Program-made: the position numbers and the translations under genes
Origin: Patescibacteria group bacterium
GTDB lineage: Bacteria; Patescibacteriota; Minisyncoccia; Phycocordibacterales; UBA9973
Direction of reading: 5' to 3'
NCBI GenBank assembly: GCA_018816985.1
Contig: JAHIVA010000049.1
Location: 2,466 to 66,465 of the forward strand
Length of the DNA: 64,000 nucleotides
In this document: one piece after another, positions 1 through 64,000 of the stretch
Position numbering within the stretch: position 1 is the first letter of the stretch
How the letters are laid out: each line of letters starts with the position of its first letter
The notes under the pieces: model-generated
What the model was told of the DNA's origin: nothing
The model's input: only the letters and a program-made list of their open reading frames with translations
The model's database searches: none

Positions 1-420
1 GTGGGAGTAAATGTCCCAAATGCAACCGTCATTATTATTGAAGGAGCGGAACGTTTCGGTTTAGCTCAACTTCATCAACTCCGGGGGCGCGTTATTCGTA
101 GTTCACATCAAGCTTATTGCTATATTTTCGCGGAAGCAAAAAGTGAAAAAACAATCGCCCGACTCAAGGCCTTAAAGACCGCAAAAAATGGTTTTGAATT
201 GGCAGAACTAGACCTAACTCTTCGTGGTTCGGGAGGGCTTGGGAGCACAAAACAATGGGGTATAACCGATCTAGGAATGGAAGCAATAAAAAATCTAAAA
301 ATGGTAGAAGCCGCCCGCACTGAAGCTATTATCTTAATTGAAAAAGACCCAGAACTTAATAAATACCCACTGCTAAAAGAGAAAGTTAGGCAGAAAGTTC
401 AAGAATTCCACTTTGAGTAA
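1..420 (+). CDS. recG: ATP-dependent DNA helicase RecG, C-terminal fragment (start lies upstream of window)
   Basis: Frame is open from base 1. Helicase C-terminal motifs GVNVPNATVIIIEGAERFGLAQLHQLRGRV are typical of RecG. Confidence 0.8.
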   Translation: MGVNVPNATVIIIEGAERFGLAQLHQLRGRVIRSSHQAYCYIFAEAKSEKTIARLKALKTAKNGFELAELDLTLRGSGGLGSTKQWGITDLGMEAIKNLKMVEAARTEAIILIEKDPELNKYPLLKEKVRQKVQEFHFE

Positions 421-460
421 GTTAAACAAAAAGCATGCCCCGGATGAATAAATTGCGTAA

Positions 461-1018
461 TTATTTATAATCCGGTTTTATTTCTTCTGCACCTTCTAGA
501 TGACTCGCAACACGAGCTAAAGCATAAAGTAAACTGGAAAGTCTGTTTAAATAAGACAGGGTTTCCTCACTTACTACAACCTTCCCTTCTTCCCTAACTG
601 CGATCACACGCCTTTCTGCTTTTCGGGACAATGTTCTAGCAATATCTAACACTGCACCGTCTTTGGTGGCTCCACTCAAAAAGAAATTTTTAATTGGGGG
701 TAATTTTTTTTCAATAGCATCAACTATTTTTTCAACTTTAATCACTTTTTCCGCATCAATAGACAAAGTCGCACCGGCCACTTCTGCTTGCACGATAAAT
801 AAATTCTGCTGAACTTCCAAGATAAGCTCGGAAAATTTTATTTTCTGATCTTTGACTTCAAAAATTTTATCTTTGGTTCTAGCTCGAGCCAACCCTAAAA
901 AGGAATTCACTTCATCAAGCGCACCAAGAGCTTCGGTGACAATTGAACTTTTAGAAATGCGCTGATCACATCCAAAAGTTTTAGTCATACCCTTATCTCC
1001 TTTTCTAGTATACAACAT
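461..1018 (-). CDS. PduO-type ATP:cob(I)alamin adenosyltransferase
   Basis: 185 aa. The N-terminus MLYTRKGDKGMT and the overall size match the PduO/MMAB family. It lies directly downstream of the B12-dependent RNR. Confidence 0.8.
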   Translation of the reverse strand: MLYTRKGDKGMTKTFGCDQRISKSSIVTEALGALDEVNSFLGLARARTKDKIFEVKDQKIKFSELILEVQQNLFIVQAEVAGATLSIDAEKVIKVEKIVDAIEKKLPPIKNFFLSGATKDGAVLDIARTLSRKAERRVIAVREEGKVVVSEETLSYLNRLSSLLYALARVASHLEGAEEIKPDYK

Positions 1019-1050
1019 AGCTTTATTCTACTCTTTTTAAAAAATGCAAA

Positions 1051-3345
1051 CTATAGTTCACAGACTCCAGAAACACAAGCAAATTCTTTGGCTCCAGTAG
1101 TATTATCTGTTGCTTCATATTGAGAGAGTTTTGAAAAATCAATTTTACCGATAAATTTTGTTCGTCTTTCATATTCTTCTTTGGTAATTGCTTCATAAGG
1201 GGCTAGTTGATAAACATGTTCTGAACGTGGAAGAAAAGAAAGTCCACCAATAGATTCCCAATTTTCATAGACGAAATTGCCGACAGCTATCCATTCATCC
1301 GGTCCCACATAAATAGTAGCCGAGGGATTATGTTCCACAAAGTGATCTTTAAGTCTTTTCCATTCTTTAATTAAGTCTAAAGCAGAAACATCATCTTTAA
1401 AAATTGCTCCCTCCGGTGCTTTGACTGGAAATTCTAAAACAAAAGTAGTAGCCAAGGCTTCAGATTGACCAACTTCCGGCAAGCATGGTACTCCTTGATC
1501 CCGAGCCATTTGTAACAAAGTGTCTGTGTGAGAAATACGTACTCGACGAATAAAATATGGAGCATACCAAGGATGCATACCTGAGCCAACTCCTAAAAGT
1601 TGCCCAGAATTACCATGAGGTTTTACACAAGTAATAGCGGTTGAAGCATTAATACCAAAACGTTTGGCATATTTCTTATTTGTTTCAATAGAATCAAGAC
1701 GAAGAGCATCAAGTACTTTGTCATCCCTGATTATTTTATTGTCATAATAGCCAGTTAAAGACACCCCAAGTAATCTCTCGGATTCACAATTTTCTTTCCA
1801 TTTTTTTGAAAGATAACCAAAATCAGTCAAAGTAGATTGGTAAGTCCCAAGTAAGGTTGCTAATTCCATTTTTCTTTTTAAGGTTTCCGCTGTATCTTTC
1901 GGACGAATCACAATACTGGTTAAATTACAAAATTGTTTGGAACGCAAATAAATTTCTCCGCAAGGATTCATTCCTATCTGCCTTTCATCCTTGAGGGCTT
2001 CCCAGCGACGGGCGGGTAATTGTTTTTCTAGTCCACCTCGGTTAAAGATTCCGCGTTCTCCAGATTTAGATTTTACTAAAGCAGTCCATTCATTTAAAAA
2101 TTCTTCGGCAGATGGTTTGGAATTATAAACTGCTGAATTGTTCGCCATACTGCGTTGACCCTCCGTCAGGTAGAATTGTCCTTTTTTAGCATCGCGCATT
2201 TCTGTATCCTCCAATTCAGAAAGCGAAATAAGCGCGCTCCTTCGTACTCCGCCAGCCACTACAATCATTCCTATCTGGCAAATAATATCGTGCATATCCA
2301 AATTAGAGAGACGACGACCTTGTTTTGATAAAATTTTACGCCTAGCAAATTCCATCAAGTCCATTAATGGTTGCGGTCCGGAAGCCCTACCACCAGCAGT
2401 CTCCAGACGCGCCCCAGCCGGCCTAATCATACTATAATCAAATTTTATATCTTTTCCATCAAACCAAGCCTTGAGTCCTAAAACAAAAGCATCTGCCCAA
2501 CCTTCTTTACTGTCTATTACAACATAAGTAGTTGGTTTTTCTTTTGTTTGTTTTTTTATTTGCGGAAATTGTTGAACATTTTCCCATTCAACCGCAAAAC
2601 CTAGCCCAGCTCCACACATTGAAATATACATAATCTCCCCTAAGTCTTGAGGACAAGTAGGAGCAATATAGGAACAATTATAAGCCCAAACATTGGACTG
2701 ACGACAAGCCTTCCCAGCAGACCATAAAAGACGCATTGAAGGGCAAATATCTTGATTTAAAATAGCTTCTCGAACATCTGTATATTCTCTAGTGGTAAGT
2801 TTATCCCCTATATTTTCTTTCATATAAGACATATAACGGTCAATCGCCTCAATCCATGTCTCCCTACGGCCTAATTCTGGAACCCATCGGGAATAAAATT
2901 GGTAAAAAATATATTCCGAATAAGGACTATAAAAATATTTACTGGACTCTTCCACTGCAAGTCTAATATTTTCTGAAACCGGACCGAAGGCTGCCCGAAG
3001 TTCTGAGCGCTTATTGCGGTAAAGAATATATTTTTTGGCAGTGTCGGTAAAACCATTTTTCATTAATTCTTTTTCCACGAAATCTTGAACCATTTCAACT
3101 GTTGGTAAAAATTTTGCTTTTTTATTTTTACTTATTAATTCTGACTGAAGACCTAACAAAGTCCTGAAGACACGATTGGACACTGCCCCTGATTCTATTT
3201 CCCCTCCTTCTCCTGTTACTTCAAAAGCTTTTAAAACAGCCCGAGTAACCCTTGGAAGTTCAAAAGAAACAACTTCACCAGTTCTCCTACGAATTGATTT
3301 AATTTTTTTTAATTCACTTTTTAAAATTTTTTTTGTTTTTTTCAT
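1051..3345 (-). CDS. nrdJ: Class II (adenosylcobalamin-dependent) ribonucleotide reductase with ATP-cone-like N-terminus
   Basis: 764 aa. It has the RNR core motif NPCGEI and a C-terminal Cys pair (CVSGVCEL). Its length fits monomeric class II enzymes. Confidence 0.75.
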   Translation of the reverse strand: MKKTKKILKSELKKIKSIRRRTGEVVSFELPRVTRAVLKAFEVTGEGGEIESGAVSNRVFRTLLGLQSELISKNKKAKFLPTVEMVQDFVEKELMKNGFTDTAKKYILYRNKRSELRAAFGPVSENIRLAVEESSKYFYSPYSEYIFYQFYSRWVPELGRRETWIEAIDRYMSYMKENIGDKLTTREYTDVREAILNQDICPSMRLLWSAGKACRQSNVWAYNCSYIAPTCPQDLGEIMYISMCGAGLGFAVEWENVQQFPQIKKQTKEKPTTYVVIDSKEGWADAFVLGLKAWFDGKDIKFDYSMIRPAGARLETAGGRASGPQPLMDLMEFARRKILSKQGRRLSNLDMHDIICQIGMIVVAGGVRRSALISLSELEDTEMRDAKKGQFYLTEGQRSMANNSAVYNSKPSAEEFLNEWTALVKSKSGERGIFNRGGLEKQLPARRWEALKDERQIGMNPCGEIYLRSKQFCNLTSIVIRPKDTAETLKRKMELATLLGTYQSTLTDFGYLSKKWKENCESERLLGVSLTGYYDNKIIRDDKVLDALRLDSIETNKKYAKRFGINASTAITCVKPHGNSGQLLGVGSGMHPWYAPYFIRRVRISHTDTLLQMARDQGVPCLPEVGQSEALATTFVLEFPVKAPEGAIFKDDVSALDLIKEWKRLKDHFVEHNPSATIYVGPDEWIAVGNFVYENWESIGGLSFLPRSEHVYQLAPYEAITKEEYERRTKFIGKIDFSKLSQYEATDNTTGAKEFACVSGVCEL

Positions 3346-3351
3346 TTTAAT

Positions 3352-3915
3352 TTAAGTTGTTTTGGGATGAAAGATACTGATAAACGACAATTTTTTCTCT
3401 TTCTTTTTTCTTATTAAAAAATTATAAATGGTGGGCGAGAGAGCAAAAGCAAAAACAACATTACTAAGTAAGTGAAGTGCGGTAAAAGGAATTTGTCCAA
3501 CTAAAGATCCGAAAAATGATTGATGGAAAAAAATCGGACCAACTGAAAGACCGGTAAATGCATCAAAAAACAGTGTTCCAAAAATTGCAAAACGCACATA
3601 TCCCCATTTATCTTTTTTTCCACCTGGGACGCACTTTTGGGCGGAAAAATAACGAGCAGCCCACAAACCAAGTATCCCATAAGCAATAGCAGTAAAAAAT
3701 GTTTGTATTCCAAGTGTCCCGGTTACAATATCGTAAAGTAAAATACTTAAAACGGCAAAAGAAAAACCGACGAATGCTCCGTAGACCTTACTAAAAGGCA
3801 TCATGGTCGCTAAAATCGGCTCAACATTAGGCGCGCGGAACGGAATAAGACGCACCAACAGACATAAAATAAGTCCTAGAAAAAATTTAAAATAATTTTT
3901 GATGCTCGCTTCCAT
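3352..3915 (-). CDS. Integral membrane protein (5-6 TM), possible vitamin/ECF-type substrate-capture component (function uncertain)
   Basis: 187 aa, hydrophobic. It is the first gene of the cluster with nrdJ and the adenosyltransferase. TATAAT lies 8 nt upstream of the ATG. Function is inferred from context only. Confidence 0.4.
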   Translation of the reverse strand: MEASIKNYFKFFLGLILCLLVRLIPFRAPNVEPILATMMPFSKVYGAFVGFSFAVLSILLYDIVTGTLGIQTFFTAIAYGILGLWAARYFSAQKCVPGGKKDKWGYVRFAIFGTLFFDAFTGLSVGPIFFHQSFFGSLVGQIPFTALHLLSNVVFAFALSPTIYNFLIRKKKEKKLSFISIFHPKTT

Positions 3916-4035
3916 GTCAAACCATTATACACGAAAAGAGTCCCTTAATGTAAAGTGGATAACTCCAATTTTAAGCGATTTTTAGAAAAAATTACTTTAA
4001 GCAACACCAAAAAAAATAAAACAAGGTATGTTTTT

Positions 4036-4164
4036 AAAAACGTAGCTTTTGCAGGGGTTTGACGAGCGACGGCGCGAAAATTTCAGGCCTTCGGCTCTGA
4101 GAGCCTCAGGCTCGAAGAGATTTTTTATGCTTCAAAAAATCCGTACCAAAAAAAACTACGTTTT
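4036..4164. other. G+C-rich structured island closed by a 10-bp inverted repeat (AAAAACGTAG / CTACGTTTTT)
   Basis: Interlocking arms GAGCC-tga-GGCTC-tca-GAGCC-gaa-GGCC. It lies between the histidine kinase stop and the promoter of the 3915 gene. No known RNA family was recognised. Confidence 0.3.
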
Positions 4165-4168
4165 TGTT

Positions 4169-5818
4169 TTACGTCATTACAGGTAATTCCACAAAGAAAG
4201 CAGAACCCTTACCCGCCCCTTCAGATTCCGCCCAAACACGCCCTTTGTGGGCTTCTATTATTAATTTTACAGAATAAAGACCGTAACCCGTACTATCTAC
4301 ATTTATTTTAACAGAATCTTTGCCCCGTCCGCCTTCAGTAAATAAATTCTTTTTATCTTCTTCTGTTATACCGACACCAGTATCTTTAACAGAGAGTCTC
4401 GCTTTGCCACTTTCAGCTTCCAGCCCAACTATTATTTTTCCTTCCTTGGTGTATTTAATAGAATTTTCAATTAAGTTGTTTACCACCTCCTTGAGCCAGA
4501 TAGAGTCTCCAAAAACACTACAAATATTATCATTTTTTATTTCTGTTTCAATTTTTAAACCTTTTGCTTCGGCTGAAATTTCTTTTTCTGATATTGAATT
4601 TTTAATTAAATTATTAAAATCAATCACCTTCATATCATATTTAATTAATCCTTTTTGCATATTCGAAGCATTCAAAACCAAATCAACCGTTTCAATCCCC
4701 ATATTGTCTGACTCAAGTCCTTGCTCCGCAAACTTTTTCAACTCCGGAGTTACTTCCCCGAAGGTGCCGTCCAACATTCCGGCAAAAATATATTTGGAAC
4801 GAGTAAAAGAGCCCTTCACTTTATGGGTAACGAGATGTACCAGAGACTCTCTTTGTTTAAGTAAATCTTGAAGGTCAACATTAAGCTTTACCAGTTCTTC
4901 TTTTTGTTTTATCTCTTTTTTAACACTGCGAATTAAAAAGTATCCTAAAACTATTGAAGCGACAAAAGTAAAACCATTCAAAACCATATTAGTAGGAGTT
5001 TTAATAAAGAAAAATTGTGAACCAATCAAAATCACAAGTCCCCAGACTAAAGCTTGCGTTGCGATAAGCTTTACATTAAAAGCTCTAAAACGAACCATAA
5101 GAATACTGATGTAAATCATAAATATTACCATACCAAACAATCCATATAATTCGAGTTGGGAATTTGGCAACAAGCCTATTTTTGTAAGATAAGTCGCTAA
5201 AAATTCCATTCCAAAGAAAGAAAAGAGAAACAATTCAATCCCTACCCCCATGAGAATTATTTGTTTTTTAAAGTCGGGAATTGCCTTACGATATCGATAA
5301 ATAATCAGTATAAGAATCCAAACCATTGCTAGTACGCCAAGCAAAGTGCCATAGGCCTTAAGGGGAAACCACTCAAAATCAAACGCATCGCAATTAGTTA
5401 AGTTAAAACCACTCAAGTTAAGAGGGGTGGAAGCAAGAAAAATAATAGGAGCAAGTAATGCGAGAAAAAAAATCTTAAGTCGAACTGAAACGTCCTTCTT
5501 CTCAAGAAAAACATAAATAAAATAAATGCAGAATATTGAAAGCAGACCTAAAATCAAACTAAAGAAAGACCAGATAAATAATATGAAATCGCTGTGAATA
5601 TTTGTCCATGCAATAAGAGTCGATACTGTCCAAAGTGAGAAAAATATAGAGATTGCTAAAAGAAGCCTGTTGAGTAAAAACTGCTTGCCTTTCCAAAAGG
5701 CATATAAACTGAAAAAAAGTGCAATTACTGTGGCTGGAATTTGCGCATAATACAATAGCGCAGGCACATCGGGAGAATAAAAGAAAAATGTAGGTTCAGG
5801 AAATAAATAGCAAATCAT
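4169..5818 (-). CDS. Sensor histidine kinase with multi-TM N-terminal domain
   Basis: 549 aa with about 8 N-terminal TM helices, an H-box-like HLVTHKVKGSF and HATPase_c motifs (DTGVGITEEDKKNLF, STGYGLYSVKLIIEAHKG). Confidence 0.8.
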   Translation of the reverse strand: MICYLFPEPTFFFYSPDVPALLYYAQIPATVIALFFSLYAFWKGKQFLLNRLLLAISIFFSLWTVSTLIAWTNIHSDFILFIWSFFSLILGLLSIFCIYFIYVFLEKKDVSVRLKIFFLALLAPIIFLASTPLNLSGFNLTNCDAFDFEWFPLKAYGTLLGVLAMVWILILIIYRYRKAIPDFKKQIILMGVGIELFLFSFFGMEFLATYLTKIGLLPNSQLELYGLFGMVIFMIYISILMVRFRAFNVKLIATQALVWGLVILIGSQFFFIKTPTNMVLNGFTFVASIVLGYFLIRSVKKEIKQKEELVKLNVDLQDLLKQRESLVHLVTHKVKGSFTRSKYIFAGMLDGTFGEVTPELKKFAEQGLESDNMGIETVDLVLNASNMQKGLIKYDMKVIDFNNLIKNSISEKEISAEAKGLKIETEIKNDNICSVFGDSIWLKEVVNNLIENSIKYTKEGKIIVGLEAESGKARLSVKDTGVGITEEDKKNLFTEGGRGKDSVKINVDSTGYGLYSVKLIIEAHKGRVWAESEGAGKGSAFFVELPVMT

Positions 5819-6261
5819 ATAGTATTGTCTGTCTCGTTAATTTGTAAAAGGTTCTCTTCGTCGGATCCAATATTATCATTGATTGATGTGTCTGTTTTCC
5901 CGACTGGAATTACACAAATATTATCATCCAAATCTACGTCACAATAGTCCACAGAGCACTCACGGTCTTCTGAAAGACATATGCTAGCTGCTTCGCAATC
6001 AGTTATATCGTCACCACATTCCCTGTACAAATCAGGTGCGTATTTCACCATTTCGGAATAATAGAACATTTCAGTACAATCATCATCCTCACAACCTGTA
6101 AAACATTTTTCTGTGACAGGGTCGCACGTGCCTTCATATCTAACCAAATAATCATGATTAACCATGAAGCGATAATAAGAAACAATACCAATCATAATAA
6201 TGAGTAGTGCCAGGACATAGAAAAAAAAGTTCTCGCGAAAATGTATATATCTAATTTCCAT
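5815..6261 (-). CDS. Membrane-anchored Cys/Asp-rich hypothetical protein
   Basis: 148 aa with one N-terminal TM and an acidic domain carrying about 10 Cys. Its stop overlaps the kinase start by 4 nt (ATGA coupling). Confidence 0.5.
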   Translation of the reverse strand: MEIRYIHFRENFFFYVLALLIIMIGIVSYYRFMVNHDYLVRYEGTCDPVTEKCFTGCEDDDCTEMFYYSEMVKYAPDLYRECGDDITDCEAASICLSEDRECSVDYCDVDLDDNICVIPVGKTDTSINDNIGSDEENLLQINETDNTI

Positions 6262-6320
6262 AGTACTGTGGATAGTATATCATAAGCTTAATATTACGTG
6301 AAGATAGAAAGGTGTATTTG

Positions 6321-7238
6321 TTATGAAATAAAGAGTAGGTATGTTCCAATCCCAGTTATGCAAATAGCGATGATTTTTTGCCAAAGATGTTTTGTTTGTA
6401 TTTTTTCAACTGTTATCTTCGGGAAAAAAATAGTTAAGAATATACCAATAGTCAGAACGAAAATCGGCTGAAAAGAATCCACAAGAAGTACGAGTGCGAT
6501 AGGAGCAAGCAGATATGCAAATGAAAATATAATATTCCCAAATATAAAAAGAGATTCGTTTAGAATATTAAGAGACAAAATTGCTTTAGAATTATTGCGT
6601 ATTGCTAATAGAAATTTATTACGATATGAACGTATAAACGCAAAAATTATGATACCTATTAAAACAAGCATGAGATGCTCCCAGAAGAGTGACCGCCAAA
6701 CATTTTCCTCAAGCGCAACCGCTTTAAAGATAACTGATCCAAGCGCCCAAAAAAAAGAGGCAGCAAGCATGAGTACTATGGTTTTTCGACGAAGTTTAAA
6801 CTTATTCTCCACATCTATCTCAAAAGAAATAATCGTCGTGCCAAGAATAACAATCGCCATAGCAATGAGTTTTATTTGAGTTAGTACTTCACCAAGAACA
6901 AAATAACCCAATATTAATCCAAATACTGGCACAAGCTGGTAAAATACAATAGTAACCGAAGCTTCTTCTTCTTTTAGAGCTAAAAGATAACACCACAATA
7001 CCAGTATATTTAGAATTCCAACCACTGAAAGAACAATAATATGAACTCCATCAACATCTAATACTGTCCTGTCCGCTAAAAAGAAAAAAGGCAATGCAAA
7101 AATGGAAAGAAGAGAAGAGAAAAGAAGGAGTGTGCCAACTCCACTTTCTTTGAAATATTTCTCTAATAGAATTTTATCTATGTGATTTGTTAAAGCATAT
7201 AGAAAAGAACCAAAGAGTGCTATAAAAAACCAAACCAT
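6321..7238 (-). CDS. EamA/DMT-family transporter
   Basis: 305 aa with about 10 TM helices in two repeated halves, typical of the drug/metabolite transporter superfamily. Confidence 0.7.
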   Translation of the reverse strand: MVWFFIALFGSFLYALTNHIDKILLEKYFKESGVGTLLLFSSLLSIFALPFFFLADRTVLDVDGVHIIVLSVVGILNILVLWCYLLALKEEEASVTIVFYQLVPVFGLILGYFVLGEVLTQIKLIAMAIVILGTTIISFEIDVENKFKLRRKTIVLMLAASFFWALGSVIFKAVALEENVWRSLFWEHLMLVLIGIIIFAFIRSYRNKFLLAIRNNSKAILSLNILNESLFIFGNIIFSFAYLLAPIALVLLVDSFQPIFVLTIGIFLTIFFPKITVEKIQTKHLWQKIIAICITGIGTYLLFIS

Positions 7239-7255
7239 GTGAATAAGTATATTAC

Positions 7256-8167
7256 TTAATTGTTATAAGTCAACGAAACTTTATATTTTTTTAGTAAAAA
7301 ACTGGGTTTATATTTTAATTTTGAATTTCTCAAACCTTGAATTCCTAAATCTTGTTCCCAATTATAGTATTTAATCCCTTGGTTTTTTAATATTTTTGCT
7401 TCTTCAAAATTTAATATGTCATAAACCGATGAATGAAAAGAAATATCGGCTTTTATGAAGTGAGAAATAGCATAGTTATCAGCTAAAATTTCAAATATTG
7501 AAAACCCAATTAAAATATTTTTCAAATACAATGATAAAACTTTTATATTTTCATTGTCAGCTTGGAATAATTTTTCAAATGCTTTATACTCACTTAATTC
7601 AAAATAGTTTTCTATCTTTTTATTTTTTGTCCATTTTTTAAAAACTTCCAAGTATTCATTTTTTGATATTTTTTTAACTGAAGAATATTGTCTAATAAAA
7701 AAGTCTGGGTATTTTTTAATAAATTGCCTAATTCTTTTACTCGAACTATTTTGATGCCAAGCATCCATGTTTGCCAGATGTGAAGTGGAATAAATATAAT
7801 CATGAGAATTTAAATCAGGAATCGCTGAGAATCCTAATTTCATTAGAATTTTTGCCATTTCTTCAGGAATTAGTTTTAGTGAAGAAGTTTGGTAATTCTT
7901 TTTAGAGAAATTAATTAATTCTAAAGCAGTTTCTGAAATTTTATTTTTTCCAATAAACGAAATAAAAGGCTTGCCAGAAATATAGTCACTGAAAACAACA
8001 ACTAAATTTTTATTTAACTGAGATATTTCCATATTGTTAGATATATCCCAAATCCACATACTGATAAAATTAAAATCGGAATATGGTGGAAATTTAGAGG
8101 TAAATTTTTCGACATCTTTTTTGTCTGAAAATTCTAATTTTTTAAATTGTGGAAATTCTGGAATCAT
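7256..8167 (-). CDS. DUF2156 / phosphatidylglycerol lysyltransferase C-terminal-domain-like protein
   Basis: 303 aa. The N-terminal pattern FKKLEFSDKKDVEKFTSKFPPYSDFNFISMWIWD matches the characteristic start of the LPG_synthase_C/DUF2156 family. Confidence 0.5.
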   Translation of the reverse strand: MIPEFPQFKKLEFSDKKDVEKFTSKFPPYSDFNFISMWIWDISNNMEISQLNKNLVVVFSDYISGKPFISFIGKNKISETALELINFSKKNYQTSSLKLIPEEMAKILMKLGFSAIPDLNSHDYIYSTSHLANMDAWHQNSSSKRIRQFIKKYPDFFIRQYSSVKKISKNEYLEVFKKWTKNKKIENYFELSEYKAFEKLFQADNENIKVLSLYLKNILIGFSIFEILADNYAISHFIKADISFHSSVYDILNFEEAKILKNQGIKYYNWEQDLGIQGLRNSKLKYKPSFLLKKYKVSLTYNN

Positions 8168-8210
8168 AATATTTTATTGAATTCTTCAAATATCCCGTCT
8201 ATTAAACATG

Positions 8211-8284
8211 TCCGCCCCCTTGGACTCGAACCAAGGACCCTCGAGGTATAAGCTCGATGCTCTAACCAGCTGAGCTAGGGGCGG
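8211..8284 (-). tRNA. tRNA-Ile, anticodon UAU
   Basis: Cloverleaf read by hand. Acceptor is CCGCCCC/GGGGCGG, with U8A9. D stem is GCTC/GAGC and anticodon stem is TCGAG/CTCGA. Loop is CTTATAC and T arm is CTTGG-TTCGAGT-CCAAG. Confidence 0.8.
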
Positions 8285-8292
8285 ATGTTTTT

Positions 8293-10203
8293 CTAAGCTT
8301 TTATTTCTTCTTTCCTTTTCAATAATATACCATAAGCAGTTAAGATTTTTTCATATTCTTCCTGTTCTAAAGTTTCCACTTCAATCAATTTCAAAGCAAT
8401 AGCGGTAAACGCTTTTTTATGTTCAGCTAATACTTTTTGCGCGGTTTTTAATCCATCGTCAATAATTCTTGAAACTTCCCCATCCACTTTCGTAGAAACA
8501 GTTTCCGAAAATTCTTTTCCCGCTATTTCACCATATTGAGGACGACCACCAGAGTCAACCAAAGCTATTGGACCGATCACATCCGACATTCCCCATCTCG
8601 TTACCATCGCCCGAGCTAAATTCGTCGCCACTTGCAAATCACTTGATGGTCCGGTTGTGATATCTCCGAAAATCATTTGCTCTGCCACATAACCACCAAG
8701 TGACATAGCAATATCATCAATAAATTCTTTTTTTGATTGTAGGCGTCGCTCTTCGAGTGGCAATTTCAAAGTATAACCTCCGGCATTTCCTCGGGCAATA
8801 ATAGAAACTTTATGTACTGGGTCAGCATAAGGAAGCACAGAAGCCACAATGGCATGTCCGGCTTCATGATAAGCGGTAATTTCTTTTTCCTTTTTAGAAA
8901 GCAAATGACTTTTACGCTCAGGACCCAACATTACTTTCTCAATTGCACGGATTAAATCAAATTGAAAAACTTTCTTACGATTCTCCCGAGCCGCCAAAAT
9001 TGCGCCTTCATTCATCAATGAATACAAATCTGCTCCAGAAAAACCTGGCGTCCGTTCAGCCACTAATTTCAAATTAATGTCTTCGGCTAGTGGCTTTTTG
9101 AAAGCGTGAATTTTAAGTATTTCTTCGCGATCCGCGCGATCTGGTAAATCAAGAATTACTTTTCGGTCAAAACGTCCAGGACGAATAAGCGCCGGGTCCA
9201 GTACATCCGGTCGATTAGTCGCCGCCATAACAATAACTTTATCATTTGGTTCGAAACCGTCCATTTCCACCAAAATTTGGTTTAAGGTCTGTTCACGTTC
9301 ATCATTTCCCCCGCCGAAACCTCCCCCACGGGTACGCCCAATAGCGTCTATTTCATCCACAAAGATAATTGCCGGAGCTGCTTTTTTGGCCATTTTAAAA
9401 AGATCCCGCACACGAGAAGCCCCAACCCCAACAAACATTTCCACGAACTCACTTCCAGAAAGATGAAAAAACGGCACCGAAGCCTCTCCGGCTACCGCCC
9501 GCGCCAACAAAGTCTTACCTGTCCCCGGAGCTCCTGTCAAAATTACACCTTTTGGTATCCTAGCCCCAATATCCAGAAACTTTTTTGGGCTTTTTAAAAA
9601 ATCCACAATTTCTTTTAATTCTTCTTTTGCTTCTTTACACCCGGCCACATCTTTAAAAGTTACCTTATTTACCTTATCATCCGGATTAGTAATACGCGCC
9701 TTGGACTGGCCAAAAGTAAAAGCCTGCATACCGGCACCTTTTACCTGCCTAGATAAATACCAGAAGAAAAATACAATAAAAACTATTGTTAATAAAAGAG
9801 AAAGATTATTTAAAAGAAAATACATAAAACCACTTTCATCTTTTATTTGAATATCAGTTTTAGCCAAAGCCGATGCGGTCACTCCGTAATCAGAAAGCGT
9901 TTGTGAAAGCGGTGAATTGACTTCTTTTTTAGATTCCTTCACCTCATCATTTTGATAAGTGATAGTTAGACGATCACCTTCCACCACGACAGTTTTTATC
10001 TCTCCCGCCACAATACTGTTTGCCAATTCGGAAATTGAAACTTGAGGAGTAACTTTTCCGTCTCCAGATACAATTAAATAGAGTGCCGTAATCAGCATAA
10101 AAAAAAGCAAGGCACCAGCAATATTGGCTCCGAATTTTGTTTTTTTAGGAGTCTTTTTACCTTTGTTTTGTGGTTCTTTTTGATTTAAAAAATTAAAATC
10201 CAT
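8293..10203 (-). CDS. ftsH: ATP-dependent zinc metalloprotease FtsH
   Basis: Walker A GAPGTGKT, an AAA+ domain and the HEAGH zinc site. The start is set at MDFNFLNQ (10203) because TATTAT lies exactly 6 nt upstream. The longer ORF runs to 10251. Confidence 0.9.
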
Positions 10204-10238
10204 TTTGAGATAATAACACAAAAAAACTAAAAAATCTA

Positions 10239-10247
10239 TGTTAAAAT
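10239..10247 (+). promoter_or_regulatory. Extended -10 (TGtTAAAAT) for smpB, 6 nt before the ATG
   Basis: TG at 10239-40, TAAAAT at 10242-47, ATG at 10254. The divergent ftsH -10 (TATTAT, complement of 10210-15) lies in the same 50-nt spacer. Confidence 0.5.
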
Positions 10248-10253
10248 ACATTT

Positions 10254-10700
10254 ATGGCTAGTTATGCAGAAAATCGCAAAGCGAGGTTTAATTATGAATT
10301 CTTGGAAAAATACGAAACCGGTATTGAGCTTTTGGGTACGGAAGTGAAGTCTGTACGCAATAGCCAAATGTCACTTGAAGGAGCTTTTGTCATTATTCGT
10401 GGAGGTGAAGCATTTTTAATCAATGCAAATATTCCTCCCTTCCAATCGAAAAATGCGCCAAAAGATTATGACCCACTGCGTAACCGAAAACTTTTACTGA
10501 CCAAAAAAGAAATTATTGAATTAGCCGGAAGCGAGAAAAATAAAAGTTTGACAATAGTACCAATTTCAGTGTATAATAAAAATAGAAAAATTAAAGTGGA
10601 AATTGCTCTAGTAAAAAGCAAAAAGCAATTAGACAAAAGAGAAACGATCAAGAAACGTGAAACTGATCGGGAGATTAGGCGCGAATATAAAGAACGTTGA
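10254..10700 (+). CDS. smpB: SsrA-binding protein SmpB
   Basis: 148 aa. NRKARFNYEFLEKYETGIEL..GTEVKS is the classic SmpB N-terminus, and the tmRNA gene follows 12 nt later. Confidence 0.9.
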   Translation: MASYAENRKARFNYEFLEKYETGIELLGTEVKSVRNSQMSLEGAFVIIRGGEAFLINANIPPFQSKNAPKDYDPLRNRKLLLTKKEIIELAGSEKNKSLTIVPISVYNKNRKIKVEIALVKSKKQLDKRETIKKRETDREIRREYKER

Positions 10701-10712
10701 AAACACAAATAT

Positions 10713-11111
10713 GGGGATGCCAGGCATAGACAGTTGGTCTATTGTTATTGATGCATACCGAGCATGAACATAATCTCGTAAAAATTTGTTCAAATGTTAA
10801 TTGCAAAATTGACTGCTAAAGCAAAAGCTGTATTTTCTCCATACTTCGGTATGAATGATTTCGCTTTCGCTTCAGTTTCCGCTTCGGCGTAAACTGATGT
10901 CTCCCTTATAGACTTCCGATATATAAGAAGGGGCATAATATTATCGGGATAGGAAAAAGATTGCTCTAACTTTTTTCCAAAACAAAGGAGCTCGATTAAA
11001 AAATATTTGGCTCGTTTAAGAATTTTTTAATTTAAACAAAAAAAGCGTGCTATGTATGTAGACTTCTTTACAAAAATCTTCTGCACGGGGATTCGATTTC
11101 CCCCATCTCCA
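10713..11111 (+). ncRNA. ssrA: tmRNA (ssrA)
   Basis: The 5' GGGGATG pairs with the 3' CATCTCC, including a G3:U70 pair. T arm is GGGGA-TTCGATT-TCCCC and the discriminator is A. The internal tag frame GCA AAA ... GCT TCG GCG TAA (10803-10892) ends in ..SASA. CCA is not encoded. Confidence 0.85.
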
Positions 11112-11259
11112 CTGCTTCGCTAAAGCTTCGCAGTGCACAGCACAAGAAATTTAGCGCAAAAACTCTCCTAGTAAAGAGGGTTTTTGATTTTTAGCATAAA
11201 AATAAGCAGTGAGTCCTGCGAAGCCTTGGCGTAGCAGGGCCACATGCTACAATTTATTT

Positions 11260-11499
11260 ATGTATTATGTCTACATACTAAAAAGCAAAAAAGACGGTTC
11301 GTGCTATAAAGGAATAACGGAAAACTTGAAGAAAAGAATATATGATCATAACCACGGCTCCAATAAATATTCTTCTACAAAATCTCCATTTGAGTTAATT
11401 TGGTATTGTGCATTTCTAGACAAAAAGAAAGCCTTAGATTTTGAAAAATATATAAAACAAGGCTCTGGTTTTGCTTTTGTTAATAAAAGATTAATTTAA
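11260..11499 (+). CDS. GIY-YIG nuclease-family protein (UPF0213-like)
   Basis: MYYVYILKSKKDGSCYKGITENLKKRIYDHN carries the GIY..YIG motifs. The start was chosen because TGcTACAAT lies 6 nt upstream. The upstream part of the ORF (from 11209) is rejected. Confidence 0.75.
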   Translation: MYYVYILKSKKDGSCYKGITENLKKRIYDHNHGSNKYSSTKSPFELIWYCAFLDKKKALDFEKYIKQGSGFAFVNKRLI

Positions 11500-11562
11500 A
11501 TTTAGATAAGTAAATTATCGCAATCCATTTTCCACCATAAGAATTGTTGTTTGAATAAAATT

Positions 11563-11970
11563 CTATTTATTTTCTAAAATACTTATAGCTTCTATTATCC
11601 ATTTACCCCGAAGTGTATCTTTCATTTGTTTTATTTCTTCAAAAGAAAACCATTTCGCATTCAGTATTTCGTCTTCTGGAAATTTTAATTCTCCACCAAC
11701 TATTTCAGCCTCAAAAGCATGTTTTACTGCATCAGTCGATATTGCTTGGAAAATACCTATTTCTTTTATTAACTCAACATCATATCCTGATTCTTCTTTT
11801 GCTTCTCGAACTGCTGTTTGTTCAAAAGATTCTTCTATATCCACTTTGCCCGCTGGAAAATTCCAAAGCATATACGCTTTTGGTTGTTTTTCTTGAAGTA
11901 AAAGATATTTACCCTCTTTTTTAATAACAACACCCACAACCACATCTACTTTTATATTTTCTTTCTGCAT
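11563..11970 (-). CDS. NUDIX hydrolase
   Basis: Nudix box GKVDIEESFEQTAVREAKEESGY. Confidence 0.85.
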   Translation of the reverse strand: MQKENIKVDVVVGVVIKKEGKYLLLQEKQPKAYMLWNFPAGKVDIEESFEQTAVREAKEESGYDVELIKEIGIFQAISTDAVKHAFEAEIVGGELKFPEDEILNAKWFSFEEIKQMKDTLRGKWIIEAISILENK

Positions 11971-12307
11971 AATTTTAATTATAACATTTTTATTTAGGGT
12001 TAATTAGATAATTTTTTGCTTCTTTTAAAAAAGCAATATCTCTTGGAACAATATAAGCACTTCCTTAGGCCTATTTTTTTTATTTAGTTATTTAACATCA
12101 TTAACTTCGTTAACATCCTAGAGAGTGAGGGTGTAAAGAGTGGTTCTATTGGTGTTGGTATTTATCCTATTTTAGTAATAAACTATCATTTGAGAGGATT
12201 CTGGGAACACTCAACCATTACCAAGTGTTAACGATCTTAAGACTCGAACATACATCAGGTTCCAGTAAATAAGTTCTAACGTCATTTATTAGTTTCCACA
12301 AACAAAA

Positions 12308-12347
12308 AAATTACCTAATTTTTCCGACCGGTAGAATTAGGTAATTT
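12308..12347 (-). terminator. Intrinsic-terminator-like hairpin (13-bp stem AAATTACCTAATT/AATTAGGTAATTT) plus T-run on the - strand
   Basis: Perfect 13-bp stem with a 14-nt loop, followed on the - strand by TTTTGTT. It is the second of two tandem terminators downstream of the small ORF. Confidence 0.5.
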
Positions 12348-12373
12348 ATTAATGTTGTTATAAATAAAAAAGT

Positions 12374-12396
12374 GGCGAGCCCGATTTGGACCCGCC
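12374..12396 (-). terminator. Intrinsic terminator of the small G+C-rich ORF
   Basis: On the - strand GGCGGGTCC-AAATC-GGGCTCGCC forms 9 bp (2 G:U), followed by AC TTTTTT. Confidence 0.6.
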
Positions 12397-12408
12397 AGGT
12401 TCCGCTGT

Positions 12409-12606
12409 TCAGGCAAGGAAAAAGTATACAGGCATAGCCGTAAGGGCTCCAGTCGCGACGGCTGCCCAAAAAGTCAGGGAGAGCATGTCGTCCGCCCAAA
12501 CATCGCAACGAGCGAGCCATTCCCGAACTGCCTTGGTCCGGGAAAACCCCTCAAGGGAAGTCACCGAAACCGCTATAAAAATAACGATCGCCACTGCAAT
12601 AACCAC
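12409..12606 (-). CDS. Small two-TM hydrophobic protein on a G+C-rich island (function unknown)
   Basis: AAGGAGGTGAT lies 4 nt before a GTG start (12606). The 65-aa product VVIAVAIVIFIAVSV...LSLTFWAAVATGALTAMPVYFFLA has two hydrophobic segments. A terminator follows. An alternative ATG is at 12639. Confidence 0.4.
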   Translation of the reverse strand: MVIAVAIVIFIAVSVTSLEGFSRTKAVREWLARCDVWADDMLSLTFWAAVATGALTAMPVYFFLA

Positions 12607-12661
12607 TGTAATCACCTCCTTTCTATATTCATTATGCATAATTTTAATCTAAAGTAAATAT

Positions 12662-12690
12662 TTGACTTCCTAGCTCGAATACGCTATTAT
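12662..12690 (+). promoter_or_regulatory. Sigma70-like promoter of infC-rpmI-rplT (TTGACT-17-TATTAT)
   Basis: TTGACT at 12662-67, a 17-nt spacer, and TATTAT at 12685-90, 28 nt before the infC start. Confidence 0.6.
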
Positions 12691-12718
12691 CTCTTTAGTT
12701 AAGACTTACTTATATCAA

Positions 12719-13222
12719 TTGCGCGAAAGAATAAACAACCAAATACGGGCGAAGGAACTTCGGGTTTTAGACAGTGAAAACAAAAATCTCGGTGTTTTGA
12801 GCATTAAAGATGCTCTAGAATTGGCTCAAAGTAAGAATTTAGATTTAATCGAGATATCCCCGAACGGCAATCCCCCGATTGCCAAGTTAATGGATTTTGG
12901 AAAGTACCAGTATGAAGCCAATAAAAAATTAAAAAAGGCCAAGGCTGGAGCAAGTAGAACAGAAACCAAGTCAATTCAAATTAAAATAGGCACCGGAGAC
13001 CATGATTTGGAATTAAAAGCGAAAACTGCTTCAAAATGGATTAAGGAGGGACACAGAATCAAAGTTGAACTTTTCCTTGCTGGTCGCGCAAAATATATGG
13101 ATGAAAAATTTTTAAAAGAACGTTTAGACAGAGTGTTACATTTAATCACTGAAGATTATAAAATATCAGATGCATATAAAAGAGGTCCAAAAGGTTTAAC
13201 TACCACCATAGAAAAAAAATGA
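12719..13222 (+). CDS. infC: Translation initiation factor IF-3 (TTG start)
   Basis: INNQIRAKELRVLDSENKNLGVLSIKDALELAQSKNLDLIEISPNGNPPIAKLMDFGKY matches IF-3. A non-AUG start is typical for infC. Confidence 0.9.
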   Translation: MRERINNQIRAKELRVLDSENKNLGVLSIKDALELAQSKNLDLIEISPNGNPPIAKLMDFGKYQYEANKKLKKAKAGASRTETKSIQIKIGTGDHDLELKAKTASKWIKEGHRIKVELFLAGRAKYMDEKFLKERLDRVLHLITEDYKISDAYKRGPKGLTTTIEKK

Positions 13223-13413
13223 AAGGAATGAAAACAAATAAATCATATTCAAAAAGATTAAAGCTTACCAAAAACGGCAAGATAATTTCCCGCAAGGCTG
13301 GTTTTAATCATTTTAATGCCAAGCAATCACGCAATAAACAACTGGCCGGTAAAAAGGGTCAGAATTTTGTTATTAAAAACAAACCTAAAAGCCACTTATT
13401 ACCATTTAGCTAA
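13219..13413 (+). CDS. rpmI: 50S ribosomal protein L35
   Basis: Basic 64-aa protein (MKTNKSYSKRLKLTKNGKIISRKAG) between infC and rplT. It overlaps the infC stop (ATGA). Confidence 0.9.
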   Translation: MKGMKTNKSYSKRLKLTKNGKIISRKAGFNHFNAKQSRNKQLAGKKGQNFVIKNKPKSHLLPFS

Positions 13414-13419
13414 AAAATC

Positions 13420-13764
13420 ATGACAAGAGTAAAAAAGGGAGTACATGCGTTAAAAAGAAGAAGAAGCGTCTTAAAACAAACCAAAGGGATGCGTCATGGA
13501 CGGTCTACCAAAGAACGCCAGGCAAAAGATGCCTTATTACACGCCGGAAGTTATTCCTTCGCACACCGAAAAGATAAAAAATCACACAATCGAAAACTTT
13601 GGAATATCAAAATAAATGCCGGAGCTCGCGAGCTTGGTATGTCTTATTCAAAATTAATCGGCGCACTACATCAAAAGAACATAATGCTAGATAGAAAAAT
13701 TCTTTCCATTTTTGCCGAGTACCATCCTAAAACTTTCGCTAAAATTTTAGAGGCTGCTAAATAA
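13420..13764 (+). CDS. rplT: 50S ribosomal protein L20
   Basis: MTRVKKGVHALKRRRSVLKQTKG is the classic L20 N-terminus. Confidence 0.9.
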   Translation: MTRVKKGVHALKRRRSVLKQTKGMRHGRSTKERQAKDALLHAGSYSFAHRKDKKSHNRKLWNIKINAGARELGMSYSKLIGALHQKNIMLDRKILSIFAEYHPKTFAKILEAAK

Positions 13765-13784
13765 AAAGAATTTTTAAAATTCTA

Positions 13785-14405
13785 CTAACTATTAGAAACA
13801 GGGTCTTTCACGATTTTATATTCGGCTACTTTGTCTTTTTTAACTAGAGCAATAACATCTTCTAAAAGTTTTTTAGGATCAGCCCCAGAAACAATCTTAT
13901 CATTTGGACGATGGCCCTTTACAACTATTTCCTTGAGCTGGGCTCCCATTTCCCACGGACCCTCAAAAATACCAATCGGTTTCTTATCTTCAAAGGCAAC
14001 CGTAAATTCATGGATAGTACCAATTCTCCCGCAACCGCAAATTACTGCATCCGCACTGCGAGTAAGTAATAAGTCCCGTCCCGAATAGCCAAAACCGGTA
14101 TAAATGATTAAATCCATATAATCAATAGGAAGCTTGTAAATCTCAACATGCTCGCGTTCAGAAGCAGCTGGAGATATACCAATGGAAAAACCACCCTCTT
14201 CTTTGATTCCCATGGCAGTCCAAAAAGGAAATCCAGTAGTCGCTCCCGTTACCAAAACTGCTCCCTGGCGAGCAATCTCTCGTCCGAGTTCTTTGGCTTT
14301 TTCCAATGCATCTATTCCACAATTTCCTGTTTCTGCCGCACCAGAAACACAAATCTTTATCTGACGATGTCCATGCTTATTTAAAAAATTAATTTTAGAA
14401 TCCAT
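13785..14405 (-). CDS. TIGR00725-like SLOG/LOG-superfamily Rossmann protein
   Basis: KICVSGAAETG...AVLVTGATTG...ADAVICGCGRIGTIHEF resembles the LOG/SLOG PGGxGTxxE-type motif. Confidence 0.55.
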   Translation of the reverse strand: MDSKINFLNKHGHRQIKICVSGAAETGNCGIDALEKAKELGREIARQGAVLVTGATTGFPFWTAMGIKEEGGFSIGISPAASEREHVEIYKLPIDYMDLIIYTGFGYSGRDLLLTRSADAVICGCGRIGTIHEFTVAFEDKKPIGIFEGPWEMGAQLKEIVVKGHRPNDKIVSGADPKKLLEDVIALVKKDKVAEYKIVKDPVSNS

Positions 14406-14409
14406 ATTT

Positions 14410-15783
14410 CTATTTTATATTACAATTTAAAATTACGCTATAACCTTGTTCTGGAGCATAAGCCTCAATCCCTAAATTATCCCTGAGCTTCTGCACTAAA
14501 AACATCGCTGACTTTGGTTCACCCATTACCACAAAAACTTTCTTAACACTATCTTGCATATCTTGCACAAAATTCAGCAAACCATCTGAATCTTTATGTC
14601 CTGAATATCCAAGAATTGTTACAACATGCGCCCGCACAACTACATCTTCGCCAGTAATACGAACTGTTTTTACTCCTTCTTGAATTAAACGTCCCGGAGT
14701 GCCAACAGATTGATATCCGGTTAAAAGAATTGTGTTATTCGGGTCCGGTAAATAATGTCTTTCATGATGCACGATACGTCCGCCAGTTGACATACCGCTT
14801 CCAGCAATAATTATTTTTGGATTTGGTATTTTATTAATCATTTGAGACTCTTTAGATTTTAAAGTGCTATGTAGCCCCGGAAAATCAAATAAATATTTAT
14901 CGTGCGTCATAACTTTTTGAGAATTTTCATTAAAATAATTTTTATATTGTTTAAAAACTTCCGTTAACCGAATAGCCAAAGGAGAGTCAAAAAAGATAGG
15001 CATAATTGGTATGCGATTATTTTCTACTAAAGCATTAAGTTCAAACAAAAGCTCTTGAGAACGCTCTAGTGAAAAAGTAGGAATAATCAGTGCTCCTTTT
15101 CTCTTATAATTATTTTCAATTGTTTCTTCTAAATATTTTCGGCGATCATCCCTTGATTCATGATTCCTGTCTCCATAAACACTTTCCATAATGAGATAGT
15201 CTACATCAGTAACTTTTTCTGTATCAGGTAAAATCGGTGATGGACTGTTCCCTAAATCTCCAGTAAAAAGAATTTTTTTACCATTATAAATAAATTCAAT
15301 CATAGCTGAACCTAAAATATGTCCAGCATTCAAAAAAACTACTTCTAAATTTGGAGTTATTTTTATTTTTTCGTGATATTGAAAACCCTGCCAAAGAGAC
15401 AGTGCAATTTTAATATTCTCAGAGCTATAAATTTTATCCAAATTTAAATCGGTATTCTTACCCAAAATTCCAGCCATATCTTCTAACATTGGGCTGGCAA
15501 TTCCCTTGGTAGGCTCAGTAGAGTAAATTTTTCCGCGAAATCCTTCGTTGATTAATTTTGGTATTCTACCCAAGTGATCTATGTGCCCATGAGTTATAAA
15601 AAGAATATCTATAGTCTCGGGATCATAAGTAAATGGGTCCCAGTTGATATCATCTGCTAATTTTTCCCCTTGAATTAATCCACAATCAACTAAAATTTTC
15701 TTTCCGTCAATTTCTAAAAGAAAATTGGCTCCGGTAACCGAACCCGCACCCCCATAAAACGTTATTTTGGCATTTTTTTCCAT
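14410..15783 (-). CDS. MBL-fold beta-CASP family (RNase J/CPSF-like) metallo-hydrolase
   Basis: HGHIDHLG (HxHxDH) and a C-terminal GYSGHKDSDGL beta-CASP/RMMBL-type motif. 457 aa. Confidence 0.8.
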   Translation of the reverse strand: MEKNAKITFYGGAGSVTGANFLLEIDGKKILVDCGLIQGEKLADDINWDPFTYDPETIDILFITHGHIDHLGRIPKLINEGFRGKIYSTEPTKGIASPMLEDMAGILGKNTDLNLDKIYSSENIKIALSLWQGFQYHEKIKITPNLEVVFLNAGHILGSAMIEFIYNGKKILFTGDLGNSPSPILPDTEKVTDVDYLIMESVYGDRNHESRDDRRKYLEETIENNYKRKGALIIPTFSLERSQELLFELNALVENNRIPIMPIFFDSPLAIRLTEVFKQYKNYFNENSQKVMTHDKYLFDFPGLHSTLKSKESQMINKIPNPKIIIAGSGMSTGGRIVHHERHYLPDPNNTILLTGYQSVGTPGRLIQEGVKTVRITGEDVVVRAHVVTILGYSGHKDSDGLLNFVQDMQDSVKKVFVVMGEPKSAMFLVQKLRDNLGIEAYAPEQGYSVILNCNIK

Positions 15784-15791
15784 TGAAGTTA

Positions 15792-16217
15792 TTATACAGT
15801 AATTTTTTCTGTAGGGATACTTCGCCTAAAAACATAAAATAAAGCAAAACTTCCTCCAGCTAAATCAAAGAAAATATCAGAAATAGTATCTAGTAAATTA
15901 AAAGGGGTTTTTCCAATATAATTATTAACATAAATCTCAAAAATTTCCCAAGAAATTCCCAAAAATAGTACAAATAAAAGAATTTTCCAAGTTAACTTAA
16001 AATCTATCTTCTCAAGTGACAATTGAAAAATAGGCAAATATTTTGTAGAAAAAAACCAGAAAAAAAACAAACCCACCCAAAAGCCTCCCAAAAAATGCAT
16101 CGGCATGTCAAACCACCAAATAGAATAATACCAATAAAATTTTTGGGCCATAATATCTGCCGTAAAAATAAAAAACATCATAAATACTAGATGTTTTAAA
16201 AGCCTTTCTCTTTTCAT
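15792..16217 (-). CDS. Hypothetical 4-TM membrane protein
   Basis: 141 aa, aromatic-rich and hydrophobic. No family recognised. Confidence 0.4.
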   Translation of the reverse strand: MKRERLLKHLVFMMFFIFTADIMAQKFYWYYSIWWFDMPMHFLGGFWVGLFFFWFFSTKYLPIFQLSLEKIDFKLTWKILLFVLFLGISWEIFEIYVNNYIGKTPFNLLDTISDIFFDLAGGSFALFYVFRRSIPTEKITV

Positions 16218-16459
16218 TATTTTATTTTAACACATTTTTAAGAAAAAATCCGCCATTGCGGAGTTCTTCTTAGGACTATTTCTGATGTATTACCATAGCT
16301 TAATAGCTAGGTGGGTGTTAGACACGAGAAACCAAGGTTAAACGTGATCGAAACTCCCATAAAATAGTGTTCTAGGTAATAACCGGAAATAACCCTACTA
16401 AAAGTATAATCTCTAAAAAAATAAAAGCAACTAGACAGAAGAGTTTTTTTGTTTTTAAA

Positions 16460-17044
16460 TTACTCATCCACCCCAAAACGTTTATAGTCGTAAGTTTTTT
16501 GATTACCAAACCAGTGTTTGATTTCATGTTCCGCTTCTTCAGGAGTTTCTGAACAATGAATAATATTTGCCACAGCTCTTTTTTCTTTATTAGCAAGTGC
16601 TGGACTGTCAATAGAAAAATCTCCGCGAATAGTACCAACAACAGCTCTATATGGCAAAGTATCTCCGGCAAGTTTTCGTACAATATCCACTGCATGCACT
16701 CCTTGAATTACCATTTTAACCAATGGTGCTGATTTCATATAATCAACTAGCCACTTTCTTATCTCCGGACCAATTTTAGAGGTATCAGTAGTGCCAAAAT
16801 CAGTCAGCATATCGTATCCATATTTTTCATAGGTAGACTTAGTTTTTTCTCCCAATCGCGTAATCCATGCCTCATCTTTCGGATAATGATCATGGAGTTG
16901 CTCGTGAGTTGGTTGAAACATTTCTAGGGCCACAATCTTTAAATCCCTTTGTTCAAAACGCTTAATAACTTCACCTATCAAACCCTTCTTAACTCCGTCC
17001 GGCTTAATCATTACATATGTCTGTTCTTCTTTTAAGTGTTTCAT
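16460..17044 (-). CDS. ndk: Nucleoside diphosphate kinase (long form)
   Basis: YVMIKPDGVKKGLIGEVIKRFEQRDLKIVALEM and active-site region NIIHCSE. TAGAAT lies 7 nt upstream of the ATG. Confidence 0.85.
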   Translation of the reverse strand: MKHLKEEQTYVMIKPDGVKKGLIGEVIKRFEQRDLKIVALEMFQPTHEQLHDHYPKDEAWITRLGEKTKSTYEKYGYDMLTDFGTTDTSKIGPEIRKWLVDYMKSAPLVKMVIQGVHAVDIVRKLAGDTLPYRAVVGTIRGDFSIDSPALANKEKRAVANIIHCSETPEEAEHEIKHWFGNQKTYDYKRFGVDE

Positions 17045-17091
17045 ATTAACTATTCTAGCAGAAAAAAATACTTTTGCAAAAGTTAATTCTC

Positions 17092-17775
17092 TTAATCTTC
17101 CATGCTCCTAGGTAACACATTTTTTTGTTTTCCGCAGGAATACATATCTTTTTTAAAAATTTGCTGTGCCTCAAGGTCAGATCCATTTTTTATTGCCAAC
17201 ATAATTCCAGCAATTTTATAAGTACCATAGCCTAAAGATTTAAATAATTTTATATAAACATCTGGACCTTTGGCTTCAAATCTTCCAATAGTAGCATCTT
17301 CGTGTGGAAACACACCTTTAAAAATACCGTTTTTACATAAAACCCTATCAATACTACTAATAGATAATTCCGGTGAAGAACTATAAGTAACAGAAAAACA
17401 AGAAATTACACCTCCATAGGAACCAGACTCAACACCCTTTAAGGTTTCTGCAGAAGTAAAAAAAATATTTTCATAACCTAAATATTGTTCTATGCGGGAA
17501 TTTTTCGTCAACACAGTAGCCTTGAATTCTAAATCTTTCCCGAAAGAGCTACCAGCAATTTCCGATATGGCTTTTGTATCACCAGATCCTATATCTAAAA
17601 CCATTTTGTTCGGAAGAGTTTTGACATATTCTAAAAAATATTGAAGTCCTTCGAAGGAACAAATGTACGTTCTTCCATCTCTAAACTCATTACTATAACC
17701 AAAATTTGCCTCTGTTTGTTTATATTCCTTTTTCTGCTTGGCAATATTTCTTAATGTGTCTATATGAGATTCCAT
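17092..17775 (-). CDS. Class I SAM-dependent methyltransferase-like protein
   Basis: Motif I-like VLDIGSGDT. 227 aa. It starts 6 nt downstream of the ATPase gene. Confidence 0.5.
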   Translation of the reverse strand: MESHIDTLRNIAKQKKEYKQTEANFGYSNEFRDGRTYICSFEGLQYFLEYVKTLPNKMVLDIGSGDTKAISEIAGSSFGKDLEFKATVLTKNSRIEQYLGYENIFFTSAETLKGVESGSYGGVISCFSVTYSSSPELSISSIDRVLCKNGIFKGVFPHEDATIGRFEAKGPDVYIKLFKSLGYGTYKIAGIMLAIKNGSDLEAQQIFKKDMYSCGKQKNVLPRSMED

Positions 17776-17781
17776 ATAATT

Positions 17782-20547
17782 TTATTCCATACTTGCATAC
17801 CTCGCCATAATTTCGGCTTCCACTTCGGTGCGGTCACGACCGTATTTTACATAAGAAAGTTCTTTTAAATTGTCTACAATCTCCGGATTACCTTTTTCGG
17901 GTGCCAGAGTTTTTAGATTAAAAGGTTTGGTTGGTTGACCTTTTACTAGCATGTTTACATAAGCGTTGTAATTATCAAGCTTGGTAATATCTTGTGCGGT
18001 AAATTGAGGCTTGAATTTTGGTTCCAAAAACGTTGCGTCTTCAGTACCAACACGAAAGACCGCCATTGAACCAACATTACCAAAAACAGCATTTTTAATA
18101 TTTTCTTCCAATTGAGTAATATATTGATGCGCAATATTAAGAGATAATCTATATTTTCTCGCTTCCGACAAAATAGAAGCGATGGAATCAGTTGTAACAT
18201 TCTGAAATTCGTCAATGTAAAGATAAAAATCATTCATTGTTTTGCCAAACATATCCACTCTTGATAATGCCGCCATTTGAATTTTACCTACCAACACCAA
18301 GCCAATCAAGTTGGCATTAATATCACCGAGTCGGCCCTTAGAAAGGTTAACCAGAAGAATTTTCTTTTCATCCATAATTTTACGAAAATTAAAAACAGAA
18401 TTTTGCTGCAACACCACCGGACGCATAATATCATTGCTAATAAAGTTATCAAATTTTGAAGAAATGTAAGGTACGAAATTCGCCAGAGACTGATCTCCAG
18501 TAGTTTGTTCAGCAGTAATCCAAAATTGCTTAATGATAGGATTTTTACATTTAGCAAGTTTCATATCCCGAAATTCTTTATCACCTAAGACACGCGTAAT
18601 CTCTAAAAGAGTCGAGCCAGATTCTGGGTCTTCCATCACCAGAAATGCACTATTGCGGAAATATTGCTCAAACATCGCCCCTCCACCAATTTTCATATCA
18701 AAAAGTTTATTAAAAATTCCCATCATTTCATTAACCACAAAAGTTTTTTGCTCCGGATATTTCGGATCATATTCAAGCATATTTAAACCCATCGGTCGTG
18801 CCGTAAAAGCCGGATCAAAATAAATCACATCATCAATGCGTTCTTTGGGGATACGAGACAAAATGGTTTGAATGTCCGTGCCATGCGGATCAATATAGCA
18901 ACATCCGTCTCCATTTTTGATATCTTGAGTTATCATATTGAGCATAATATTTGTCTTACCTGTGCCCGTTTGACCGATAGCATAAAAATGCCTCATACGG
19001 TCCTCGCGTGCTAAATGTATTTCCGTATCTTTGCCCCGATAATTATTTATTCCTAGAACTATTCCTTCTTGCCCCATTTCTATTGGAGCGGGAGCAATAC
19101 CGGCCTTAGCTTCTTTAAGTTGAGGCTGACTGCCAATGCCAACTGGAAAATGAAAAACTGAAGAAAGCTCTTTTAAATTCATTGGTAAAATTTTGTCCGC
19201 AGAAAATGTACGATAAGAAAAATCATGAAAAAGTTTTTTTAATTCGGCTCCGCTCGCTGGTTCAAAAATAAAAGAATTGCTGGCTGCTTCAGAAAACTGA
19301 TTAAAAGAAGATTCTATTTCTTTTAGAATTGCCTCCGCCCGTTCTTTACTCTCCCCTGAGGCAATCACCCGAATGTTCGCTTTCATAATAGTACTTTTTA
19401 TTTTATTGCCAATTTTTTCTGTTGCACTTTCATCCACCGCTCGCCGACCTTTCATATATTTCTCTTTCTTTTCTTCTTCGTGTTCTTTTTTCCCAAAAAA
19501 AAGTTCTTTCCCAACTTTTAGAAAAGTTTTATTAAATTTGTAAAAATTATCGGCAGCGTGTTTCACAGAAATACCATCCTTTACGTCATCTAAAATCATA
19601 TGGAATTCATTTATAAATTTATCACCGGCTGGCGCAACTATAAATTGAATCGCTGCGCCCTCTCCGGTAGTTTTAAGTTTAGAAAAAACATTTAAAATTG
19701 GATTCATAGGGTCATGCTCAATGTTGTCATAGGTTTTAATTGGAAGCACTCCACGCTGAGTAAAGCTGGCATAAGCACCAACCGAACCGCCCTTTTCATT
19801 GAAAATATTATAGTCATCAGCCACTTCACGAATTTTTGCATTGTGATAAAAAGCCAAAATCTGTTTTTCAAAAAGTGATAAATGCTTATTGGGAATTGCA
19901 GCGTAGACAACGACTTCATCATTTTGATTACCTAAGGCCACTTCCAAGGTAAAATAATTTTCTTTTTCATTATATTTCCCTTCGCCAATAGATTGCATCC
20001 CAGCATAAAATTGCTCCATGGCGCCGATGAATTCTTTAAAACTTTTTGATTTATCCGCCTCATCGGTGGGTGGAGGAAGAGTAATCTCAAAAAGAGTCAT
20101 TTTAAGAGCTTTATAAATAGGTGTTCCTTCCTTAAAATCACACACTGCTTGCCCTGTCTTCATATATTGGATTAAAATTCGATGAAAATCATCATCGAGG
20201 TGCGGATTATTCATCGCCCCTACCACCGAAAGTGCATTTCGTACACCTTTTGTAATAACAATTCCCAAAAGTTCTTCCATCACATTGTCATGAGATTCAG
20301 GTTTTAATTTCAAAACTATTCCCTCAACTTCTTTTTCACCAATAATATTATTCTTATGAACGAATTGTTCAGTTGGGATATTTTTATATTCACCAATCAC
20401 ATCCCGAGTTGCATTTTCTTTCGCATGTTCCACATGTCCAAAATTAACAAGCTGCTCTTCCCGCGCTTTCACATGAGCCCGCAAATAATCAAGCTCCTCT
20501 TCTGGAGTTTTAAACTTCGGCATTTCCTTAAAGAATGACGGTTCCAT
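17782..20547 (-). CDS. TraG/VirD4/TraD-like P-loop ATPase with a large uncharacterised N-terminal domain
   Basis: 921 aa. Walker A IGQTGTGKTN, Walker B FYLYIDEFQN and ARKYRLSLNIAHQYITQL are typical of coupling-protein/DUF87 ATPases. The first 500 aa or so match nothing I recognise, and there is no N-terminal TM. Confidence 0.55.
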   Translation of the reverse strand: MEPSFFKEMPKFKTPEEELDYLRAHVKAREEQLVNFGHVEHAKENATRDVIGEYKNIPTEQFVHKNNIIGEKEVEGIVLKLKPESHDNVMEELLGIVITKGVRNALSVVGAMNNPHLDDDFHRILIQYMKTGQAVCDFKEGTPIYKALKMTLFEITLPPPTDEADKSKSFKEFIGAMEQFYAGMQSIGEGKYNEKENYFTLEVALGNQNDEVVVYAAIPNKHLSLFEKQILAFYHNAKIREVADDYNIFNEKGGSVGAYASFTQRGVLPIKTYDNIEHDPMNPILNVFSKLKTTGEGAAIQFIVAPAGDKFINEFHMILDDVKDGISVKHAADNFYKFNKTFLKVGKELFFGKKEHEEEKKEKYMKGRRAVDESATEKIGNKIKSTIMKANIRVIASGESKERAEAILKEIESSFNQFSEAASNSFIFEPASGAELKKLFHDFSYRTFSADKILPMNLKELSSVFHFPVGIGSQPQLKEAKAGIAPAPIEMGQEGIVLGINNYRGKDTEIHLAREDRMRHFYAIGQTGTGKTNIMLNMITQDIKNGDGCCYIDPHGTDIQTILSRIPKERIDDVIYFDPAFTARPMGLNMLEYDPKYPEQKTFVVNEMMGIFNKLFDMKIGGGAMFEQYFRNSAFLVMEDPESGSTLLEITRVLGDKEFRDMKLAKCKNPIIKQFWITAEQTTGDQSLANFVPYISSKFDNFISNDIMRPVVLQQNSVFNFRKIMDEKKILLVNLSKGRLGDINANLIGLVLVGKIQMAALSRVDMFGKTMNDFYLYIDEFQNVTTDSIASILSEARKYRLSLNIAHQYITQLEENIKNAVFGNVGSMAVFRVGTEDATFLEPKFKPQFTAQDITKLDNYNAYVNMLVKGQPTKPFNLKTLAPEKGNPEIVDNLKELSYVKYGRDRTEVEAEIMARYASME

Positions 20548-20569
20548 TATTCTAATTATACAATAAAAT

Positions 20570-21346
20570 TTATATTCTAGTTAGTATTTCCGCTTCCCCT
20601 TCCGTTATTAAAATAGTATGTTCAAAATGCGCGCTGTTTTTTCTGTCCGCAGTATGAAAAGTATATCCGTCATTATCTATGATTACATTTTTTGTGCCCA
20701 AGTTTATCATCGGCTCAATGGCAATAACCATTCCTGGAATTAATTTTTCTCCCTTACCAGCTTTACCAAAATTCGGAATATAAGGGTCTTCATGAATCGC
20801 GCGGCCTACTCCATGCCCAGAAAGAACTTCCACTATGCCATATTTCGCTTCTTTTCTCGAATGAATAAAGCTTTCTATAGCAGAACCGATGTCTCCTGTA
20901 GTATTTCCTCCACGCGCAGCCTCAATACCTACCTGAAGAGCCTGCTCAGTAATCTGGATAAGTTTTAAGCTTGCTGGAGCAACATTGCCGACGGCCACCG
21001 TAATGGCCATATCAGTGAAAAGTTCCTGGTGTTTGAGACCAAGGTCCAGCGCTATAATATCTCCTTCTTTTAAAATTCTATTTTTATTTGGAATTCCGTG
21101 CACCACCTCGTCGTTAACAGATACACATAAAGAAGCCGGATAAGGTTTATTCGCACCCTCCGGTCGATAATTCAAAAAAGCTGGACAGTCACCTGTTTCT
21201 TTAATTAATTTTTCTGTATATTTATTTAATTCCCAAGTTGAAACTCCAGGCTTTATTATTTCTTTTACCCTATAAAGCACATCCGCCAGTCGCTTACCCC
21301 CCTCGCGGATTATCTCTATTTCTTCAGGTGTTTTAATGATAATCAT
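20570..21346 (-). CDS. map: Type I methionine aminopeptidase
   Basis: 258 aa with pita-bread fold motifs (DIIALDLG, HGVGRAIHE, AIEPMI, HFEHT). Confidence 0.9.
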   Translation of the reverse strand: MIIIKTPEEIEIIREGGKRLADVLYRVKEIIKPGVSTWELNKYTEKLIKETGDCPAFLNYRPEGANKPYPASLCVSVNDEVVHGIPNKNRILKEGDIIALDLGLKHQELFTDMAITVAVGNVAPASLKLIQITEQALQVGIEAARGGNTTGDIGSAIESFIHSRKEAKYGIVEVLSGHGVGRAIHEDPYIPNFGKAGKGEKLIPGMVIAIEPMINLGTKNVIIDNDGYTFHTADRKNSAHFEHTILITEGEAEILTRI

Positions 21347-22020
21347 TTAATTATTGTCCCTGCAAACTTTTCCCCATTTAAACATTTTTTCAAATTATCA
21401 ATCGGTTTACCGTTCATAATAATTACCTCTAGCCCCTCTTCTTCAGCTACTTTTGAAGCAATGGGGTCAAGTGGAGAATTCAGCCTCGGAGTCCATTCAG
21501 CCGGGATTAAAGCTCGATATTCAGTCCAAGAAATTTTTTCAATTTTTTTTGCATTTGGATTTATTTTGGGGTCAGAATCATAAACATAATCAATGTTTGA
21601 GAGATTGATTATTTTTTTGGCTCCGACAGTTTTAGCGGCCAGTACCGCATCCCAATCCGAGCTGCTCCCAGGCTGATAAGCTGACCCAATAACAATCGGT
21701 TTCTCCGAAGAAAATTTATTGGAAAGGTTGGCAATCACTTCGTTGTGCGCATATTCACCAAAAATAACTCTTATTAATTCCGCATTTAATTTAAGAGCCG
21801 CTATGCCAATCCAGTCCAAATCCTCGTTGGAAGGATTGGCAATTCCCCTGGCTGCTTCGTTGTATTTTCGATTAATTTTTCCTCCGCCAGTAATAATGAC
21901 AAATTTCTTCCCTTTGGCAACCTGAGCTAGGATTAAATCCTTGAATTCTTTCAGAAAATTAATATCCAGTTCTTCAGGTATGATGAGCGAACCGCCCAAT
22001 GAAATTATTATTGTTTCCAT
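21343..22020 (-). CDS. pyrH: Archaeal-type UMP kinase (amino-acid kinase fold)
   Basis: METIIISLGGSLI...KFVIITGGGKINRKYNEAARG...DWIGIAALKLNAELI. The start is set at METII; the upstream part of the ORF overlaps adk. Confidence 0.65.
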   Translation of the reverse strand: METIIISLGGSLIIPEELDINFLKEFKDLILAQVAKGKKFVIITGGGKINRKYNEAARGIANPSNEDLDWIGIAALKLNAELIRVIFGEYAHNEVIANLSNKFSSEKPIVIGSAYQPGSSSDWDAVLAAKTVGAKKIINLSNIDYVYDSDPKINPNAKKIEKISWTEYRALIPAEWTPRLNSPLDPIASKVAEEEGLEVIIMNGKPIDNLKKCLNGEKFAGTIIK

Positions 22021-22024
22021 TTCT

Positions 22025-22615
22025 TTAAAATCCCAAAGTTTTAATAATTTCTTTGTGCACTTTTTCGATTGTTTGCTCACCGTTAATAGTATAAATACTG
22101 TAACCAACTTTGTCTTTAAAATAATTCATGGCTGGGATTACATTATTTACATATTCGTTAAATCTTTGTTCTATACCCTCTTTAGTATCATCTGTTCTCC
22201 CTCGCAATAAGTTGCGTTTCATTGCTTCCTCCTTGCTTAATTCAATATAAATAATTTTTATATTCTTTCTTTTATAAAATTTCATCATCGCTTCAAAACT
22301 TTCAGACTGAGCAATTGTTCGCGGGTATCCATCAGCGATTAAACAGATTTCGTCTTTCATTCCAGAAATTAATATATTAGTAAATAAACTGGTTGTAATA
22401 AAGTTAGGTTGTAAAAACCCTTTTTCCAGAGTTTCTTTTATTATCTGTCCAGTATAACTACCACTTTCAATAACCTTTCTAAATTCAGCACCAGTTGAGG
22501 TATATAAAATATCAGATACTATGTTTTTATCTTTTAAATATTCTCGCAACAAATCAACCTGAGTTCCTTTACCCGAGCCAATTATTCCAAAAAATATAAA
22601 CGTTTGTGGTTGCAT
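22025..22615 (-). CDS. adk: Adenylate kinase
   Basis: P-loop FFGIIGSGKGTQ and DGYPRT. The start is set at MQPQTF (22615). Confidence 0.85.
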   Translation of the reverse strand: MQPQTFIFFGIIGSGKGTQVDLLREYLKDKNIVSDILYTSTGAEFRKVIESGSYTGQIIKETLEKGFLQPNFITTSLFTNILISGMKDEICLIADGYPRTIAQSESFEAMMKFYKRKNIKIIYIELSKEEAMKRNLLRGRTDDTKEGIEQRFNEYVNNVIPAMNYFKDKVGYSIYTINGEQTIEKVHKEIIKTLGF

Positions 22616-22637
22616 ATGTGTTATAATAGCACAAATT

Positions 22638-23204
22638 ATGAAAAAGGAAATTATTACAATCTGTGGGAGTTTGGGAAGCGGAAAATCAAGCACCGCAAAA
22701 AAAGTAGCCGAAGTTCTCGGTTTTCAGCATTTTTCTTCCGGAGATTTTTTTCGACAGGTTGGGCTAGAATTGGGTTTATCGATCAATGAGATAAATAAAA
22801 GAGCAGAAACTGATCCGAAGATAGATGAAATGACAGATCAAAAACTACGGGATATGCGTGACAAAGAAAAGATTGTTATTGATTCACGGACGGCTTATCA
22901 TTGGATCCCCGAGTCATTTAAGATTTACCTTGATCTTTCCACCGAAATAGCCAAAAATAGAATTTTGAATAATTTAAAAGAAAATCCATTAAGGCAACAA
23001 AGCGAAGGGACATCTACCTTGGAAGATATCTACGAAAAAATGCGGGAGAGGTTTGCCAGCGAACAAAAAAGGTATTGGGATTTATATAAGATAAACAATA
23101 CTGAAAAAAGCAATTTTGATTTAATCATCGATACAAACAAAAACAACCTAGAGCAGGTTGTTGAAATTATTGTAGCAGAATATAAAAAGTGGAGAGAAAA
23201 CTAA
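22638..23204 (+). CDS. cmk: Cytidylate kinase-like NMP kinase
   Basis: ITICGSLGSGKSSTAKKVAEVLGFQHFSSGDFFR. TGtTATAAT lies 10 nt upstream. Confidence 0.65.
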   Translation: MKKEIITICGSLGSGKSSTAKKVAEVLGFQHFSSGDFFRQVGLELGLSINEINKRAETDPKIDEMTDQKLRDMRDKEKIVIDSRTAYHWIPESFKIYLDLSTEIAKNRILNNLKENPLRQQSEGTSTLEDIYEKMRERFASEQKRYWDLYKINNTEKSNFDLIIDTNKNNLEQVVEIIVAEYKKWREN

Positions 23205-24472
23205 TACTCCCTCATAGAAATCTGTGCATCGACTTTTTTTATTAAGTCTAGAACAACAGAAACAACAATCAGGATAGACGTGCCCCCTAAGGCAAAAGAA
23301 GTATTTCCAGTGATAAACTGCATAATCAGAGGCAAAATCGCCACCACCCCCAAGAATACGGCTCCCAGAAGGGTAATGCGACTCAAGACCTTTGAAATAT
23401 ATTCTGAAGTGGACAACCCTGGACGAATCCCTGGAATGAAAGCACCGTTTTTTTGTAAATTAGCAGAAAGCGCTTCAGGATCAAAAGTGACAGCAGTATA
23501 AAAGTAAGTAAAGAGAAAGACAAAAATAAAATAAAAGACCGCATAAAGGACCGAGGTCTGCGTAAAAGCCATAAGAAAATGAGAAATATTTACCAAAATC
23601 TCATTACTAAAACGTGACAAGAAAGTTCCAATCATTTGCGGAAAAAGCAAAATAGAAAGCGCAAAAATTATCGGGATAACTCCAGCTTGATTGACCCTTA
23701 GAGGCAAATAAGTAGAACCGCCGCCGTACATTTTCATCCCCCGGACCCGTTTCGCATAGGTGACCGGAATTGGGCGTTCCGCTTCCGTAACCAATACAAT
23801 TCCCGCTAAAATAACTACCCCCACCACTGCAAATACAAGATAAAGAGGAATTTGGGAAACATCAAAAGTAAAAATATGCTGGCTGACCCAAACAGGAAGC
23901 TGGGAAACTATTCCCGCAAAAATTATCAGAGAAACCCCGTTACCAATGCCAAATTCAGTGATAAGTTCACCAATCCACATAAGCAAAATTGAACCCGCAA
24001 CCACAATTAGTAAATTAGTAATGCGATCAAAAGCGGTTAAGTTAATTAAAATATTTTGCTGTTCAAGAATATATAAAAGACTAAAACCTTGAATAGCCGC
24101 AAGTGGCACTGTGAGCAACCTGGAATATTGAGCAAATCTTTTTCTCCCAGCTTCTCCTTCCTCATGATAAATTCTCTTCAGAGAAGGAACCATAATAGTA
24201 AGAAGCTGCATAATAATAGAACTAGTAATATACGGACCAACACCGAGCATAATAATCGATAAATTAGAAAGTCCGCCACCAGAGAAGATATTTAAAATAC
24301 CAAAAAATTGATTATTAGTAAGAAATCTGGAAAGTTCAGCTGTGTCAATTCCTGGAATAGGAATAGAGGAAAGCAACCTAAACATTATTAACGCAAAAAA
24401 AACGAATCCTACTTTCTTACGTAAGCTTATGTCTGTCCAAATTAATTTTATTTTATTCCAGAAATTTTGCAT
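23201..24472 (-). CDS. secY: Preprotein translocase subunit SecY
   Basis: 423 aa, 10 TM, conserved position after rplO. Confidence 0.9.
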   Translation of the reverse strand: MQNFWNKIKLIWTDISLRKKVGFVFFALIMFRLLSSIPIPGIDTAELSRFLTNNQFFGILNIFSGGGLSNLSIIMLGVGPYITSSIIMQLLTIMVPSLKRIYHEEGEAGRKRFAQYSRLLTVPLAAIQGFSLLYILEQQNILINLTAFDRITNLLIVVAGSILLMWIGELITEFGIGNGVSLIIFAGIVSQLPVWVSQHIFTFDVSQIPLYLVFAVVGVVILAGIVLVTEAERPIPVTYAKRVRGMKMYGGGSTYLPLRVNQAGVIPIIFALSILLFPQMIGTFLSRFSNEILVNISHFLMAFTQTSVLYAVFYFIFVFLFTYFYTAVTFDPEALSANLQKNGAFIPGIRPGLSTSEYISKVLSRITLLGAVFLGVVAILPLIMQFITGNTSFALGGTSILIVVSVVLDLIKKVDAQISMREY

Positions 24473-24477
24473 AATAT

Positions 24478-24501
24478 TATGTGGCGTTAAGCTCGTAGTT
24501 A
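24478..24501 (-). repeat. Conserved stop-to-start linker, family D copy 1 (rplO stop to secY start)
   Basis: TATGTGGCGTTAAGCTCGTAGTTA matches 33758-33781 at 23 of 24 positions. The last 3 nt are the complement of the upstream stop codon. Confidence 0.7.
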
Positions 24502-24801
24502 TTTAATTTTAATATGCTTTCCTTTTATCCCAAGACGCTTACGAATCTCTGAGAATTTCTCTTTTGGAGAAACAAGCTTATCTTTTTCTAGAATAAAAAC
24601 TTTTTGAATGGAATTAAATTGATAACCGCGATTCTTAGGTAATTTCTTAATAATATCACGAAGTTCTGGACGGCGCTTATTACCAGCGCGAGCTGTCTGG
24701 CCCTTACCTCCACGACCGGAAGTTTTTGCATGTTTACCCCCACGACCTACTAGTCGGTCTTTTTTATTTTTATGAGTTCTTTTTAAATTATGTATTTGCA
24801 T
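24499..24801 (-). CDS. rplO: 50S ribosomal protein L15 (short, 100 aa)
   Basis: VGRGGKHAKTSGRGGKGQTARAG motif. It follows rpsE directly, with no L30 gene between them. Confidence 0.8.
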   Translation of the reverse strand: MQIHNLKRTHKNKKDRLVGRGGKHAKTSGRGGKGQTARAGNKRRPELRDIIKKLPKNRGYQFNSIQKVFILEKDKLVSPKEKFSEIRKRLGIKGKHIKIK

Positions 24802-24802
24802 A

Positions 24803-25366
24803 TTATTTTTCGACTTCGGGAATAATTACTTCTTTGTTGGCAATAACCGCAATTTCCGGAGCTTGTTTGATGTATTTTGAAGAAATTTGAGAAAAAGCAG
24901 CCATTACCGCTTTCGCATTATTTAATTTATTTTTACTATTGGATAAAATCTTACCAGTAATATCCTTCACTCCGGAAAGTTTTACTATATCGCGAACTAC
25001 CGAACCTGCCACCAACCCGCGCCCTTTATTTGGAAGAAGTACCACACGTGAACCTGAAAATTTAGCAGAAAGTTCGTGAGGGATGGACATTGTCTTGGTT
25101 AAATTTAATCTAACCATATTTTTCTTAGCATTACGAAGCGCCTTATTGATGGCTAGAGCTGTATCTCCAGCTTTTCCCAAACCTAAGCCAACACTTCCTT
25201 TTTTATCTCCAGCTACAATTGCCACACTGAAAGAAAATCTACGTCCCCCGGCTACCACTCGCGTCACTCGGCGAATGTTCAGAATCTTTTGATCAAATTC
25301 AGGCTTAACTCTATTAAAAGAAGAAAATCTACGACCAGTATTTTTTTTTATATTTGTCTTTTCCAT
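24803..25366 (-). CDS. rpsE: 30S ribosomal protein S5
   Basis: IRRVTRVVAGGRRFSFSVAIVAGDKKGSVGLGLGKA. The start is probably MEKTNI. Confidence 0.9.
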   Translation of the reverse strand: MEKTNIKKNTGRRFSSFNRVKPEFDQKILNIRRVTRVVAGGRRFSFSVAIVAGDKKGSVGLGLGKAGDTALAINKALRNAKKNMVRLNLTKTMSIPHELSAKFSGSRVVLLPNKGRGLVAGSVVRDIVKLSGVKDITGKILSNSKNKLNNAKAVMAAFSQISSKYIKQAPEIAVIANKEVIIPEVEK

Positions 25367-25392
25367 ATGATTTAGTAAAATCACCTACTTGG

Positions 25393-25734
25393 TTAAAATT
25401 CTAATCCCACAGCTCGAGCTGCATCAGCTACTAATTTTATCCGGCCAGTATATTTAAATCCATTCCGATCAAAAACAACTTTCTTAATTTTTTCTTTCAA
25501 ACAAGCAGCACCAACTATCTGTCCGACTTCTTTTGCTCTTTCACTTTTTGTTCCTTTTTTTATTTTAACATCGCTAGCTTGCGCTAATGTTTTACCAGTT
25601 AAGTCATTAATCACTTGCGCATAAATAAATTTATTTGAACGAAAAACTGTTAACCTAGGGCGCGTTTCCGTCCCTTTTATCTTTACTCTTATCTTTTTTT
25701 TCAATCTTATTCTTTTGTTATTTTTATTAATCAT
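25393..25734 (-). CDS. rplR: 50S ribosomal protein L18
   Basis: RPRLTVFRSNKFIYAQVIND motif and operon position. Confidence 0.9.
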   Translation of the reverse strand: MINKNNKRIRLKKKIRVKIKGTETRPRLTVFRSNKFIYAQVINDLTGKTLAQASDVKIKKGTKSERAKEVGQIVGAACLKEKIKKVVFDRNGFKYTGRIKLVADAARAVGLEF

Positions 25735-25744
25735 TTTATTGTTA

Positions 25745-25790
25745 TCCCTATGTCGGACTTAGGGGAATTCCCCTAAGTCCGACATAGGGA
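25745..25790. repeat. Family A palindrome copy 1 (46-bp perfect palindrome)
   Basis: TCCCTATGTCGGACTTAGGGGAA / TTCCCCTAAGTCCGACATAGGGA. It fills the rplR-rplF spacer. Confidence 0.9.
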
Positions 25791-25794
25791 TTTA

Positions 25795-26349
25795 TTACAC
25801 TGTCTTTTTACCTTGTTTTCGTCTAATAACTTCATCCTCATAACGCATTCCTTTTCCCTTATAAGGCTCTGGTTTTTTCAAGGAACGAATAGCTGCCGTA
25901 AAACTTCCAACTAATTCCTTATCAATTCCGGTAATTGTAATATTATTTTTTTCAGCAGTGGCTGTTATTCCTTCTGGAATCTTTACAATAACAGGATGAG
26001 AGAATCCCAAAGCAAAATGCAACTCTTTACCTTTAATTTCCGATTTAAAACCAACCCCTTCTAATATTAATTTCTTTTGATATGGCGTAACTACTCCAGC
26101 AATCATATTTTTTAAATGGGAAGCATAAGTCCCCCAAAGAGATTTAGAAAATTTATCGTTTCTTTTTATGTTTAAATTTATGGTTTTACTTGCCCCATCT
26201 TTGGCGGGGTCAGTAATAGTAATAACAATATCGTCTCTAAAACTTTTAGTTAAAGTTCCCTTAGGGCCTGTTACTGTAAAAGTATTGCCATTTTGAGTTA
26301 CTTTTACTTCGGCTGGTATTAAAATTTCTTGTTTTCCTATTCTTGACAT
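25795..26349 (-). CDS. rplF: 50S ribosomal protein L6
   Basis: MSRIGKQEILIPAEVKV...GPKGTL. Confidence 0.9.
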   Translation of the reverse strand: MSRIGKQEILIPAEVKVTQNGNTFTVTGPKGTLTKSFRDDIVITITDPAKDGASKTINLNIKRNDKFSKSLWGTYASHLKNMIAGVVTPYQKKLILEGVGFKSEIKGKELHFALGFSHPVIVKIPEGITATAEKNNITITGIDKELVGSFTAAIRSLKKPEPYKGKGMRYEDEVIRRKQGKKTV

Positions 26350-26356
26350 ATATTTT

Positions 26357-26411
26357 TATTATTTATAGTGAGGACTTTCGGCTGAGCTCAGTCGAAGCCC
26401 TTGTCGAACTA
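26357..26411 (-). repeat. Family C stop-to-start linker copy (rpsH stop to rplF start), expanded by an internal hairpin
   Basis: mRNA sense: TAG TTCGACAAGG [GCTTCGACTGAGCTCAGCCGAAAGTC] CTCACTATAAATAAT..ATG. The bracketed hairpin is absent from the other three copies. Confidence 0.7.
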
Positions 26412-26795
26412 CCAAATTCTAAATAACGCCTCACCTCCAACTTGCTCCTTACGAGCTTCTTTACCTGATAAAATTCCTTTTGGAGTTGAAAGCACTAATA
26501 ACCCTTTTCCATTTCGAACAGAATGAATATCTTTCATTCTAAAGTAAACACGCCTAGATTGTTTAGAAATTCTTTCCACTTCAGCAATTTTCGGTTTTTT
26601 GTCAACATAAAGCAAATTTACCTCGAGCACAGGGTGTCCTGATTTTACTTTTTTAGAAATTTCAGAAACATAACCGGCTTTTTTTAAACATTCACCGATA
26701 GCATTTTTCATCTTAGAATAAGGAATTAACACAGACTCTTTGCCTGCTAGTGACCCGTTCTTCATTATTATTATCATATTTGAAATTGAATCCAT
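26409..26795 (-). CDS. rpsH: 30S ribosomal protein S8
   Basis: 128 aa. DSISNMIIIMKNG...GGEALFRIW matches the S8 termini. Confidence 0.9.
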   Translation of the reverse strand: MDSISNMIIIMKNGSLAGKESVLIPYSKMKNAIGECLKKAGYVSEISKKVKSGHPVLEVNLLYVDKKPKIAEVERISKQSRRVYFRMKDIHSVRNGKGLLVLSTPKGILSGKEARKEQVGGEALFRIW

Positions 26796-26807
26796 TTTGT
26801 TTTATTC

Positions 26808-26851
26808 CCTATGTCGGACTTAGGGGAGTTCCCCTAAGTCCGACATAGGGT
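26808..26851. repeat. Family A palindrome copy 2 (44 bp, central mismatch)
   Basis: CCCTATGTCGGACTTAGGGGAGTTCCCCTAAGTCCGACATAGGG in the rpsH-rpsZ spacer. Confidence 0.9.
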
Positions 26852-26858
26852 TATATTT

Positions 26859-27044
26859 CTACCAACTTGACTTACGAACACCTGGTAACATTCCTTCATT
26901 GGCTAATTCCCGAAAACAAATACGACAAATACCAAAGTCTCTCATAAAAGCATTACCCCGCCCACAGCGAAAACAACGATTTTTAGCCCGAGTGGAAAAT
27001 TTTGGTTTCTTTAAAGCTCTTGCTTTGACTGATGTTTTTGCCAT
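26859..27044 (-). CDS. rpsN: 30S ribosomal protein S14, type Z (zinc-binding, 61 aa)
   Basis: [29 protein letters not shown]...CRICFRE has the two CxxC pairs. The upstream part of the ORF is rejected. Confidence 0.9.
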
Positions 27045-27150
27045 AAATAAATATTGCCCATATATTAGGTGATATCTTGTGTGTTTTCTTAAAACCTCAT
27101 AGAAAGCCTTAAGGAGAAACACAGATCAAACCTAGCTTCTGGACCCTTTG

Positions 27151-27179
27151 ATACTAGCAAATTGGGCTTAATTAGTCAA
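27151..27179 (-). promoter_or_regulatory. Internal sigma70-like promoter upstream of rpsZ (TTGACT-17-TAGTAT)
   Basis: - strand TTGACTaattaagcccaatttgcTAGTAT. It shares AATTTGYTAGTAT with the tuf and rpsS promoters. About 100 nt of leader follow. Confidence 0.5.
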
Positions 27180-27182
27180 CTT

Positions 27183-27770
27183 TTATTTTTTATTTTCTTC
27201 CTCCTTTTTAAAAGGAATCCCTAAGATTTCAAAAAAAGCGGTACCTTCTTTTTTATTCTTAGCAGAAGAAACCAGTGTAATAGACATACCAAAAATATCC
27301 CTAATATCTTCATCAGCTGTTTCCGGAAAAATCGTATGCTCTCTTATCCCGATAGTTAAATTGCCAATATTATCTACTGCCACACGATTAATACCACGAA
27401 AATCTTTTGTTCTAGGAAGAGCAATATTAATAAGTTTCTCTAAAAAAGAATACATTCTCTTGCCCCGTAAAGTAACAACAATTCCGACTGGATCACCCTG
27501 ACGAATCTTGAAAGAAGAAATGGATTGTTTAGCTCCGCGAAAAGCAGTTTTTTGACCAGTAATTTTCGCCAAACGGTCACCAATATCTTCATTTTTGTTC
27601 TTATCTTTTTTTACCATCGTTCCAGTCCCAACATTAATAACGACTTTCATCATTCTTGGAGCAGCCAAAATATTTTTAAAATGAAACTCCGAGCCTAACG
27701 CCCCAGTAAAGTTTTTCATTTTTTCAAAAGCCTCTCTTTCTTTTTCTTTTACAGTTAATTGTTTTGTCAT
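27183..27770 (-). CDS. rplE: 50S ribosomal protein L5
   Basis: 195 aa. KVVINVGTG... and operon position. Confidence 0.9.
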   Translation of the reverse strand: MTKQLTVKEKEREAFEKMKNFTGALGSEFHFKNILAAPRMMKVVINVGTGTMVKKDKNKNEDIGDRLAKITGQKTAFRGAKQSISSFKIRQGDPVGIVVTLRGKRMYSFLEKLINIALPRTKDFRGINRVAVDNIGNLTIGIREHTIFPETADEDIRDIFGMSITLVSSAKNKKEGTAFFEILGIPFKKEEENKK

Positions 27771-27774
27771 ATGT

Positions 27775-27996
27775 TTATTTATCTAATTTTTTAACGTTTG
27801 AAACATCAATCGGCATCGCTATATTAACCATACTTCCCTTCTCCCCAGACTTCCTTGGGCGCTGATGTTTTTTCATCATATTTAATCCTTCGACAATAAC
27901 CTTATTTTCTTTAACTAAAACACGAACAATCTTCCCAGATTTTCCTTTATCTTTTCCTGTTATCACTTTTACATTTTCTCCTTTTTTTATTTTCAT
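27775..27996 (-). CDS. rplX: 50S ribosomal protein L24
   Basis: MKIKKGENVKVITGKDKGKSGKIVRV (KOW motif). The longer start at 28014 would run into the hairpin. Confidence 0.9.
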   Translation of the reverse strand: MKIKKGENVKVITGKDKGKSGKIVRVLVKENKVIVEGLNMMKKHQRPRKSGEKGSMVNIAMPIDVSNVKKLDK

Positions 27997-28008
27997 ATAC
28001 TTTTTTGT

Positions 28009-28052
28009 GTACAAGGTCTTGCCTTTAAGATTGCCAAGGCAAGACCTTGTAC
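28009..28052. repeat. Family B hairpin copy 1 (17-bp stem)
   Basis: GTACAAGGTCTTGCCTT-taagattgcc-AAGGCAAGACCTTGTAC in the rplN-rplX spacer. The arm core AAGGYCTTGCCTT is shared with 31239-31275. Confidence 0.85.
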
Positions 28053-28056
28053 TCTT

Positions 28057-28428
28057 TTAAATTACTTCCTGCGCTAAAGAAATTATTTTTTGAAATCCTT
28101 TTTCAGCTAATTCTCTAGGAATCGGTCCAAAAACACGGCCCGCTTTCGGATCTTTTTTTCCTTTTTCCAAGATAACTACAGCATTATCATCAAAACGAAT
28201 ATAAGAACCGTCTTTACGTCGGTAGGCGCTCCTTGTGCGAACAACCACTGCTTGATGCACGTCTTTTTTCTTAACTCCTTTTCTTGGACTAGCTACTTTG
28301 ACCGAAATAATAACCAGCTCACCAAGCGTGGCATATCTTTTTTTTGAAGACCCTAAAATCTTAAACACCTTTCCTACGGTGCCTCCGGCATTGTCTGTTA
28401 TTTTTACTAAAGTTTCATTTTGTATCAT
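28057..28428 (-). CDS. rplN: 50S ribosomal protein L14
   Basis: MIQNETLVKITDNAGG is the classic L14 start. Confidence 0.9.
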   Translation of the reverse strand: MIQNETLVKITDNAGGTVGKVFKILGSSKKRYATLGELVIISVKVASPRKGVKKKDVHQAVVVRTRSAYRRKDGSYIRFDDNAVVILEKGKKDPKAGRVFGPIPRELAEKGFQKIISLAQEVI

Positions 28429-28451
28429 TTTTGTCCGCTTAATGCGGGAAA

Positions 28452-28688
28452 TTATTTTTTAACTATTTTAAATCTTTTATCTTTTGATATTGGTCGAGTT
28501 TCAATTATTTCCACCTTATCGCCTATTTTTGATTCATTGTTCTCGTCGTGAGCTTTGAATTTTTTATTGACTTTATAAAACTTTCCATAAAGAGGATGTT
28601 TAACAAATCTGGACACAGAAACAACCACAGTTTTATTCATTTTATCTGAAACAACTATTCCTTTTATTTTTTTTGCTTTATTTTCCAT
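28452..28688 (-). CDS. rpsQ: 30S ribosomal protein S17
   Basis: [16 protein letters not shown]...HPLYGK motif. Confidence 0.9.
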
Positions 28689-28691
28689 ATA

Positions 28692-28877
28692 TTACTTATT
28701 AATTTCTGTCAAAATCCTTGCTATTTGTTTTTTAAGAGCTGAGGCTTCTTTTACATTTTTTGATTTAGAACCTTCCGCCTTAAAATGCAGTACTCGCAAA
28801 TTTTCTTGTAAAAGGATGAGTTCTTTTTTAAGCTCATCTTTTTTCATCTCTTTGAAATTGTTAATTTTCTTTGCCAT
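28692..28877 (-). CDS. rpmC: 50S ribosomal protein L29
   Basis: 61 aa, helical, in the conserved position between rplP and rpsQ. Confidence 0.85.
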   Translation of the reverse strand: MAKKINNFKEMKKDELKKELILLQENLRVLHFKAEGSKSKNVKEASALKKQIARILTEINK

Positions 28878-28882
28878 ATATC

Positions 28883-28912
28883 TTAATTATTTATAGTGAA
28901 CCTGTCGAACTA
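28883..28912 (-). repeat. Family C stop-to-start linker copy (rplP stop to rpmC start)
   Basis: mRNA sense: TAG TTCGACAGGTTCACTATAAATAATTAA gatat ATG. Confidence 0.75.
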
Positions 28913-29338
28913 TTGATTATGAGCTCTGCTGATAATGCGTGTTTTTAGCGGAAGTTTAGAACCAGCTTTTCGTAAAGCTTCCTGCGCAACCTTTTCCTCC
29001 ACGCCATCTACTTCAAAAATAATTCGTCCAGGTAAAACATCAAAACAATATCCCTGTGGATCTCCTTTTCCTTTTCCCATACCTACTTCAGCCGCTTTGG
29101 CGGTAAAAGGACGGTCTGGAAAAATACGGATCCAGTATTTACCAGTTTTGGTCAAGGTACGAGAAATAACTTTTCGGGCAGATTCAATCTGAGTTGATTT
29201 TACTCGCGCCTGAGTTTCGGATTTTAAACCGAAAGAACCAAAAACCAACTTAATACCACGCGTATCTGCTGTCCGTGCTTTTGGATTAGAGCGTCCCGTT
29301 TGCCATTTTCTAAATTTTACTTTTTTAGGAGTTAACAT
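28910..29338 (-). CDS. rplP: 50S ribosomal protein L16
   Basis: MLTPKKVKFRKWQTGR. Confidence 0.9.
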   Translation of the reverse strand: MLTPKKVKFRKWQTGRSNPKARTADTRGIKLVFGSFGLKSETQARVKSTQIESARKVISRTLTKTGKYWIRIFPDRPFTAKAAEVGMGKGKGDPQGYCFDVLPGRIIFEVDGVEEKVAQEALRKAGSKLPLKTRIISRAHNQ

Positions 29339-29342
29339 AAAT

Positions 29343-30053
29343 TTAATCAGAATCTGTCTTAGTGTTATTTTCTAATGATTCATTTTTTTTCGTATTTTTA
29401 TCGCTAAAAATTTTACCCCGATATATCCAAACTTTAATCCCCACTACTCCATAGGAAAGAGTAGCCCGTTCACGCTTAAAATCAATATCCGCGCGGAAGC
29501 TCTGAAGCGGAACAGATCCTCGTTTCAATTCTTCGGTACGGGCAATTTCGGCTCCCCCCAGTCGGCCGGACAAAACAATTCTGGCACCTTCTACTCCATG
29601 AGCCTGCATAACTTTTTCAATAATTTGCTTAATGACTCGGCGATAAGGCATTCTTTTTTCCAACCCTTCGGCAATCATATAAGCAACAATAGCGGCATCA
29701 GCTTCTGGATTAGAAACTTCAAGGATTTCAAGTTTAAAATCCTCTGGTCGAACCAATTTCAATTTATCCATTTTCTTTAAAATATCTTCTTTGAGCTTGG
29801 TCGCTCCCTCACCACTTCGGCCGATTAAAAGGCCCGGTCGGGAAGTCTTAACTATGAAACGAGTCGCTTTTCTACTTCTCTCAATTTCAATACTAGAAAT
29901 ATACATCCCTCGTAATTTTTTCTCTAAATATTGACGTATTAAAACATCTCCTTTTAAATAAGAAATATATTTTTTAGGATCAGCAAACCAACGAGACTTC
30001 CAGTCTCTTAATATAATCAATCTATGTGCATATGGGTGAACTATTTTACTCAT
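29343..30053 (-). CDS. rpsC: 30S ribosomal protein S3
   Basis: KIVHPYAHRLIILRDWKSRWFA, plus KH and S3-C domains. Confidence 0.9.
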   Translation of the reverse strand: MSKIVHPYAHRLIILRDWKSRWFADPKKYISYLKGDVLIRQYLEKKLRGMYISSIEIERSRKATRFIVKTSRPGLLIGRSGEGATKLKEDILKKMDKLKLVRPEDFKLEILEVSNPEADAAIVAYMIAEGLEKRMPYRRVIKQIIEKVMQAHGVEGARIVLSGRLGGAEIARTEELKRGSVPLQSFRADIDFKRERATLSYGVVGIKVWIYRGKIFSDKNTKKNESLENNTKTDSD

Positions 30054-30055
30054 AA

Positions 30056-30388
30056 TTATTTAACTTTTTTTTCTGCTAAAAGAATATTCAGGTGGCTAGT
30101 ACGCTTATTTATCCTGTGCCCTGAGCCCATAGCTGCCGGCATCATTCTTTTCATTGTAATACCTTTATCTACTCGCAATTCTTTGATAAATAAATTATTC
30201 GCCTCCATTCCCTTTTCTTTAGCATTGGCGACAGCGGAAAGTAAAAGTTTTTTAATCGGTAACCCTGCACGTTTAGCTAAAAAATCAAGCTCAACAATTG
30301 CTTGCATTACGTTTTTACCCTTGATTAGTCCAGCTACTAAGCGAACTTTTCTCGGAGACTGTCTGTAATTTTTTAAAAATGCTTTCAT
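30056..30388 (-). CDS. rplV: 50S ribosomal protein L22
   Basis: YRQSPRKVRLVAGLIKGKNV. Confidence 0.9.
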   Translation of the reverse strand: MKAFLKNYRQSPRKVRLVAGLIKGKNVMQAIVELDFLAKRAGLPIKKLLLSAVANAKEKGMEANNLFIKELRVDKGITMKRMMPAAMGSGHRINKRTSHLNILLAEKKVK

Positions 30389-30392
30389 TGTT

Positions 30393-30425
30393 TTAATAAT
30401 TATTTATAGTGAGCCTGTCGAATTA
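30393..30425 (-). repeat. Family C stop-to-start linker copy (rpsS stop to rplV start)
   Basis: mRNA sense: TAA TTCGACAGGCTCACTATAAATAATTATTAAAACA ATG. Confidence 0.75.
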
Positions 30426-30776
30426 TTTTTTCTCGCCCTTAGCGTCCTCGGAGACGGCAGTCGCAGACTTAGCTTGAGTTATTTCGGCTTCTTTCTTTTT
30501 CATTTCCAATTCTTTCTGCATCTTTCCTCCGTGCTTCATAAATTTCTTAGTTGGGGAAAATTCACCTAATCGATGCCCCACCATATCTTCCGTGACCAAA
30601 ACTTCTATATGTGTTTTACCGTTATAAATACCAAAAGTAAAACCAAGCATCTCTGGAGAAATCACGCAGGCTCTCTTCCAAGTCTTCACCATCGGAGTTT
30701 GTAACGGGTTTTTGCCGGCAATCTTTTTCAAGAGCCTTTCATCAACATTTAATCCTTTTTTGATACTTCTAGTCAT
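30423..30776 (-). CDS. rpsS: 30S ribosomal protein S19 (with K/E-rich C-terminal tail)
   Basis: MTRSIKKGLNVDERLLKKI...GIYNGKTHIEVLVTEDMVGHRLGEFSPT. The upstream 17 codons of the ORF are rejected. Confidence 0.9.
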   Translation of the reverse strand: MTRSIKKGLNVDERLLKKIAGKNPLQTPMVKTWKRACVISPEMLGFTFGIYNGKTHIEVLVTEDMVGHRLGEFSPTKKFMKHGGKMQKELEMKKKEAEITQAKSATAVSEDAKGEKK

Positions 30777-30802
30777 GTATTTTTTCTTTAGACAAACAAA
30801 AC

Positions 30803-30818
30803 GGCTCTCATTTGAGCC
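30803..30818 (-). promoter_or_regulatory. Hairpin plus U-tract at the predicted 5' end of the rpsS transcript
   Basis: - strand GGCTC-aaatga-GAGCC followed by gttttgtttg. It begins about 7-8 nt after the -10 box. Confidence 0.45.
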
Positions 30819-30825
30819 TTGAATC

Positions 30826-30853
30826 ATACTAACAAATTCAAGAAAAAAGTCAA
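30826..30853 (-). promoter_or_regulatory. Sigma70-like promoter restarting the operon at rpsS (TTGACT-16-TAGTAT)
   Basis: - strand TTGACTtttttcttgaatttgtTAGTAT is nearly identical to the tuf promoter at 35613-35640. Confidence 0.55.
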
Positions 30854-30866
30854 TAAAAACACGAAA

Positions 30867-30887
30867 GGCTCAATTTTCCTTTGAGCC
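30867..30887 (-). terminator. Intrinsic-terminator-like hairpin ending the rplB-proximal transcript
   Basis: - strand GGCTCA-aaggaaaat-TGAGCC followed by tttcgtgttttt. Confidence 0.5.
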
Positions 30888-31285
30888 GTTTAAAATATTT
30901 AAAATTGTGTGGGGTTCGGAGAGAGATAAACTCTTCCGAACCCCGAGCACTTGACGCTATTTATTGTTTGGATGCTGATACTTTTTCAAGTCGCCCCCCC
31001 CTCCTACCTTTTTTGGGAGGTAATCCCCTTGCCTCCCGGAGTTTTTTTATCATCGCCTTTTTCGTGGAGTTGCCCCTATTTTTCAAAAAAGAGTGGCACA
31101 TTTTTCAATCCTCCAAAAAGTAGTGGGAAACCTGTTCCCCCATCGGTCAAGACACCGACAGTACAAAGAACAGGCTTTATTTATCTGTAACACATATTAT
31201 CAATGCAAGCAATAGAAAATGTGGAAAACTTTCTCCTCAAGGCCTTGCCTTGGGCTCCCCTTAAGGCAAGGCCTTTTTTCGAAAA
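30888..31285. ncRNA. Unassigned structured G+C-rich non-coding region between rplB and rpsS (strand and identity unknown)
   Basis: Several stable helices, a C8 tract and no credible ORF. See the findings for details. Confidence 0.3.
31239..31275. repeat. Family B hairpin copy 2 (13-bp stem)
   Basis: AAGGCCTTGCCTT-gggctcccctt-AAGGCAAGGCCTT, immediately after the rplB stop and followed by TTTTTT on the + strand. Confidence 0.85.
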
Positions 31286-32125
31286 TTATTTATTCTTCCC
31301 GGTCTTTCTCCTAGAAACCATAAAGACATTTGAGTATTTTTTTGGTCCACGAGTTTTGCGTCCGCCGGTAACTTTACCCCACTTTGTTTTCGGTCTCTTA
31401 GTTCCGCGCCCTTGTCTGCCTTCTCCACCTCCATATGGATGGTCAACCGGATTCATTGCTGTACCGCGAACTGTCGGACGAATGCCTTTCCAGCGACTCC
31501 GTCCAGCTTTGCCGTAATTTTCCAAATGATGTTCTTCGTTGGAAACAGTCCCGACACAAGCCCAACAATTTTCATTTATTTTTCTTATTTCAGTAGAAGG
31601 CATTTTCAGATTGGTGTAACCATCAGCATTGGCCACCACTTGCGCGAAAATTCCTGCCGAACGACCAATCTTAGCACCTCCCTCTCTTTTAATTTCAATA
31701 TTATAAACAAAAGTTCCAACTGGAATATTTTTTAAAGGCAATCTGTTGCCTGTTTTAACTTCTGCTTTTTCAGAAACAATAAAAGAATCACCAGCTTTCA
31801 CAGACTTAGGTAAAATTACATATCTTTTTTCTCCATCTTTATAAACAGCCAATCCAATAAAAGCCGAGCGATTTGGATCATATTCAATAGTTTTTATTTT
31901 AGCTAAAATGTCTTTTTTATTATACAAAAAATCAACGGCGCGATAGAGGCGTTTGTGCCCGCTACCTTTATGCCTCATGGTAATACGTCCAGCACTATTT
32001 CTGCCGACGCTACGCCTGAAACCATAAGTCAGTGATTTAGTCGGTTTTGACTTGGTTAAAATTTCGCGGTAGTTCACGTTGGTCATTTGCCTTCTTGATT
32101 TGGTTGTTGGTTTGTATGTTTTCAT
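31286..32125 (-). CDS. rplB: 50S ribosomal protein L2
   Basis: GRNSAGRITMRHKGSGHKRLYR and GTAMNPVDHPYGGGEG. Confidence 0.95.
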   Translation of the reverse strand: MKTYKPTTKSRRQMTNVNYREILTKSKPTKSLTYGFRRSVGRNSAGRITMRHKGSGHKRLYRAVDFLYNKKDILAKIKTIEYDPNRSAFIGLAVYKDGEKRYVILPKSVKAGDSFIVSEKAEVKTGNRLPLKNIPVGTFVYNIEIKREGGAKIGRSAGIFAQVVANADGYTNLKMPSTEIRKINENCWACVGTVSNEEHHLENYGKAGRSRWKGIRPTVRGTAMNPVDHPYGGGEGRQGRGTKRPKTKWGKVTGGRKTRGPKKYSNVFMVSRRKTGKNK

Positions 32126-32397
32126 TATATAAATTCTATCTTGTCACCCTTTTTTAAATATACCAAGGCTTTCCGACCACCACCCTTTGTCCCCTTTTTA
32201 CCTTTCCACATAACATTTTTCTTTGGCACAGTTAAAACATTTACTTTCACCGGCTTTACTTTATAAAGAGTAAAAATAGCTTTTTTGATTTCTGTCTTAT
32301 TAGCGGAAGCGGTAATATCAAAAGTGTAAACATTTTGTTCGGCGGAAAAAGATGCTTTCTCAGTAATTCTTGGATTTTTAATAATTTGTATTGTCAT
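32125..32397 (-). CDS. rplW: 50S ribosomal protein L23
   Basis: 90 aa. ITEKASFSAEQNVYTFDI...KTEIKKAI. Confidence 0.9.
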   Translation of the reverse strand: MTIQIIKNPRITEKASFSAEQNVYTFDITASANKTEIKKAIFTLYKVKPVKVNVLTVPKKNVMWKGKKGTKGGGRKALVYLKKGDKIEFI

Positions 32398-32406
32398 AAT
32401 GATTTT

Positions 32407-32456
32407 GTTCCCTAAGTCGAACTTAGGGGAAATCCCCTAAGTTCGACTTAGGGAAC
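32407..32456. repeat. Family A palindrome copy 3 (24-bp arms, 2-nt centre)
   Basis: GTTCCCTAAGTCGAACTTAGGGGA-aa-TCCCCTAAGTTCGACTTAGGGAAC in the rplW-rplD spacer. Confidence 0.9.
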
Positions 32457-32459
32457 TAT

Positions 32460-33119
32460 TTAACCTCTGGATTCTAAAAATTTAACTGCTTCGACTGGAT
32501 TTTCTATTAAAAGATATTGGTGGTTTAAAACATCTAATGGATTTAAGTTTTTTAGAAAAACTATTTGAAGCTGAGGCAAATTTCTAAAACTCTTTTCTAT
32601 TTTTTCATCACGCCCAAAAAGAGCTGTTAGGACTCGAGCTTTCTTTGAACTGCCCAGCGGTTTCAACCCAGAAGCTTTGGCTAAATTTTTCATAACTTCC
32701 ACTGCAGATTTTGTTTTTATTGAAGAGGTAGAAAGAGTATTAATAAAAATAATTTCTCCATCTTTAAACTTTTTAGAAAGAACTGAAAATAAAGCTTGCG
32801 CACGCATTTTCTTGGATATTTTTCTTTTGTAATTTTTTTCAGCCAAGGGTCCGTGAGTAACTCCTCCACCAACCCAAATAGGACTACGAGAAGACCCGTG
32901 TCGGGCTCGTCCGGTTCCTTTTTGTTTCCAGGGTTTCTTGCCTCCACCACGCACTTCTCCACGATCTTTAGTGTCGGCTGTTCCGGCGCGTTTATTTGAA
33001 CGCATTCCTTCCACTACTTGATGCACTAAATCTGCCCGCCATTTAGCAGCAAAAATTTTAGCAGGAAGATCTATTGATCCAGCCACTGCACCTTTTTGAT
33101 CATATATTTTTGTTTGCAT
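32460..33119 (-). CDS. rplD: 50S ribosomal protein L4
   Basis: MQTKIYDQKGAVAGSIDLP...KPWKQKGTGRARHGS. An alternative start lies at 33131. Confidence 0.9.
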   Translation of the reverse strand: MQTKIYDQKGAVAGSIDLPAKIFAAKWRADLVHQVVEGMRSNKRAGTADTKDRGEVRGGGKKPWKQKGTGRARHGSSRSPIWVGGGVTHGPLAEKNYKRKISKKMRAQALFSVLSKKFKDGEIIFINTLSTSSIKTKSAVEVMKNLAKASGLKPLGSSKKARVLTALFGRDEKIEKSFRNLPQLQIVFLKNLNPLDVLNHQYLLIENPVEAVKFLESRG

Positions 33120-33136
33120 TTTTGCTTCCATAAAAA

Positions 33137-33751
33137 TTATCTCTGTACTATTTCCACTAAAGTTCCACGGCGACCAGCAATTGCTCCCTTAACTAGCAGT
33201 AAATTGTTTTCCTTGTCTACAAAAATAACTTGCAGATTTTTCTGAGTAATACGATTAGAACCCATTCTACCTGCCATTCTCATTCCCTTAGGAACGTGGG
33301 TACGCAATCCTCCACCAATGCTTCCAGGCTCTCGTTCAGAATGTTTTTGACCGTGAGTTCGTGGACCGCCAGAAAAACCATGACGCTTTACTACACCTTG
33401 AAAGCCCTTACCCTTGGAAATACTGGATACTGATATCTTGTCTCCAGGAGTAAAGATTGAAACATCAATACTATCACCTTCTTTAACACTAACCGTATCT
33501 GCCGGTTTAAGTCTAAATTCTTTAAGAGTTTTATAAAAACCTCCTTTCATTGCTCCTGCTTGAGACTTTGTAATTCTTTCCTTTTTCTGCAACCCAAAAC
33601 CAACTTGCACAGAATCATAACCGTCTTTTGATTTTTCAAAAATTCTAGTTACGATACTGGGTGTGGCAGAAACAATAGAAACTGGAACAACTTCTCCAGT
33701 ATCGGAAAAATATTCTGTCATATTTTCTTTTATCCCCAAAATAAATTTCAT
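33137..33751 (-). CDS. rplC: 50S ribosomal protein L3
   Basis: GKGFQGVVKRHGFSGGPRTHGQ. Confidence 0.9.
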   Translation of the reverse strand: MKFILGIKENMTEYFSDTGEVVPVSIVSATPSIVTRIFEKSKDGYDSVQVGFGLQKKERITKSQAGAMKGGFYKTLKEFRLKPADTVSVKEGDSIDVSIFTPGDKISVSSISKGKGFQGVVKRHGFSGGPRTHGQKHSEREPGSIGGGLRTHVPKGMRMAGRMGSNRITQKNLQVIFVDKENNLLLVKGAIAGRRGTLVEIVQR

Positions 33752-33757
33752 GTTTTT

Positions 33758-33781
33758 TATGTGGCATTAAGCTCGTAGTTA
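33758..33781 (-). repeat. Conserved stop-to-start linker, family D copy 2 (rpsJ stop to rplC start)
   Basis: TATGTGGCATTAAGCTCGTAGTTA; see 24478-24501. Confidence 0.7.
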
Positions 33782-34240
33782 CATCATTTTCACATCAATA
33801 TCAACACCAGAAGGAAGAGTTAAATTAGTCAAAGCTTCAACGGTCTTAGGATTTGGATTGATGATATCAATTAATCTTTTATGCACTCTTATTTCAAATT
33901 GTTCTCGACTATTTTTGTAGATAAAAGCAGAACGATTAACTGTATATTTTTTAATTTCAGTTGGGAGTGGCACCGGACCTACTATCTGCGCATCATAACG
34001 AATAGCAGTGTCTATAATTTGTTTGACTGAGCTGTCAAGTATTTTACTTTCATAAGCTCGTACCCGAATGCGAAGTATCACCTTATTCTCACCTCCGACG
34101 ACATGAGTAGGTTTCTCTTTTTCTTTTTTTGAAGAAACTCTCGGTGTCTTAGGTGCTTTTACGGTTTTCACTGTTGTGGTTTTTGCCACTTTAGGTTTTT
34201 TTGTTTTTGTTTCTGTTATTGCCATGAACTTTTTCTCCAT
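33779..34240 (-). CDS. rpsJ: 30S ribosomal protein S10 with a Lys-rich N-terminal extension of about 50 aa
   Basis: The core is [25 protein letters not shown]...GPVPLPTE. The start is at 34240 or 34225, and the first ATG lies inside the palindrome. Confidence 0.85.
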
Positions 34241-34279
34241 AAGTTAGACTTAGGGGAATTCCCCTAAGTCTAACTTATG
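34238..34279. repeat. Family A palindrome copy 4 (42-bp perfect palindrome)
   Basis: CATAAGTTAGACTTAGGGGAA / TTCCCCTAAGTCTAACTTATG in the tuf-rpsJ spacer. Confidence 0.9.
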
Positions 34280-34283
34280 ATTT

Positions 34284-35477
34284 TTAACCAAGAATTTTTG
34301 TAACAACTCCTGCACCGACGGTCTTACCTCCCTCACGAATAGCGAATCTTTGTGATTCTTCAAGCGCAACCGGAGTAACTAACTTAACGGTAATTTTTAC
34401 TGTATCACCCGGCATTACCATTTCTGTCCCTTCGGCCAAAGTCACATCACCAGTCACGTCTGTCGTTCGGATATAAAATTGAGGTTTATAACCTTTAAAG
34501 AAAGGAGTATGACGTCCACCTTCTTCTTTTTTCAAAACGTAAATTTCACAGGTAAAATTATCATGCGGAGTAACAGTCCCCGGCTTAGCAAGAACTTGTC
34601 CGCGGGTAATGTCTTCTTTCTTTAAACCCCGAAGAAGAATTCCAGCATTATCACCCGCCATCCCTTCCTGAAGATTTTTATTAAACATTTCAATTCCGGT
34701 TACTGTTGTCTTTTGAGTTGGCTTAATTCCAACAACCTCTACTTCTTCTCCAACTTTCACTAACCCTCTTTCAATTTTTCCGGTAACCACTGTTCCTCGT
34801 CCTTCAATGGAAAAAATATCTTCAACTGGCATCAAAAAAGGTTTCTTGATATCACGCTCCGGAATTGGTATGTAAGTATCAAGAGCATCTACCAATTCAA
34901 GAATTTTCTTGGCCCATTCATCATCTAGAGACTTTGCTTCAATACCTTTTAGAGCAGAACCACGAATAACTGGAGCTCCGGCCCCGTCAAATCCTTGCTT
35001 AGTCAAAAGCTCACGAATTTCTTCTTCCACTAAGTCAATCATATCCTTGTCGTCAACCATATCGCACTTATTCAGAAAAACAATAATCTTTGGTACTCCT
35101 ACTTGCTTGGCCAAAAGAACATGTTCACGAGTCTGGGGCATTGCGCCATCAGTTGCAGCCACTACGAGAATAGCACCATCCATTTGAGCGGCGCCAGTAA
35201 TCATATTTTTTATGTAGTCAGCGTGTCCTGGAGCATCAATGTGCGCATAGTGACGCGCGTCCGTCGCATACTCATTGTGAGAAATGTTAATAGTAATTCC
35301 TCGAGATTTTTCCTCAGGAGCATTATCAATTTGATCAACTCCTCGAAGACGAACCGTCTTACCAGCCATATTTAACACGTGCAAAATCGCAGCGGTTAAA
35401 GTGGTCTTGCCATGGTCCACGTGACCAATGGTGCCGACATTAATGTGCGGCTTATCTCTCTTAAATTCTTCTGCCAT
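34284..35477 (-). CDS. tuf: Elongation factor Tu
   Basis: [21 protein letters not shown] and NKCD. Confidence 0.95.
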
Positions 35478-35587
35478 AATTTTATTTAGGCTAATAAGTA
35501 AGACTTAATGTACGAGAACCAGTCACTAAGGCTTAACTACTAACTTTAATTAACTAATAATATCTAAAGCCAAAAAAGCAATAGAAA

Positions 35588-35606
35588 AACTGCAGAAAGT
35601 GCAGTT
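35588..35606 (-). promoter_or_regulatory. Hairpin plus U-tract at the predicted 5' end of the tuf transcript
   Basis: - strand AACTGCA-ctttc-TGCAGTT followed by tttctattgctttttt. It starts about 7 nt after the -10 box. Confidence 0.45.
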
Positions 35607-35612
35607 GTTTAG

Positions 35613-35640
35613 ATACTAACAAATTAAGAAAAAATGTCAA
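35613..35640 (-). promoter_or_regulatory. Sigma70-like tuf promoter (TTGACA-16-TAGTAT)
   Basis: - strand TTGACAttttttcttaatttgtTAGTAT. Confidence 0.6.
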
Positions 35641-35656
35641 CCCAGACAGGGTGGTG

Positions 35657-35914
35657 TTATTTATAAATATCATGGTCGCCTACCGAATGAAAATAGATTA
35701 CTTTTTCCGAAGCAAATTCAAATATTATTCTATAGCTATATGATATAGAAAAAGCCCAGTTAGGATATAATCTACCGGAAAGTTTATGTGTCTCAAGTGA
35801 TGGATGAAAAGGATTTTTTCTAAAAATTTTCTCTTTTTTCTTTGCGGATAATTTTAATTCAGCAGTCAGCTTTCTATATTCACGCTCAAATTTTGAAGAG
35901 TAAATTATCTGCAT
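35657..35914 (-). CDS. RelE/ParE-superfamily type II toxin
   Basis: 85 aa. FEREYRKL....H.LSG....W.F.I.YSYRIIF resembles RelE/YafQ/ParE-like toxins. It lies 12 nt downstream of the antitoxin gene. Confidence 0.7.
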   Translation of the reverse strand: MQIIYSSKFEREYRKLTAELKLSAKKKEKIFRKNPFHPSLETHKLSGRLYPNWAFSISYSYRIIFEFASEKVIYFHSVGDHDIYK

Positions 35915-35926
35915 AAAAATATAATT

Positions 35927-36142
35927 TTAATCCAGGTCAGCTAGTGATCTAAGAATTTTTCCCTCCCCACGAGCTATTTCGGCCCGACTTTCACGAATTT
36001 CTTTTACAAGTTGTTCTTCTTTCCAGCTTCTTACCGCATCTCTAAAAAACTCACTCACGGAAGCGTAATTGCCCGCTTTGACTTGTTTTTCTACTTCATG
36101 CTTTAGCTCTTTCGGTATTGAAATATTTAAGGTTGTTCTCAT
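35927..36142 (-). CDS. Ribbon-helix-helix (ParD/CopG-like) antitoxin
   Basis: 71 aa. The N-terminal MRTTLNISIPKELKHEVEK looks like an RHH beta-strand and SVSEFFRDAVR like its helix. Confidence 0.7.
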   Translation of the reverse strand: MRTTLNISIPKELKHEVEKQVKAGNYASVSEFFRDAVRSWKEEQLVKEIRESRAEIARGEGKILRSLADLD

Positions 36143-36148
36143 ATATCA

Positions 36149-36178
36149 AGTGTAGCACATTGTGCTACAGGGTGTCAA
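36149..36178 (-). promoter_or_regulatory. TA-module promoter (TTGACA-18-TACACT-6-ATG) with an embedded palindromic operator
   Basis: The palindrome TGTAGCAC-att-GTGCTACA (36151-36169) sits between the -35 and -10 boxes, as expected for RHH autoregulation. Confidence 0.5.
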
Positions 36179-36447
36179 ATCAAGACCCCGTCTAATAATT
36201 TAAATTCAAATGGAATTTCTTTGGCATTTTTTTTGCCTTTGTATTTTTCTTCCAATTCGCGTTTTTTGGCTTCCAATTCTTCCATAGTAAAACCCATTTC
36301 TTTTATTTTTTGTTCTCCTAATTTATAAAATGTAGGAGAGAAACCAACGGTTTTAATTCCAAGGTCTTTTCTACCAACACCGATAAACCAATCAAAAGGT
36401 ATTTCCTTTTTCTGTTCCGATTTTATGTTTGGACCTTCGGTGCTCAT
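36175..36447 (-). CDS. Hypothetical 90-aa protein
   Basis: MSTEGPNIK... with the internal repeat EIPFDWF / EIPFEFK. The start was chosen because TATAAT lies 6 nt upstream. Confidence 0.45.
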   Translation of the reverse strand: MSTEGPNIKSEQKKEIPFDWFIGVGRKDLGIKTVGFSPTFYKLGEQKIKEMGFTMEELEAKKRELEEKYKGKKNAKEIPFEFKLLDGVLI

Positions 36448-36463
36448 TTTTTTATTATATAAC

Positions 36464-36487
36464 AAAAAACACCCTTAGGTGTTTTTT
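36464..36487. terminator. Bidirectional intrinsic terminator after fusA
   Basis: AAAAAACACC-ctta-GGTGTTTTTT. Confidence 0.65.
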
Positions 36488-36493
36488 GAAGCT

Positions 36494-38644
36494 TTATTTC
36501 CTCGCAGCAATAATAGTCTCGGCTACGTTTTGTGGCACAATGTCGTAACGGAAGAATTCCATCGTGAAACCGGCACGGCCTTCGGTCATAGAACGCAAGC
36601 CGGTCATATAACCGAACATTTCCGAAAGAGGCACTATTGCTTTTATTACTTTATTCATTCCACGATCTTCCATTCCTTCGATTAAAGCACGCTTAGAAGA
36701 AAGGTTACCAGTAACGTCTCCCATAAACTTATCTGGAGTGACAACTTCCACTTTCATCATCGGCTCTAGAATAACCGGACTGGCTCGACGACAAGCGTCT
36801 TGAATAGCCATACTGGAAGCAATCTTGAAAGCCATTTCATTGGAATCAACTTCATGATAACTTCCATCCCAAAGCTCTACCGAAACATTAACGATTTTAA
36901 AACCAGCCACCACTCCGCGGTCTAATCCTTCCTTGAATCCCTTTTCACAAGGCGCAATATATTCCTGCGGAATTACTCCCCCTTTAATACTGTTGATAAA
37001 TTCAAAGCCTTCAGATCTTTTGGTATTTTTCGGCAAATCTTCCATTTCTTCTTTGGTCAGCATCACCATTGGTTTCACTTTTATCTTCACATGTCCGTAA
37101 TTTCCACGTCCACCTGATTGCTTAATATATTTACCTTCAGCCTCAGAGTTTCCGGTAATTGTTTCCCGATAAGCAACCTGTGGTTTACCCACATTAGCTT
37201 CTACTGTAAATTCTCTTTTTAATCGATCCACAATAATTTCTAGATGAAGTTCTCCCATTCCCGCAATAATAGTCTCGCCTGTTTCTTGATCAGTGGTAAC
37301 TTTAAAAGTCGGGTCTTCTTGCGCCAAACGATTAAGCGCCATCCCCATTTTTTCTTGGTCTGCTTTTGTTTTCGGCTCAATACGAAGCTGAATAACCGGT
37401 TCTGGAAAAACAATACGATTTAATTCAATTGGATTATTTTCATCACATAGTGTGTCGGAAGTAATGGTATCTTTCAATCCTACGGCTGCGGCTATTTCTC
37501 CGGCAAAAACTTGTTTTACTTCTTCTCTATCGTTCGCATGCATCCGCAAGATTCGTCCGATACGTTCTTTGTTGCGAGTACGTGGATTGTAAATATAACT
37601 TCCAGCCATTAAACTCCCTGAATAAACTCGGAAAAAAATAATTTGCCCAACAAATGGATCTGTCGCGACCTTAAAAGCTAGGGCTGAAAACGGCTCAACG
37701 TCGGAAGCGTGACGCACCGCAGGCTCCTCAGTGTCAGGATTTATGCCATCAATTGGTGGAATGTCTGTCGGAGCTGGTAAATAATCAACAACCGCATCAA
37801 GCACCAACTGAACACCTTTGTTTTTTAACGCAGAACCAGCAAAGACTGGGAAAATTTCATTAGCAATTACAGCTTTACGTAAAGTTTTTTTTAATATTTC
37901 GATACTTGGAATCATTCCTTCTAAATATTCAGTCATCATCACCTCATCTGTCTCTACTATTTTTTCGACAAGTTCACTATGAAATTTTTCTGCCTCAGTT
38001 TTTAATTCTTCTGGAATTTCTTTTTCAATCACAAGATTACCCATTTCTCCTTCAAAATAAAAAGCTTTCATTTGAAGTAAATCAATAACTCCTTCATGTT
38101 TTTCTTCCAATCCAATAGGAATCTGCATACGAACAGCTTTTTTTGTCAGTCTATCTAAAATAGTAGAAAATGAATGTTCAAAAGAAGCGCCAGTCCTATC
38201 TAATTTATTAATAAAACAGACACGAGGAACTTTCGCTTCATCCGCATAACGCCAATTCGTTTCAGATTGCGGTTCTACGCCAGCCACACCATCAAAAACA
38301 ACAACAGCACCATCAAGCACACGGAGAGAACGTTTTACTTCTACCGTAAAGTCAATGTGTCCAGGGGTATCAATAATATTAAAACGATGTTTCTTTGATT
38401 TATCTTTTATGTCAGCATACGTAGGTGTCCAGAAACAAGTTACAGCCGCAGAAGTAATAGTAATTCCGCGTTCTCGTTCTTGTTCCATCCAGTCTGTCGT
38501 CGTCTCCCCATCGTGCACTTCCCCAATCTTATGCGATACACCAGTATAAAAAAGCACCCGCTCAGTCGTAGTCGTTTTCCCCGCATCAATGTGTGCGATA
38601 ATTCCAATATTGCGAACTTTTTCTAAAGGATAATCTCGTTCCAT
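36494..38644 (-). CDS. fusA: Elongation factor G
   Basis: [23 protein letters not shown]. 716 aa. Confidence 0.95.
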
Positions 38645-38649
38645 ATATT

Positions 38650-38680
38650 TTAATTATTTATAGTGAGCATAGTCGAACTA
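38650..38680 (-). repeat. Family C stop-to-start linker copy (rpsG stop to fusA start)
   Basis: mRNA sense: TAG TTCGACTATGCTCACTATAAATAATTAAAATAT ATG. Confidence 0.75.
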
Positions 38681-39148
38681 CCAAGCAAAATGGGCAAAAG
38701 CTTTGTTGGCCTCGGCCATTTTGTGAGTATCTTCTTTCTTTTTAATGGCTGTACCTTCATTCTTAGAAGCAGCGATAAGTTCATCAGCTAATTTAATATA
38801 CATAGGAGAACCTTTTTTATTACGAGCCGCGTCACGAATCCAGCGCATCGCTAGAGCGAGTCTTCTTTCGGCACGTACCTCTCTAGGTACTTGATAGTTG
38901 GCTCCTCCAATACGCTTGGAACGGACTTCTGTCAGTGGACCAGCATTTTTTAACGCTAAATCAAAAACCTCTAAAGGATTTGAATTACCTGTTTTTTCCT
39001 TAATAATATCTAGGGCCTGATACATTATTTTTCTGGAAGTTTCCTTCTTACCAGACCACATAATATAATTAATAAACTTTTCTAATTTTTGAGAATTATA
39101 AATAAAATCAGGTTCTACTACATTTCTATTTTTTACTTTTCTACGCAT
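38678..39148 (-). CDS. rpsG: 30S ribosomal protein S7
   Basis: 156 aa, ending AEANKAFAHFAW. Confidence 0.9.
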   Translation of the reverse strand: MRRKVKNRNVVEPDFIYNSQKLEKFINYIMWSGKKETSRKIMYQALDIIKEKTGNSNPLEVFDLALKNAGPLTEVRSKRIGGANYQVPREVRAERRLALAMRWIRDAARNKKGSPMYIKLADELIAASKNEGTAIKKKEDTHKMAEANKAFAHFAW

Positions 39149-39159
39149 AAAATTTATTT

Positions 39160-39585
39160 TTATTTCTTAACCTCTTTCTTAGGTTTCTTATTTCCATAAA
39201 GCGAACGAGACTGTCTTCTTTTTTCTACTCCTTGAGTATCAAGAACTCCACGGACAATGTGATATCTGACTCCGATTAAATCTTTCACTCTTCCTCCACG
39301 CAAGATAACAACAGAATGTTCTTGAAGATTATGTCCTTCACCAGGAATATAAGCGGTTACTTCCATTCCATTTGTTAATCGCACTCTGGCAATCTTACGA
39401 AGAGCAGAGTTTGGCTTCTTGGGAGTAGTCGTGGAAACCTTAGTACAAACTCCTCGCTTAAAAGGCGAAGGAAAAAATACCGGTCTGTTCTTCAGGACAT
39501 TAAAGCCACGAGCCAGAGCCACTGTTTTATGTTTGGAGTGAACTTTCACTCTATTTTTCTTAATTAATTGGTTGATTGTTGGCAT
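39160..39585 (-). CDS. rpsL: 30S ribosomal protein S12
   Basis: [10 protein letters not shown]...[10 protein letters not shown]. Confidence 0.95.
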
Positions 39586-39610
39586 TAAATTAACTTATTA
39601 CAAAACAAAA

Positions 39611-39660
39611 GAGTCCGAAGACTCAACTCAAAATATACTATATTAGTATAAAAATTGCAA
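39611..39660 (-). promoter_or_regulatory. str operon promoter (TTGCAA-17-TATATT) followed by a UUCG hairpin plus U-tract
   Basis: -35 at 39655-60 and -10 at 39632-37. The hairpin GAGTC-ttcg-GACTC (39611-24) is followed by ttttgttttg on the - strand. Confidence 0.5.
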
Positions 39661-39664
39661 ACCT

Positions 39665-40285
39665 TTAAAGCAAAAGCCCGGTAATTAAATGAAAAAGAAA
39701 AGCTAAAATCGGATATAGGTAGTCAGAAAAGAAAACAATAAACATAAGCAATAAAACTAGTGAATATTTCTCATAAGCAAGAATAAAAGAAAAAGCTGAT
39801 TCTGGGAGTAAGGAAAAAAGAATTTTAGAACCATCCAGCGGTGGAATCGGAATTAGATTAAAAATCGCCAAGGCTAAATTTACAATAACGATAGCCGAAG
39901 TTATAAAATAAAAACCAACTGACATATTGAAACCAGATGCAAGCCGAATAATTATACCAAATAAAATAGCAATAAAAAGATTGGAAAGTACTCCGGCTGC
40001 CGCGACAGCCATCGTTCCCCATTTTCGATTGCTTAAATTATTGGGATTATATGGTACTGGTTTTGCCCAGCCAAAAACAAAAGGAGACTGAGACAAAACT
40101 AAAAGCGCCGGTAAAAGAATCGAACCAAAAATATCTAAATGAGGAATGGGGTTTAGGGTCAGGCGTCCAGCCCTGCGTGCTGTCTCATCACCGAAATATT
40201 CCGCCACAAAACCATGCGAAACTTCGTGAATCACTATTGACATAACAAGTATCACTATATAAAAAATTGCATTGGTTGCGTCCAT
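39665..40285 (-). CDS. Site-2 protease family (M50) membrane metalloprotease
   Basis: HEVSHG zinc motif in the first TM region, and multi-TM. The start is probably MDATNA. Confidence 0.7.
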   Translation of the reverse strand: MDATNAIFYIVILVMSIVIHEVSHGFVAEYFGDETARRAGRLTLNPIPHLDIFGSILLPALLVLSQSPFVFGWAKPVPYNPNNLSNRKWGTMAVAAAGVLSNLFIAILFGIIIRLASGFNMSVGFYFITSAIVIVNLALAIFNLIPIPPLDGSKILFSLLPESAFSFILAYEKYSLVLLLMFIVFFSDYLYPILAFLFHLITGLLL

Positions 40286-40317
40286 ATAAATTCTATGATA
40301 ACATATGAAAACTACAT

Positions 40318-40566
40318 ATGAAAACATGCATGGTAACAAAAAAAAGTTCAATCGTCGGAGGCGGATATTCTAATAGAACCCGTGCCACTAAATTTAACCC
40401 AACTGGCAAGAAAAGAAAATACCCCAATCTTCAAAAGAAGAAGCTTTTTGTTCCTGAACTAAATAAATCAATCAATATAGAAGTTAGTCCCCGCGGCATG
40501 CGTACCATGAAAAAGCGTGGCACCTATGCCACGCTTCTCAAAGCTGGACTTATCCAAGCAAAATAA
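40318..40566 (+). CDS. rpmB: 50S ribosomal protein L28
   Basis: MKTCMVTKKSSIVGGGYSNRTRATKF..PNLQKKKLFVPE matches the L28 pattern. Confidence 0.8.
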   Translation: MKTCMVTKKSSIVGGGYSNRTRATKFNPTGKKRKYPNLQKKKLFVPELNKSINIEVSPRGMRTMKKRGTYATLLKAGLIQAK

Positions 40567-41026
40567 AAAAATCCCCATTTGGGGATTTTTTTATTTTTTG
40601 TTTTTTGTTTTTTTCTTTCTCCTTAGTTAAAATTTCATTTACTCTCATATCCCTATCGTCATATTTTACCGGAACCTTGTCTCCGATGTTATATTTTTCA
40701 TAATCTTCTTTTAATATAGAAAAAGAAGTTTCCAACTCTTTTATCTTTAAAATTATTATCCACTCTTCTGGATGTGGAACAATTACTGAAATTTTTCCTG
40801 CCATCAGTACTTGGTTAGATGGTTCCTCATGATTTTTCTTCACAATTACCGCTTCTCCTTGTTTTTCATGCTCCTTTCTTTCAGCAGAATCATTTTTCAA
40901 AAACTTATCAAACTTATAAGCCCCAGCAGCAATGGCACCCACGGCCACTGCACCCACTCCCAAATTTTTTAAGAATTCTCGACGATTCATTTTGTTATCA
41001 TTTTGTTTTGGTAAACTTTCTTTCAT
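40550..41026 (-). CDS. Hypothetical exported protein with a twin-arginine-type signal peptide
   Basis: MNRREFLKNLGVGAVAVGAIAAGA fits the (S/T)RRxFLK consensus. The start may be M13 (40990). Confidence 0.5.
   Translation of the reverse strand: MKESLPKQNDNKMNRREFLKNLGVGAVAVGAIAAGAYKFDKFLKNDSAERKEHEKQGEAVIVKKNHEEPSNQVLMAGKISVIVPHPEEWIIILKIKELETSFSILKEDYEKYNIGDKVPVKYDDRDMRVNEILTKEKEKNKKQKIKKSPNGDFFILLG
40565..40592. terminator. Bidirectional intrinsic terminator (AAAAAAATCCCC-attt-GGGGATTTTTTT)
   Basis: Perfect 12-bp stem immediately after the rpmB stop. It lies inside the 3' end of the convergent ORF. Confidence 0.65.
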
Positions 41027-41065
41027 ATAAGTAATTATAACAAGGCGAATTCAATAAGCAACCAA

Positions 41066-41800
41066 CTGTCAAACATCGGGTGTTTGACAGTTTAATCAAT
41101 CTAAAACAAGCTCGTCTTTAATTTCTTTTGCTCCACTGGTTTCTACAAAACTTTTGTATTCTTTTCTGTTTTTAAACTGTTCTATGATAATCCCAGTCTC
41201 TAAAAGACTTCCCCATCGATTTTCTTTAACATAATCTTGGTAACTTGACCACGGAAAACTTTCCTCTTTTCTACGCCACTCATTTAATTCTCTTGAGTTT
41301 AAGTGTACATAAGCAGAAAGATGTAAAAGTTGTTCATTGCTTTCAACGTGAACAGCTTTATAAGGACCCTCAAAAAGATGCCCGGAAACACCATAACGCG
41401 CATTAAAATATTTTGTATAAGAATTTAAAACTCGTTGCATATATTTTCCTATTCCTCTTTCTTTTATTTCTTTTACAATAAGATGAAAATGATTGGGCAT
41501 TAAAGCAAAACCGGTTAATTCCACAAATTTTTTTGTAGTCAAATCACTTTTGATGTCAAACACCCGATGTTTGACATATGAAGATATAATTCTAGAAATT
41601 TGCGGAAAATTATTTTCTGTTTGAAAATATAAAATCAAGAAAAGAAACCTAGCTCGATCCCTATCGTCTTTTAAAATTATCTTTTTCCCTACTCCTCTAT
41701 TGTAAATATGATAATACTCGTTCACTGAAATATTATCTCGGTTCATGAGTTAATTTTATACCAAACAACATGTAACTGTCAAACATCGGGTGTTTGACAG
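41066..41800 (-). mobile_element. IS200/RAYT-like unit: Y1 transposase gene bounded by two identical 25-nt hairpins
   Basis: CTGTCAAACA-tcggg-TGTTTGACAG occurs at 41066-41090 and 41776-41800 in the same orientation. An inverted copy TGTCAAACA-cccga-TGTTTGACA lies at 41554-41576 inside the ORF. Confidence 0.65.
41096..41746 (-). CDS. Y1 HUH transposase (IS200/IS605 TnpA / REP-associated tyrosine transposase-like)
   Basis: YHIYNRGVGKKIIL and the HUH motif MPNHFHLIV. Candidate catalytic Tyr region is NSYTKYFNARYGVSGHLFEGPYK. Confidence 0.75.
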   Translation of the reverse strand: MNRDNISVNEYYHIYNRGVGKKIILKDDRDRARFLFLILYFQTENNFPQISRIISSYVKHRVFDIKSDLTTKKFVELTGFALMPNHFHLIVKEIKERGIGKYMQRVLNSYTKYFNARYGVSGHLFEGPYKAVHVESNEQLLHLSAYVHLNSRELNEWRRKEESFPWSSYQDYVKENRWGSLLETGIIIEQFKNRKEYKSFVETSGAKEIKDELVLD

Positions 41801-41804
41801 CCGC

Positions 41805-43070
41805 TTACGCTGGCACAAAAGTGAGTGCGGTGCCTTTTTTGCCCGAGCGACCAGTACGGCCGATGCGGTGTATATAAGTATCATAAGTTTGAGGCACGTC
41901 ATAGTTAATGACATGTGTAACATCTGGAATATCTAGTCCTCTCGCTGCCACATCAGTCGCAATCAAAATATTAATTCGATCTTTTTTAAATGAATCAAGA
42001 ATACGAATACGTTCACGACTACGTTTATCGCCGTGAATACCACCAACCCTAAAACCCATTTGCCCAAGCTCTTTGGTAAGAGTGTCTACGCTATGTTTCA
42101 TCTCCCGAAAAATTAATATTTTATCTGAACCTTCCTGCTTTAAAACGTTATGCAATTTTTCTAATTTTTCTTCTTTGCTACGGACACGAATTACATCTTG
42201 ATTAATATTTTTTAATGTTTCGCCAGAAATAACAGAAACAAAAACAGGATTTTTTAAATAATGCTCGGTCAATTTTTTAATTTCAGGAGAAAGAGTCGCA
42301 GAAAAGAAAAGGGTCTGGCGCTCTTTATTGGTTTTGCCAATTATATAAACCATATCATCTCGAAACCCCATATCCAACATTCTGTCAGCCTCGTCTAAAA
42401 CTATACTATGGCAGGTAGATAGATCTAAAACTTTTTTATCAATCAAATCACGCAAGCGTCCTGGTGTACCAATAACAAAAGAAACTCCCATTTTTATTTC
42501 GCGAATTTGTTTCATAATCGGCAAACCTCCTACGCAAGCCACCGAAAACATCCCAAAACCAAAAGCTAGATTTTTAAAGTCTGCTTCTATTTGCAATGCC
42601 AGCTCACGAGTTGGCGCCATTATTAAAACTGTTTCTCTTTTATTTTGACCTTTAGTTTTTACAATTTTTTCAATTAAAGGTAAAAGAAAAGCCGCAGTTT
42701 TGCCGGTACCCGTATTAGCCATACCAAAGACATCCTTGCCTTCCATTACAACCAACATCGCCTTATCCTGAATCGGCCTAGGATTGATAAAACCAGCTCT
42801 GGTAATATTTTTATGCAGTTGGGGATTAAATGGAAAATCCGCGAAAGTATACTTGGACACGTACGGTTTTTCTTCCACATAAATATTTTTCTTAACGAAA
42901 CGAGAAAAATCTATCCGTTCACCACGGGATCTTTTATTGCCTCCCCTACTTTTTTTAAAAGACCTACTTGCCAAAAAGGAAGAAGGGCGAGAATTATTAA
43001 ATTTTTTTGCTTTATAGGCAAATTTGGGTCGTCCGAATTTACTCGGAGCTCCCGAATGAGATTTATACAT
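41805..43070 (-). CDS. DEAD-box ATP-dependent RNA helicase
   Basis: Q-motif region, ANTGTGKT, the DEAD box (VLDEADRM), SAT and HRIGRTGR. Confidence 0.9.
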   Translation of the reverse strand: MYKSHSGAPSKFGRPKFAYKAKKFNNSRPSSFLASRSFKKSRGGNKRSRGERIDFSRFVKKNIYVEEKPYVSKYTFADFPFNPQLHKNITRAGFINPRPIQDKAMLVVMEGKDVFGMANTGTGKTAAFLLPLIEKIVKTKGQNKRETVLIMAPTRELALQIEADFKNLAFGFGMFSVACVGGLPIMKQIREIKMGVSFVIGTPGRLRDLIDKKVLDLSTCHSIVLDEADRMLDMGFRDDMVYIIGKTNKERQTLFFSATLSPEIKKLTEHYLKNPVFVSVISGETLKNINQDVIRVRSKEEKLEKLHNVLKQEGSDKILIFREMKHSVDTLTKELGQMGFRVGGIHGDKRSRERIRILDSFKKDRINILIATDVAARGLDIPDVTHVINYDVPQTYDTYIHRIGRTGRSGKKGTALTFVPA

Positions 43071-43182
43071 ATTGGGTCACTCCCAATATGTTATAGATGA
43101 GAATGATGTTTCAAGAATAGCATTGTTGCGTTATTTTGTCAATAATTTGTTTCTGTTTCTTATTTGTTGCTATAATGATAAT

Positions 43183-44538
43183 ATGCAAAATAAAGATATA
43201 AAAAATCTCAAACATAGCCAGGCACAAATCAAAGGTGGAGGAAAGGTAATCATACTCAATGCTGGGTCTGTGATAGGACCGGAAGCAGAAGCAATGCTTC
43301 AAGCACTTCATTCCAGATCTACCGGAGGACTAGAAAGCCATCTCGAAATACTAGCCGACAAAGGACCAGATAATTTTATGAAAAATTTTTATGTCGGATA
43401 CGGACATAAATCAATTGGTGACTGTGGTAGCACTTCAATATTTATTGAAGGAATCTCTATGTTGGCGGCAAAAGCAATTCAAGACTGGCCCCTTTATTCA
43501 GGACAAGAATCTTCAACCAGATATGTTGATTTCAAAACTCAGCCATTTAAAAACCCAATTGGCACTAAAGAAGGAAAAGAAATTTTAGAATCATATAGAA
43601 AATTTTATACCGAAGCACTAGAACAAACTAAAGAATACTTAAAAATACAATTCCCCCTAGGCTCTGGAGAAAAAGAGAGCATATATAATAAAGCAATCGA
43701 CGCTAGAGCTTTCGATATATTAAGAGGATTTCTACCGGCCGGATCAACTACAAACATTGCCTGGCACACGAATTTAAGACAAGCTGCCGATAAAATAATA
43801 CTACTTCGTCATCACCCATTAATGGAGGTTAGAAACTTAGCAGAAGCAATAGAGCAAGCTTTACGTCTGGCTTTTCCAAATTCATTTGGCCATAAACATC
43901 ATAAAAATACAGAAAATTATAATAAAAAATGGATGGAAAAAGATTACTACTATCACGATAAAAATTGCCCGAATTTTAAAATGGTTAACAATTCAATAAA
44001 TAAAAATTTACTTTCAAGAAAAATTTTAGAGGAAAGATCAATAAAAACCGAACTGCCCAAGCATCTCGCTGAAGCCGGAACCTTGCAATTTAAATTTTTG
44101 TTGGACTTTGGATCATTCCGTGATATTCAAAGACACCGAGCAGTAATTCAAAGAATGCCCCTTTTAACCACAGAAATTAGTTTTGGGAAATGGTATTTGG
44201 AAGAATTACCAAAGAAATTAAAAGTTAAAGCCAAAGAATTCATTAAAAAACAAGAAGGGAAAATAAAAAAATTAAAAATTTCAAAAGAAGAAAAGCAATA
44301 TTACATAGCCATGGGTTACAATACATCTAATAGATTGACGGGGAATCTTCCTGCTTTAATTTATTTAGCAGAATTGAGATCTACTCGTTTTGTACATCCA
44401 ACTTTAAGAAACAAAGCGAAAATGATAGCTAATACCTTATTAAAACTTTTCAAAAAATCTGGTTTAGTGATACATCTAGACAAAGAAATGGATAGATTTG
44501 ATATTAAACGTGGAGAGCACGATATCGTCCTAAGGTAA
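43183..44538 (+). CDS. thyX: ThyX-like FAD-dependent thymidylate synthase, long form (atypical signature)
   Basis: Thy1-like features include a single RHR (FRDIQRHRAVIQRMP). The start is set at MQNKDIK because TGcTATAAT lies 6 nt upstream. Confidence 0.55.
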   Translation: MQNKDIKNLKHSQAQIKGGGKVIILNAGSVIGPEAEAMLQALHSRSTGGLESHLEILADKGPDNFMKNFYVGYGHKSIGDCGSTSIFIEGISMLAAKAIQDWPLYSGQESSTRYVDFKTQPFKNPIGTKEGKEILESYRKFYTEALEQTKEYLKIQFPLGSGEKESIYNKAIDARAFDILRGFLPAGSTTNIAWHTNLRQAADKIILLRHHPLMEVRNLAEAIEQALRLAFPNSFGHKHHKNTENYNKKWMEKDYYYHDKNCPNFKMVNNSINKNLLSRKILEERSIKTELPKHLAEAGTLQFKFLLDFGSFRDIQRHRAVIQRMPLLTTEISFGKWYLEELPKKLKVKAKEFIKKQEGKIKKLKISKEEKQYYIAMGYNTSNRLTGNLPALIYLAELRSTRFVHPTLRNKAKMIANTLLKLFKKSGLVIHLDKEMDRFDIKRGEHDIVLR

Positions 44539-44541
44539 GTT

Positions 44542-44871
44542 TTAAGGATCTTCGTCTGTTTTAATCCGGATAAAAACATCTTTACCATCGGGAGATTTTT
44601 CTTTTTTATATTTTCTATTTTTATTTATCTCAACTTTTCTAATTATTTCCTTTTCTAAATCAAAACCTAGAATTTCTGACATGCCCAGTAAAAATATTGC
44701 CACATCGGCAAATTCTTCCGCCACGCCACCTTCACGTTTATTGTATTTATGAAAGGCCTCGGAAAGTTCTTCATGTGCATGACAAAATTCTAAAGCGACA
44801 TCGGTTGTGTTAAATCCTTTTTCCAGTTTATTCTTCATTACTTCTTTTTGTAATTTTTTTAAATCAGTCAT
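44542..44871 (-). CDS. MazG-like all-alpha nucleotide pyrophosphohydrolase
   Basis: EELSEAFHKY...EEFADVAIFLLGMSE carries the EExxE/D metal-binding pairs. Confidence 0.7.
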   Translation of the reverse strand: MTDLKKLQKEVMKNKLEKGFNTTDVALEFCHAHEELSEAFHKYNKREGGVAEEFADVAIFLLGMSEILGFDLEKEIIRKVEINKNRKYKKEKSPDGKDVFIRIKTDEDP

Positions 44872-44880
44872 ACAACAAAA

Positions 44881-45384
44881 CTACATGTCTTTATAAACTT
44901 GCATATCTCCCAATATTTCTAATTTTATTTTAGCCGTTTTTAAAATTTCCTTAGTTCTCTTTGCTCCGTGGTAGTCTTTTAAAGCGACTACTCTTATAAT
45001 CCCGGAATTTATAATACTCTGAGCACATTTATAACAAGGTGTTAATTTGCAATATAAAGTACCTCCCTCAATCGCGACTCCTACTCGCGCGGCATTATTT
45101 ATCGCATTTTGTTCTGCATGAGATGTCCTAATACAATGTTTGGATTTTGTTCCGTCTTCATTTAAAACAGTGTGTATTTCATGACCTATTTCATCACAAC
45201 TAGGCAAGCCTACCGGCGCACCGACATAGCCCGTAGCTAAAATTCTTTTATTTTTCACAATAACTGCTCCGGCCCTACCCCTGTCGCAAGTCCCTCTAGA
45301 TCCAATATAATCTGCCATTCCAATAAAATATTCATCCCAAGACGGTCTTTTGTGTTTTATAACCTTTTTAACAGTCTTTTTCAT
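44881..45384 (-). CDS. dCMP deaminase (ComEB-type)
   Basis: HAEQNAI and PCYKCAQ zinc motifs. Confidence 0.85.
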   Translation of the reverse strand: MKKTVKKVIKHKRPSWDEYFIGMADYIGSRGTCDRGRAGAVIVKNKRILATGYVGAPVGLPSCDEIGHEIHTVLNEDGTKSKHCIRTSHAEQNAINNAARVGVAIEGGTLYCKLTPCYKCAQSIINSGIIRVVALKDYHGAKRTKEILKTAKIKLEILGDMQVYKDM

Positions 45385-45420
45385 GTCTTGATTATACGCT
45401 AAAATTAAAAATAGAAAAGT

Positions 45421-45990
45421 CTAAGAAAATGGTGTTGAAGAAATAAGTTTAAAAATATAATCAAATAACTTTTTTCCATCATTTTTAGGAACCAACACCT
45501 CGGGGTGAAATTGTATTCCATAAATATTTTTACCTTTATGTTTAAAAATTTCTATCCCATCAAGGGAACAAGCAAGTACTTCAATCTTTTTTGAAGCTTT
45601 CATAATGGAAAAACGATGAGATTCATATACTTTTATTTTATTTTTTTTATAAAAATTTTTATTTATTTCTACGTTTTCAATACCCTGAACTCTAGTGGAA
45701 AGTTTTTTCAGCTTACATCCTGCTGCTGAAGCTATAATCTGTGCGCCGAGACAAATGCCGATCACAGGCTTTTTCGTCTTTTTTATAAAATCAATTTCAT
45801 TTTTATAATATTTCGAATTATTAAGAACTGGTCGTATTCCAGAACCTCCTGTTAAAATTACAAGATTATAATTTTTTACAAGATTAGTTTTAAATTCTTT
45901 AAGTGACAAAACTAAAATTTCACAACCTTTTAAAAGTTTTTTTATTTTCGTTAAATTTTTAGTATTATTATCAACAATTGCTACTTTCAT
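45421..45990 (-). CDS. Class I glutamine amidotransferase domain protein
   Basis: Nucleophile elbow GICLGAQ and QFHPE. Confidence 0.6.
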   Translation of the reverse strand: MKVAIVDNNTKNLTKIKKLLKGCEILVLSLKEFKTNLVKNYNLVILTGGSGIRPVLNNSKYYKNEIDFIKKTKKPVIGICLGAQIIASAAGCKLKKLSTRVQGIENVEINKNFYKKNKIKVYESHRFSIMKASKKIEVLACSLDGIEIFKHKGKNIYGIQFHPEVLVPKNDGKKLFDYIFKLISSTPFS

Positions 45991-46016
45991 AATATATTGG
46001 TAGCAAATAAAAGGTG

Positions 46017-46439
46017 TTATTTTACCTCAATCCCCATAGAACGAGCAGAACCAGCAATAATGTTAATGGCACCTTCATCGTCCTTAGCATTTAAATCTCC
46101 CATTTTTTTCTTGACTATTTCTAAGGCTTGCGCGCGGGTAATTTTCCCAACTTTAGTTGAAGCATTTTTACCAGAACCTTTTTCTACTCCAGCTGCTTTT
46201 AAAATAAGTCCGGTGACCGGCGGGGTTTTTATTACAAAATCATAGCTACGGTCTTCGTAAACAGTAATAGAAACTCCAACCTTATCTCCTGCCATCTTTT
46301 GGGTGGCAGCGTTAAACTTAGTCACAAAGTCTCCGATATTAATACCAGCTTGGCCAAGCGCGGGACCAAGCGGAGGTGCGGGAGTAGCTTTAGCAGCTTG
46401 AATTTGTAATTTTATTTTTTTGGTTATTTTCTTTGCCAT
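46017..46439 (-). CDS. rplK: 50S ribosomal protein L11
   Basis: [26 protein letters not shown]. Confidence 0.9.
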
Positions 46440-46530
46440 TTTTTTAGATTACTATAAAGTTTTTATAAATGCAATTTTCTTGGCCGCCACCAAGCGGTCG
46501 GCATCAAGAAATCTATAGTCGCTTTGCTCC

Positions 46531-47076
46531 TTAGATTTTCTTGACTTGCAAGAAATCCAATTCTACCGGAGTCTCCCGACCAAACATAGAAACAAGAACT
46601 TTAACTTTTCCACGAACCTGGTCAACAGAACTTACCTTACCTTCTAAATCTTTAAAAGGACCATCATTAATCAAAACAGTTTCTCCGACAGCTAAATCAA
46701 TATTATGCTTAGTCGTACCTACATTCATTTTCTTAAATAGATACTCAACTTCTTCGCTTTTAAGTGGAACAGGATTTATTCCTGCACCCACGAAACCAGT
46801 TACACGCGGAGTATTGCGTACTACATACCAGGAATCATCGGTTACAATCATATCCACTAGAACATAACCCGGATAAATTTTTTCTTCTACCTCTACGCGC
46901 TTACCAGCCTTAATCTTTATCTTTTTTTCAATCGGGACAATAACATTGAAAATTTTATCGTTCATACCCAAGGAATCAATACGCTGTCGCAAATTACGAA
47001 GCACAACATTTTCATATCCTGCATAAGTGTGAATAGCATACCAATTTCTAGCTCCGAGTGTTTCTTGTTTTGACAT
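46531..47076 (-). CDS. nusG: Transcription termination/antitermination factor NusG
   Basis: WYAIHTYAGYENVV (NGN domain) and a C-terminal KOW motif. Confidence 0.9.
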   Translation of the reverse strand: MSKQETLGARNWYAIHTYAGYENVVLRNLRQRIDSLGMNDKIFNVIVPIEKKIKIKAGKRVEVEEKIYPGYVLVDMIVTDDSWYVVRNTPRVTGFVGAGINPVPLKSEEVEYLFKKMNVGTTKHNIDLAVGETVLINDGPFKDLEGKVSSVDQVRGKVKVLVSMFGRETPVELDFLQVKKI

Positions 47077-47080
47077 GGTT

Positions 47081-47266
47081 TTAAGGAGTGATTATCTTTG
47101 TTAAGCCTTGAGAAAAAATAAAATCAAAAACACCCAAATAATATGAAATAATTACAGACAAAATAACGACAATCAAAGTATAATACAACGTCTGGTTTTT
47201 GGATGGCCAGATTACATGCTTTAATTCTGTTTTTGTTTCTTGAAAATATTCGGTAATTTTTGACAT
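47081..47266 (-). CDS. secE: Preprotein translocase subunit SecE
   Basis: 61 aa with a single TM, directly upstream of nusG. Confidence 0.8.
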   Translation of the reverse strand: MSKITEYFQETKTELKHVIWPSKNQTLYYTLIVVILSVIISYYLGVFDFIFSQGLTKIITP

Positions 47267-47276
47267 TTTTTAAAAA

Positions 47277-47294
47277 AGCCCTCTTTCAAGGGCT
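47277..47294 (-). terminator. Intrinsic terminator after the SIMPL gene
   Basis: - strand AGCCCT-tgaaag-AGGGCT followed by TTTTTT. Confidence 0.55.
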
Positions 47295-47350
47295 CTTTTA
47301 ATGGTACTCTTTTTCTCTAAAATAGTCAATTCACGAGAAGATAAATAACT

Positions 47351-48190
47351 CTACCTGATCTCATAAGTTATTGTCACATCCGAACTTATTATGTTCTCGC
47401 CTTTTGGAATTATTGCCGGGGTAGGAGCTCTTTCTGACGCAGAATCCATCATTACAGATTTGGCATACATAATTGGATAATTTCCATTTTCATTAAAAGA
47501 AGTAATTTTACCCAAAGAAACACCTAAATCTTTCGCCAAGATTTTCGCTTTTGCTTTTGCATCATCAATGGCCAATTTTCTCGCTTGCATTTTCAGCGTA
47601 TCTTCTTTATCAATGGCGAAATTCGGACCATTTAAATCAGAAACACCAGTTATCCCAATACCTTGAATAATATCACCGACAGTATCTGTATTACGAATTT
47701 TAATGGTCACACTCTCGTTAGCTGTATAACCAATAAGCACTTGCTTACTGGGAGGGCAATAATAAGAGGAAGATGGAGAGACAGTCACTCCGGCTATTTC
47801 AGCATCCATTGGAATTGGCGGACAAACAGCTTTCCTATATTCATATTTTGGATAAAAAGAGGCATTGGCAGTTTGAATATCTTTATCTTCCACTCCTTTT
47901 TCTTTTAAAAAATCCAAGGCTTTCTTCTCAATATCCGCTACCCCCGCCTGGGCATCTTTAACTGTTTTAGCGTCTTTACTGATTGTAAAATAAATATTCG
48001 CAATATCAGGCACAGCCGTAACTTCCCCATGGCCGGAAAATGAAATGGTAGCGGGCTGAGCACTCTCCCCTAGCAGGCTGTCTTTCTTTATTTCGGAAAA
48101 TATTTTAACCGTAAAATAGACCGACAAAACAATTAGTAAAACACACAATGTTTGATATATTCTTTTTTTATTTTCTTCTGGTATTTCCAT
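47351..48190 (-). CDS. SIMPL/DUF541-domain (BP26-like) secreted protein
   Basis: N-terminal TM, then ISFSGHGEVTAVPDIANIYFTI and a C-terminal ...ITYEIR, typical of the SIMPL family. Confidence 0.6.
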   Translation of the reverse strand: MEIPEENKKRIYQTLCVLLIVLSVYFTVKIFSEIKKDSLLGESAQPATISFSGHGEVTAVPDIANIYFTISKDAKTVKDAQAGVADIEKKALDFLKEKGVEDKDIQTANASFYPKYEYRKAVCPPIPMDAEIAGVTVSPSSSYYCPPSKQVLIGYTANESVTIKIRNTDTVGDIIQGIGITGVSDLNGPNFAIDKEDTLKMQARKLAIDDAKAKAKILAKDLGVSLGKITSFNENGNYPIMYAKSVMMDSASERAPTPAIIPKGENIISSDVTITYEIR

Positions 48191-48202
48191 AAATTTAATT
48201 CT

Positions 48203-48640
48203 TTATTTAATTCCAATAAGCTCGACGTCAAAAATTAAAGTAGAGTTGGGCGGAATTACTCCAGGAATTCCGTTGGCTCCATAAGCATCTTCTGGTAAGA
48301 TAGTTAAAGTTTTCTTCTCACCAACGGTCATCCCAACTATTCCCTTATCCCAACCGGGAATTACTTGACCAGCGCCTAGGGTAAAATCAAAAGGTTGCAC
48401 ATGGTTAAATTTAGGGTCCACATTTGAATCAAAAACTGTACCATCCTCTAGCCGACCAGTGTAATTCATAGACACCGTGTCTCCGGCTTTGGCCATCTCG
48501 GCAACTTTATTTATATCATTGTTATTAGAAGACATATTTACTTTATTGTTAATGCTAATAAAAATTAAAATTCCCGCTAAAACTAAGCAAATGACAATTG
48601 CAAGCACAATATTCATATTATTTTTTTTATTTTCTTCCAT
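48203..48640 (-). CDS. FKBP-type peptidyl-prolyl cis-trans isomerase, membrane-anchored
   Basis: YTGRLEDGTVFDSN...FTLGAGQVIPGWDKG. Confidence 0.85.
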   Translation of the reverse strand: MEENKKNNMNIVLAIVICLVLAGILIFISINNKVNMSSNNNDINKVAEMAKAGDTVSMNYTGRLEDGTVFDSNVDPKFNHVQPFDFTLGAGQVIPGWDKGIVGMTVGEKKTLTILPEDAYGANGIPGVIPPNSTLIFDVELIGIK

Positions 48641-48693
48641 AATTCAAAAATTTATTAGCTTTTTAATAACCTAATTATACACCCTATATTTTT

Positions 48694-49743
48694 TTAAACA
48701 ATATTAACTTCCGGCATTAATTCCAAACCGAATTTTTCTCTTACAGATACAATAATTTTGTTTACCAAATCAAGAATCTCGACACCGCTCGCTTTACCAT
48801 AATTTACCAAAACCAGAGATTGTTTTTCATAAACACCGACATTGCCTGATTTATATCCTTTCCAGCTTATCCCGTCGGTGGGACCACATTGTTCAACTAG
48901 CCATCCGGCTGGAATTTTAATTTCTCCATTATCTTCAAAATACGGCAGATCAGAATAATTTTTTTGCAACACCCGTAAATGCTCCCTGCTAACAAAAACA
49001 TTTTTAAAAAAACTACCGGCATTGCCTAAAACCTTTGGGTCTGGAAGTTTACTACGACGTATGGCTATGACTGCATTACTAATATCTTTAGAATTTTTAA
49101 CTTCAATTTTATTTTTTTCTAAAAAATCTCGCAAGGCGGGATACATCTTTTTTCCCCTGCCTGCCAATTGGCGGGCAGGTTTTTTACTTAATTTTAAAAT
49201 CACCGCTGAAATAAAATATTTTCCTTTTAGTTTATTTTTAAAAATACTCTCTCGATACCCCAATTCGCATTCTTCTTTGCTGAAAATTTTCTTTTCTCCA
49301 TTTTCTATATTAAAAGCCTCCACGTCATAAAGGGTATCTTTAAGCTCCACTCCATAGGCACCAATATTTTGTACTGGGGTAGCACCAACTGTCCCCGGGA
49401 TAGCGGCTAAATTCTCAATACCCCAATATCCATGGTCAACAGTGAACGCGACTAAATCCTGCCAAAACTCCCCCCCCATAGATCTAATTAATACATTTTC
49501 AATATCTTCTTTAACAATTTCTATTCCTTTTAATTTATTCAAAACAACTATACCTTCAAAATCTTTAGTAAAAAGCATATTACTACCACCACCTAAAAAT
49601 ATTTTTTTGTTATTTTTAAATTCCGGTAAATTGAAAAGTTCCTCCAGGTCTTTTTCAGATTCCACCATTGCAAAAAATTTAGTATTTACGTTAATACCGA
49701 AAGTGTTTAATTTAGATAAGTTGTAATTGTTTTCAATTTTCAT
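48694..49743 (-). CDS. murB: UDP-N-acetylenolpyruvoylglucosamine reductase
   Basis: LSKLNTFGI...FLGGGSNMLF and GNAGSFFKN motifs. The start is set at MKIENNY. Confidence 0.85.
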   Translation of the reverse strand: MKIENNYNLSKLNTFGINVNTKFFAMVESEKDLEELFNLPEFKNNKKIFLGGGSNMLFTKDFEGIVVLNKLKGIEIVKEDIENVLIRSMGGEFWQDLVAFTVDHGYWGIENLAAIPGTVGATPVQNIGAYGVELKDTLYDVEAFNIENGEKKIFSKEECELGYRESIFKNKLKGKYFISAVILKLSKKPARQLAGRGKKMYPALRDFLEKNKIEVKNSKDISNAVIAIRRSKLPDPKVLGNAGSFFKNVFVSREHLRVLQKNYSDLPYFEDNGEIKIPAGWLVEQCGPTDGISWKGYKSGNVGVYEKQSLVLVNYGKASGVEILDLVNKIIVSVREKFGLELMPEVNIV

Positions 49744-49768
49744 ATGATTAGTAAAATTATGCTTGATA

Positions 49769-51028
49769 CTAAATAAAAAAGGAAACAATTGCCCCGATAC
49801 CTACCAGAGAAATTAATCCAAAGGTTAACCAGCCGAAAATGTTACCGATTTTTTTATTCTTAAAATTACCCATTATCTTCTCATTTCCACTCAAATGAAC
49901 AATAAAGAAAATCATAAATGGAGAAATGATACCATTCAAAACCGCAGAATATATAAGTACTTTGATTGGATGCAAGCCGACAAAATTTAAAATAATTCCC
50001 AAAATCATCGCCACAATAATCACTCCATAAAAAGAAGTGGCTTGTTTTAATTTCCGATAAAGACCCTCCTTCCAACCGAAAGATTCTGAAATGGCATAAG
50101 AAGCTGAGCCGGCGAGTACTGGTATCGCAAGCAGTCCGGTGCCTAAAATCCCAAGAGCAAAAAGAATAAAAGCAAAATTCCCCGCAAAAGGACGCAAGGC
50201 GATGGCCGCTTCTTCTGCAGAAGTAATGTTAGTAATTCCATTTGCAAAAAGGGTGGCAGCACAGGCAGCAATAATAAAAAACATTACCAGATTTGAAACA
50301 AACATCCCAGACCAAACATCAATCCGCATATTTTTCATATCCTGCATAGTATTATTCTCCCGGCGCATTTCTATGGTTTTTTCTCCTTTTAAAATTTCTT
50401 CTTCAACTTCCTGCGAAGATTGCCAGAAAAATAAATATGGGGAAATGGTGGTACCGAGAGCCGCGCAAATAAGGATAATCACTTCTTTAGAAAAATGAAA
50501 GCTCGGAATGACAGTATTTTGTAAAACTTCAATCCAGTTTATCTTAACGGAAAAAGCCGAAACAACATAAGCTAGAAGAACGAAAGTAAGGTATTTTAAA
50601 TATTTGGAATATTTTTTATAAGAAATAAAAATCTGCAGAAATAAAGAAAGTGTGGCAAAAAGAAAAATTAAAAAAGTAAAGTTTAAAGCAGGAAAAATAA
50701 GCTGTGTGCCTTTAGCCATGGCCCCCAAGTCTGCTCCAATATTAAAAACATTAGCAAAAAGCAAAAGTGTTGTGCAGAAATAGAGAATTTTTTTTGAGTA
50801 ATGTTTTTTTATATTAGCAGCCAGTCCGACACCAGTCACCAGCCCAATGCGAGCGCACATTTCCTGTACCACCCCCATTAATGGAAAAGTAAAAAGCGCC
50901 AACCAAATGAGACGGAAGCCTTGCGAAGCACCCATTTGGGAATAAGTGGCAATCCCGGACGGGTCATCGTCAGCGGCACCCGTAGTAAGCCCCGGCCCCA
51001 AAGTTTTCCAATATTCTTTAAAGGTCAT
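49769..51028 (-). CDS. NRAMP-family divalent metal transporter
   Basis: GPGLTTGAADDDPSGIATYSQ, about 11 TM. Confidence 0.75.
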   Translation of the reverse strand: MTFKEYWKTLGPGLTTGAADDDPSGIATYSQMGASQGFRLIWLALFTFPLMGVVQEMCARIGLVTGVGLAANIKKHYSKKILYFCTTLLLFANVFNIGADLGAMAKGTQLIFPALNFTFLIFLFATLSLFLQIFISYKKYSKYLKYLTFVLLAYVVSAFSVKINWIEVLQNTVIPSFHFSKEVIILICAALGTTISPYLFFWQSSQEVEEEILKGEKTIEMRRENNTMQDMKNMRIDVWSGMFVSNLVMFFIIAACAATLFANGITNITSAEEAAIALRPFAGNFAFILFALGILGTGLLAIPVLAGSASYAISESFGWKEGLYRKLKQATSFYGVIIVAMILGIILNFVGLHPIKVLIYSAVLNGIISPFMIFFIVHLSGNEKIMGNFKNKKIGNIFGWLTFGLISLVGIGAIVSFFI

Positions 51029-51094
51029 ATTTAGAGTATGACATATTTACGCCATTGATTCTATCTTAAAAATTAAAATTTCAAATTAAAAAGT

Positions 51095-51123
51095 AAAAAA
51101 CCGTCCCTCCATGTCGGTTTTTT
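51095..51123. terminator. Bidirectional terminator-like hairpin (AAAAAACCG-11 nt-CGGTTTTTT)
   Basis: 9-bp stem flanked by A and T runs, downstream of the 51148 ORF. Confidence 0.45.
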
Positions 51124-51147
51124 ACGACTAGAAAAACGGTTTTGGAT

Positions 51148-51591
51148 TTATGGAAAAATAAAGTGCGGGCCGACAGAGACACGATCTTTCAATAACAATG
51201 GAGACACAAAAATTTTATTCTCCTGAAATCTTTCGGCCTCAACAATAAAAACGTTGGAGAGGTTAGTTGCAACCTCTTCGTTATTTTTCGTTAAAACAGT
51301 TAATGTACGATGCCCATAGAAATGGAACATCAAATAATCCAAGAACTGGCTCCCCATCAGCCGACGACGTTCAAGGTCGTTGGCCGTATGTCCCAATATG
51401 TCAAGAAGGTTACCCTTCTCAACCAACTTTTTCACAACGACAGTTATTTCGGGAGCTATCCCCGAAAAAACTATCCCAAATTCTTCAAGACGGCGATCAA
51501 GTTGAATCCTCATCCCAAAAAGCAGATTGTTTTTTTCAACCCCCCCCCTCAGTACCACCACACGAAGTGGTTTAAAATTTTCCTTTATCAT
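51148..51591 (-). CDS. Hypothetical 147-aa protein on a locally G+C-elevated segment
   Basis: AGGAG lies 7 nt before the ATG. No family recognised. + strand shadow ORFs overlap it. Confidence 0.45.
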   Translation of the reverse strand: MIKENFKPLRVVVLRGGVEKNNLLFGMRIQLDRRLEEFGIVFSGIAPEITVVVKKLVEKGNLLDILGHTANDLERRRLMGSQFLDYLMFHFYGHRTLTVLTKNNEEVATNLSNVFIVEAERFQENKIFVSPLLLKDRVSVGPHFIFP

Positions 51592-51693
51592 CTTCTTCTC
51601 CTTTCAAAAAAACATTTTCCGGATTCTGCCGGAATCAGTCGCAGGAAGTTCCTACTTTACTCATTTATGATTATGAATATTTCTAGCTAAAAG

Positions 51694-52263
51694 TCAAGGT
51701 CTTAGTATTTTACTGGTTCCATCTTTATGCAATTCAATTACCTTGGACGCTTGGCTAATGATTTCCCCTCCATCTACATATAAATCAACCGCATTACTAA
51801 AATATTTTTTTGCTTCAAATATATTTTGAGCCGGAGCCAATCCTTCGGGATTGGCTGAAGGTGCAACGAGGGGCCCTGTTTGCAATAATAATTTTCTAAG
51901 ATTTTCTTGAGCAGGCACCCTAAAAGCCAAAGTTTTTGTCCCCCGATGTAAATACAAAAGTGTTTCATCGGAACAATCCAGAATAATACTTACCGGACCA
52001 GGCCAGTATTTTTTTAATATATCTTTCTGTTTTTCGGATAAAATAATAGAAAATTTTTCTAATTCGCCAATCTCTCCAATTAGAATAATGAAGGGTTTTT
52101 CCGGCGCACGTTTTTTTATATTATAAATACGTAAAACAACTGCCGAACTCAATGCTTGCCCAACTATTCCATAAATAGTATCCGTCGGCATTACCACCAC
52201 TCCTTTTTCTTTTAAAACTTTTATTAAATTTTCATCATTCCAAATATTTTGCAATAACTGCAT
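51694..52263 (-). CDS. tsaC: L-threonylcarbamoyladenylate synthase (TsaC/YrdC/Sua5 family)
   Basis: VVVMPTDTIYGIVG...LAFRVP...PSANPEG. Confidence 0.8.
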   Translation of the reverse strand: MQLLQNIWNDENLIKVLKEKGVVVMPTDTIYGIVGQALSSAVVLRIYNIKKRAPEKPFIILIGEIGELEKFSIILSEKQKDILKKYWPGPVSIILDCSDETLLYLHRGTKTLAFRVPAQENLRKLLLQTGPLVAPSANPEGLAPAQNIFEAKKYFSNAVDLYVDGGEIISQASKVIELHKDGTSKILRP

Positions 52264-52284
52264 AAGATATATTATAATACAAAA

Positions 52285-52743
52285 ATGCTAAAAGATATTG
52301 TTAAGTTTTTCGACAAGCTAGAGGACAAAATAAGGGGAAGATTGAGTCGTTATCCTATTTTATATGCAATCATTGGTGGTGTTGGCATAGTTCTTTTTTG
52401 GCGTGGAGTTTGGCATACTGCAGATTTTATAACTAATCTTGTTTTTTCCTTTCAACAAAACTCTTCTATTGACTTAAACAATCTGCCTTGGTGGGACGGA
52501 CCCTTATCTCTAATTTTAGGTAGTATCTTGCTTTTATCTACTGGATTATTTGTTTTCGGTTTTATCGGCAGTGAAATAATAATCTCCGGCTTAAAAGGAG
52601 AAAAGAAATTGGCTGAAAAAACAGAAGAGGAAGTAAAAATAGAAACTGGCACAATAAAAGAAATAAAAAAAGAAGTAAGTGAAATATCTCATCGTTTAAA
52701 TGATATTGAGAAAAATTTAGAGGATGATATGGAAAAAAAATAA
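52285..52743 (+). CDS. Hypothetical membrane protein with a charged coiled-coil tail
   Basis: 152 aa with 2-3 TM. TATAAT lies 6 nt upstream of the ATG. Confidence 0.45.
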   Translation: MLKDIVKFFDKLEDKIRGRLSRYPILYAIIGGVGIVLFWRGVWHTADFITNLVFSFQQNSSIDLNNLPWWDGPLSLILGSILLLSTGLFVFGFIGSEIIISGLKGEKKLAEKTEEEVKIETGTIKEIKKEVSEISHRLNDIEKNLEDDMEKK

Positions 52744-52746
52744 TTG

Positions 52747-52819
52747 GGTGCCTACAGGGATTCGAACCCTGACTAAGAGCTCCACAAGCTCTAGTGCTAA
52801 CCATTACACCATAGGCACC
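52747..52819 (-). tRNA. tRNA-His, anticodon GUG, with encoded G-1
   Basis: G-1 followed by acceptor GTGCCTA/TAGGCAC. Loop is TTGTGGA, the variable loop is 4 nt and the T arm is CAGGG-TTCGAAT-CCCTG. Discriminator is C73. Confidence 0.85.
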
Positions 52820-52873
52820 ATGTGCTGGTATTTATAACAAAAAAAGCAGAAAAACGCTACTAAAATAGATTTT

Positions 52874-53086
52874 TTAATTTTTAACTAGATCATAAAAAGC
52901 AGCAAAAATAAAAATAATTTGCAAAACTATAAATATAGTATCTTTGATGTGGATACTATAAATTTCCAAACAAACTCCCCCTATTATATATAGAGTATTT
53001 TGATGTTTTCTGTTTTTCAATAATAAACCAACGGAAATTAGAATAAGTCCGATAGCTCCTATTAATTTGAAAATATTTTTATCCAT
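52874..53086 (-). CDS. Small 2-TM membrane protein
   Basis: MDKNIFKLIGAIGLILISVGLLL... The longer ORF start would overlap tRNA-Leu. Confidence 0.4.
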   Translation of the reverse strand: MDKNIFKLIGAIGLILISVGLLLKNRKHQNTLYIIGGVCLEIYSIHIKDTIFIVLQIIFIFAAFYDLVKN

Positions 53087-53095
53087 AATATTTAC

Positions 53096-53182
53096 TGGTG
53101 CGCGAGGGGAGACTTGAACTCCCACGTCCGTGAGGACACTAGCACCTCAAGCTAGCCTGGCTACCAGTTACAGCACTCGCGC
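53096..53182 (-). tRNA. tRNA-Leu, anticodon GAG (type II, CCA encoded)
   Basis: Acceptor is GCGCGAG/CTCGCGC and anticodon arm is CTAGC-TTGAGGT-GCTAG. It has a long variable arm and the T arm GGGAG-TTCAAGT-CTCCC, ending in ACCA. Confidence 0.85.
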
Positions 53183-53851
53183 ATATTTTTTTTGTTGCGT
53201 CTTTTCGACATTAAGAGCTTTTTCTATTTTAAAAAATTTCCTAGACAAACAAATAACTTCTGGATTGTAGTACATTTTATTCAAAATCGCTAGTGCTTCT
53301 TTTTTCGCATATTTAAGTTGATAAGTACTTACTTTCCCACTTTTCCCTAAATGCCCCAAAACACTCAACCTCACACTTAATTCTTTTCGTAGCCAATCAA
53401 TATATTTTTTGCTTGCAGAAATAAATTCAAGATAAAACATGTGACTTGACCTCCATCTTGGATCCCAGTATGAATAAAAACAACCATCTCCGTCAAAACA
53501 TCCCCGTAAAAAATCAAAAAAATATTTATCGGGTATTTTTAGTTTTCCCATAGTTAATGATTTTCTCTGAGTTAGCCCAATAGATAAAAGAAAATCGTAA
53601 AAAATTCTATTTTTAAATTGAATTCTTAATTGTTTATCTCCATTACTGTTTTGTTTTGTTCCTATCTTAAAATCTACCCCAACACACTTAGAAAAGTTTA
53701 ACAACTGTTCTCTCTCTTTAGAAGTTAAATCAATCAACAAACCATCACCCAATAAACATCCATCCGTAGCAATTAAACCTATTGCGTAAGCTAAATTTGC
53801 AGTCCATTTCTCATTTATAATTTTTTTAGGTTTTGGTCCCCTCTTCCCCAT
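53168..53851 (-). CDS. Free-standing LAGLIDADG homing endonuclease (two-motif)
   Basis: LAYAIGLIATDGCL and FLRGCFDGDGCF. The last 15 nt overlap the 5' end of tRNA-Leu. Confidence 0.75.
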   Translation of the reverse strand: MGKRGPKPKKIINEKWTANLAYAIGLIATDGCLLGDGLLIDLTSKEREQLLNFSKCVGVDFKIGTKQNSNGDKQLRIQFKNRIFYDFLLSIGLTQRKSLTMGKLKIPDKYFFDFLRGCFDGDGCFYSYWDPRWRSSHMFYLEFISASKKYIDWLRKELSVRLSVLGHLGKSGKVSTYQLKYAKKEALAILNKMYYNPEVICLSRKFFKIEKALNVEKTQQKKYARVL

Positions 53852-53945
53852 TGATACATTATATTACCTCAAGGTAGTAGCGTCTACCAATTATTAATTA
53901 AACAAAAACTTCATTAAAATGAGGCTATGTTTTTTAATTAAAAAA

Positions 53946-54353
53946 TTATTCCGTTTTTTCTGTTACCTCTTCTTTTTCTTCTTGATTGGTAACTGAACGC
54001 ATTTTTTTACGAACATCTTTTACCGCTTTAGTACGAATATAGTAAAGTTTTGACCTGCGAGCATGAGCTCTTTTGGTTATTTTAATCTTGCCTATCATTG
54101 GAGAATATATTGGAAAAATTCTTTCCACCCCGACGCCTGAAGCGATTTTCCTAACAGTAAAAGTAGCCCCTGCTTCGGTGCCATGTTTTCTAGCGAGAAC
54201 AATACCTTCAAAAACCTGAAAACGGGATTTACCTTTTTCATCTAAAATCTTTGAAGAAACAGAAACAGTGTCCCCAGCTTTAAAATCAAGCTTTTTTCTT
54301 TCTTCAATATCTACCGGACTAAATTTAATTTTATTGATTTTATCTCCTGTCAT
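53946..54353 (-). CDS. rplS: 50S ribosomal protein L19
   Basis: FKAGDTVSV...RFQVFEGIVLARKHGTEAGATFTVRK. Confidence 0.9.
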   Translation of the reverse strand: MTGDKINKIKFSPVDIEERKKLDFKAGDTVSVSSKILDEKGKSRFQVFEGIVLARKHGTEAGATFTVRKIASGVGVERIFPIYSPMIGKIKITKRAHARRSKLYYIRTKAVKDVRKKMRSVTNQEEKEEVTEKTE

Positions 54354-54391
54354 AACAAAAGCACTTTAACACAAAAGTTTTTTAAAGGCAA

Positions 54392-56095
54392 TTAAGCGAA
54401 TTCTTTTTGATAACATTCAACACAATAAACCGTCTCTGTCCGATTTGGGGCATATGAGGTTCTTATTTTTTCGCCACATTTCATACATTCTCGGTCGTAA
54501 AATTTTGGAATTTGCATTCTGGCAAAACGAGATTTTTCTCTGCACTTTAAACATTGATCTGGTAATGGTATATTCATTTTTCTTAAAAGATCAAATTCCA
54601 ATGAGTCTATTTTATATTTCCTCTCGCAGGTAGTGCAGGAAATCACTTCTTTTAAAATTGATTCATTCACTTCACTAATAGTTTCGGGTAAATCTTTTCC
54701 GGATATAGTTGCCTCGACTTGTTGTTCTTTTTCATCATTCCAAAAATATCCACACTTCTGCGCTTCTGCTTTTGATTTTGGAAAAAATTTGCAAGCGTTA
54801 GAATTATTATAGGCAAACTTACTAAAACCTGGCTGAAAAAATTCTCCATAAGGCCAGACTCTCCCTTGTTCATCCATATACGGATTTTTTTTCATATCTT
54901 TAATAATTTTTGCTTTTAAAATTTTATATTCTTCTTTTCCATATTCTTTATTTAGAATACAATTGCTTTTGCGTTTTAGATTCACACAGCCAAAATTATT
55001 TTTAGCTGTTATGCACCAAAGGGAATATTCGGCATGAAACAAGTCCGACCAACAAAAGCCTGAAAATTTTACATCACTAGCACTGTCTCCCACAATGAAA
55101 GATTCATAAACAAGCTCGACATTATCTCCCCAACCTGAATAATCCATGCAATTTTCTACTGGTTTACAGGTTACAAATTGACACCACTTACAATCTTTTG
55201 TATGGCTAGCAATGTACATTTCTTTGGAATTTTTAGATTTGTAAATATATTCCCCGGTGACATTCAAGTTAAAAGTATCGCCCGTGAAAGAACGATAAGG
55301 AAAATTTTTCCAAAAAATTTCCGCTTCTTTTTTTGTTGCTTTTATCCCAGAACGAGTGTTTAATTTTAACTCTTTTAATTTTTTTTCATATTCCTCTTTT
55401 GAATATTTAACATTCAAAATACAATTTGAAGCTCCGCGCAAATTCACGCAACCGACGCAATTCATACATCCATAGCAGTTGCGAGAAAACCATACATCTG
55501 TACAATCATCACATTCTTCCGAATAAAAAATACGGTAACACTTGCGCTGACCGATAGACTCATAACATAATTCAGATTTAAAAATTCGTAGACTGTCGGC
55601 TGTATCCTTAGCTCCATTTAAAATTGAAGAAAAATAAACATTTTCGCAATTATCTGCCCAGGTGGCGAGCATACAGTTCTTGGAATAACCGATTGAGTTG
55701 CAATAATCACAATTTTTTAAAGTCAAAAAACCTGTTTCAAGTGCGCTGTATGGGGTTTTTCTAGATAAATCTTTTACTTGAGCCAAAAATGGTTTATCGG
55801 AGTCGTAATCTATTGCATATTCTGTACCATCCCAATCATCTGCCCACCAACATGGCTGGCAATAGACGGTAATTTTTTGCGACGACGGATACATAGAGAG
55901 TGTACGCTTCCCGCACTTATCACAATTACGATAAAAAAAAGACCAGCTATTAAGACATGCCAAGCGTCGAATCATTCGGCATTCCGGGCACCACAAAGGC
56001 GCAGGCACTTTTATTTTTTCATAAAAATTAAAATCCTCTGACTCAATGGTGAAGTCTTTTTGGCAATTCAAGCAAGCCTTAATTTGGGCTTCCAT
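54392..56095 (-). CDS. Large Cys-rich protein with duplicated terminal zinc-ribbon modules (function unknown)
   Basis: 567 aa with about 40 Cys. The N- and C-terminal modules each carry four CxxC pairs. The central region has repeated NC/GC-containing segments. Confidence 0.6.
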   Translation of the reverse strand: MEAQIKACLNCQKDFTIESEDFNFYEKIKVPAPLWCPECRMIRRLACLNSWSFFYRNCDKCGKRTLSMYPSSQKITVYCQPCWWADDWDGTEYAIDYDSDKPFLAQVKDLSRKTPYSALETGFLTLKNCDYCNSIGYSKNCMLATWADNCENVYFSSILNGAKDTADSLRIFKSELCYESIGQRKCYRIFYSEECDDCTDVWFSRNCYGCMNCVGCVNLRGASNCILNVKYSKEEYEKKLKELKLNTRSGIKATKKEAEIFWKNFPYRSFTGDTFNLNVTGEYIYKSKNSKEMYIASHTKDCKWCQFVTCKPVENCMDYSGWGDNVELVYESFIVGDSASDVKFSGFCWSDLFHAEYSLWCITAKNNFGCVNLKRKSNCILNKEYGKEEYKILKAKIIKDMKKNPYMDEQGRVWPYGEFFQPGFSKFAYNNSNACKFFPKSKAEAQKCGYFWNDEKEQQVEATISGKDLPETISEVNESILKEVISCTTCERKYKIDSLEFDLLRKMNIPLPDQCLKCREKSRFARMQIPKFYDRECMKCGEKIRTSYAPNRTETVYCVECYQKEFA

Positions 56096-56099
56096 TTCA

Positions 56100-56771
56100 T
56101 TATTTTACCATTTTTTTGAATTCTTTTGGAATAGCTGATTCTACTTTTAAAGTTTCACCTTTTAGATTTTTAAACTCTATAGACTTTGCATGAAGCGCTA
56201 GACGTTTTAAGCTTTTCAGACAAGGGTTGTTAGGGTTATAAAGAGAATCACAGACAACTGGATGATTTAGATATTTCAAATGCACGCGGATTTGATGCGT
56301 TCGGCCGGTTTTCGGTTTTATTTCTAAATAAGTAAATTTTCCATATTTTTTATCTTCAAACCTTTTTAAAACTTTATACTCAGTAATAGCCTCACGCATT
56401 TTCCCCCTTGCACCGCGGCCAGACAAATACCGACGAAAATCTTTCGGACTCCGGCCTATTGGTTTATTGATAAAACCATGATCATTTTTCACAAAACCAG
56501 ACACAATGGCAACATAAGTTTTTTTCACTTCCCGATTTTGGAATTGTTTTTTAAGAAATTCATGCACCCTATCGCTCTTAGCCAAGAGCATCACGCCCGA
56601 AGTCTCTTTATCTAAGCGGTGTACTATTTTTATTTTGGGATATTTTTTTAAAAATAAATCAAGAATTGTTTTTTCTTCACTCCTCTCATCTGGATGCACT
56701 AAAATACCTGAGGGCTTTTCTATGGCTAAAATATTAGAATCTTCATATAGAATTTTTATTTTTATTGACAT
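56100..56771 (-). CDS. RluA-family pseudouridine synthase
   Basis: HRLDKETSGVMLLAK catalytic motif and GRTHQIRVH. Confidence 0.85.
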   Translation of the reverse strand: MSIKIKILYEDSNILAIEKPSGILVHPDERSEEKTILDLFLKKYPKIKIVHRLDKETSGVMLLAKSDRVHEFLKKQFQNREVKKTYVAIVSGFVKNDHGFINKPIGRSPKDFRRYLSGRGARGKMREAITEYKVLKRFEDKKYGKFTYLEIKPKTGRTHQIRVHLKYLNHPVVCDSLYNPNNPCLKSLKRLALHAKSIEFKNLKGETLKVESAIPKEFKKMVK

Positions 56772-56774
56772 CTC

Positions 56775-56849
56775 TGGTGCCCTTGGTAGGAATCGAACCT
56801 ACATCAAAGCCTTAGAAGAGCTTCGTTCTATCCATTGAACTACAAGGGC
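56775..56849 (-). tRNA. tRNA-Arg, anticodon UCU (CCA encoded)
   Basis: Acceptor is GCCCTTG/CAAGGGC, loop is CTTCTAA and T arm is GTAGG-TTCGATT-CCTAC. Confidence 0.85.
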
Positions 56850-56853
56850 CATG

Positions 56854-56926
56854 TGCGCGGTGAGGGACTTGAACCCCCGACCTTCTCAGTGTAAATGAGT
56901 TGCTCTACCAACTGAGCTAACCGCGC
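56854..56926 (-). tRNA. tRNA-Val, anticodon UAC
   Basis: Acceptor is GCGCGGT/ACCGCGC, D arm is GCTC-AGTTGGTA-GAGC, loop is TTTACAC and T arm is GGGGG-TTCAAGT-CCCTC. Confidence 0.85.
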
Positions 56927-56962
56927 AAGATTTTTTCATAGAACTCATTAAAACTAACATTT

Positions 56963-57271
56963 TTATAACGACGGGTCAACAATGAAAGAAGAGGAATTTA
57001 ATATATCTATCGATTTTTTTTCTCTGGTATAAAAAAAGTTCAAAACTTTTTCAATACGATCTTTATTAACTACAGGAAACTGCCCATCATTATTAGTAAG
57101 TGGTAAAATGGGTTCTTCATTTGTTTGTTTAAAAAGGCCATAACCAAAAAGTAAAGATAGGAAAATTATAATCATTGTGCTGATTAAAATAATCTTCCAG
57201 AAAAAATTTGGATGAAAAGCAAAATCTTTTTTCTTAAAATTATTTTCTTTTTTAAAAAAATTTATTTTCAT
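56963..57271 (-). CDS. Hypothetical single-TM protein, last gene of the pilM-N-O cluster
   Basis: 102 aa. Its start overlaps the upstream gene's stop by 4 nt. Confidence 0.4.
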   Translation of the reverse strand: MKINFFKKENNFKKKDFAFHPNFFWKIILISTMIIIFLSLLFGYGLFKQTNEEPILPLTNNDGQFPVVNKDRIEKVLNFFYTREKKSIDILNSSSFIVDPSL

Positions 57272-57804
57272 GGAATAAAACTTAAAAGTTTAATTTGAAA
57301 AACAACCTCCCAACTCAAATTGCTTTCATTTTTACCAGACCCAGATGAAGATAAAAGCTTATGCAAGTTCATTGATGAAAAATCAAGCAAATATGGGGAG
57401 TCCTCTAGTAATATTAAAAACTTATAGATTGCCTTAAATCCACCTAATGCCCTTAACTCGACTTTTAGACTCATGTTGTCTTTAACATCAACTGAATTAA
57501 TTTGAGAAGAAACTCCGGCTTCTTTCGCTAATTTTTCAACTGTATTCAAAAAGGGAACCACATCGGAACTTTTAATAAAATGCTCTTCCAACAAAGCTCT
57601 TTCTGGAACTATTTTTTGAAGCATTTGGTTAAGAGACACGATTTCGTCATATCGATGCTCCTCTATTTGTAAATTTATTGCACCCTGTTGCCCTTTTTGA
57701 TTATTATCACCTATCTTTTGATATAAAAACACAAAAGCTAAACAAAACAATACTAGAAGTATTATAAAGATAAACAATAATATTTTTTGAAAGTTATTTT
57801 TCAT
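57268..57804 (-). CDS. PilO-like type IV pilus assembly protein (by position and topology)
   Basis: 178 aa with an N-terminal TM and a coiled coil, in third position after pilM and pilN. Confidence 0.4.
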   Translation of the reverse strand: MKNNFQKILLFIFIILLVLFCLAFVFLYQKIGDNNQKGQQGAINLQIEEHRYDEIVSLNQMLQKIVPERALLEEHFIKSSDVVPFLNTVEKLAKEAGVSSQINSVDVKDNMSLKVELRALGGFKAIYKFLILLEDSPYLLDFSSMNLHKLLSSSGSGKNESNLSWEVVFQIKLLSFIP

Positions 57805-57817
57805 ATATTTTATAAAA

Positions 57818-58372
57818 TCACTTATTGTGTTCCGAAGGAATTAAGCTCAGATGAAAATTAATATCAGATCCTTTTACAAAATTTGAAATCGGCAAGTCAA
57901 CACTTGTAAAAGCTGGGCTATCTTCTAATAACTGACGGAATAAAAGCAAAACCTCGCGGGATGGCGCTATTCCGGTTATACTAATTTTCCTACCGTTTAT
58001 TTCATCGTTTTTATATAAAATTTGAGTAATTTTAATATCTGGTATTTTCTGTAATAAAATAGCGTTTATCACTTCAGATGAAACAAGAAATTTATTTTTT
58101 TCAAACTTTTCAACTAAACTAAGTTTATTATCTATATCTTTAATAAGAGCTAGAGACTCTTCACCTAAAGGGGGAAGCAGTTTTAATTTTTGATTTTCTA
58201 GTCTTGTATTAATTAAAGAATTTTTTACAGAAGAAATAAAATACGATGGTAAAATAGAGAAAAAGGCAACCAAAAGACATAAATTAAGCATCACTACAAA
58301 TAAAATTCCTAATCTGTAGTAAAAAGCTTTAATCATTTTCTTCTTTTCTTCTTTTGGAATTAAATTTATCAT
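57818..58372 (-). CDS. PilN-like fimbrial assembly protein
   Basis: The N-terminal MINLIPKEEKKK is an INLLP-type motif, followed by a TM. Confidence 0.55.
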   Translation of the reverse strand: MINLIPKEEKKKMIKAFYYRLGILFVVMLNLCLLVAFFSILPSYFISSVKNSLINTRLENQKLKLLPPLGEESLALIKDIDNKLSLVEKFEKNKFLVSSEVINAILLQKIPDIKITQILYKNDEINGRKISITGIAPSREVLLLFRQLLEDSPAFTSVDLPISNFVKGSDINFHLSLIPSEHNK

Positions 58373-58378
58373 CTTAAT

Positions 58379-59476
58379 TTAGCCCATATCATTAAAATCT
58401 CCTAGTGCTAAGCCTAAAGCTGTAGCAAATGAAAGTGACTTTTCAAAAGTAATCTTTGGAATATAATTTTCATAATTTGAAATATTTGTCCAAACATCAG
58501 CTAACTCTGCTGAGCTCTTCATACTAACAGAGATATATTCAGTTAGACCGATTAAGTTAGAATCACCACCACAAAAAATTATCTTTTTTATAGTAGGATT
58601 ATTTCTGCCTTTTTCGTCTTTATGCGTATGCCAATACAGAAAATGTTTAACTATTTCGTCGCGTAAAACAGAAACACTGTTTAAAAGTACGGCAAATATT
58701 TCTTTATTTTTAGTATTCCGTTCCAATCCATATTCTTGTTTCATTTTTTCCGCCTCTTCAAGACTTACATTAAAATTTTTTTGAATCATCTTCGTTAGCG
58801 TCACTCCTCCAAGATCAAGAGTAAAGGTAAACACTACTATTCCCCCAGAAACAATAAAAATACCAGTTCTTTCTTTTCCGAAATCTATAATCATATAAGT
58901 ATTGTCGTCATTTTTTTTAATAACCGCCCGGGAAGCTGCTTGAGCCTCTAATTCAAAAGACTTAACCGATATTTGAGAATGTTTAAATATTAACAAATAA
59001 TTTTCAATTACATTCTTGGGAATAACGGTAACTTGAACCTCCAAACTTTGTGTATTTTCACTAACTAAATCATAATCAAAAATCGCATCCTGGGCCAGAA
59101 TTGGCACATGGTCCTCAAGGGCTAATTCAATTCCTTCTCGAATGTTTTTCAAACCCAACTTTTCCAATTTCAAAGCAAAAAGATAAACTTGCTCTTCCGG
59201 CAGGGAAACCCGCACAGATTTTACTCCTTCTTCTTTTCTAAGGGTTGACAAAATTTCTTCCATTTTTTTTGAATTTTTAATTTTCCCTGACTCAATAACT
59301 CCAGGTGGAATGCTTCGTTCACCATATCGCCCCAACCTAACACCATTTTTTGTAATAATTAGTTCTACAAATTTCAATGATTCATCTGAAATATCTAAAC
59401 CAAAAGAAGGTTCTGAAAAAAAATTAGGCAATGGGAAAAATCTAAAAAAGAATTTATTGAATGAATCACTAAACAT
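58379..59476 (-). CDS. pilM: Type IV pilus assembly protein PilM (actin-like ATPase fold)
   Basis: GLDISDESLKFVEL...IDFGKERTGIFIV...FCGGDSNL. The start is set at MFSDSF because TGaTATAAT lies 7 nt upstream. Confidence 0.7.
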   Translation of the reverse strand: MFSDSFNKFFFRFFPLPNFFSEPSFGLDISDESLKFVELIITKNGVRLGRYGERSIPPGVIESGKIKNSKKMEEILSTLRKEEGVKSVRVSLPEEQVYLFALKLEKLGLKNIREGIELALEDHVPILAQDAIFDYDLVSENTQSLEVQVTVIPKNVIENYLLIFKHSQISVKSFELEAQAASRAVIKKNDDNTYMIIDFGKERTGIFIVSGGIVVFTFTLDLGGVTLTKMIQKNFNVSLEEAEKMKQEYGLERNTKNKEIFAVLLNSVSVLRDEIVKHFLYWHTHKDEKGRNNPTIKKIIFCGGDSNLIGLTEYISVSMKSSAELADVWTNISNYENYIPKITFEKSLSFATALGLALGDFNDMG

Positions 59477-59524
59477 ATTTATAATTATATCAATAAACAA
59501 GGAACATAAACAAGTTTACTTATC

Positions 59525-59980
59525 TTATCTATTTATTTTATCTAAATACCGCTGAAGAATAAGTGCAGCCGCTCTGGCATCTACTCGACCGGACTTTGTT
59601 TGTTTTATCTTACTATGCGCTTGAGTCTTATTTGAATCTTTTTTTTCATTTGAAGAACGTCTTGCTTCTACTGAAGTTAGAAATTCTTTTTGTTTACGCA
59701 CTGGCAATTTAAATTTTTCTTCTAATTCCAAAATAAAAACTTCAATTCTACCCGATAAGGCATTTAACTTCCCCGAAAAATCCACCGACTCCCCAACAAC
59801 AATTTCTTCTACTTTCTCTTGCCTGATTAAATCACCAATTTTTTTAAAAGTGTTCATATCATTTAGAATAATTTCTTTTGGAAAAGCCAAGATGTGACTT
59901 TCATCCGAGAGGGCTAAGCCAATCCTTTTCGTTCCATAGTCAATACCTAAAAATCTAGCTGAATTTACTTCTGTCTTCAT
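59525..59980 (-). CDS. ruvX: Holliday junction resolvase-like RuvX/YqgF
   Basis: FLGIDYGTKRIGLALSD. The start is set at MKTEV. Confidence 0.75.
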   Translation of the reverse strand: MKTEVNSARFLGIDYGTKRIGLALSDESHILAFPKEIILNDMNTFKKIGDLIRQEKVEEIVVGESVDFSGKLNALSGRIEVFILELEEKFKLPVRKQKEFLTSVEARRSSNEKKDSNKTQAHSKIKQTKSGRVDARAAALILQRYLDKINR

Positions 59981-60028
59981 ATGGAAAAATAGTAGCATAA
60001 AAAGATATTTTCTGTTATTGTTGTCAAT

Positions 60029-60271
60029 ATGAACCAATATTTATCAGACAATTTAATACTTTTATTAATTTTAACCCTTTGGACTATTCCTTGGAAAATC
60101 TACGCTGTGTGGCTAGCCGCAAAAAGAGATCAAAAGAAATGGTTTGTTATTTTATTATTATTAAATACTGTTGGAATTTTGGAAATCTTTTATATTTTTA
60201 AAATTGCCAACAAAAAATGGATTGAAGTAAGAAAAGATTTCGGTAAAGCATGGGGATTAATTAAAAAATAA
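60029..60271 (+). CDS. Small 2-TM membrane protein (DUF5652-like)
   Basis: WTIPWKIYAVWLAAKRDQKKWFVILLLLNTVGILEIFY. Confidence 0.45.
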   Translation: MNQYLSDNLILLLILTLWTIPWKIYAVWLAAKRDQKKWFVILLLLNTVGILEIFYIFKIANKKWIEVRKDFGKAWGLIKK

Positions 60272-60290
60272 ATACAAATTTGAAGTATCT

Positions 60291-60328
60291 GGAGGTGTCG
60301 GGTAGTATTTGGTGCAATAGGGTCTCTA
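60291..60328 (+). pseudogene. Degenerate copy of the 5' half of the adjacent tRNA-Ser
   Basis: GGAGGTGTCGGGTAGTATTTGGTGCAA compared with the tRNA's GGAGGCGTCGCATAGTGGTTTAGTGCAC, roughly three quarters identical by eye. There is no 3' half. Confidence 0.3.
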
Positions 60329-60361
60329 GATTAAAATAAGCTCGGTAAAAATTAAATAACT

Positions 60362-60446
60362 GGAGGCGTCGCATAGTGGTTTAGTGCACCTGTCTTGAAA
60401 ACAGGAGTGTCGCAAGGCACCGTGAGTTCGAATCTCACCGCCTCCG
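60362..60446 (+). tRNA. tRNA-Ser, anticodon UGA (type II)
   Basis: Acceptor is GGAGGCG/CGCCTCC and anticodon arm is CCTGT-CTTGAAA-ACAGG. It has a long variable arm and the T arm GTGAG-TTCGAAT-CTCAC. Confidence 0.85.
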
Positions 60447-60491
60447 CTTTTACAAAAACGAGCATAATTGTTTGTGATATAATTGAAAATT

Positions 60492-61460
60492 ATGAATATT
60501 TTCTATCCAATACAATTACTAGTTGACTGGCTAACTTATACAGTTTTTAATATTATTCCAAATACATTACTTGCCACAGCTGTAAATTTTTTTATTTTTG
60601 ACACCTTAAAAATATTTATTCTTCTTTCTGTTATTATTTTTATTGTTTCAATAATCCGATCATATTTGCCACCAGAAAAAATAAGGGCAATTTTATCTCG
60701 CAAAAATAAATATATTAATAATATCTTGGCTGCACTTTTGGGAATTATCACCCCTTTTTGCTCTTGCTCGGCTATTCCTTTATTTTTAGGTTTCGTTCAG
60801 GCAGGGGTGCCACTTGGGACCACTTTTTCTTTTCTGGTAGCTTCACCAATGATTAATGAAGTTGCCTTGGTCCTTCTTCTCGGCCTATTTGGTTGGAAAA
60901 TCGCATTTATTTATCTTGTAAGTGGTTTAATAATTACTATTCTTTCAGGAATAATAATAGATAAATTAAAAATAGAAAATTTAGTTGAGTCTTTTGTCTA
61001 CCAAAATTCAATTAATATAAATATTGATTTACCAACCTTGACCAAAAAAGAAAGAATCTACTATGCCCTAGATTACACTTTGGGTATTATTAAAAAAGTC
61101 TGGCCTTACATTTTAATAGGCATAGGATTGGGTGCTTGGATACATGGATATATTCCCGCAAATTTCTTGGTCCAGTACGCAGGTAGTGATAAGTGGTATG
61201 CTGTACCCTTTGCTGTTCTTATTGGTATTCCGTTATATTCAAATGCGGCCGGAATTATCCCCTTAATATCCGCCTTAATGGAGAAAGGAGTCTCTCTCGG
61301 CACCACACTTGCTTTTATGATGTCTGTAACTGCTTTATCATTACCTGAATTTATGATTTTAAAAAAAGTAATGAAAATAAAACTTATTTTCATTTTCGCC
61401 GGAATTGTAACTATTGGAATAATATTTACGGGTTATCTGTTTAATTGGATTTTAAAATAA
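60492..61460 (+). CDS. Permease of the ArsP/DUF318 (PF03773-like) family
   Basis: ITPFCSCSAIPLFLGFVQAGVPLGTTFSFLVASPMINEVAL. TGaTATAAT lies 8 nt upstream of the ATG. Confidence 0.6.
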   Translation: MNIFYPIQLLVDWLTYTVFNIIPNTLLATAVNFFIFDTLKIFILLSVIIFIVSIIRSYLPPEKIRAILSRKNKYINNILAALLGIITPFCSCSAIPLFLGFVQAGVPLGTTFSFLVASPMINEVALVLLLGLFGWKIAFIYLVSGLIITILSGIIIDKLKIENLVESFVYQNSININIDLPTLTKKERIYYALDYTLGIIKKVWPYILIGIGLGAWIHGYIPANFLVQYAGSDKWYAVPFAVLIGIPLYSNAAGIIPLISALMEKGVSLGTTLAFMMSVTALSLPEFMILKKVMKIKLIFIFAGIVTIGIIFTGYLFNWILK

Positions 61461-61491
61461 ATTAAAAACTATTTTCTTTTAAATATGAACC

Positions 61492-61525
61492 AAAACAAAA
61501 CCCCTTTAAAAAGGGGTTTTGTTTT
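61492..61525. terminator. Bidirectional intrinsic terminator (15-bp stem)
   Basis: AAAACAAAACCCCTT-taaa-AAGGGGTTTTGTTTT between the convergent permease and small ORF. Confidence 0.7.
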
Positions 61526-61526
61526 T

Positions 61527-61640
61527 TTATTGAGCCGGAGTTTCCGGAGTTGGAATTGAAGCTTCTGGAGTTGGAGTCTCTGGTTTTGGGCAAGTACAAG
61601 GAGCATTGCCGCAAACAGAACATTTTGTTGTATCGTCCAT
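61527..61640 (-). CDS. 37-aa Cys/Pro/Thr-rich peptide (not in ORF track)
   Basis: MDDTTKCSVCGNAPCTCPKPETPTPEASIPTPETPAQ. The ORF ends at the terminator and is locally G+C-richer than its flanks. Confidence 0.35.
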   Translation of the reverse strand: MDDTTKCSVCGNAPCTCPKPETPTPEASIPTPETPAQ

Positions 61641-61750
61641 ATTGTTAAATAAATTAATGATAAAAGTGCTAATAGCTAGTCGACTAAACTGGCTCTTATC
61701 TCACTATTTTTTAGTATACACTAAAAAATTAATAAAAACAAATAAAAAAC

Positions 61751-61780
61751 TTGTTTATGCTTCTCACTTATTGTTATAAT
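61751..61780 (+). promoter_or_regulatory. Promoter TTGTTT-18-TGtTATAAT, 6 nt before the ATG at 61787
   Basis: Read directly from the sequence; implies a leaderless transcript. Confidence 0.5.
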
Positions 61781-61786
61781 TAATAG

Positions 61787-62260
61787 ATGGAGATAATAAA
61801 AAAGTCTAATGAAAAATTAGTTTGGTCCGCTTTGGAGTATGAAGAAAGAGACCGAAATCCAGACTGGTTTTGGGCACTTGGTATTATTGTAGTCACTAGC
61901 TCAATTGCTGCAATTATTTTTGAAAATTATTTTTTTGCAGTTTTACTTATCCTCTCTGGAATTTTATTGGGATTTTTTGCGATTAAAAAACCGGACGTAG
62001 TTACCTATGAATTAAACTCAAGGGGATTAATGATTAGAAACCGTCTTTACCCCTATGAAAATATTAAATCTTTTTGGGTTCAAGAAGCAAAACCGACACT
62101 TTTTATTCATTCAGAAAGAGCGTTTATGCCAATTATCTCTATGCCGATAGATGAAACAATTATCGCCGATATTCATTCAATTATGCTTTCAAAAAATATT
62201 GCGGAAGTTGAAATGAAAGAGCATGCTGCCGAAAAAATTATGGAAGTTCTTGGATTTTAA
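61787..62260 (+). CDS. Hypothetical 2-TM membrane protein
   Basis: 157 aa. No family recognised. Confidence 0.45.
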   Translation: MEIIKKSNEKLVWSALEYEERDRNPDWFWALGIIVVTSSIAAIIFENYFFAVLLILSGILLGFFAIKKPDVVTYELNSRGLMIRNRLYPYENIKSFWVQEAKPTLFIHSERAFMPIISMPIDETIIADIHSIMLSKNIAEVEMKEHAAEKIMEVLGF

Positions 62261-62271
62261 CTCCGGCTAAA

Positions 62272-62817
62272 CTAGCCCTGTTTTTTCAACCAACTAATCA
62301 TCTTATTAAAAGTACCAGAGCCAGCTTCTCCATCTGCATTTAATCCCTGGTCTTTTTGAAAAGCAGTTACCGCTTTTTGGGTACTTGTTCCATAATCATT
62401 GTCAACTTTATCAGAAGTATTGTTGTAAATATTTAGAAAATTTTGTACCGTACCCACTCGTGTGCCTCTAGATTTTAATTTCATTAAAACATTATTGGTT
62501 ATAAGATTTTGCAATTCATTTATCAAGCTTTGATTTTTATAGGTAACTGGTTGAGTAGGAGCTGGAGTCACTGTCACTGGAATCGGCTCTGAAATGGAGC
62601 CTTCTATTGATTGTGCCTGTGATAAAGTTTTTAATTCTTCCGTTAGATCTACTAATTGTTTTGCTAAATCCTCATTTTCTTTTTGCAGTTGCCCTATTTT
62701 TTGACTAGCTGCAAATTCAGCACCCGACTGCAAAGTGGAAATAGACCAATACGCAATAAGTCCAAGCACTCCTAAAACTACAACTGAAAATAAGGCAAAT
62801 TTTAAATTATCCATCAT
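62272..62817 (-). CDS. Membrane-anchored protein with a C-terminal peptidoglycan-binding (PG_binding_1-like) domain
   Basis: VQNFLN....DNDYGTSTQKAVTAFQKDQGLNADGEAGSGTF. The start is set at MMDNLKF because TTGGCA-17-TAGAAT lies 7 nt upstream. Confidence 0.6.
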   Translation of the reverse strand: MMDNLKFALFSVVVLGVLGLIAYWSISTLQSGAEFAASQKIGQLQKENEDLAKQLVDLTEELKTLSQAQSIEGSISEPIPVTVTPAPTQPVTYKNQSLINELQNLITNNVLMKLKSRGTRVGTVQNFLNIYNNTSDKVDNDYGTSTQKAVTAFQKDQGLNADGEAGSGTFNKMISWLKKQG

Positions 62818-62881
62818 ATATACCATTCTACTAAAAAATTTCAATATTGCCAAAGTTTCAACCCTAAATAGTGTCAATGTG

Positions 62882-62953
62882 TGCCCTCAGTAGGAATCGA
62901 ACCTACATCGCAAACTCCGCAAGCTCGCATTCTATCCATTAAACTATGAGGGC
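62882..62953 (-). tRNA. tRNA-Arg, anticodon GCG
   Basis: Acceptor is GCCCTCA/TGAGGGC and anticodon arm is CGAGC-TTGCGGA-GTTTG (two G:U pairs). T arm is GTAGG-TTCGATT-CCTAC. Confidence 0.75.
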
Positions 62954-63040
62954 CTATATTTAAATCCTTTTACAATTTTATGCTAACAGTTTTTAACTAA
63001 AAATTCAAATTAAAAAATATTTCCAAAAAAATAAATATAC

Positions 63041-63069
63041 TTGATTCGTATACAAAATTGAGATATCAT
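63041..63069 (+). promoter_or_regulatory. clpP promoter TTGATT-17-TATCAT, 6 nt before the ATG
   Basis: Read directly from the sequence. Confidence 0.5.
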
Positions 63070-63075
63070 ATAGAT

Positions 63076-63681
63076 ATGTTAATACCAACTGTTATCGAAA
63101 AATCACAATTTGGAGAAAGAGCCTATGATATATATTCTCGCCTTTTGCGTGAAAGAATTGTTTTTTTAGCCGGACCAATAGACGACAATGCTGCCAATAT
63201 TGTTATCGCCCAACTTCTTTTTCTTGAATCCGAAGACGCAAAAAAAGATATTTTTCTTTATATAAATTCTCCCGGGGGATCGGTTACCTCAACAATGGCC
63301 ATTGTCGACACAATGAACCATGTGCGTCCAGATATTTCCACTTTTTGTGTCGGACTCGCTGCTTCCGGTGCAGCTATAATTCTATCAGCTGGTAAAAAAA
63401 GTAAACGCTATATCTTGCCTAATGCCGAAGTTATGATTCACCAGCCAATGGGTGGAGTAGAAGGCCAAGCAACGGATATCGCCATCACCGCCAAACATAT
63501 TTTAAAAACAAGAGACAGTTTAAATAAACTTTTAGCAAAAAATACTGGTAAAGACCTGCCTCAAGTAGAAAAAGACGTGGAACGAGATTTCTTTATGGAT
63601 GCGACAGAAGCTAAAAAATATGGAATTGTTGATGAAATAGTCACTAAATCAAAAAATTCCACTCCGAAACAAGAAAACTAG
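63076..63681 (+). CDS. clpP: ATP-dependent Clp protease proteolytic subunit
   Basis: [18 protein letters not shown]...[11 protein letters not shown]...MIHQP. Confidence 0.9.
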
Positions 63682-63894
63682 ACATTTATCTTTTAATTTG
63701 GTATATTAAATATGTTAAATTTTAAAAATTTATTTCATTTAATTTATAGTCGGTTCACGGGAATATTCCATATATTATGAAGTTTACAAGAGAAAACATG
63801 AGCAAAAATACAAATCTTTTTACTAAGGTCTTTTTCTTGAAAGAAATAAAATCACAAATATAGTGGCTTGTTCTTGTAAGCTGACTCAAAGCTT

Positions 63895-64000
63895 ATGAGC
63901 GTAACAATAATAATTCTGATTGGTGTCGCAGTGCTCCTTTTGGGTGCGGGTGTTGGGTATTATCTTCGTCTGATTATTGCTCTAGGAAAAAGAAGGTCTA
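63895..64000 (+). CDS. rny: N-terminal fragment of a membrane-anchored protein, possibly ribonuclease Y (runs off window)
   Basis: MSVTIIILIGVAVLLLGAGVGYYLRLIIALGKRRS resembles the RNase Y N-terminal TM anchor. Only 35 codons are visible. Confidence 0.35.
   Translation, partial: MSVTIIILIGVAVLLLGAGVGYYLRLIIALGKRRS

Follow-up and report, generated by a model that had tools for sequence, protein, structure and literature searches.

Promoter boxes placed directly before start codons point to leaderless initiation as a major route in a Candidatus Nomurabacteria genome

Animal mitochondria possess leaderless mRNAs without Shine-Dalgarno (SD) sequences, and their tRNAs serve as punctuation (Ojala-Montoya-Attardi model). 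Frequent leaderless transcription characterizes 'group C' of GeneMarkS-2, which includes Actinobacteria (Mycobacterium tuberculosis, M. smegmatis, Streptomyces) and Deinococcus-Thermus (D. deserti) (PMC6028130, PMC4633059). Patescibacteria are not named in the group C survey ('Candidatus' 0 times; PMC6028130). A publication has already described loss of the anti-SD sequence in a subgroup of Parcubacteria, which is without uL1 as well (Tsurumaki, Saito, Tomita and Kanai 2022, RNA 28:1041, PMC9297842). That study reported rRNA and ribosomal protein losses and judged SD helices unlikely to form; it mentions neither leaderless mRNAs ('leaderless' 0 times) nor promoter placement. We found no paper describing leaderless starts for the Candidatus Nomurabacteria lineage.

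The window analyzed here, a stretch of 64,000 nucleotides, originates from a tiny, groundwater-type Candidatus Nomurabacteria genome of 35-37% GC. Genes were called with a crude custom caller. The bin is contaminated (8% by contamination table) and contains 22 contigs with more than 45% GC, some of which carry SD-preceded starts. A preliminary description of the window had listed nine genes with a TAnnnT hexamer ending exactly 6 nt before the ATG (N6), and six more genes (ndk, NUDIX, pilM, PG-binding, EamA and permease) with a spacing of 7-8 nt (N7-N8). The nine sites were read from the sequence exactly as claimed, and the six others were all present (Table 1). Further such starts occur in the window, for example at 53851, 41746 and 41026 in addition to those listed in the table. 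All identities of the named genes at the listed sites were confirmed by Pfam; no Pfam family was found for the 90-aa ORF (36447) or for the ORFs starting at 52285 and 61787. The ftsH and smpB promoters do lie back to back in one shared 50-nt spacer (10204-10253), as had been described. Similarly, the divergent neighbour of the 152-aa ORF (start 52263) has TATAAT at N7 within the same 21-nt spacer.

Table 1. Coordinates of -10 boxes, genes and tRNA junctions in the window
Feature	Position	Strand	Remark
ftsH extended -10 tgtTATTAT, then ctcaaa, ATG 10203	10210-10218	-	N6
ftsH gene	8293-10203	-	Pfam Peptidase_M41 + AAA
smpB extended -10 tgtTAAAAT, then acattt, ATG 10254	10239-10247	+	N6
smpB gene	10254-10700	+	Pfam SmpB
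GIY-YIG box tgcTACAAT, N6, ATG 11260	11245-11253	+	gene 11260-11499
Ribbon-helix-helix protein box tgcTACACT, N6, ATG 36142	36149-36157	-	gene 35927-36142
90-aa ORF box TATAAT, N6, ATG 36447	36454-36459	-	ORF 36175-36447
thyX box tgcTATAAT, N6, ATG 43183	43168-43176	+	ThyX-domain protein 43183-44538
152-aa ORF box TATAAT, N6, ATG 52285	52273-52278	+	'membrane ORF' in preliminary description
157-aa ORF box tgtTATAAT, N6, ATG 61787	61772-61780	+	'membrane ORF' in preliminary description
clpP box TATCAT, N6, ATG 63076	63064-63069	+	gene 63076-63681
ndk box tgcTAGAAT, N7, ATG 17044	17052-17057	-	Pfam
NUDIX box tgtTATAAT, N7, ATG 11970	11978-11983	-	Pfam
pilM box tgaTATAAT, N7, ATG 59476	59484-59489	-	Pfam
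PG_binding_1 protein box tagTAGAAT, N7, ATG 62817	62825-62830	-	Pfam
EamA transporter box TATACT, N7, ATG 7238	7246-7251	-	Pfam
ArsP_1 permease box tgaTATAAT, N8, ATG 60492	60478-60483	+	Pfam
141-aa ORF box tgtTAAAAT, N6, ATG 16217	16224-16232	-	additional site
921-aa TraG/TrwB-like coupling protein box ttgTATAAT, N7, ATG 20547	20555-20560	-	additional site
dCMP/cytidine deaminase box TATAAT, N6, ATG 45384	45391-45396	-	additional site
567-aa ORF box tggTAAAAT, N6, ATG 56095	56102-56110	-	additional site
Adenylate kinase box tgcTATTAT, N7, ATG 22615	22623-22631	-	additional site
infC (IF3), leadered: TTGACT 12662-12667, 17 nt, TATTAT 12685-12690	12662-12721	+	counter-example
tRNA-Arg(TCT) 56775-56849, encoded CCA, GAG, then ATG 56771 of RluA-type pseudouridine synthase (56100-56771)	56771-56849	-	
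tRNA-Leu(GAG) 53096-53182, CCA end 9 nt before ATG 53086 of 70-aa ORF	53086-53182	-	

The preliminary description had proposed a comparison of TAnnnT with shuffled controls. At gene starts the motif was strongly enriched at the proposed spacing, but the bare pattern in the window stayed at background. There, TANNNT-N6-ATG occurred 47 times compared to 48.5 ± 7.3 times in dinucleotide shuffles. Therefore, the loose hexamer is no proof in AT-rich DNA. For TGNTANNNT-N6-ATG, the extended form, the window gave 9 matches with 2.66 ± 1.55 expected, and 0 of 100 shuffles reached 9. At the ATGs of long ORFs genome-wide, TATAAT occurred 44 times at N6, 17 times at N7 and about 3 times at other spacings; for TGNTANNNT at long-ORF ATGs these values were 74, 48 and about 6, respectively. 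TGNTANAAT-N6-ATG was found 53 times in the genome versus 6 times at N9. The spacing profile of short-ORF ATGs showed no peak, and only 0.85% of internal in-frame ATGs were preceded by TANNNT at N6. Operon-first genes whose start codon is preceded by a Pribnow box at 6-8 nt are common to group C and this genome, where the peak lies at N6-N7. Mycobacteria use both ATG and GTG, whereas the peak is limited to ATG here; GTG, TTG and CTG starts gave a flat profile without an N6 peak. Leaderless translation calls for AUG (or RUG) at +1, and an N6 peak at ATG alone agrees with this.

The nature of the element was deduced from positions outside the selection in a sequence logo of 172 N6 genes. T at -15 was present in 64% and G at -14 in 51% of these genes. 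T, T and G at -35 to -33 reached 62%, 54% and 34%, respectively, with a spacer of 17 nt, and A at -9/-8 was found in about 70%. Since neither TG at -15/-14 nor TTG at -35 with its 17-nt spacer had been selected for, the sites are sigma-70 promoters. They show the extended -10 architecture of this class (TGn and TAnnnT, with an optional -35 element at 17 ± 1 nt). Unlike those of group C, the promoters here are mostly of the extended -10 type (TGn) in AT-rich DNA. T at -1 was equally frequent at internal genes and therefore lends no support to a transcription start at that position.

The strict geometry, corrected for background, was found at about 40% of divergently transcribed genes, at 26-31% of same-strand genes with a gap of more than 25 nt and at only 5% of closely coupled internal genes. 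Consequently, the motif is not a general ribosome site. Group C is similar in that leaderless transcription involves 25-50% of operons, with the start codon at +1. The distribution of stop-to-start distances had one peak at -4, with 47 cases, and another at +1 to +10. In a small set of first genes (71) whose starts were unambiguous, 23 had strong -10 matches; only 10 of these were located at N6-7 and the remaining ones 13 to >60 nt upstream. Thus, leadered transcripts exist too. An example is infC, whose canonical promoter is followed by a leader of about 26 nt and the non-ATG start TTG at 12719. The preliminary description had regarded leaderless initiation as the default for operon-first genes. 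It would be a major mode, but with about 40% of divergent genes and the leadered infC the word 'default' is somewhat overstated.

The genome encodes an S1-like protein as well as IF3, a factor that in E. coli disfavours leaderless mRNAs, and both count against the leaderless reading. The earlier observation that almost no gene has an SD sequence was borne out, as SD motifs were at background in every gene class. GGAG/GAGG was found upstream of 7-9% of the starts of genes with a called upstream neighbour versus 7% at internal ATGs, and upstream of 13% (22/163) of the genes at contig ends. G was depleted upstream of starts, internal genes included, and all gene classes shared an A-rich, G-poor context with U at -1. 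The 16S rRNA 3' end, to which the preliminary description had drawn attention, is GGAAUAAUUCAAUUUGA (...GUCGUGGAAUAAUUCAAUUUGA in the genome's own gene on contig C95) and contains no CCUCC. This motif was also absent from the 16S rRNA in 10 of 10 informative genomes of the same family, and it was kept in 61 of the 69 genomes of a phylum sample with a captured 16S 3' end. No match to PF00687 (Ribosomal_L1) was found in the genome, while the same profile matched 14 of 14 control genomes; bS21 was absent as well. Absence of both CCUCC and uL1 is what unites this genome with the anti-SD-lacking Parcubacteria (PMC9297842). In contrast, group C keeps the anti-SD sequence together with SD sites at internal and leadered genes, so that its other genes use SD-type ribosome-binding sites; here, the anti-SD sequence is gone and SD motifs remain at background.

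The geometry was kept at orthologous genes of about 80 other Nomurabacteria. It was conserved for ftsH in 65 of 78 relatives and at N6 for smpB (52/70) and the 141-aa ORF at 16217 (31/40). A TTTCAC box occupies -36 to -31 in the ftsH relatives. The coupling protein (20547) showed it in 16 of 16 relatives at N6-7 and ndk in 20 of 34 at N6-8, while an internal control gene did so in 8 of 31. Across orthologues the exact spacing was kept, and the discriminator and inner hexamer bases varied. Within the family, 25 other genera together gave 546 matches at N6 versus 112 at N9, and N6 exceeded N9 in each of them. From ATG 10203 onward, the N-terminus of the ftsH product (MDFNFLN) is conserved in about 80 relatives. 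The shortened ftsH start chosen in the preliminary description is supported, with an in-frame stop at most 16 codons upstream of this ATG in 42 of 49 relatives. Group C likewise combines leaderless status conserved between orthologues with annotated starts that need shortening.

A further arrangement was observed at tRNA genes. The junction between tRNA-Arg(TCT) and the RluA-type gene is too short for a promoter. For 4 of the 52 tRNAs in the genome the ATG of a Pfam-confirmed gene follows at offset 0; these genes encode TsaD, a PurT-like ATP-grasp protein, a NUDIX protein and an EPSP-synthase-family protein, probably MurA. In relatives 13 of 140 were at -1 to +3. The abutting of tRNA genes and start codons suggests a putative second, mitochondria-like route to leaderless mRNAs. 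The genome resembles mitochondria in the lack of SD/anti-SD pairing, the predicted 5'-terminal AUGs and some genes 0-3 nt after a tRNA. However, mitochondria process a few long transcripts, whereas most 5'-terminal AUGs here would come from many individual promoters, and operons of the usual bacterial type, with coupled stop and start codons, are present as well.

These computations lend good support to leaderless initiation, which we consider very probable; the position of the transcription start and the recruitment of the ribosome we infer. Each computational check suggested in the preliminary description favoured this reading. The recurrent motif is the -10 element of sigma-70-type promoters, usually TGnTAnAAT and often with TTG at -35. 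Given the usual distance of 7 nt between -10 box and start site, RNA polymerase would start on the A of the ATG or within 1-2 nt, and the resulting mRNAs would have no 5' leader. Therefore, ribosome and initiator tRNA would have to bind the 5'-terminal AUG directly, as in mycobacteria, Deinococcus and haloarchaea.

An unlikely alternative is that the promoters are real and the mRNAs not strictly leaderless, with transcription starting a few nucleotides ahead of the ATG or a downstream codon being used, which would leave the mRNA with either a very short leader or an ordinary one. Known bacteria vary by 1-2 nt in the distance between -10 box and start site, and N7-N8 instead of N6 is seen here in about one third of the cases. 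Mycobacteria make less efficient use of starts at +2 to +5 (PMC4633059). Yet N6 is the mode, which would place the start exactly on the A, and a leader of 1-2 nt would functionally still be handled as leaderless. Moreover, Pfam domains begin near the proposed N-termini, at residue 1 of the shortened GIY-YIG protein, residue 3 of EamA and residue 5 of SmpB, and the N-terminus of ftsH is conserved.

Less likely still is an RNA-level motif, in which UAUAAU, lying in a normal leader transcribed from further upstream, would serve as an AU-rich, non-SD site for ribosome binding or as an enhancer, similar to GeneMarkS-2 'group B'. A ribosome without anti-SD sequence needs another recognition, for which the A-rich, G-poor context with U at -1 in all gene classes and the S1-like protein could be invoked. 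However, the motif is nearly absent from the coupled internal genes, which are equally in need of a ribosome-binding site, and the TGn extension and TTG at 17 nt are typical of sigma-70. Furthermore, UAUAAU has no complementarity to the 16S tail by eye, neither in this genome nor in the same family, and the divergent pairs ftsH/smpB and 52263/52285 are too tight for an upstream promoter outside the neighbouring gene. Finally, chance, by which TAnnnT would precede many ATGs by 6 nt at this GC content with the gene-start cases picked out, is hardly conceivable: the bare pattern is indeed not enriched in the window and decoy spacings 'match' 11-17% of genes when several candidate starts are allowed, but the sharp N6/N7 peak at long-ORF ATGs already refutes this reading, and the excess of the extended form, the TG and -35 signals at unselected positions and the spacing conserved across relatives stand against it as well.

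The leaderless mechanism as such is already known from mycobacteria and Deinococcus. In this Nomurabacteria genome, genes located 0-10 nt past the preceding stop codon or overlapping it (ATGA) would most likely be translated by termination-reinitiation. Leaderless initiation would be a major route for genes that open a transcription unit, serving at least about 40% of these and approximately 130-170 genes overall.

All nine sites at which a -10 box had been reported to end 6 nt before the ATG (spacing N6; ftsH, smpB, the GIY-YIG gene, the RHH gene, the 90-aa ORF, thyX, the ORFs starting at 52285 and 61787, and clpP) and all six with a spacing of 7-8 nt (ndk, NUDIX, pilM, PG-binding, EamA and the ArsP-type permease) were present in the sequence exactly as given. 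The gene names were backed by Pfam matches for FtsH, SmpB, GIY-YIG, RHH, Thy1, ClpP, NUDIX, NDK, PilM, PG_binding_1, EamA and an ArsP-type permease. At least a dozen further starts in the window showed the same geometry. The divergent ftsH and smpB promoters indeed share one short spacer: the start codons are 50 nt apart, and the extended -10 box of either promoter falls within the -35 region of the other. Directly 3' of smpB a tmRNA was detected (Rfam RF00023, 117.6 bits); ssrA and smpB are probably under the common leaderless smpB promoter. The str operon contains three small genes between fusA and tuf, namely the 90-aa ORF, the RHH protein and an 85-aa ORF, of which the first two each possess their own N6 leaderless-type promoter. 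This group looks like an inserted toxin-antitoxin-like cassette.

A scan of the window against shuffled sequences gave a divided answer. The loose form TANNNT-N6-ATG was not enriched, with 47 occurrences versus 48.5 ± 7.3 expected from dinucleotide shuffles. The extended form TGNTANNNT-N6-ATG was enriched, with 9 occurrences versus 2.66 ± 1.55, a count reached by none of 100 shuffles. Furthermore, -10-like motifs were counted genome-wide at every spacing ahead of ATGs opening ORFs of at least 100 codons. TATAAT displayed a sharp peak (44 at N6, 17 at N7, about 3 at other spacings), and TGNTANNNT was found 74 times at N6, 48 times at N7 and about 6 times at other spacings. The ATGs of short ORFs gave no spacing peak in this genome-wide profile, and only 0.85% of internal in-frame ATGs carried TANNNT at N6. 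When no ORF filter was applied, TGNTANAAT-N6-ATG still occurred 53 times in the genome versus 6 times at N9 and 2-5 times at N3-N5; GTG, TTG and CTG lacked a spacing peak in the same count.

Relatives were collected with the FtsH protein as query, which yielded 80 loci of 80-91% identity from Candidatus Nomurabacteria, Paceibacterota and Minisyncoccia genomes. These matches identify the source organism as a Nomurabacterium of the candidate phyla radiation (Patescibacteria). At these loci the exact spacing was kept, and the discriminator and the inner hexamer bases were variable. N6 was observed in 65 of 78 relatives for ftsH, in 52 of 70 for smpB and in 31 of 40 for a 141-aa ORF (start 16217), and N6-7 in 16 of 16 for a 921-aa coupling protein; an operon-internal control gene showed the geometry in 8 of 31. 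The conserved FtsH N-terminus is preceded by an in-frame stop, at a distance of at most 16 codons, in 42 of 49 relatives, which supports the shortened ftsH start at 10203 chosen in the preliminary description. When whole genomes from 25 further genera in the family were scanned, N6 sites numbered 546 and N9 sites 112, and N6 exceeded N9 in every genome. A sample of 150 genomes from the phylum gave 2148 versus 859, with the genome studied here ranking near the top.

The identity of the promoter was derived from 172 genes with TANNNT at N6, for which only positions outside the selection were scored. These revealed T (64%) at -15, G (51%) at -14, A (about 70%) at both -9 and -8, and T (62%), T (54%) and G (34%) at -35, -34 and -33. 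The TTG at -35 to -33 marks a -35 element, separated from the hexamer by the canonical 17 nt. Given the hexamer at -12 to -7, the usual transcription start, the seventh base downstream, would be the A of the ATG. A T at -1 was considered as a pyrimidine(-1)/purine(+1) start-site signature and dropped, since internal genes and genes lacking the geometry show it just as often (60-67%). A role of the motif at the RNA level, through base pairing between UAUAAU and the new 16S tail, was discarded as no complementarity was found.

The frequency of putative leaderless starts was estimated from the strict geometry (TANNNT, N6-7, ATG) after removal of the background via decoy spacings, using 977 genes called by a crude caller of our own in a contaminated bin. 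The corrected fraction was about 40% for divergently transcribed genes. For genes on the same strand it was 26% at gaps above 60 nt and 31% at gaps of 26-60 nt, and it fell to 5% for genes at most 25 nt behind the preceding gene. The decoy correction replaced a position weight matrix scan of 'unambiguous' first genes, which offered too few cases for a good estimate (71 genes, 23 strong matches). Leaderless initiation, proposed as the default for operon-first genes, would be a major mode but not the sole one, as the leadered infC (IF3) illustrates. Its promoter is canonical (TTGACT-17-TATTAT), its leader measures about 26 nt, and its start codon is TTG, reminiscent of the autoregulated, non-AUG start codons of infC elsewhere among bacteria. 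The first-gene fraction resembles the 25-50% stated for bacteria of 'group C' (PMC6028130). Overall, the interpretation as leaderless initiation is supported.

The scarcity of Shine-Dalgarno (SD) sequences noted before holds for the genome: GGAG/GAGG before starts did not rise above the level of internal ATGs in any gene class, and G was depleted there. Inspection of the 16S rRNA 3' end on contig C95 for the anti-SD revealed the terminus ...GGAAGCUGGUCGUGGAAUAAUUCAAUUUGA, which has no CCUCC. The 16S rRNA is distributed over contigs C95, C39 and C102, and the covariance model matched in pieces (9-546, 547-873, 874-1520). On C39 a second 3' fragment of 16S rRNA (GGAUCAUUUAUUUU) differs in sequence and is likewise devoid of CCUCC; two related organisms are probably present in the bin. 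In genomes of the same family the common tail GGAWUAAYUCAAWUUGA was present in 10 of 10 informative cases. In the phylum sample GGAUCACCUCCUU was retained in 61 of 69 genomes with a captured 16S 3' end. A simple phylum-wide link between the geometry and anti-SD loss was rejected, because N6 outnumbers N9 in genomes with CCUCC (means of 15.7 versus 6.5) as well as in those without it (13.1 versus 4.7). Anti-SD loss is known from a Parcubacteria subgroup overlapping the uL1-lacking group, in a report that leaves leaderless mRNAs unmentioned (PMC9297842). Neither uL1 (PF00687) nor bS21 (PF01165) was found in the whole genome; IF3 and a 362-aa S1-like protein are encoded. Since bS21 is also missing from the control genomes of Thermus, Deinococcus, Thermotoga and Corynebacterium, two leaderless-rich phyla are likewise without it.

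Strong SD matches were commonest on a few contigs, notably C78 (54.8% GC) and C88. The bin holding the window (C23:2466-66465) comprises 1.02 Mb in 136 contigs at 36.8% GC, with a tabulated contamination of 8%. Its roughly 22 contigs above 45% GC (75 kb; C78, C96, C97, C103, C14, C59 and others) look like contamination or foreign DNA, and strong AGGAG preceded nearly every gene on those inspected (e.g., C78). We read the SD-bearing high-GC contigs as bin contamination. Contig C88 (37% GC), also SD-rich, may be of phage or mobile-element origin. Within the window one exception was noticed, a perfect 12-nt SD-like AAAGGAGGTGAT situated 5 nt ahead of an in-frame GTG; the ORF concerned, of 65-76 aa and without Pfam family, has it either at its head or in its interior. 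The match may have arisen by chance or as part of coding sequence, or the gene may be a recent acquisition.

For 4 of the 52 tRNA genes in the genome the ATG of a Pfam-confirmed gene follows at offset 0; the EPSP-synthase-family protein among these is probably MurA. At the relatives' loci the first long-ORF ATG fell at -1 to +3 for 13 of 140 tRNAs versus about one per offset elsewhere. Judged from the gene junctions, these abutting start codons appear to resemble mitochondrial tRNA punctuation and may provide a second route to 5'-terminal AUGs.

Distances between stop and start codons on the same strand showed one peak at -4, with 47 cases, and another at +1 to +10. These distances, and the start context of the downstream genes, A-rich and G-poor with U(-1) and no SD, would fit termination-reinitiation. 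Genome-wide, all gene classes share a start context of 56-67% U and 2-9% G at -1, with 50-60% A from -8 to -3 at internal genes; this may constitute a Kozak-like signal for SD-free initiation. Perfect palindromes of about 44 nt (CCCTATGTCGGACTTAGGGGAATTCCCCTAAGTCCGACATAGGG and variants) were observed between ribosomal-protein genes, with 0-12 nt left between their end and the following ATG. They could serve as processing sites or attenuators, or could belong to a small family of repeats. Moreover, the motif TTCGAC..(C)TCACTATAAATAAT lies 8-11 nt before the ATGs of ribosomal-protein and EF-G genes in operon-internal position. The core of this motif, CTCACTATA, is similar to the T7-class promoter core, and CACTATAAATA has four copies genome-wide, all in one ribosomal-protein cluster.

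Locations of features discussed in the text (window positions unless a contig is named)
Feature	Location	Strand	Remarks
tmRNA	10713-11114	+	
SD-like AAAGGAGGTGAT	near 12610-12621	-	region 12604-12639
infC promoter and start	12662-12721	+	
Small genes between fusA and tuf	35657-36465	-	
tRNA-Leu(GAG), then 70-aa ORF	53086-53182	-	9 nt from tRNA end to ATG
tRNA-Val(TAC) and tRNA-Arg(TCT), then RluA-type pseudouridine synthase	56771-56926	-	tRNA-Arg end ...CACCA-GAG-ATG
tRNA-Val/tsaD	among contigs C45, C64, C128 and C135		offset 0
tRNA-Ala/PurT-like ATP-grasp	among contigs C45, C64, C128 and C135		offset 0
tRNA-Ser/NUDIX	among contigs C45, C64, C128 and C135		offset 0
tRNA-Leu/EPSP-synthase-family	among contigs C45, C64, C128 and C135		offset 0
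Palindromes	~25735-25790, 32398-32460, 34240-34285	-	also contigs C2 and C86; five loci in genome
TTCGAC..(C)TCACTATAAATAAT copies	upstream of ATGs 26349, 30388, 38644	-	fourth copy in same ribosomal-protein cluster

As a tentative wider reading, which we hold to be somewhat less probable than its opposite, Nomurabacteria and the wider anti-SD-less Paceibacteria might initiate translation in a fully SD-independent, mitochondria-like manner with only three routes for the ribosome. A promoter 6-7 nt upstream would create a 5'-terminal AUG, excision of an abutting tRNA would create another, and reinitiation past the preceding stop codon would serve the remaining route. Truly leadered genes would then be regulated exceptions, among them infC, which starts with TTG.

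The mechanism itself is already known as the bacterial leaderless architecture (PMC6028130; PMC4633059). Our literature search for Patescibacteria, Candidate Phyla Radiation and Saccharibacteria retrieved no description of leaderless genes in the phylum; matches to leaderless or Shine-Dalgarno terms were only citations of YchF, GeneMarkS-2 or signal-peptide tools. In such genomes, gene callers that look for an SD or default to the longest ORF will set many starts wrongly; in the window, the over-extension amounts to 16 codons for ftsH, 37 for thyX and 17 for GIY-YIG. This touches protein families from thousands of candidate-phyla-radiation metagenome-assembled genomes. Promoters and transcription units also become predictable straight from the sequence in organisms not yet cultured. 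With uL1, bS21 and the anti-SD gone and IF3 kept, the lineage offers a natural comparison system for mycobacterial and mitochondrial leaderless initiation. Leaderless starts would also explain in concrete terms how free-living bacteria can still begin translation after losing the anti-SD.

Follow-up and report, generated by a model that had tools for sequence, protein, structure and literature searches.

The window, by which we mean the whole 64,000-nucleotide stretch of Patescibacteria DNA that was analysed, carries on its minus strand ribosomal protein genes whose spacers hold two families of conserved linkers, Family C with four copies and Family D with two. All six linkers lie where the initial annotation had placed them, far beyond what chance would give (Table 1). 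For ten flanking genes (S8, L6, L16, L29, S19, L22, S7, L15, S10 and L3) the names were confirmed with NCBIfam; only gene order and sequence were used to name fusA and secY.

Table 1. Linkers of Families C and D in the window (positions counted from its first letter; sequences in mRNA sense).
Family	Junction	Span	Strand	Stop codon	Block 1	Spacer or insert	Block 2 or conserved linker	Next start
C	rpsH(S8)>rplF(L6)	26347..26411	-	TAG 26409-26411	TTCGAC 26403-26408	27-nt hairpin insert 26373-26399	CTCACTATAAATAAT 26358-26372	rplF ATG 26347-26349
C	rplP(L16)>rpmC(L29)	28875..28912	-	TAG 28910-28912	TTCGAC 28904-28909		TTCACTATAAATAAT 28886-28900	rpmC ATG 28875-28877
C	rpsS(S19)>rplV(L22)	30386..30425	-	TAA 30423-30425	TTCGAC 30417-30422		CTCACTATAAATAAT 30399-30413	rplV ATG 30386-30388
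C	rpsG(S7)>fusA	38642..38680	-	TAG 38678-38680	TTCGAC 38672-38677	4-nt spacer variant TATG	CTCACTATAAATAAT 38653-38667	fusA ATG 38642-38644
D	rplO(L15)>secY	24470..24501	-	TAA 24499-24501			CTACGAGCTTAACGCCACATA 24478-24498	secY ATG 24470-24472
D	rpsJ(S10)>rplC(L3)	33749..33781	-	TAA 33779-33781			CTACGAGCTTAATGCCACATA 33758-33778	rplC ATG 33749-33751

All four Family C copies in the window start with a TAG or TAA stop and then TTCGAC, and YTCACTATAAATAAT occurs in each of them. The 15-mer that had been reported in every copy matches the window exactly at four places, where 0.91 would be expected even with two mismatches allowed, and these four are its only exact matches in the 1.02-Mb assembly. 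The insert described in the middle of the rpsH>rplF copy is indeed present, at 27 nt rather than 26; it separates the two blocks, has a predicted hairpin fold (-13.2 kcal/mol) and occurs nowhere else in the genome. The linkers had also been described as running from a stop codon up to the next ATG. They do start at the stop codon, but the conserved part of Family C in the window ends 8–10 nt short of the ATG. A search of window positions 22000-42000 with Rfam covariance models gave no match at E<=1 for any linker.

We scanned 185,579 species genomes with the pattern TTCGACN{3,5}TCACTATAAATAA, which contains no stop codon. The scan returned at least 118 stretches, 80 of which were read and held 88 copies. 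The bases directly before the motif were TAG in 75 copies, TAG plus A in 8, TAGG in 1 and TAA in 2. TAG precedes 84 of the 88 copies although the pattern did not ask for a stop codon, from which we conclude that the stop belongs to the motif itself; TAG makes up ∼19% of the stops in the window's genome. In 81 of 86 copies the stop closes a real ORF (≥50 codons), as against 4 and 7 copies for the two remaining frames. Upstream of TAG not a single base is conserved, so that the 5′ edge of the motif coincides exactly with the stop codon. The resulting consensus, TAG-TTCGAC-N3-4-(G)CTCACTATAAATAA, is 26–27 nt long and ends 1–13 nt before the next AUG, mostly 1–6 nt in other genomes (61 copies have an AUG 1–6 nt after the motif), which places stop and start 27–40 nt apart. 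The invariant anchor of Family C is the stop codon and not the ATG. In ∼6% of copies, from a few genomes, a terminator hairpin takes the place of a start codon after the motif.

The two blocks stay fixed in genomes of 30–59% G+C while the N3-4 spacer between them takes 27 forms, and a search that placed no constraint on block 1 still gave TTCGAC or a transition variant of it in most copies. Ribosomal-protein clusters of the window and of 59 relatives, 978 kb in total, hold 18 exact matches to TCACTATAAATAA, all of them on the sense strand and none on the antisense strand. They lie 10–11 nt after a stop or, in the hairpin-insert copy, 37 nt after it. As RNA the element reads UAG-UUCGAC-N3-4-(G)CUCACUAUAAAUAA, a stretch predicted to be single-stranded and unstructured (MFE 0).

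Nearly all stretches carrying the motif belong to Parcubacteria/Paceibacteria; Parcubacteria are ultra-small, uncultured bacteria. Carriers amount to 24 of 401 class genomes (∼6%), with 1–4 copies per genome, and no copy turned up in the genomes sampled from other Patescibacteria classes. The linked pairs S8>L6 (20), S14>S8 (6) and S19>L22 (4) were identified by BLAST comparison with proteins of the window, and flanking peptides added S13>S11, S11>S4, L13>S9, GroES>GroEL, AtpF>AtpH>AtpA, PilB>PilC, the two transketolase halves, CsoR>CopA and SecE>NusG. These are classic co-translated operon partners, and Family C is neither operon- nor genome-specific but class-wide, non-ribosomal junctions included. 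A genuine copy also lies in one IMG/VR phage contig, where it separates a 519-aa ORF from the gene that follows, which suggests that Family C is a host expression signal.

Comparison with orthologous spacers in relatives had been proposed as a check. The motif recurs at rpsS>rplV in the clusters of seven other relatives (six exact, one with one mismatch). In a ribosomal-protein tree of 47 relatives, near kin carry it at different junctions: the window has it after rpsG, rpsS, rplP and rpsH, and its near neighbour G033 at rpsL only. Most orthologous junctions manage with 1–15-nt A/T-rich spacers, and those without the motif mostly have TAA as the stop. Since these short spacers suffice elsewhere and only ∼6% of class genomes have the motif, Family C is dispensable. 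Its fast turnover from junction to junction looks like copy-and-paste mobility, and one Harrisonbacteria contig has the motif in tandem duplicate.

Family D has the same architecture, with the pattern TAA-CTACGAG-N-GCCACATAA; its two copies, each directly after TAA, compare with 0 expected in the window. The linker is also present at the rpsJ>rplC junction of a relative (G028). Family D is a second stop-anchored linker, with a range limited to the window's genus.

The initial annotation was correct that Shine-Dalgarno (SD) sequences are little used in this genome. GGAGG stands before only ∼4% of starts, and the 16S 3′ tail lacks CCUCC in 30 of 30 relatives of the window's order. Among motif-bearing genomes of the class with a readable tail, CCUCC is missing from 10 of 13, and a canonical or near-canonical anti-SD is kept in two motif-bearing genomes, G623 and G491. 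This loss agrees with the detection of an anti-SD in only 48% of Parcubacteria (PMC9297842). Block 2 (AUAAAUAA) might then be a replacement SD sequence, or block 1 a tether resembling the termination upstream ribosome-binding sites (TURBS) of viruses, either of them pairing with an altered 16S segment. As targets we considered the 3′ tail, the Parcubacteria-specific h26 loop UAUCGACC and the 1090 region. The tail is AU-rich at the usual CCUCC position, block 2 sits at an SD-like position, and in Parcubacteria the h26 loop shows unusual conservation (PMC9297842; also examined here). The best duplex with 16S rRNA, AGUGGGCUAACGAAC at -17.9 kcal/mol, even involves both of the conserved blocks, with no pairing in the variable spacer. 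However, 114 of 500 shuffled motifs pair with the tail as well as the motif does, and 26 of 300 shuffles match the best whole-16S duplex (p ∼0.09). The target of that duplex appears by inspection to lie inside an rRNA stem (CCC...GGG), and in most motif-bearing lineages it differs by one base, which reduces the duplex to -13.8 kcal/mol. Block 1 and the h26 loop are alike in the same sense and not complementary, leaving only the palindromic UCGA able to pair, and the 16S tail differs between motif-bearing lineages while the motif is constant. Pairing with 16S rRNA is thus a weak reading of the two blocks, and a very improbable one. No significant complementarity between 16S rRNA and the motif was found; its reader could be the ribosome, RF1 or a dedicated protein. 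A search of the genome gave no RNA partner for the motif.

Family C is a class-wide cis-element that matches no described signal. Our leading reading, to which we lean with somewhat less than even confidence, is that it is an mRNA signal coupling UAG termination to initiation on the next cistron. The element would be read on the polycistronic mRNA at the moment a ribosome terminates at UAG, and would retain that ribosome, or load a fresh one, for the nearby AUG, so that a sequence-specific stop-to-start signal would take the place of SD-assisted translational coupling. We infer that Family C acts at the RNA level and in translation. Judging from the sequences, expression is probably handed from gene to gene through it in genomes most of which have no SD system. 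Tolerance of the 27-nt hairpin insert points in the same direction, since a stem-loop can bulge out of an RNA and thus fits RNA read-out better than recognition of duplex DNA.

Known termination-reinitiation coupling in bacteria and archaea likewise involves co-directional partners, often subunits of one complex, with a stop near a start and reading on the sense strand. In Family C the stop is integral to the motif and the restart codon is close. Known coupling, however, relies on overlaps or very short spacers and on SD help, whereas Family C has neither overlapping nor very closely spaced stop and start codons, carries a fixed 22–23-base sequence that includes UAG, and occurs mostly in hosts without an anti-SD. 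According to PMC12548453 (with Huber et al. 2023 therein), coupling declines with spacer increases of <20 nt; on that account the 27–40 nt at Family C junctions is longer than efficient ordinary termination-reinitiation would allow, which counts against a hand-over from stop to start. Low occupancy, junction turnover, the copies followed by terminators, the anti-SD kept in G623 and G491 and the lack of significant 16S complementarity count against it as well. A putative dedicated restart or ribosome-loading signal, as proposed in the initial annotation, is consistent with the stop inside the motif, with minimal SD use and with the missing CCUCC, but its spacing is too long for ordinary reinitiation. 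The TURBS of caliciviruses and influenza B are also specific RNAs that retain a terminating ribosome for restart at an AUG close by, where a normal initiation signal is lacking, as we suppose Family C to do. They lie upstream of the stop/start site within the upstream ORF and pair with 18S rRNA helix 26, whereas Family C lies downstream of the stop, begins with it and has no significant rRNA complementarity.

A more specific form of the stop-to-start coupling, which we consider possible though rather unlikely, would make Family C the cis half of an SD-independent, UAG (RF1)-specific restart system of Parcubacteria. The terminating ribosome would read UUCGAC in its entry channel, and the ribosome or a lineage-specific factor would be passed along the unstructured CUCACUAUAAAUAA to the next AUG, stretching translational coupling to spacers of 30–40 nt. 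As a self-contained stop-plus-restart cassette, such an element would have a reason to spread between junctions.

Alternatively, the linker could be the site of a dedicated sequence-specific RNA-binding protein, comparable to PPR10, that defines processed mRNA ends or stabilises and activates the downstream cistron with no involvement of termination. A sequence that is long, single-stranded and invariant apart from an internal spacer, present at 1–4 copies per genome and patchy across the class, is typical of a cis-site co-inherited with its specific reader protein, and the failure to find an RNA partner in the genome agrees with this. The chloroplast PPR10 sites (atpI-atpH, psaJ-rpl33) are similarly ∼20–25 nt long, conserved and single-stranded, occur at few intercistronic positions per genome and affect expression of the flanking cistrons; they bear no relation to a stop codon, however, and their reader is a known PPR protein. 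We know of no equivalent of PPR10 in Parcubacteria. Since a protein site leaves unexplained both the in-frame stop as first triplet (94% of copies) and the choice of UAG, we regard it as unlikely. Mobility could also be taken at face value, with Family C as a small selfish copy-and-paste repeat that is safe for operons in that it supplies a stop codon of its own and does not disturb the following start, its blocks being conserved through recognition by the mobilising machinery and not through host use. The different junctions occupied in close relatives on the 47-member tree, the tandem duplicate, and the arrival of TAG with the motif at junctions that otherwise mostly have TAA all speak for this. 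REP/BIME/REPIN elements mobilised by RAYT are also short intergenic repeats found after stop codons, patchy and quick to turn over between junctions, but they differ from Family C, which has no palindrome, a single orientation, 1–4 copies per genome and blocks conserved class-wide. An assignment to REP-, REPIN- or MITE-type repeats was rejected on the MFE of 0, the lack of antisense copies in 978 kb and the copy number. The motif has no terminal inverted repeats and no hairpin, shows by eye no consistent target duplication, is never antisense and almost never lies outside co-directional stop-start junctions, and to our knowledge no transposase is associated with it. Wide divergence of the spacer between intact blocks, moreover, argues for long-term selection over recent spread. 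We therefore hold a selfish origin to be quite unlikely. Least credible of all is a derivation from decayed half-sites of the palindromic (REP-like) elements in other spacers of the same operon, as had been suggested. Palindromes and linkers do occupy equivalent spacers, and GTTCGAC is common to one palindrome copy, but the shared TTCGAC is at chance level in the window (10 plus-strand and 9 minus-strand occurrences). The motif is also unstructured and strand-specific, and it is conserved class-wide amid palindromes that are quite different and unrelated; this cross-genome conservation refutes the half-site origin.

Regarding transcription, the linker might be a compact promoter of T7-promoter length, used by a special polymerase or factor to make downstream mRNAs with short leaders. 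By inspection against the known T7 consensus, CTCACTATA is identical at 9/9 positions to positions -9 to -1 of the T7 promoter, and TAGTTCGAC matches 7/9 positions of TAATACGAC in the upstream half. In this core identity, the overall length and the invariance, Family C resembles T7-group class III promoters, and its 26 nt are in keeping with the size of phage-type promoters. The genome is moreover rich in start-proximal promoters, with TATAA/ATAAT peaks at -12/-11 before first and internal genes alike. Against this, the single-subunit RNA polymerase (PF00940) is absent from all 32 motif-bearing genomes, from the window's own genome and from the phage contig, with a T7 control at E=9.9e-110. 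The T7-group consensus is a contiguous 23 bp (-17 to +6), whereas in Family C 3–4 variable bases part the CGAC half from the core; it also has AATAAN where T7-type promoters have GGGAGA at +1 to +6. As the head of a transcription unit such a promoter was rejected on the 81 of 86 copies whose first triplet is an upstream ORF's in-frame stop; the motif lies inside operons and never at an operon start. A sigma-70 promoter, with hexamers at -35 and -10, or a leaderless one, with an extended -10 fixed at -12 to -7 from its ATG, fared no better. TTCGAC is only 8–9 bp from TATAAA, with no -35 element at 16–18 bp and nothing conserved upstream of TAG, and TATAAA falls anywhere from -10 to -15, its distance to the ATG being flat over 4–9 nt, whereas leaderless promoters of this genome peak sharply at -12/-11. 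A promoter would also account neither for the stop being in frame nor for the tolerance of a hairpin insert, and we judge it distinctly unlikely.

Should Family C prove to be a restart signal that couples UAG termination to the next AUG, the viral termination-reinitiation elements would have their first counterpart in bacteria. Should it instead be a promoter or the binding site of a protein, the near-identity with the core of the T7 promoter would still call for an explanation. The element could be used in bicistronic reporters, as bait for its reader and for better annotation of genes and operons. CPR/Patescibacteria make up a large share of bacterial diversity, are nearly all uncultured, and many lack an anti-SD. 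A 26-nt stop-containing signal that is conserved across genomes of 30–59% G+C provides a concrete handle on the expression of internal operon genes in these bacteria.

The str-S10-spc ribosomal-protein cluster of the window has no L30 gene, and the names of the flanking genes were confirmed by NCBIfam for ten genes. The window corresponds to contig C23 of an assembly of 1.02 Mb in 136 contigs with 36.8% G+C, and the genomes of relatives measure 0.4-0.9 Mb. All six linkers lie exactly where the initial annotation had placed them, and its observation that conserved linkers run from stop to start was borne out on stronger evidence than a first reading of the sequence could show. Family C in the window reads TAG/TAA-TTCGAC-N3-4-YTCACTATAAATAAT, and 8-10 nt separate this from the ATG. 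Its 15-mer matches exactly at four window positions, where 0.91 would be expected even if up to two mismatches were tolerated, and has no further exact match in the rest of the assembly. Family D (TAA-CTACGAGCTTAAYGCCACATA) has two window copies against none expected. In the rpsH>rplF copy of Family C the two blocks are separated by a 27-nt insert with a hairpin fold of -13.2 kcal/mol, which occurs only once in the genome. The structured insert and the toxin-antitoxin cassette listed in the table are each followed by a conserved promoter, TTGAC(T/A)-N16-17-TAGTAT.

Positions of the gene cluster, its inserts and a tandem Family C copy, and junctions occupied by Family D
Feature	Sequence	Coordinates	Strand	Location
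str-S10-spc ribosomal-protein cluster	window	23201-39585	minus	rpsL to secY
Structured non-coding insert, 458 nt	window	30828-31285		between rplB and rpsS
Toxin-antitoxin cassette	window	35478-36493		between fusA and tuf
Perfect tandem duplicate of the Family C motif, 30-nt period	Harrisonbacteria MHJJ01000006.1 (L111)	4989-5041		not at any stop-start junction
Family D, two copies	G000 (genome carrying the window)			rplO>secY and rpsJ>rplC
Family D	G028 (relative)			rpsJ>rplC
Family D	G344 (relative)			rpoA>rplQ (read from peptides)
Family D, 2-mismatch copy	G344 (relative)			infC>rpmI (read from peptides)

Searching 60 relatives with the pattern TTCGACN{3,8}TCACTATAAATAAT recovered Family C in eight, in every case directly adjoining a stop codon and at junctions other than those of the window: rpsL>rpsG, rpsN>rpsH and two non-ribosomal ones, tentatively pyrF>guaA and a CsoR-type regulator upstream of a copper transporter. 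A scan of one genome per species (185,579 species), with a search pattern that did not include the stop codon, gave at least 118 stretches, almost all from Patescibacteria of the Parcubacteria group; among the matches listed were Kaiser-, Nomura-, Zambryski-, Harrison- and Vogelbacteria, with G+C contents of 30 to 59%. Under even sampling, the element was present in 24 of 401 genomes and 21 of 282 genera within the class Parcubacteria/Paceibacteria, where the reversed-pattern control gave none, and in none of ~376 genomes of Patescibacteria outside the class. A complete Kaiserbacteria genome (859 kb, 59% G+C) carries a single copy, located at S8>L6. Rfam gave no match to the linker element, and a literature search found neither the motif in this context nor a paper on CPR intercistronic signals.

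We examined 88 copies among the matches listed from this stop-free scan. The bases preceding TTCGAC were TAG in 75, TAG plus one A in eight, TAGG in one and TAA in two, while TAG accounts for just 19% of all stops in the window's genome. The motif's stop ends an open reading frame of 50 codons or more in 81 of 86 copies, compared with 4 and 7 in two control frames, and no conservation is seen upstream of the TAG. The stop codon marks the precise 5' edge of the element and is part of it. Between fixed flanking blocks the internal spacer takes 27 different forms (AAGC, TACGC, AGGC, TTCGC and others); a search that placed no constraint on block 1 still recovered TTCGAC, or a transition variant of it, at that place in most copies. 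An ATG follows 1-6 nt 3' of the motif in 61 copies. Because spacer variants of 3 and 4 nt change the frame, the element is non-coding, which rules out a read-through peptide or small ORF. Nor is any RNA structure predicted for it.

The gene pairs joined, as identified by BLAST against the window's proteins, are S8>L6 (20), S14>S8 (6), S19>L22 (4) and L23>L2 (3). Flanking peptides add the ribosomal pairs S13>S11, S11>S4 and L13>S9 as well as GroES>GroEL, AtpF>AtpH>AtpA, PilB>PilC, the two transketolase halves, CsoR>CopA, SecE>NusG and SSB>S18. In ~6% of copies a terminator hairpin comes next in place of a start codon. After rpsG in two sequences (L012, contig C71 of G001, and L105, from ELA233) an intact motif precedes a terminator hairpin and a TTGACT promoter where fusA would otherwise come next; here the operon was broken on the 3' side of the motif, which was kept.

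Exact copies of Family D are confined to this genus (table). Each starts at the TAA itself, and 7-9 nt lie between its end and the ATG; one G344 copy is entered by the upstream frame, which terminates at the motif's internal TAA. Two-mismatch matches elsewhere in the class number ~9 against 5 for the reversed-pattern control, which is noise level. The layouts run parallel, TAA-CTACGAG-N6-GCCACATAA in Family D and TAG-TTCGAC-N3-GCTCACTATAA in Family C, and the two families may be related. A variant Family C copy at rplW>rplB of another relative (L026 in G004), TAGTTCGACAAGCTCACTACGAGTAATTTATG, has CTACGAG, the opening word of Family D, as its block 2 and may be a link between them. Other repeated spacer vocabularies occur at non-orthologous junctions within single genomes in the relatives' ribosomal-protein clusters (L016-L074), among them AATTACGAATTATCAATTACGAATT (G028, G010), AAAGTTnTAAAGTTCATAAAGTA (rplO>secY in five genomes, and elsewhere) and arrays of CTAGAGCCTAGAGCC; many of these likewise begin at a stop codon.

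The 16S 3' tail in 30 of 30 relatives of the order reads GGA(A/U)UAAUUCAA... in place of the expected GGAUCACCUCC. CCUCC is missing in 10 of 13 motif-bearing genomes of the class, the anti-Shine-Dalgarno sequence being kept or nearly kept in two motif-bearing genomes, G623 and G491, and GGAGG stands upstream of ~4% of starts. These 16S tails agree with an earlier report that detected the anti-Shine-Dalgarno sequence in only 48% of Parcubacteria (PMC9297842). The window's assembly holds two different 16S 3' ends, neither with CCUCC: that of contig C95 (GGAAUAAUUCAAUUUGAA) fits the genus, and that of C39 (GGAUCAUUUAUUUU) departs from it, probably because C39 belongs to the assembly's 8% contamination. 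RF1 (PAT motif) and RF2 (SPF motif) are both encoded, which rules out release-factor loss, and a general UAG-UU termination context is ruled out by the finding that only 15% of TAG stops have TT next. A search for a trans-RNA partner across the genome had as its sole scoring match the motif's own antisense strand.

Among the readings weighed, an RNA-level signal for hand-over between cistrons, anchored on the stop codon, appears best supported, and we hold it tentatively. Pairing with rRNA is very improbable: the duplex with the 16S 3' tail was equalled by 114 of 500 shuffled motifs, and the best duplex with the whole 16S, including the 1090 region, by 26 of 300 shuffles. The latter had looked promising, but it varies among motif-bearing lineages, and its target apparently lies within a stem. 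The 16S rRNA of 19 relatives has a short helix 26 with an invariant apical loop, UAUCGACC, in a region described as unusually conserved in Parcubacteria (PMC9297842). This loop was rejected as a pairing partner, having no complementarity to block 1; it resembles block 1 in the same sense (AGUAUCGAC against AGUUCGAC), so a common binding protein is conceivable, as a lead only. We consider a dedicated RNA-binding-protein or processing site doubtful as an account of the element.

That the element is a special promoter is decidedly unlikely. Its likeness to the T7 promoter is genuine (CTCACTATA, nine of nine identical; TAGTTCGAC against TAATACGAC, seven of nine), but the halves are separated by 3-4 nt and the in-frame stop is left unaccounted for. 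No single-subunit RNA polymerase (PF00940) was found in 32 motif-bearing genomes and the phage contig by a search that returned the T7 control at E=1e-109, and none in the window's own genome. A sigma-70 or leaderless promoter was rejected as well on its geometry: the blocks are separated by 8-9 bp, conservation is lacking further upstream, and distances to the ATG are spread flat, without a peak. Across ~850 crude gene calls in this genome, TATAA/ATAAT and TAAAA/AAAAT do peak exactly at -12/-11 from the ATG, accompanied by TG at -15/-14. Since these peaks precede first genes and operon-internal genes alike, many genes are probably served by a promoter of their own, positioned to give leaderless mRNA, which suggests pervasive leaderless transcription from per-gene promoters. 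A phage origin was rejected: the strict pattern gave one atypical viral match, and the relaxed pattern a look-alike family and a single bona fide copy, which separates a 519-aa ORF from the gene after it in one putative phage contig. The look-alikes, related IMG/VR contigs (L244-L257), have a common CCTATCACTATAAATAACAATATTGTGATCACAG that is not located behind any ORF; this sequence, possibly a T7-type phage promoter, has no relation to the stop-anchored element.

The decayed palindrome half-sites offered as an alternative in the initial annotation are barely credible, since strand specificity, absent structure and conservation across the class exclude them along with any hairpin repeat. The strand preference that annotation left to be checked is complete: ribosomal-protein clusters totalling 978 kb, those of the window and of 59 relatives, gave 18 exact matches of the 13-mer, all on the sense strand and none antisense, 10-11 nt from the preceding stop (37 nt in the hairpin-insert copy). 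The element is kept across the class, and its junctions shift among close relatives. A tree of 47 relatives built from concatenated ribosomal proteins shows a patchy distribution of the motif: in this genome's cluster it follows rpsG, rpsS, rplP and rpsH, in the near neighbour G033 rpsL only, and in other close relatives rpsN or rpsH. Where an orthologous junction lacks the motif, the stop is mostly TAA and the spacer A/T-rich and 1-15 nt long, so the TAG comes together with the motif. A selfish, operon-safe repeat is unlikely; copies inspected only by eye showed no consistent target-site duplication (TA). The element is quickly gained and lost, yet its blocks stay constant while its internal spacer drifts. 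This combination is less well matched by a repeat that is purely selfish, or by a site fixed since ancient times, than by a functional cassette, complete in itself, that can be copied from one junction to another.

Follow-up and report, generated by a model that had tools for sequence, protein, structure and literature searches.

The window analysed here is a 64,000-nucleotide stretch of DNA from a Patescibacteria group bacterium, and it contains four perfect palindromes, 42-50 bp long with arms of 21-24 nt, that lie between genes of the ribosomal-protein operon. The genes flanking all four are on the minus strand, and the palindromes and their tails are given on that strand below. Palindrome 1 (25744..25791), in the L6|L18 spacer, has 24-nt arms with zero gap (ATCCCTATGTCGGACTTAGGGGAA / TTCCCCTAAGTCCGACATAGGGAT) and lies 3 nt from the upstream stop codon; its RNA hairpin is predicted at -44.3 kcal/mol (z = -10.3), and a single-stranded, A-rich tail, AACAAUAAA (25735..25743), extends from it up to the L18 AUG. 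Palindrome 2 (26807..26850; S14|S8 spacer) has the same arms as palindrome 1, here 21 nt long around a 2-nt centre and with the loop AACU in the mRNA sense; the upstream stop codon is 8 nt away, and the A-rich tail AAUAAAACAAA (26796..26806) precedes the S8 AUG. Palindrome 3 (32407..32456; L4|L23 spacer) has 24-nt arms, GTTCCCTAAGTCGAACTTAGGGGA, and a 2-nt centre, each arm containing a 7-bp hairpin of its own (CCCTAAG-TCGAA-CTTAGGG); it is 3 nt from the upstream stop codon and is followed, after the stem-end AAC, by the A-rich tail AAAAUCAUU (32398..32406) that precedes the L23 AUG. The arms of palindrome 4 (34238..34279; EF-Tu|S10 spacer) diverge most among the four (CATAAGTTAGA...) and are 21 nt long with zero gap, 4 nt from the upstream stop codon. 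Its tail, GAGAAAAAGUUC (34226..34237), leads up to position 34225, where S10 probably starts; S10 is 148 aa in the source record, and use of an ATG at 34240, within the palindrome, as the S10 start is unlikely.

All four palindromes are 100% self-complementary. The near-perfect palindromes described in an earlier note on this DNA are real, with coordinates that differ by no more than 1 nt from ours and with the same flanking genes. The shared core that it reported, CTTAGGGGANNTCCCCTAAG, occurs four times compared with 0.04 expected from shuffles. GAATTC is present at the dyad of only two copies (25744 and 34238) and not of three as had been claimed, the remaining two having GAGTTC and GAAATC. 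As RNA, the copies are predicted to fold at -34 to -45 kcal/mol and to leave the tail and the AUG single-stranded, in agreement with the proposal that they form long perfect duplexes in the polycistronic transcript. The contention that the other ribosomal-protein spacers are 1-30 nt long does not hold: several are 32-34, 42, 59, 138 and 458 nt, and these contain other repeated motifs or hairpins. The L14|L24 spacer has an unrelated 17-bp hairpin (28009..28052, minus strand; 20 bits) placed 4 nt after the stop codon and followed by ACAAAAAAGUAU and the AUG at 27996.

The element is not confined to these four sites, a restriction that the earlier note had named as speaking against its proposal. 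About 25 further contigs of CPR/Paceibacterota share its architecture, in operons for ribosomal proteins and pili, in dnaG-rpoD and in others, and copies are thus also found outside ribosomal operons. The architecture has CCCnAnG at the base and CTTAGGGG-loop-CCCCTAAG at the apex, with a middle between them that varies but is compensated in every case, and there are core variants with an identical layout (CTTCGGGG, GATAGGGG, CCTAAGGG and CTTGTGG). Comparison with 500 shuffles of 26 distinct copies, taken both from the window and from the other contigs, shows that 97.4% of cells are paired, that 12 of 13 variable pairs have changed on both sides, and that there are 87 double-change cells versus 22 in the shuffles, none of which reached the observed values. 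Because the changes are compensated across many copies, self-complementarity has been kept non-randomly, as the earlier note had argued from the arms of the four copies. It attributed this to selection on a hairpin or cruciform; the compensation is borne out, but G-U pairs occupy only 3 of 520 inner cells, a scarcity that points to DNA-level symmetry and not purely to RNA-level selection, and that fits DNA-level copying from a perfect master. Searches of Rfam gave no family at the gathering score, with only chance miRNA- or sRNA-type matches far under threshold at E<=10, and a full-text literature search with the core sequence yielded no paper, consistent with the earlier view that the element lacks a described counterpart.

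The copies turn over between relatives. The slots filled by a 44-nt sequence, CCCTATGTCGGA..core..TCCGACATAGGG, differ between genomes that are just 72-77% identical elsewhere: L6|L18 and S14|S8 in the window, L14|L24 in the related genome L068, and a position upstream of pilC in L032. The S10|L3 spacer of L060 has the same 5' arm and a 3' arm with two substitutions; in L063 this spacer is empty and 2 nt long. The L14|L24 slot, which holds the unrelated hairpin in the window, is filled by a canonical palindrome in L068 and by a core variant in L021. The L4|L23 spacer is empty of a palindrome, and 5-31 nt long, in all five relatives picked by L4 similarity alone. Decayed copies are present between EF-Tu and S10 in L060 and L063, and L059 has a half copy that is explained by deletion between direct CCCCTA repeats. 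At the corresponding gene pairs, the spacers of most relatives are plain and 1-30 nt long, and two relatives are free of palindromes throughout the operon; no gene pair therefore requires the element. This comparison of orthologous spacers, which the earlier note had recommended, reveals both presence and absence of the element. We conclude that the palindromes are members of a repeat family of ultra-small (CPR/Paceibacterota) bacteria that had not been described before and whose copies are gained and lost between operon genes.

The placement of the element is strict. Every copy is in a spacer, with the flanking ORFs stopping before it and beginning after it, and in 28 hairpin spacers the stem begins a median of 5 nt (IQR 3-6) past the stop codon and ends a median of 10.5 nt (IQR 9-12) short of the AUG. 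The flanks of 26 aligned copies are A/T-rich on the 5' side and RACAAA on the 3' side. An A-rich ACAAA tail lies between the stem and the downstream start codon in 5 of 7 hairpin spacers versus 9 of 50 others (p = 0.007), and in every case it points to the downstream gene. Unrelated palindromes with equal geometry fill the same slots at L4|L23 in L060, L3|L4 in L063 and L14|L24 in the window. Outside the window, 7 of 22 copies are in the S10-spc operon, an enrichment of about 8-fold over a share of spacers put roughly at 4% (p = 2e-5); this and the oriented tail are explained by a selected RNA function no less well than by selfish spread. The host has no Shine-Dalgarno (SD) sites and is predicted to be largely leaderless. 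Of 84 genes, 3 have an SD-like motif ahead of them, compared with a background of 8%, and 23 have a TAnAAT box ending 6-10 nt before the AUG, which indicates leaderless transcripts. In this SD-less genome, the element apparently interacts with translation, as its position between stop and start codons and the orientation of its A-rich tail show.

Several known classes of element bear comparison. An intrinsic transcription terminator is rejected, as the stem is followed by A-rich AACAAAA without U residues. The window also includes genuine terminators with T-runs, for example at 40560-40597 and 61492-61525. A DNA uptake sequence is rejected because CCCCTAAG/CTTAGGGG occurs just twice outside the palindromes in 64 kb and the motif is not over-represented. 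With regard to MITEs, the whole element is an inverted repeat, there is no consistent flanking direct repeat (A/T-rich flanks could mask short duplications), and no parent IS was seen. Mycobacterial interspersed repetitive units (MIRUs) are similarly dispersed, gene-oriented and positioned between operon genes with coupling thought to be intact, and are thus an earlier example of coupling preserved by mobile repeats (PMC12548453). However, MIRUs are direct repeats with a mini-ORF overlapping the neighbouring start codon, whereas these are palindromes; all three sense frames are closed by stop codons in 17 of 26 copies and the flanking ORFs exclude the element, so a MIRU-type repeat is rejected. 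As the copies are mostly stopped in all sense frames, compatibility with coupling would come from folding and not from translation. Organelle repetitive hairpin elements and GC-rich palindromic clusters are likewise G+C-richer hairpins that invade spacers of compact A+T-rich genomes by way of a mobilising enzyme that is not known in either case, but they are in eukaryote organelles and have no sequence in common with the palindromes, and the available text of the sources (PMC2800124, PMC2670323) reports no stop/start geometry. The RNA-unfolding hairpins that couple genes in phages f1 (VII/IX) and MS2 differ in being single, gene-specific and usually sequestering a Shine-Dalgarno site, whereas the element here is a repeated transferable cassette in an SD-less host.

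The closest likeness is to the REP/REPIN elements of proteobacteria that are associated with RAYT transposases. These too are short extragenic palindromic repeats scattered within operons, with lineage-specific consensus sequences and a RayT-like Y1 transposase in the genome; they form doublets in which two inverted small hairpins make one long hairpin, and their poorly conserved part stays complementary (PMC3337134). All copies described here are short palindromic repeats in spacers, outside coding regions, and they have the inverted REP pair with a complementary spacer that defines a REPIN, in that the arms are X-N5-X' (as in palindrome 3) and the middle is fully compensated. There are also differences. 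REPs are imperfect and 20-40 bp long in the available part of one account (PMC3733652), whereas these palindromes are perfect and 42-50 bp, with a 4-nt centre; the single REPIN length given in one source is 89 bp, with about 34-110 bp from REP to REP (PMC3337134). There is no GTAG/CGTC end tag in the flanks of 26 aligned copies, the palindromes are strictly positioned between stop and start codons and have an A-rich tail of defined orientation, and the RayT-like gene bears another hairpin at its flanks. The copy density in the available DNA is also low, with four copies in about 76 kb of the source contig, all in one operon, and none across 120 kb from related loci, which differs from classical REPs, typically present in tens to hundreds of copies per genome.

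With a probability of roughly 0.5, we favour the interpretation that the palindromes are REP/REPIN-like short dispersed palindromic repeats, widespread in CPR (Paceibacterota, Nomurabacteria), that persist only where the hairpin keeps stop and start close and so preserves, or possibly enforces, translational coupling. Among the functions listed in the earlier note, whose interpretation as a whole is partly supported, a REP-like mobile palindrome is the one best backed by the presence and absence in spacers, the identical non-orthologous copies, and the decayed and half copies. Each copy is a doublet of inverted small hairpins X-N5-X' (X being about CCCTAAG) around a 4-nt centre, the two together making a single perfect 21-24 bp stem. 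Copies are gained and lost in the spacers of co-directional genes, would be transcribed within the operon mRNA, and survive in only one configuration, with the stem 2-8 nt past the stop codon and about 9-12 nt before the AUG, and with an unpaired ACAAA tail. Because the host has no Shine-Dalgarno sites, internal cistrons would rely on a short stop-to-start distance, and coupling efficiency is reported to drop as that distance lengthens (PMC12548453). The very stable hairpin could collapse a 44-50 nt insertion such that stop and start are about 12-15 nt apart in space, and a terminating ribosome would melt the base of the stem and expose the tail, and in this way coupling may be preserved. The structure, compensation, family, geometry, turnover between relatives and SD-less context on which this interpretation draws are shown by the results above; the effect on translation and the means of copying are inferred, a Y1/HUH transposase being one candidate for the latter. 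Against it, no transposase is linked to the element, target-site duplication is not evident, copy density is low, and a stem of -45 kcal/mol could stop a scanning ribosome instead of helping it.

That the palindromes are strict REPINs, non-autonomous and dependent for copying on the RayT-like Y1 (HUH) transposase whose gene is at 41096-41746 of the window, seems unlikely. The Y1_Tnp protein has HFHLIV as its HUH motif and YVHLNS as its tyrosine motif, and its more than 2000 conserved homologues are all from Patescibacteria where the source is named, most on few contigs each; the palindromes moreover have the REP-doublet layout (definition in PMC3337134). However, its match to the NCBIfam model REP_Tyr_transpos is weak (23.9, far under the cut-off of 80), and in four genomes (the window, L073, L075 and L076) the gene is flanked by its own hairpin, TGTCAAACA-YCGGG-TGTTTGACA, which differs from the palindromes. 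RAYTs are by definition flanked by cognate REPs, and no CCCTAAG-type palindrome adjoins any RayT gene examined, so the gene at 41096-41746 is unlikely to be the cognate RAYT; a second RAYT could be present elsewhere in the genome. We also consider it improbable that the stems are sites at which RNase III, or another double-strand-specific enzyme, cuts the polycistronic transcript into units of defined ends and stabilities. About two helical turns form a minimal bacterial RNase III substrate, and the perfect stems, at 21-24 bp, reach the ~20 bp or more of dsRNA that would be cleaved with 2-nt 3' overhangs; they sit precisely between cistrons, and a related genome has an RNase III gene (L073, 6525-7220). 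But the element is dispensable in relatives with plain spacers, generic dsRNA recognition does not need sequence conservation of apex and base, and cleavage would leave leaders of ~20 nt or more with no obvious gain in a leaderless system. A role in DNA, in which AT-rich-centred perfect palindromes extrude cruciforms or bind a symmetric protein and could absorb transcription-driven supercoiling, as has been proposed for REP/BIME-gyrase sites, is very improbable. It would account for the strict Watson-Crick symmetry with G-U nearly missing, the AATT centre and the enrichment in a highly transcribed operon, but if DNA-only it leaves the strict stop/start placement and oriented tail unexplained; the rest of the window has no excess of the heptamer, and no candidate binding protein was found.

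A more tenable, though still tentative, alternative is that the hairpin and A-rich tail are a dedicated, selected RNA module, acting as a portable SD-independent signal for initiation or reinitiation between cistrons, or as a clamp that makes the downstream AUG usable only with upstream translation and so sets subunit stoichiometry, with spread being secondary. The strict geometry with a tail pointing to the downstream gene, the enrichment of copies in the most highly expressed operon, and the filling of the same slots with the same geometry by unrelated hairpin sequences all favour this. Internal cistrons of an SD-less, leaderless genome would also need another signal, and phage f1 genes VII/IX offer a precedent in a long hairpin that ends just before a start codon (PMC12548453). 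It is at odds with the dispensability of the element at every gene pair, with the near absence of G-U pairs, which RNA function would tolerate, and with the persistence of decayed and half copies. The further proposal that the hairpin and ACAAA tail form a self-propagating SD-independent intercistronic translation module, whose perfect stem bridges stop and start and gates the downstream AUG on upstream termination, is more doubtful. If it is true, then a mobile RNA cassette would be what wires operon translation in CPR bacteria, which are ultra-small, lack SD sites and are largely leaderless, and the element would represent a new class of bacterial translation signal, beyond tolerated selfish DNA.

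The four elements previously noted in the ribosomal operon spacers are confirmed as perfect palindromes, and the genes flanking them, all on the minus strand, were verified by Pfam. They lie between the genes for L6 and L18 (25744-25791, 24-nt arms), S14 and S8 (26807-26850, 21-nt arms with a 2-nt centre), L4 and L23 (32407-32456, 24-nt arms with a 2-nt centre), and EF-Tu and S10 (34238-34279, 21-nt arms). Their common core, CTTAGGGGANNTCCCCTAAG, occurs four times in the window against 0.04 expected from dinucleotide-preserving shuffles. GAATTC is present at the dyad of only two copies rather than the three claimed in the earlier note, and elsewhere in the operon the spacing is less uniformly tight than had been described, with several other spacers of 32-458 nt containing other repeated motifs. 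On the coding strand each copy is predicted to fold as a single hairpin (-34 to -45 kcal/mol; z = -7 to -10), with the AUG and the 9-12 nt to the 3' side of the stem unpaired. A family covariance model run over the 64-kb window identifies only the four copies and a weak match to a different hairpin at 28009-28052.

Searches of Rfam gave no match to the palindromes at the gathering score or in E-value mode, so assignment to a known RNA family was dropped, and the core sequence was found in no paper in a literature search. A phage origin was discarded on a core count of zero in IMG/VR, the intrinsic terminator reading because a U-tract is in the right place on neither strand, and the DNA uptake sequence reading because the 8-mer shows no enrichment beyond the elements.

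Scanning for exact matches to the core yielded 26 loci in 185,579 species genomes and 45 loci in JGI and ENA metagenome contigs. Most matches outside the CPR (Patescibacteria, including Paceibacterota and Nomurabacteria), such as those in Streptomyces, Treponema, Clostridia and others, have short stems or are terminator-like, and their number is close to our own estimate of chance for an 18-base palindrome in 596 Gb; these were not taken to be members of the family. The matches on low-GC CPR contigs (Paceibacterota, Nomurabacteria and a bin labelled Saccharibacteria, from groundwater sites including Hainich and Rifle) all have perfect arms of 18-24 nt and share one architecture. The stem base is CCC(C)nAnG, the variable middle is 5-6 nt long (TCGGA, CCTTG, CCGGG, ACCGT, CGAGG, CAAGG, TCAGA, TCGAA, TTAGA and others), and the apex consists of CTTAGGGG, a 4-nt loop and CCCCTAAG.

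In a gapless alignment of 26 distinct copies, Watson-Crick or wobble pairing is present in 97.4% of cells, 12 of the 13 variable pairs have changes on both sides, and there are 87 double-change cells compared with 22 in shuffles; shifting the partner column by one lowers pairing to 52-59%. The apical 8 bp are invariant in the scanned copies only because the scan demanded them, and the same layout with another apex (CTTCGGGG) is seen in the L14-L24 spacer of L021, one of the relatives found via other routes (designations of this three-digit form refer to the other CPR contigs and loci compared with the window). Further apex variants with the family layout are GATAGGGG in the L6-L18 spacer of L083, CCTAAGGG in the EF-Tu-S10 spacer of L082, and CTTGTGG in L034. 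The basal heptamer approximates the reverse complement of the apical heptamer, such that each arm is a small imperfect hairpin of the form X-N5-X' and the whole palindrome is a doublet of two such hairpins in inverted orientation; base and apex have changed in concert in the CCACAAG variant. A fold into these two small hairpins was dropped as the conserved structure because copies such as those in L007, L009 and L021 do not conserve it, while the long stem is always kept. G-U pairs are nearly absent (3 of 520 inner cells), a scarcity more in keeping with a perfect palindrome being copied or homogenised as DNA than with relaxed selection at the RNA level.

Turnover of the elements was followed in nine core-bearing contigs syntenic with the window operon (70-78% DNA identity) and in five further relatives taken purely by L4 similarity (85-90%). 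The L4-L23 spacer contains the canonical palindrome in five lineages and an unrelated perfect palindrome (CAGGTGTTGGACACCGAGATCTCGG...) in L060, and is a plain spacer of 5-31 nt in all five of the relatives picked independently of the element; a conserved 'hairpin slot' at this position, an idea derived from the core-ascertained relatives, was dropped on this last result. S10 and L3 lie 2 nt apart in L063; in L060 they are separated by a canonical palindrome and in the window by another motif. The EF-Tu-S10 spacer is 17 nt long in L049 and has decayed copies in L060 and L063. The half copy between L23 and L2 in L059 matches what deletion between the pair of direct CCCCTA repeats in a full copy would leave. 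Large palindromes number four plus one unrelated hairpin in the window operon, one each in L082 and L083, none in L084 or L085, and about four, of another or degenerate family, in L086.

Some copies are identical in different slots. The same 44-nt sequence with CCCTATGTCGGA arms is present in the L6-L18 and S14-S8 spacers of the window, in the L14-L24 spacer of L068, and before pilC in L032; the copy between S10 and L3 in L060 has the same 5' arm and two 3'-arm substitutions that give two U-G mismatches in the stem. Arms are also shared within one genome or sample by two copies in L021, by two in L059, and by L052 with L061. This slot turnover and the identical copies in different slots are signatures of a dispersing repeat family and not of a conserved gene-specific regulatory site.

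The palindromes are almost always located between co-directional operon genes, and the non-ribosomal gene pairs include pilB/pilT-pilC, response regulator-pilT, dnaG-rpoD, rodA-folD, macB-macB, and PLP enzyme-release factor. Across 28 hairpin-bearing spacers the median distance is 5 nt (IQR 3-6) from the end of the stop codon to the stem and 10.5 nt (IQR 9-12) from the stem to the next start codon. The stem is followed on its 3' side by an A-rich tail containing an ACAAA motif. In operons chosen independently of the element, 5 of 7 hairpin spacers carry this motif, compared with 9 of 50 among the other spacers that are 12 nt or longer (p = 0.007); the unit is thus oriented although the stem is symmetric. 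Copies are over-represented in the S10-spc ribosomal operon, to which all four from the window and 7 of the remaining 22 distinct ones belong (p = 2e-5, relative to a baseline, by our own rough estimate, of ~4% of the genome's spacers).

Shine-Dalgarno (SD)-like motifs precede only 3 of 84 window ORFs (3.6%, against a background of 8%), and sequestration of an SD site, with GGGA at the 3' end of the stem in that role, was dropped for this reason. A TAnAAT or extended -10 box (TGnTATAAT) ends 6-10 nt before the ATG of 23 of the 84 ORFs, implying that leaderless mRNAs are widespread in this Paceibacterota genome. The spacers within operons are mostly 0-15 nt long and composed of A/T only. Internal cistrons in such an SD-poor, leaderless host probably depend on termination-linked initiation, whose efficiency drops fast as the stop-to-start distance grows (PMC12548453).

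A 216-aa Y1_Tnp protein is encoded on the minus strand at 41096-41746, ~7 kb from the palindromes (source contig ENA ERZ27247128 k141_699838, 112,942 bp). It has a Pfam score of 35.9 bits, an HUH motif HFHLIV and a tyrosine motif YVHLNS, scores 23.9 bits against NCBIfam REP_Tyr_transpos (cut-off 80), and has >2000 homologues, in Patescibacteria wherever the source is named. In the window and three other genomes, a conserved hairpin of another kind, TGTCAAACA-YCGGG-TGTTTGACA, borders this RayT-like gene on both sides and recurs a third time within it. The flanking copies in the window (41067-41089 and 41777-41799) are identical and direct, with the sequence CTGTCAAACA-CCCGA-TGTTTGACAG, and the internal copy (41554-41576) is inverted and encodes VKHRVFD. 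The unit as a whole (41067-41799) has the same arrangement in L073, L075 and L076 at different chromosomal sites, and the gene is absent from the DEAD-helicase-L28 gap in L083 and L086. No CCCTAAG-type palindromes are found near the RayT-like genes in the window or the three genomes, and the family model finds no copies in 120 kb of additional related sequence, including ~12 kb more of the source contig.

The RayT-like gene demonstrates that these genomes possess machinery for hairpin-specific transposition of ssDNA. By the REPIN/RAYT definition (PMC3337134) its cognate repeat is the TGTCAAACA hairpin and not the CCCTAAG-type palindromes, and adjacency to this gene was dropped as a link to a mobiliser because the RayT genes carry the different flanking hairpin. 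Our literature search found no paper that ties REP, REPIN, RAYT or intercistronic palindromes to Patescibacteria.

Other repeated motifs also occupy the operon spacers. The second, TTCGACAGGCTCACTATAAATAAT, is non-palindromic and runs from immediately after a stop codon, mostly TAG, to the next ATG; it is present in the window between S7 and EF-G (38645-38677), S19 and L22 (30389-30422), L16 and L29 (28878-28909), and S8 and L6 (26350-26408), where it is interrupted by an inserted small palindrome. It is found in partly the same slots in the relatives L063, L084, L085 and L086, and includes a CTCACTATA stretch whose resemblance to phage T7-type promoters may be coincidence. The third, CTACGAGCTTAAYGCCACATAA, is located at 33752-33778 (S10-L3) and 24473-24498 (before secY), and elsewhere in L041 (L23-L2), L068 (S3-L16), L083 (L14-L24) and L084 (L14-L24 and L6-L18); these differing slots indicate that the clade has several unrelated 'spacer cassettes' that relocate from one intercistronic position to another. 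Another hairpin family, GTTGGACA(C/T)C...G(G/A)TGTCCAAC, has the same kind of slot and geometry, with some copies degenerate, and is present in L060 (L4-L23) and L086 (S7-EF-G, S8-L6, L6-L18 and L2-S19). Short tandem repeats resembling (AAAGTTAT)n fill the L29-S17 and S17-L14 spacers of L068 and the L3-L4 and L18-S5 spacers of L085. The Nomurabacteria contig L076 carries a repeated palindrome of its own, (A)AGTGGTCAACCTGSCAGGTTGACCACT(T), between genes at 15925-15951, 16630-16658 and 17983-18001, which suggests that lineage-specific palindrome families are common in CPR genomes.

At 458 nt, the L2-S19 spacer (30828-31285) stands out for its length. Within it are a hairpin (GGCCTTGCCTT..AAGGCAAGGCC, 31239-31275) similar to the one between L14 and L24 (28009-28052), and a possible 72-aa plus-strand ORF (30972-31190) without a Pfam match. 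In relatives this gap is 336-2195 nt long with terminators, a promoter-like TTGAC..TATTAT and inserted genes, and the S10 operon thus appears to be split there. A toxin-antitoxin insertion (35657-36142) lies between fusA (EF-G) and tuf (EF-Tu), with a YafQ-like toxin gene (35657-35914; a weak Pfam match that falls short of the family cut-off) alongside a ribbon-helix-helix antitoxin gene (35927-36142); a 96-aa ORF (36175-36465) is in the same gap, and relatives have different insertions, such as pyrimidine genes in L085. S10 itself (33779-34225) has a Lys/Thr-rich N-terminal extension of ~45 aa, making it 148 aa rather than the usual ~100; relatives have the extension too. On the source contig ~6-7 kb beyond window coordinate 1 (L079, 16020-17429), an RVT_1 reverse transcriptase gene adjoins a bAvd gene, suggesting a diversity-generating retroelement; the pair is absent at the same position in the near-identical strain GCA_043812335.1 (L078).

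The best-supported account of the palindromes has two layers, repeat dispersal at the DNA level and tolerance at the RNA level. It builds on their observed structure, family, geometry, turnover and SD-less context, from which we infer both their effect on translation and their means of spread. At the DNA level they would constitute a REP/REPIN-like dispersed repeat family of CPR bacteria. They are like REP/REPIN elements in layout and behaviour but lack the classical GTAG/CGTC tag, are perfect rather than imperfect palindromes, and do not flank the RAYT gene, which in classical systems is flanked by the same repeat. A purely DNA-level role would leave the codon-relative placement unexplained. 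The fixed stop-hairpin-tail-start geometry in an SD-less host is what is unusual among dispersed extragenic palindromes.

At the RNA level, the two-layer account proposes that palindromes are tolerated, or favoured, solely where their configuration permits SD-independent coupling. The stable stem would collapse the 44-50 nt insertion, so that the stop and start codons stay ~12-15 nt apart; the terminating ribosome would have to melt the stem base, and the unpaired A-rich tail would present the AUG. It is plausible that the hairpin and tail are themselves a selected reinitiation or clamping module, a view favoured by the oriented tail, the enrichment in the ribosomal operon and the identical geometry of the unrelated hairpins, although the element is missing in most relatives, which argues against the need for one. 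The stems may also be processed by RNase III, for which their length is suitable.

A large share of bacterial diversity belongs to the CPR/Patescibacteria, whose gene-expression signals are, to our knowledge, almost uncharted. The family described here places dispersing palindromic repeats even in streamlined genomes of ~1 Mb, and within the most essential operon. If a Y1 transposase does mobilise the palindromes, REPIN/RAYT-type systems would extend to the CPR. The family could also be a marker for strain typing and for repeat dynamics in metagenomes, and the stop-hairpin-tail-start layout without an SD provides a concrete, testable handle on how internal cistrons are translated.
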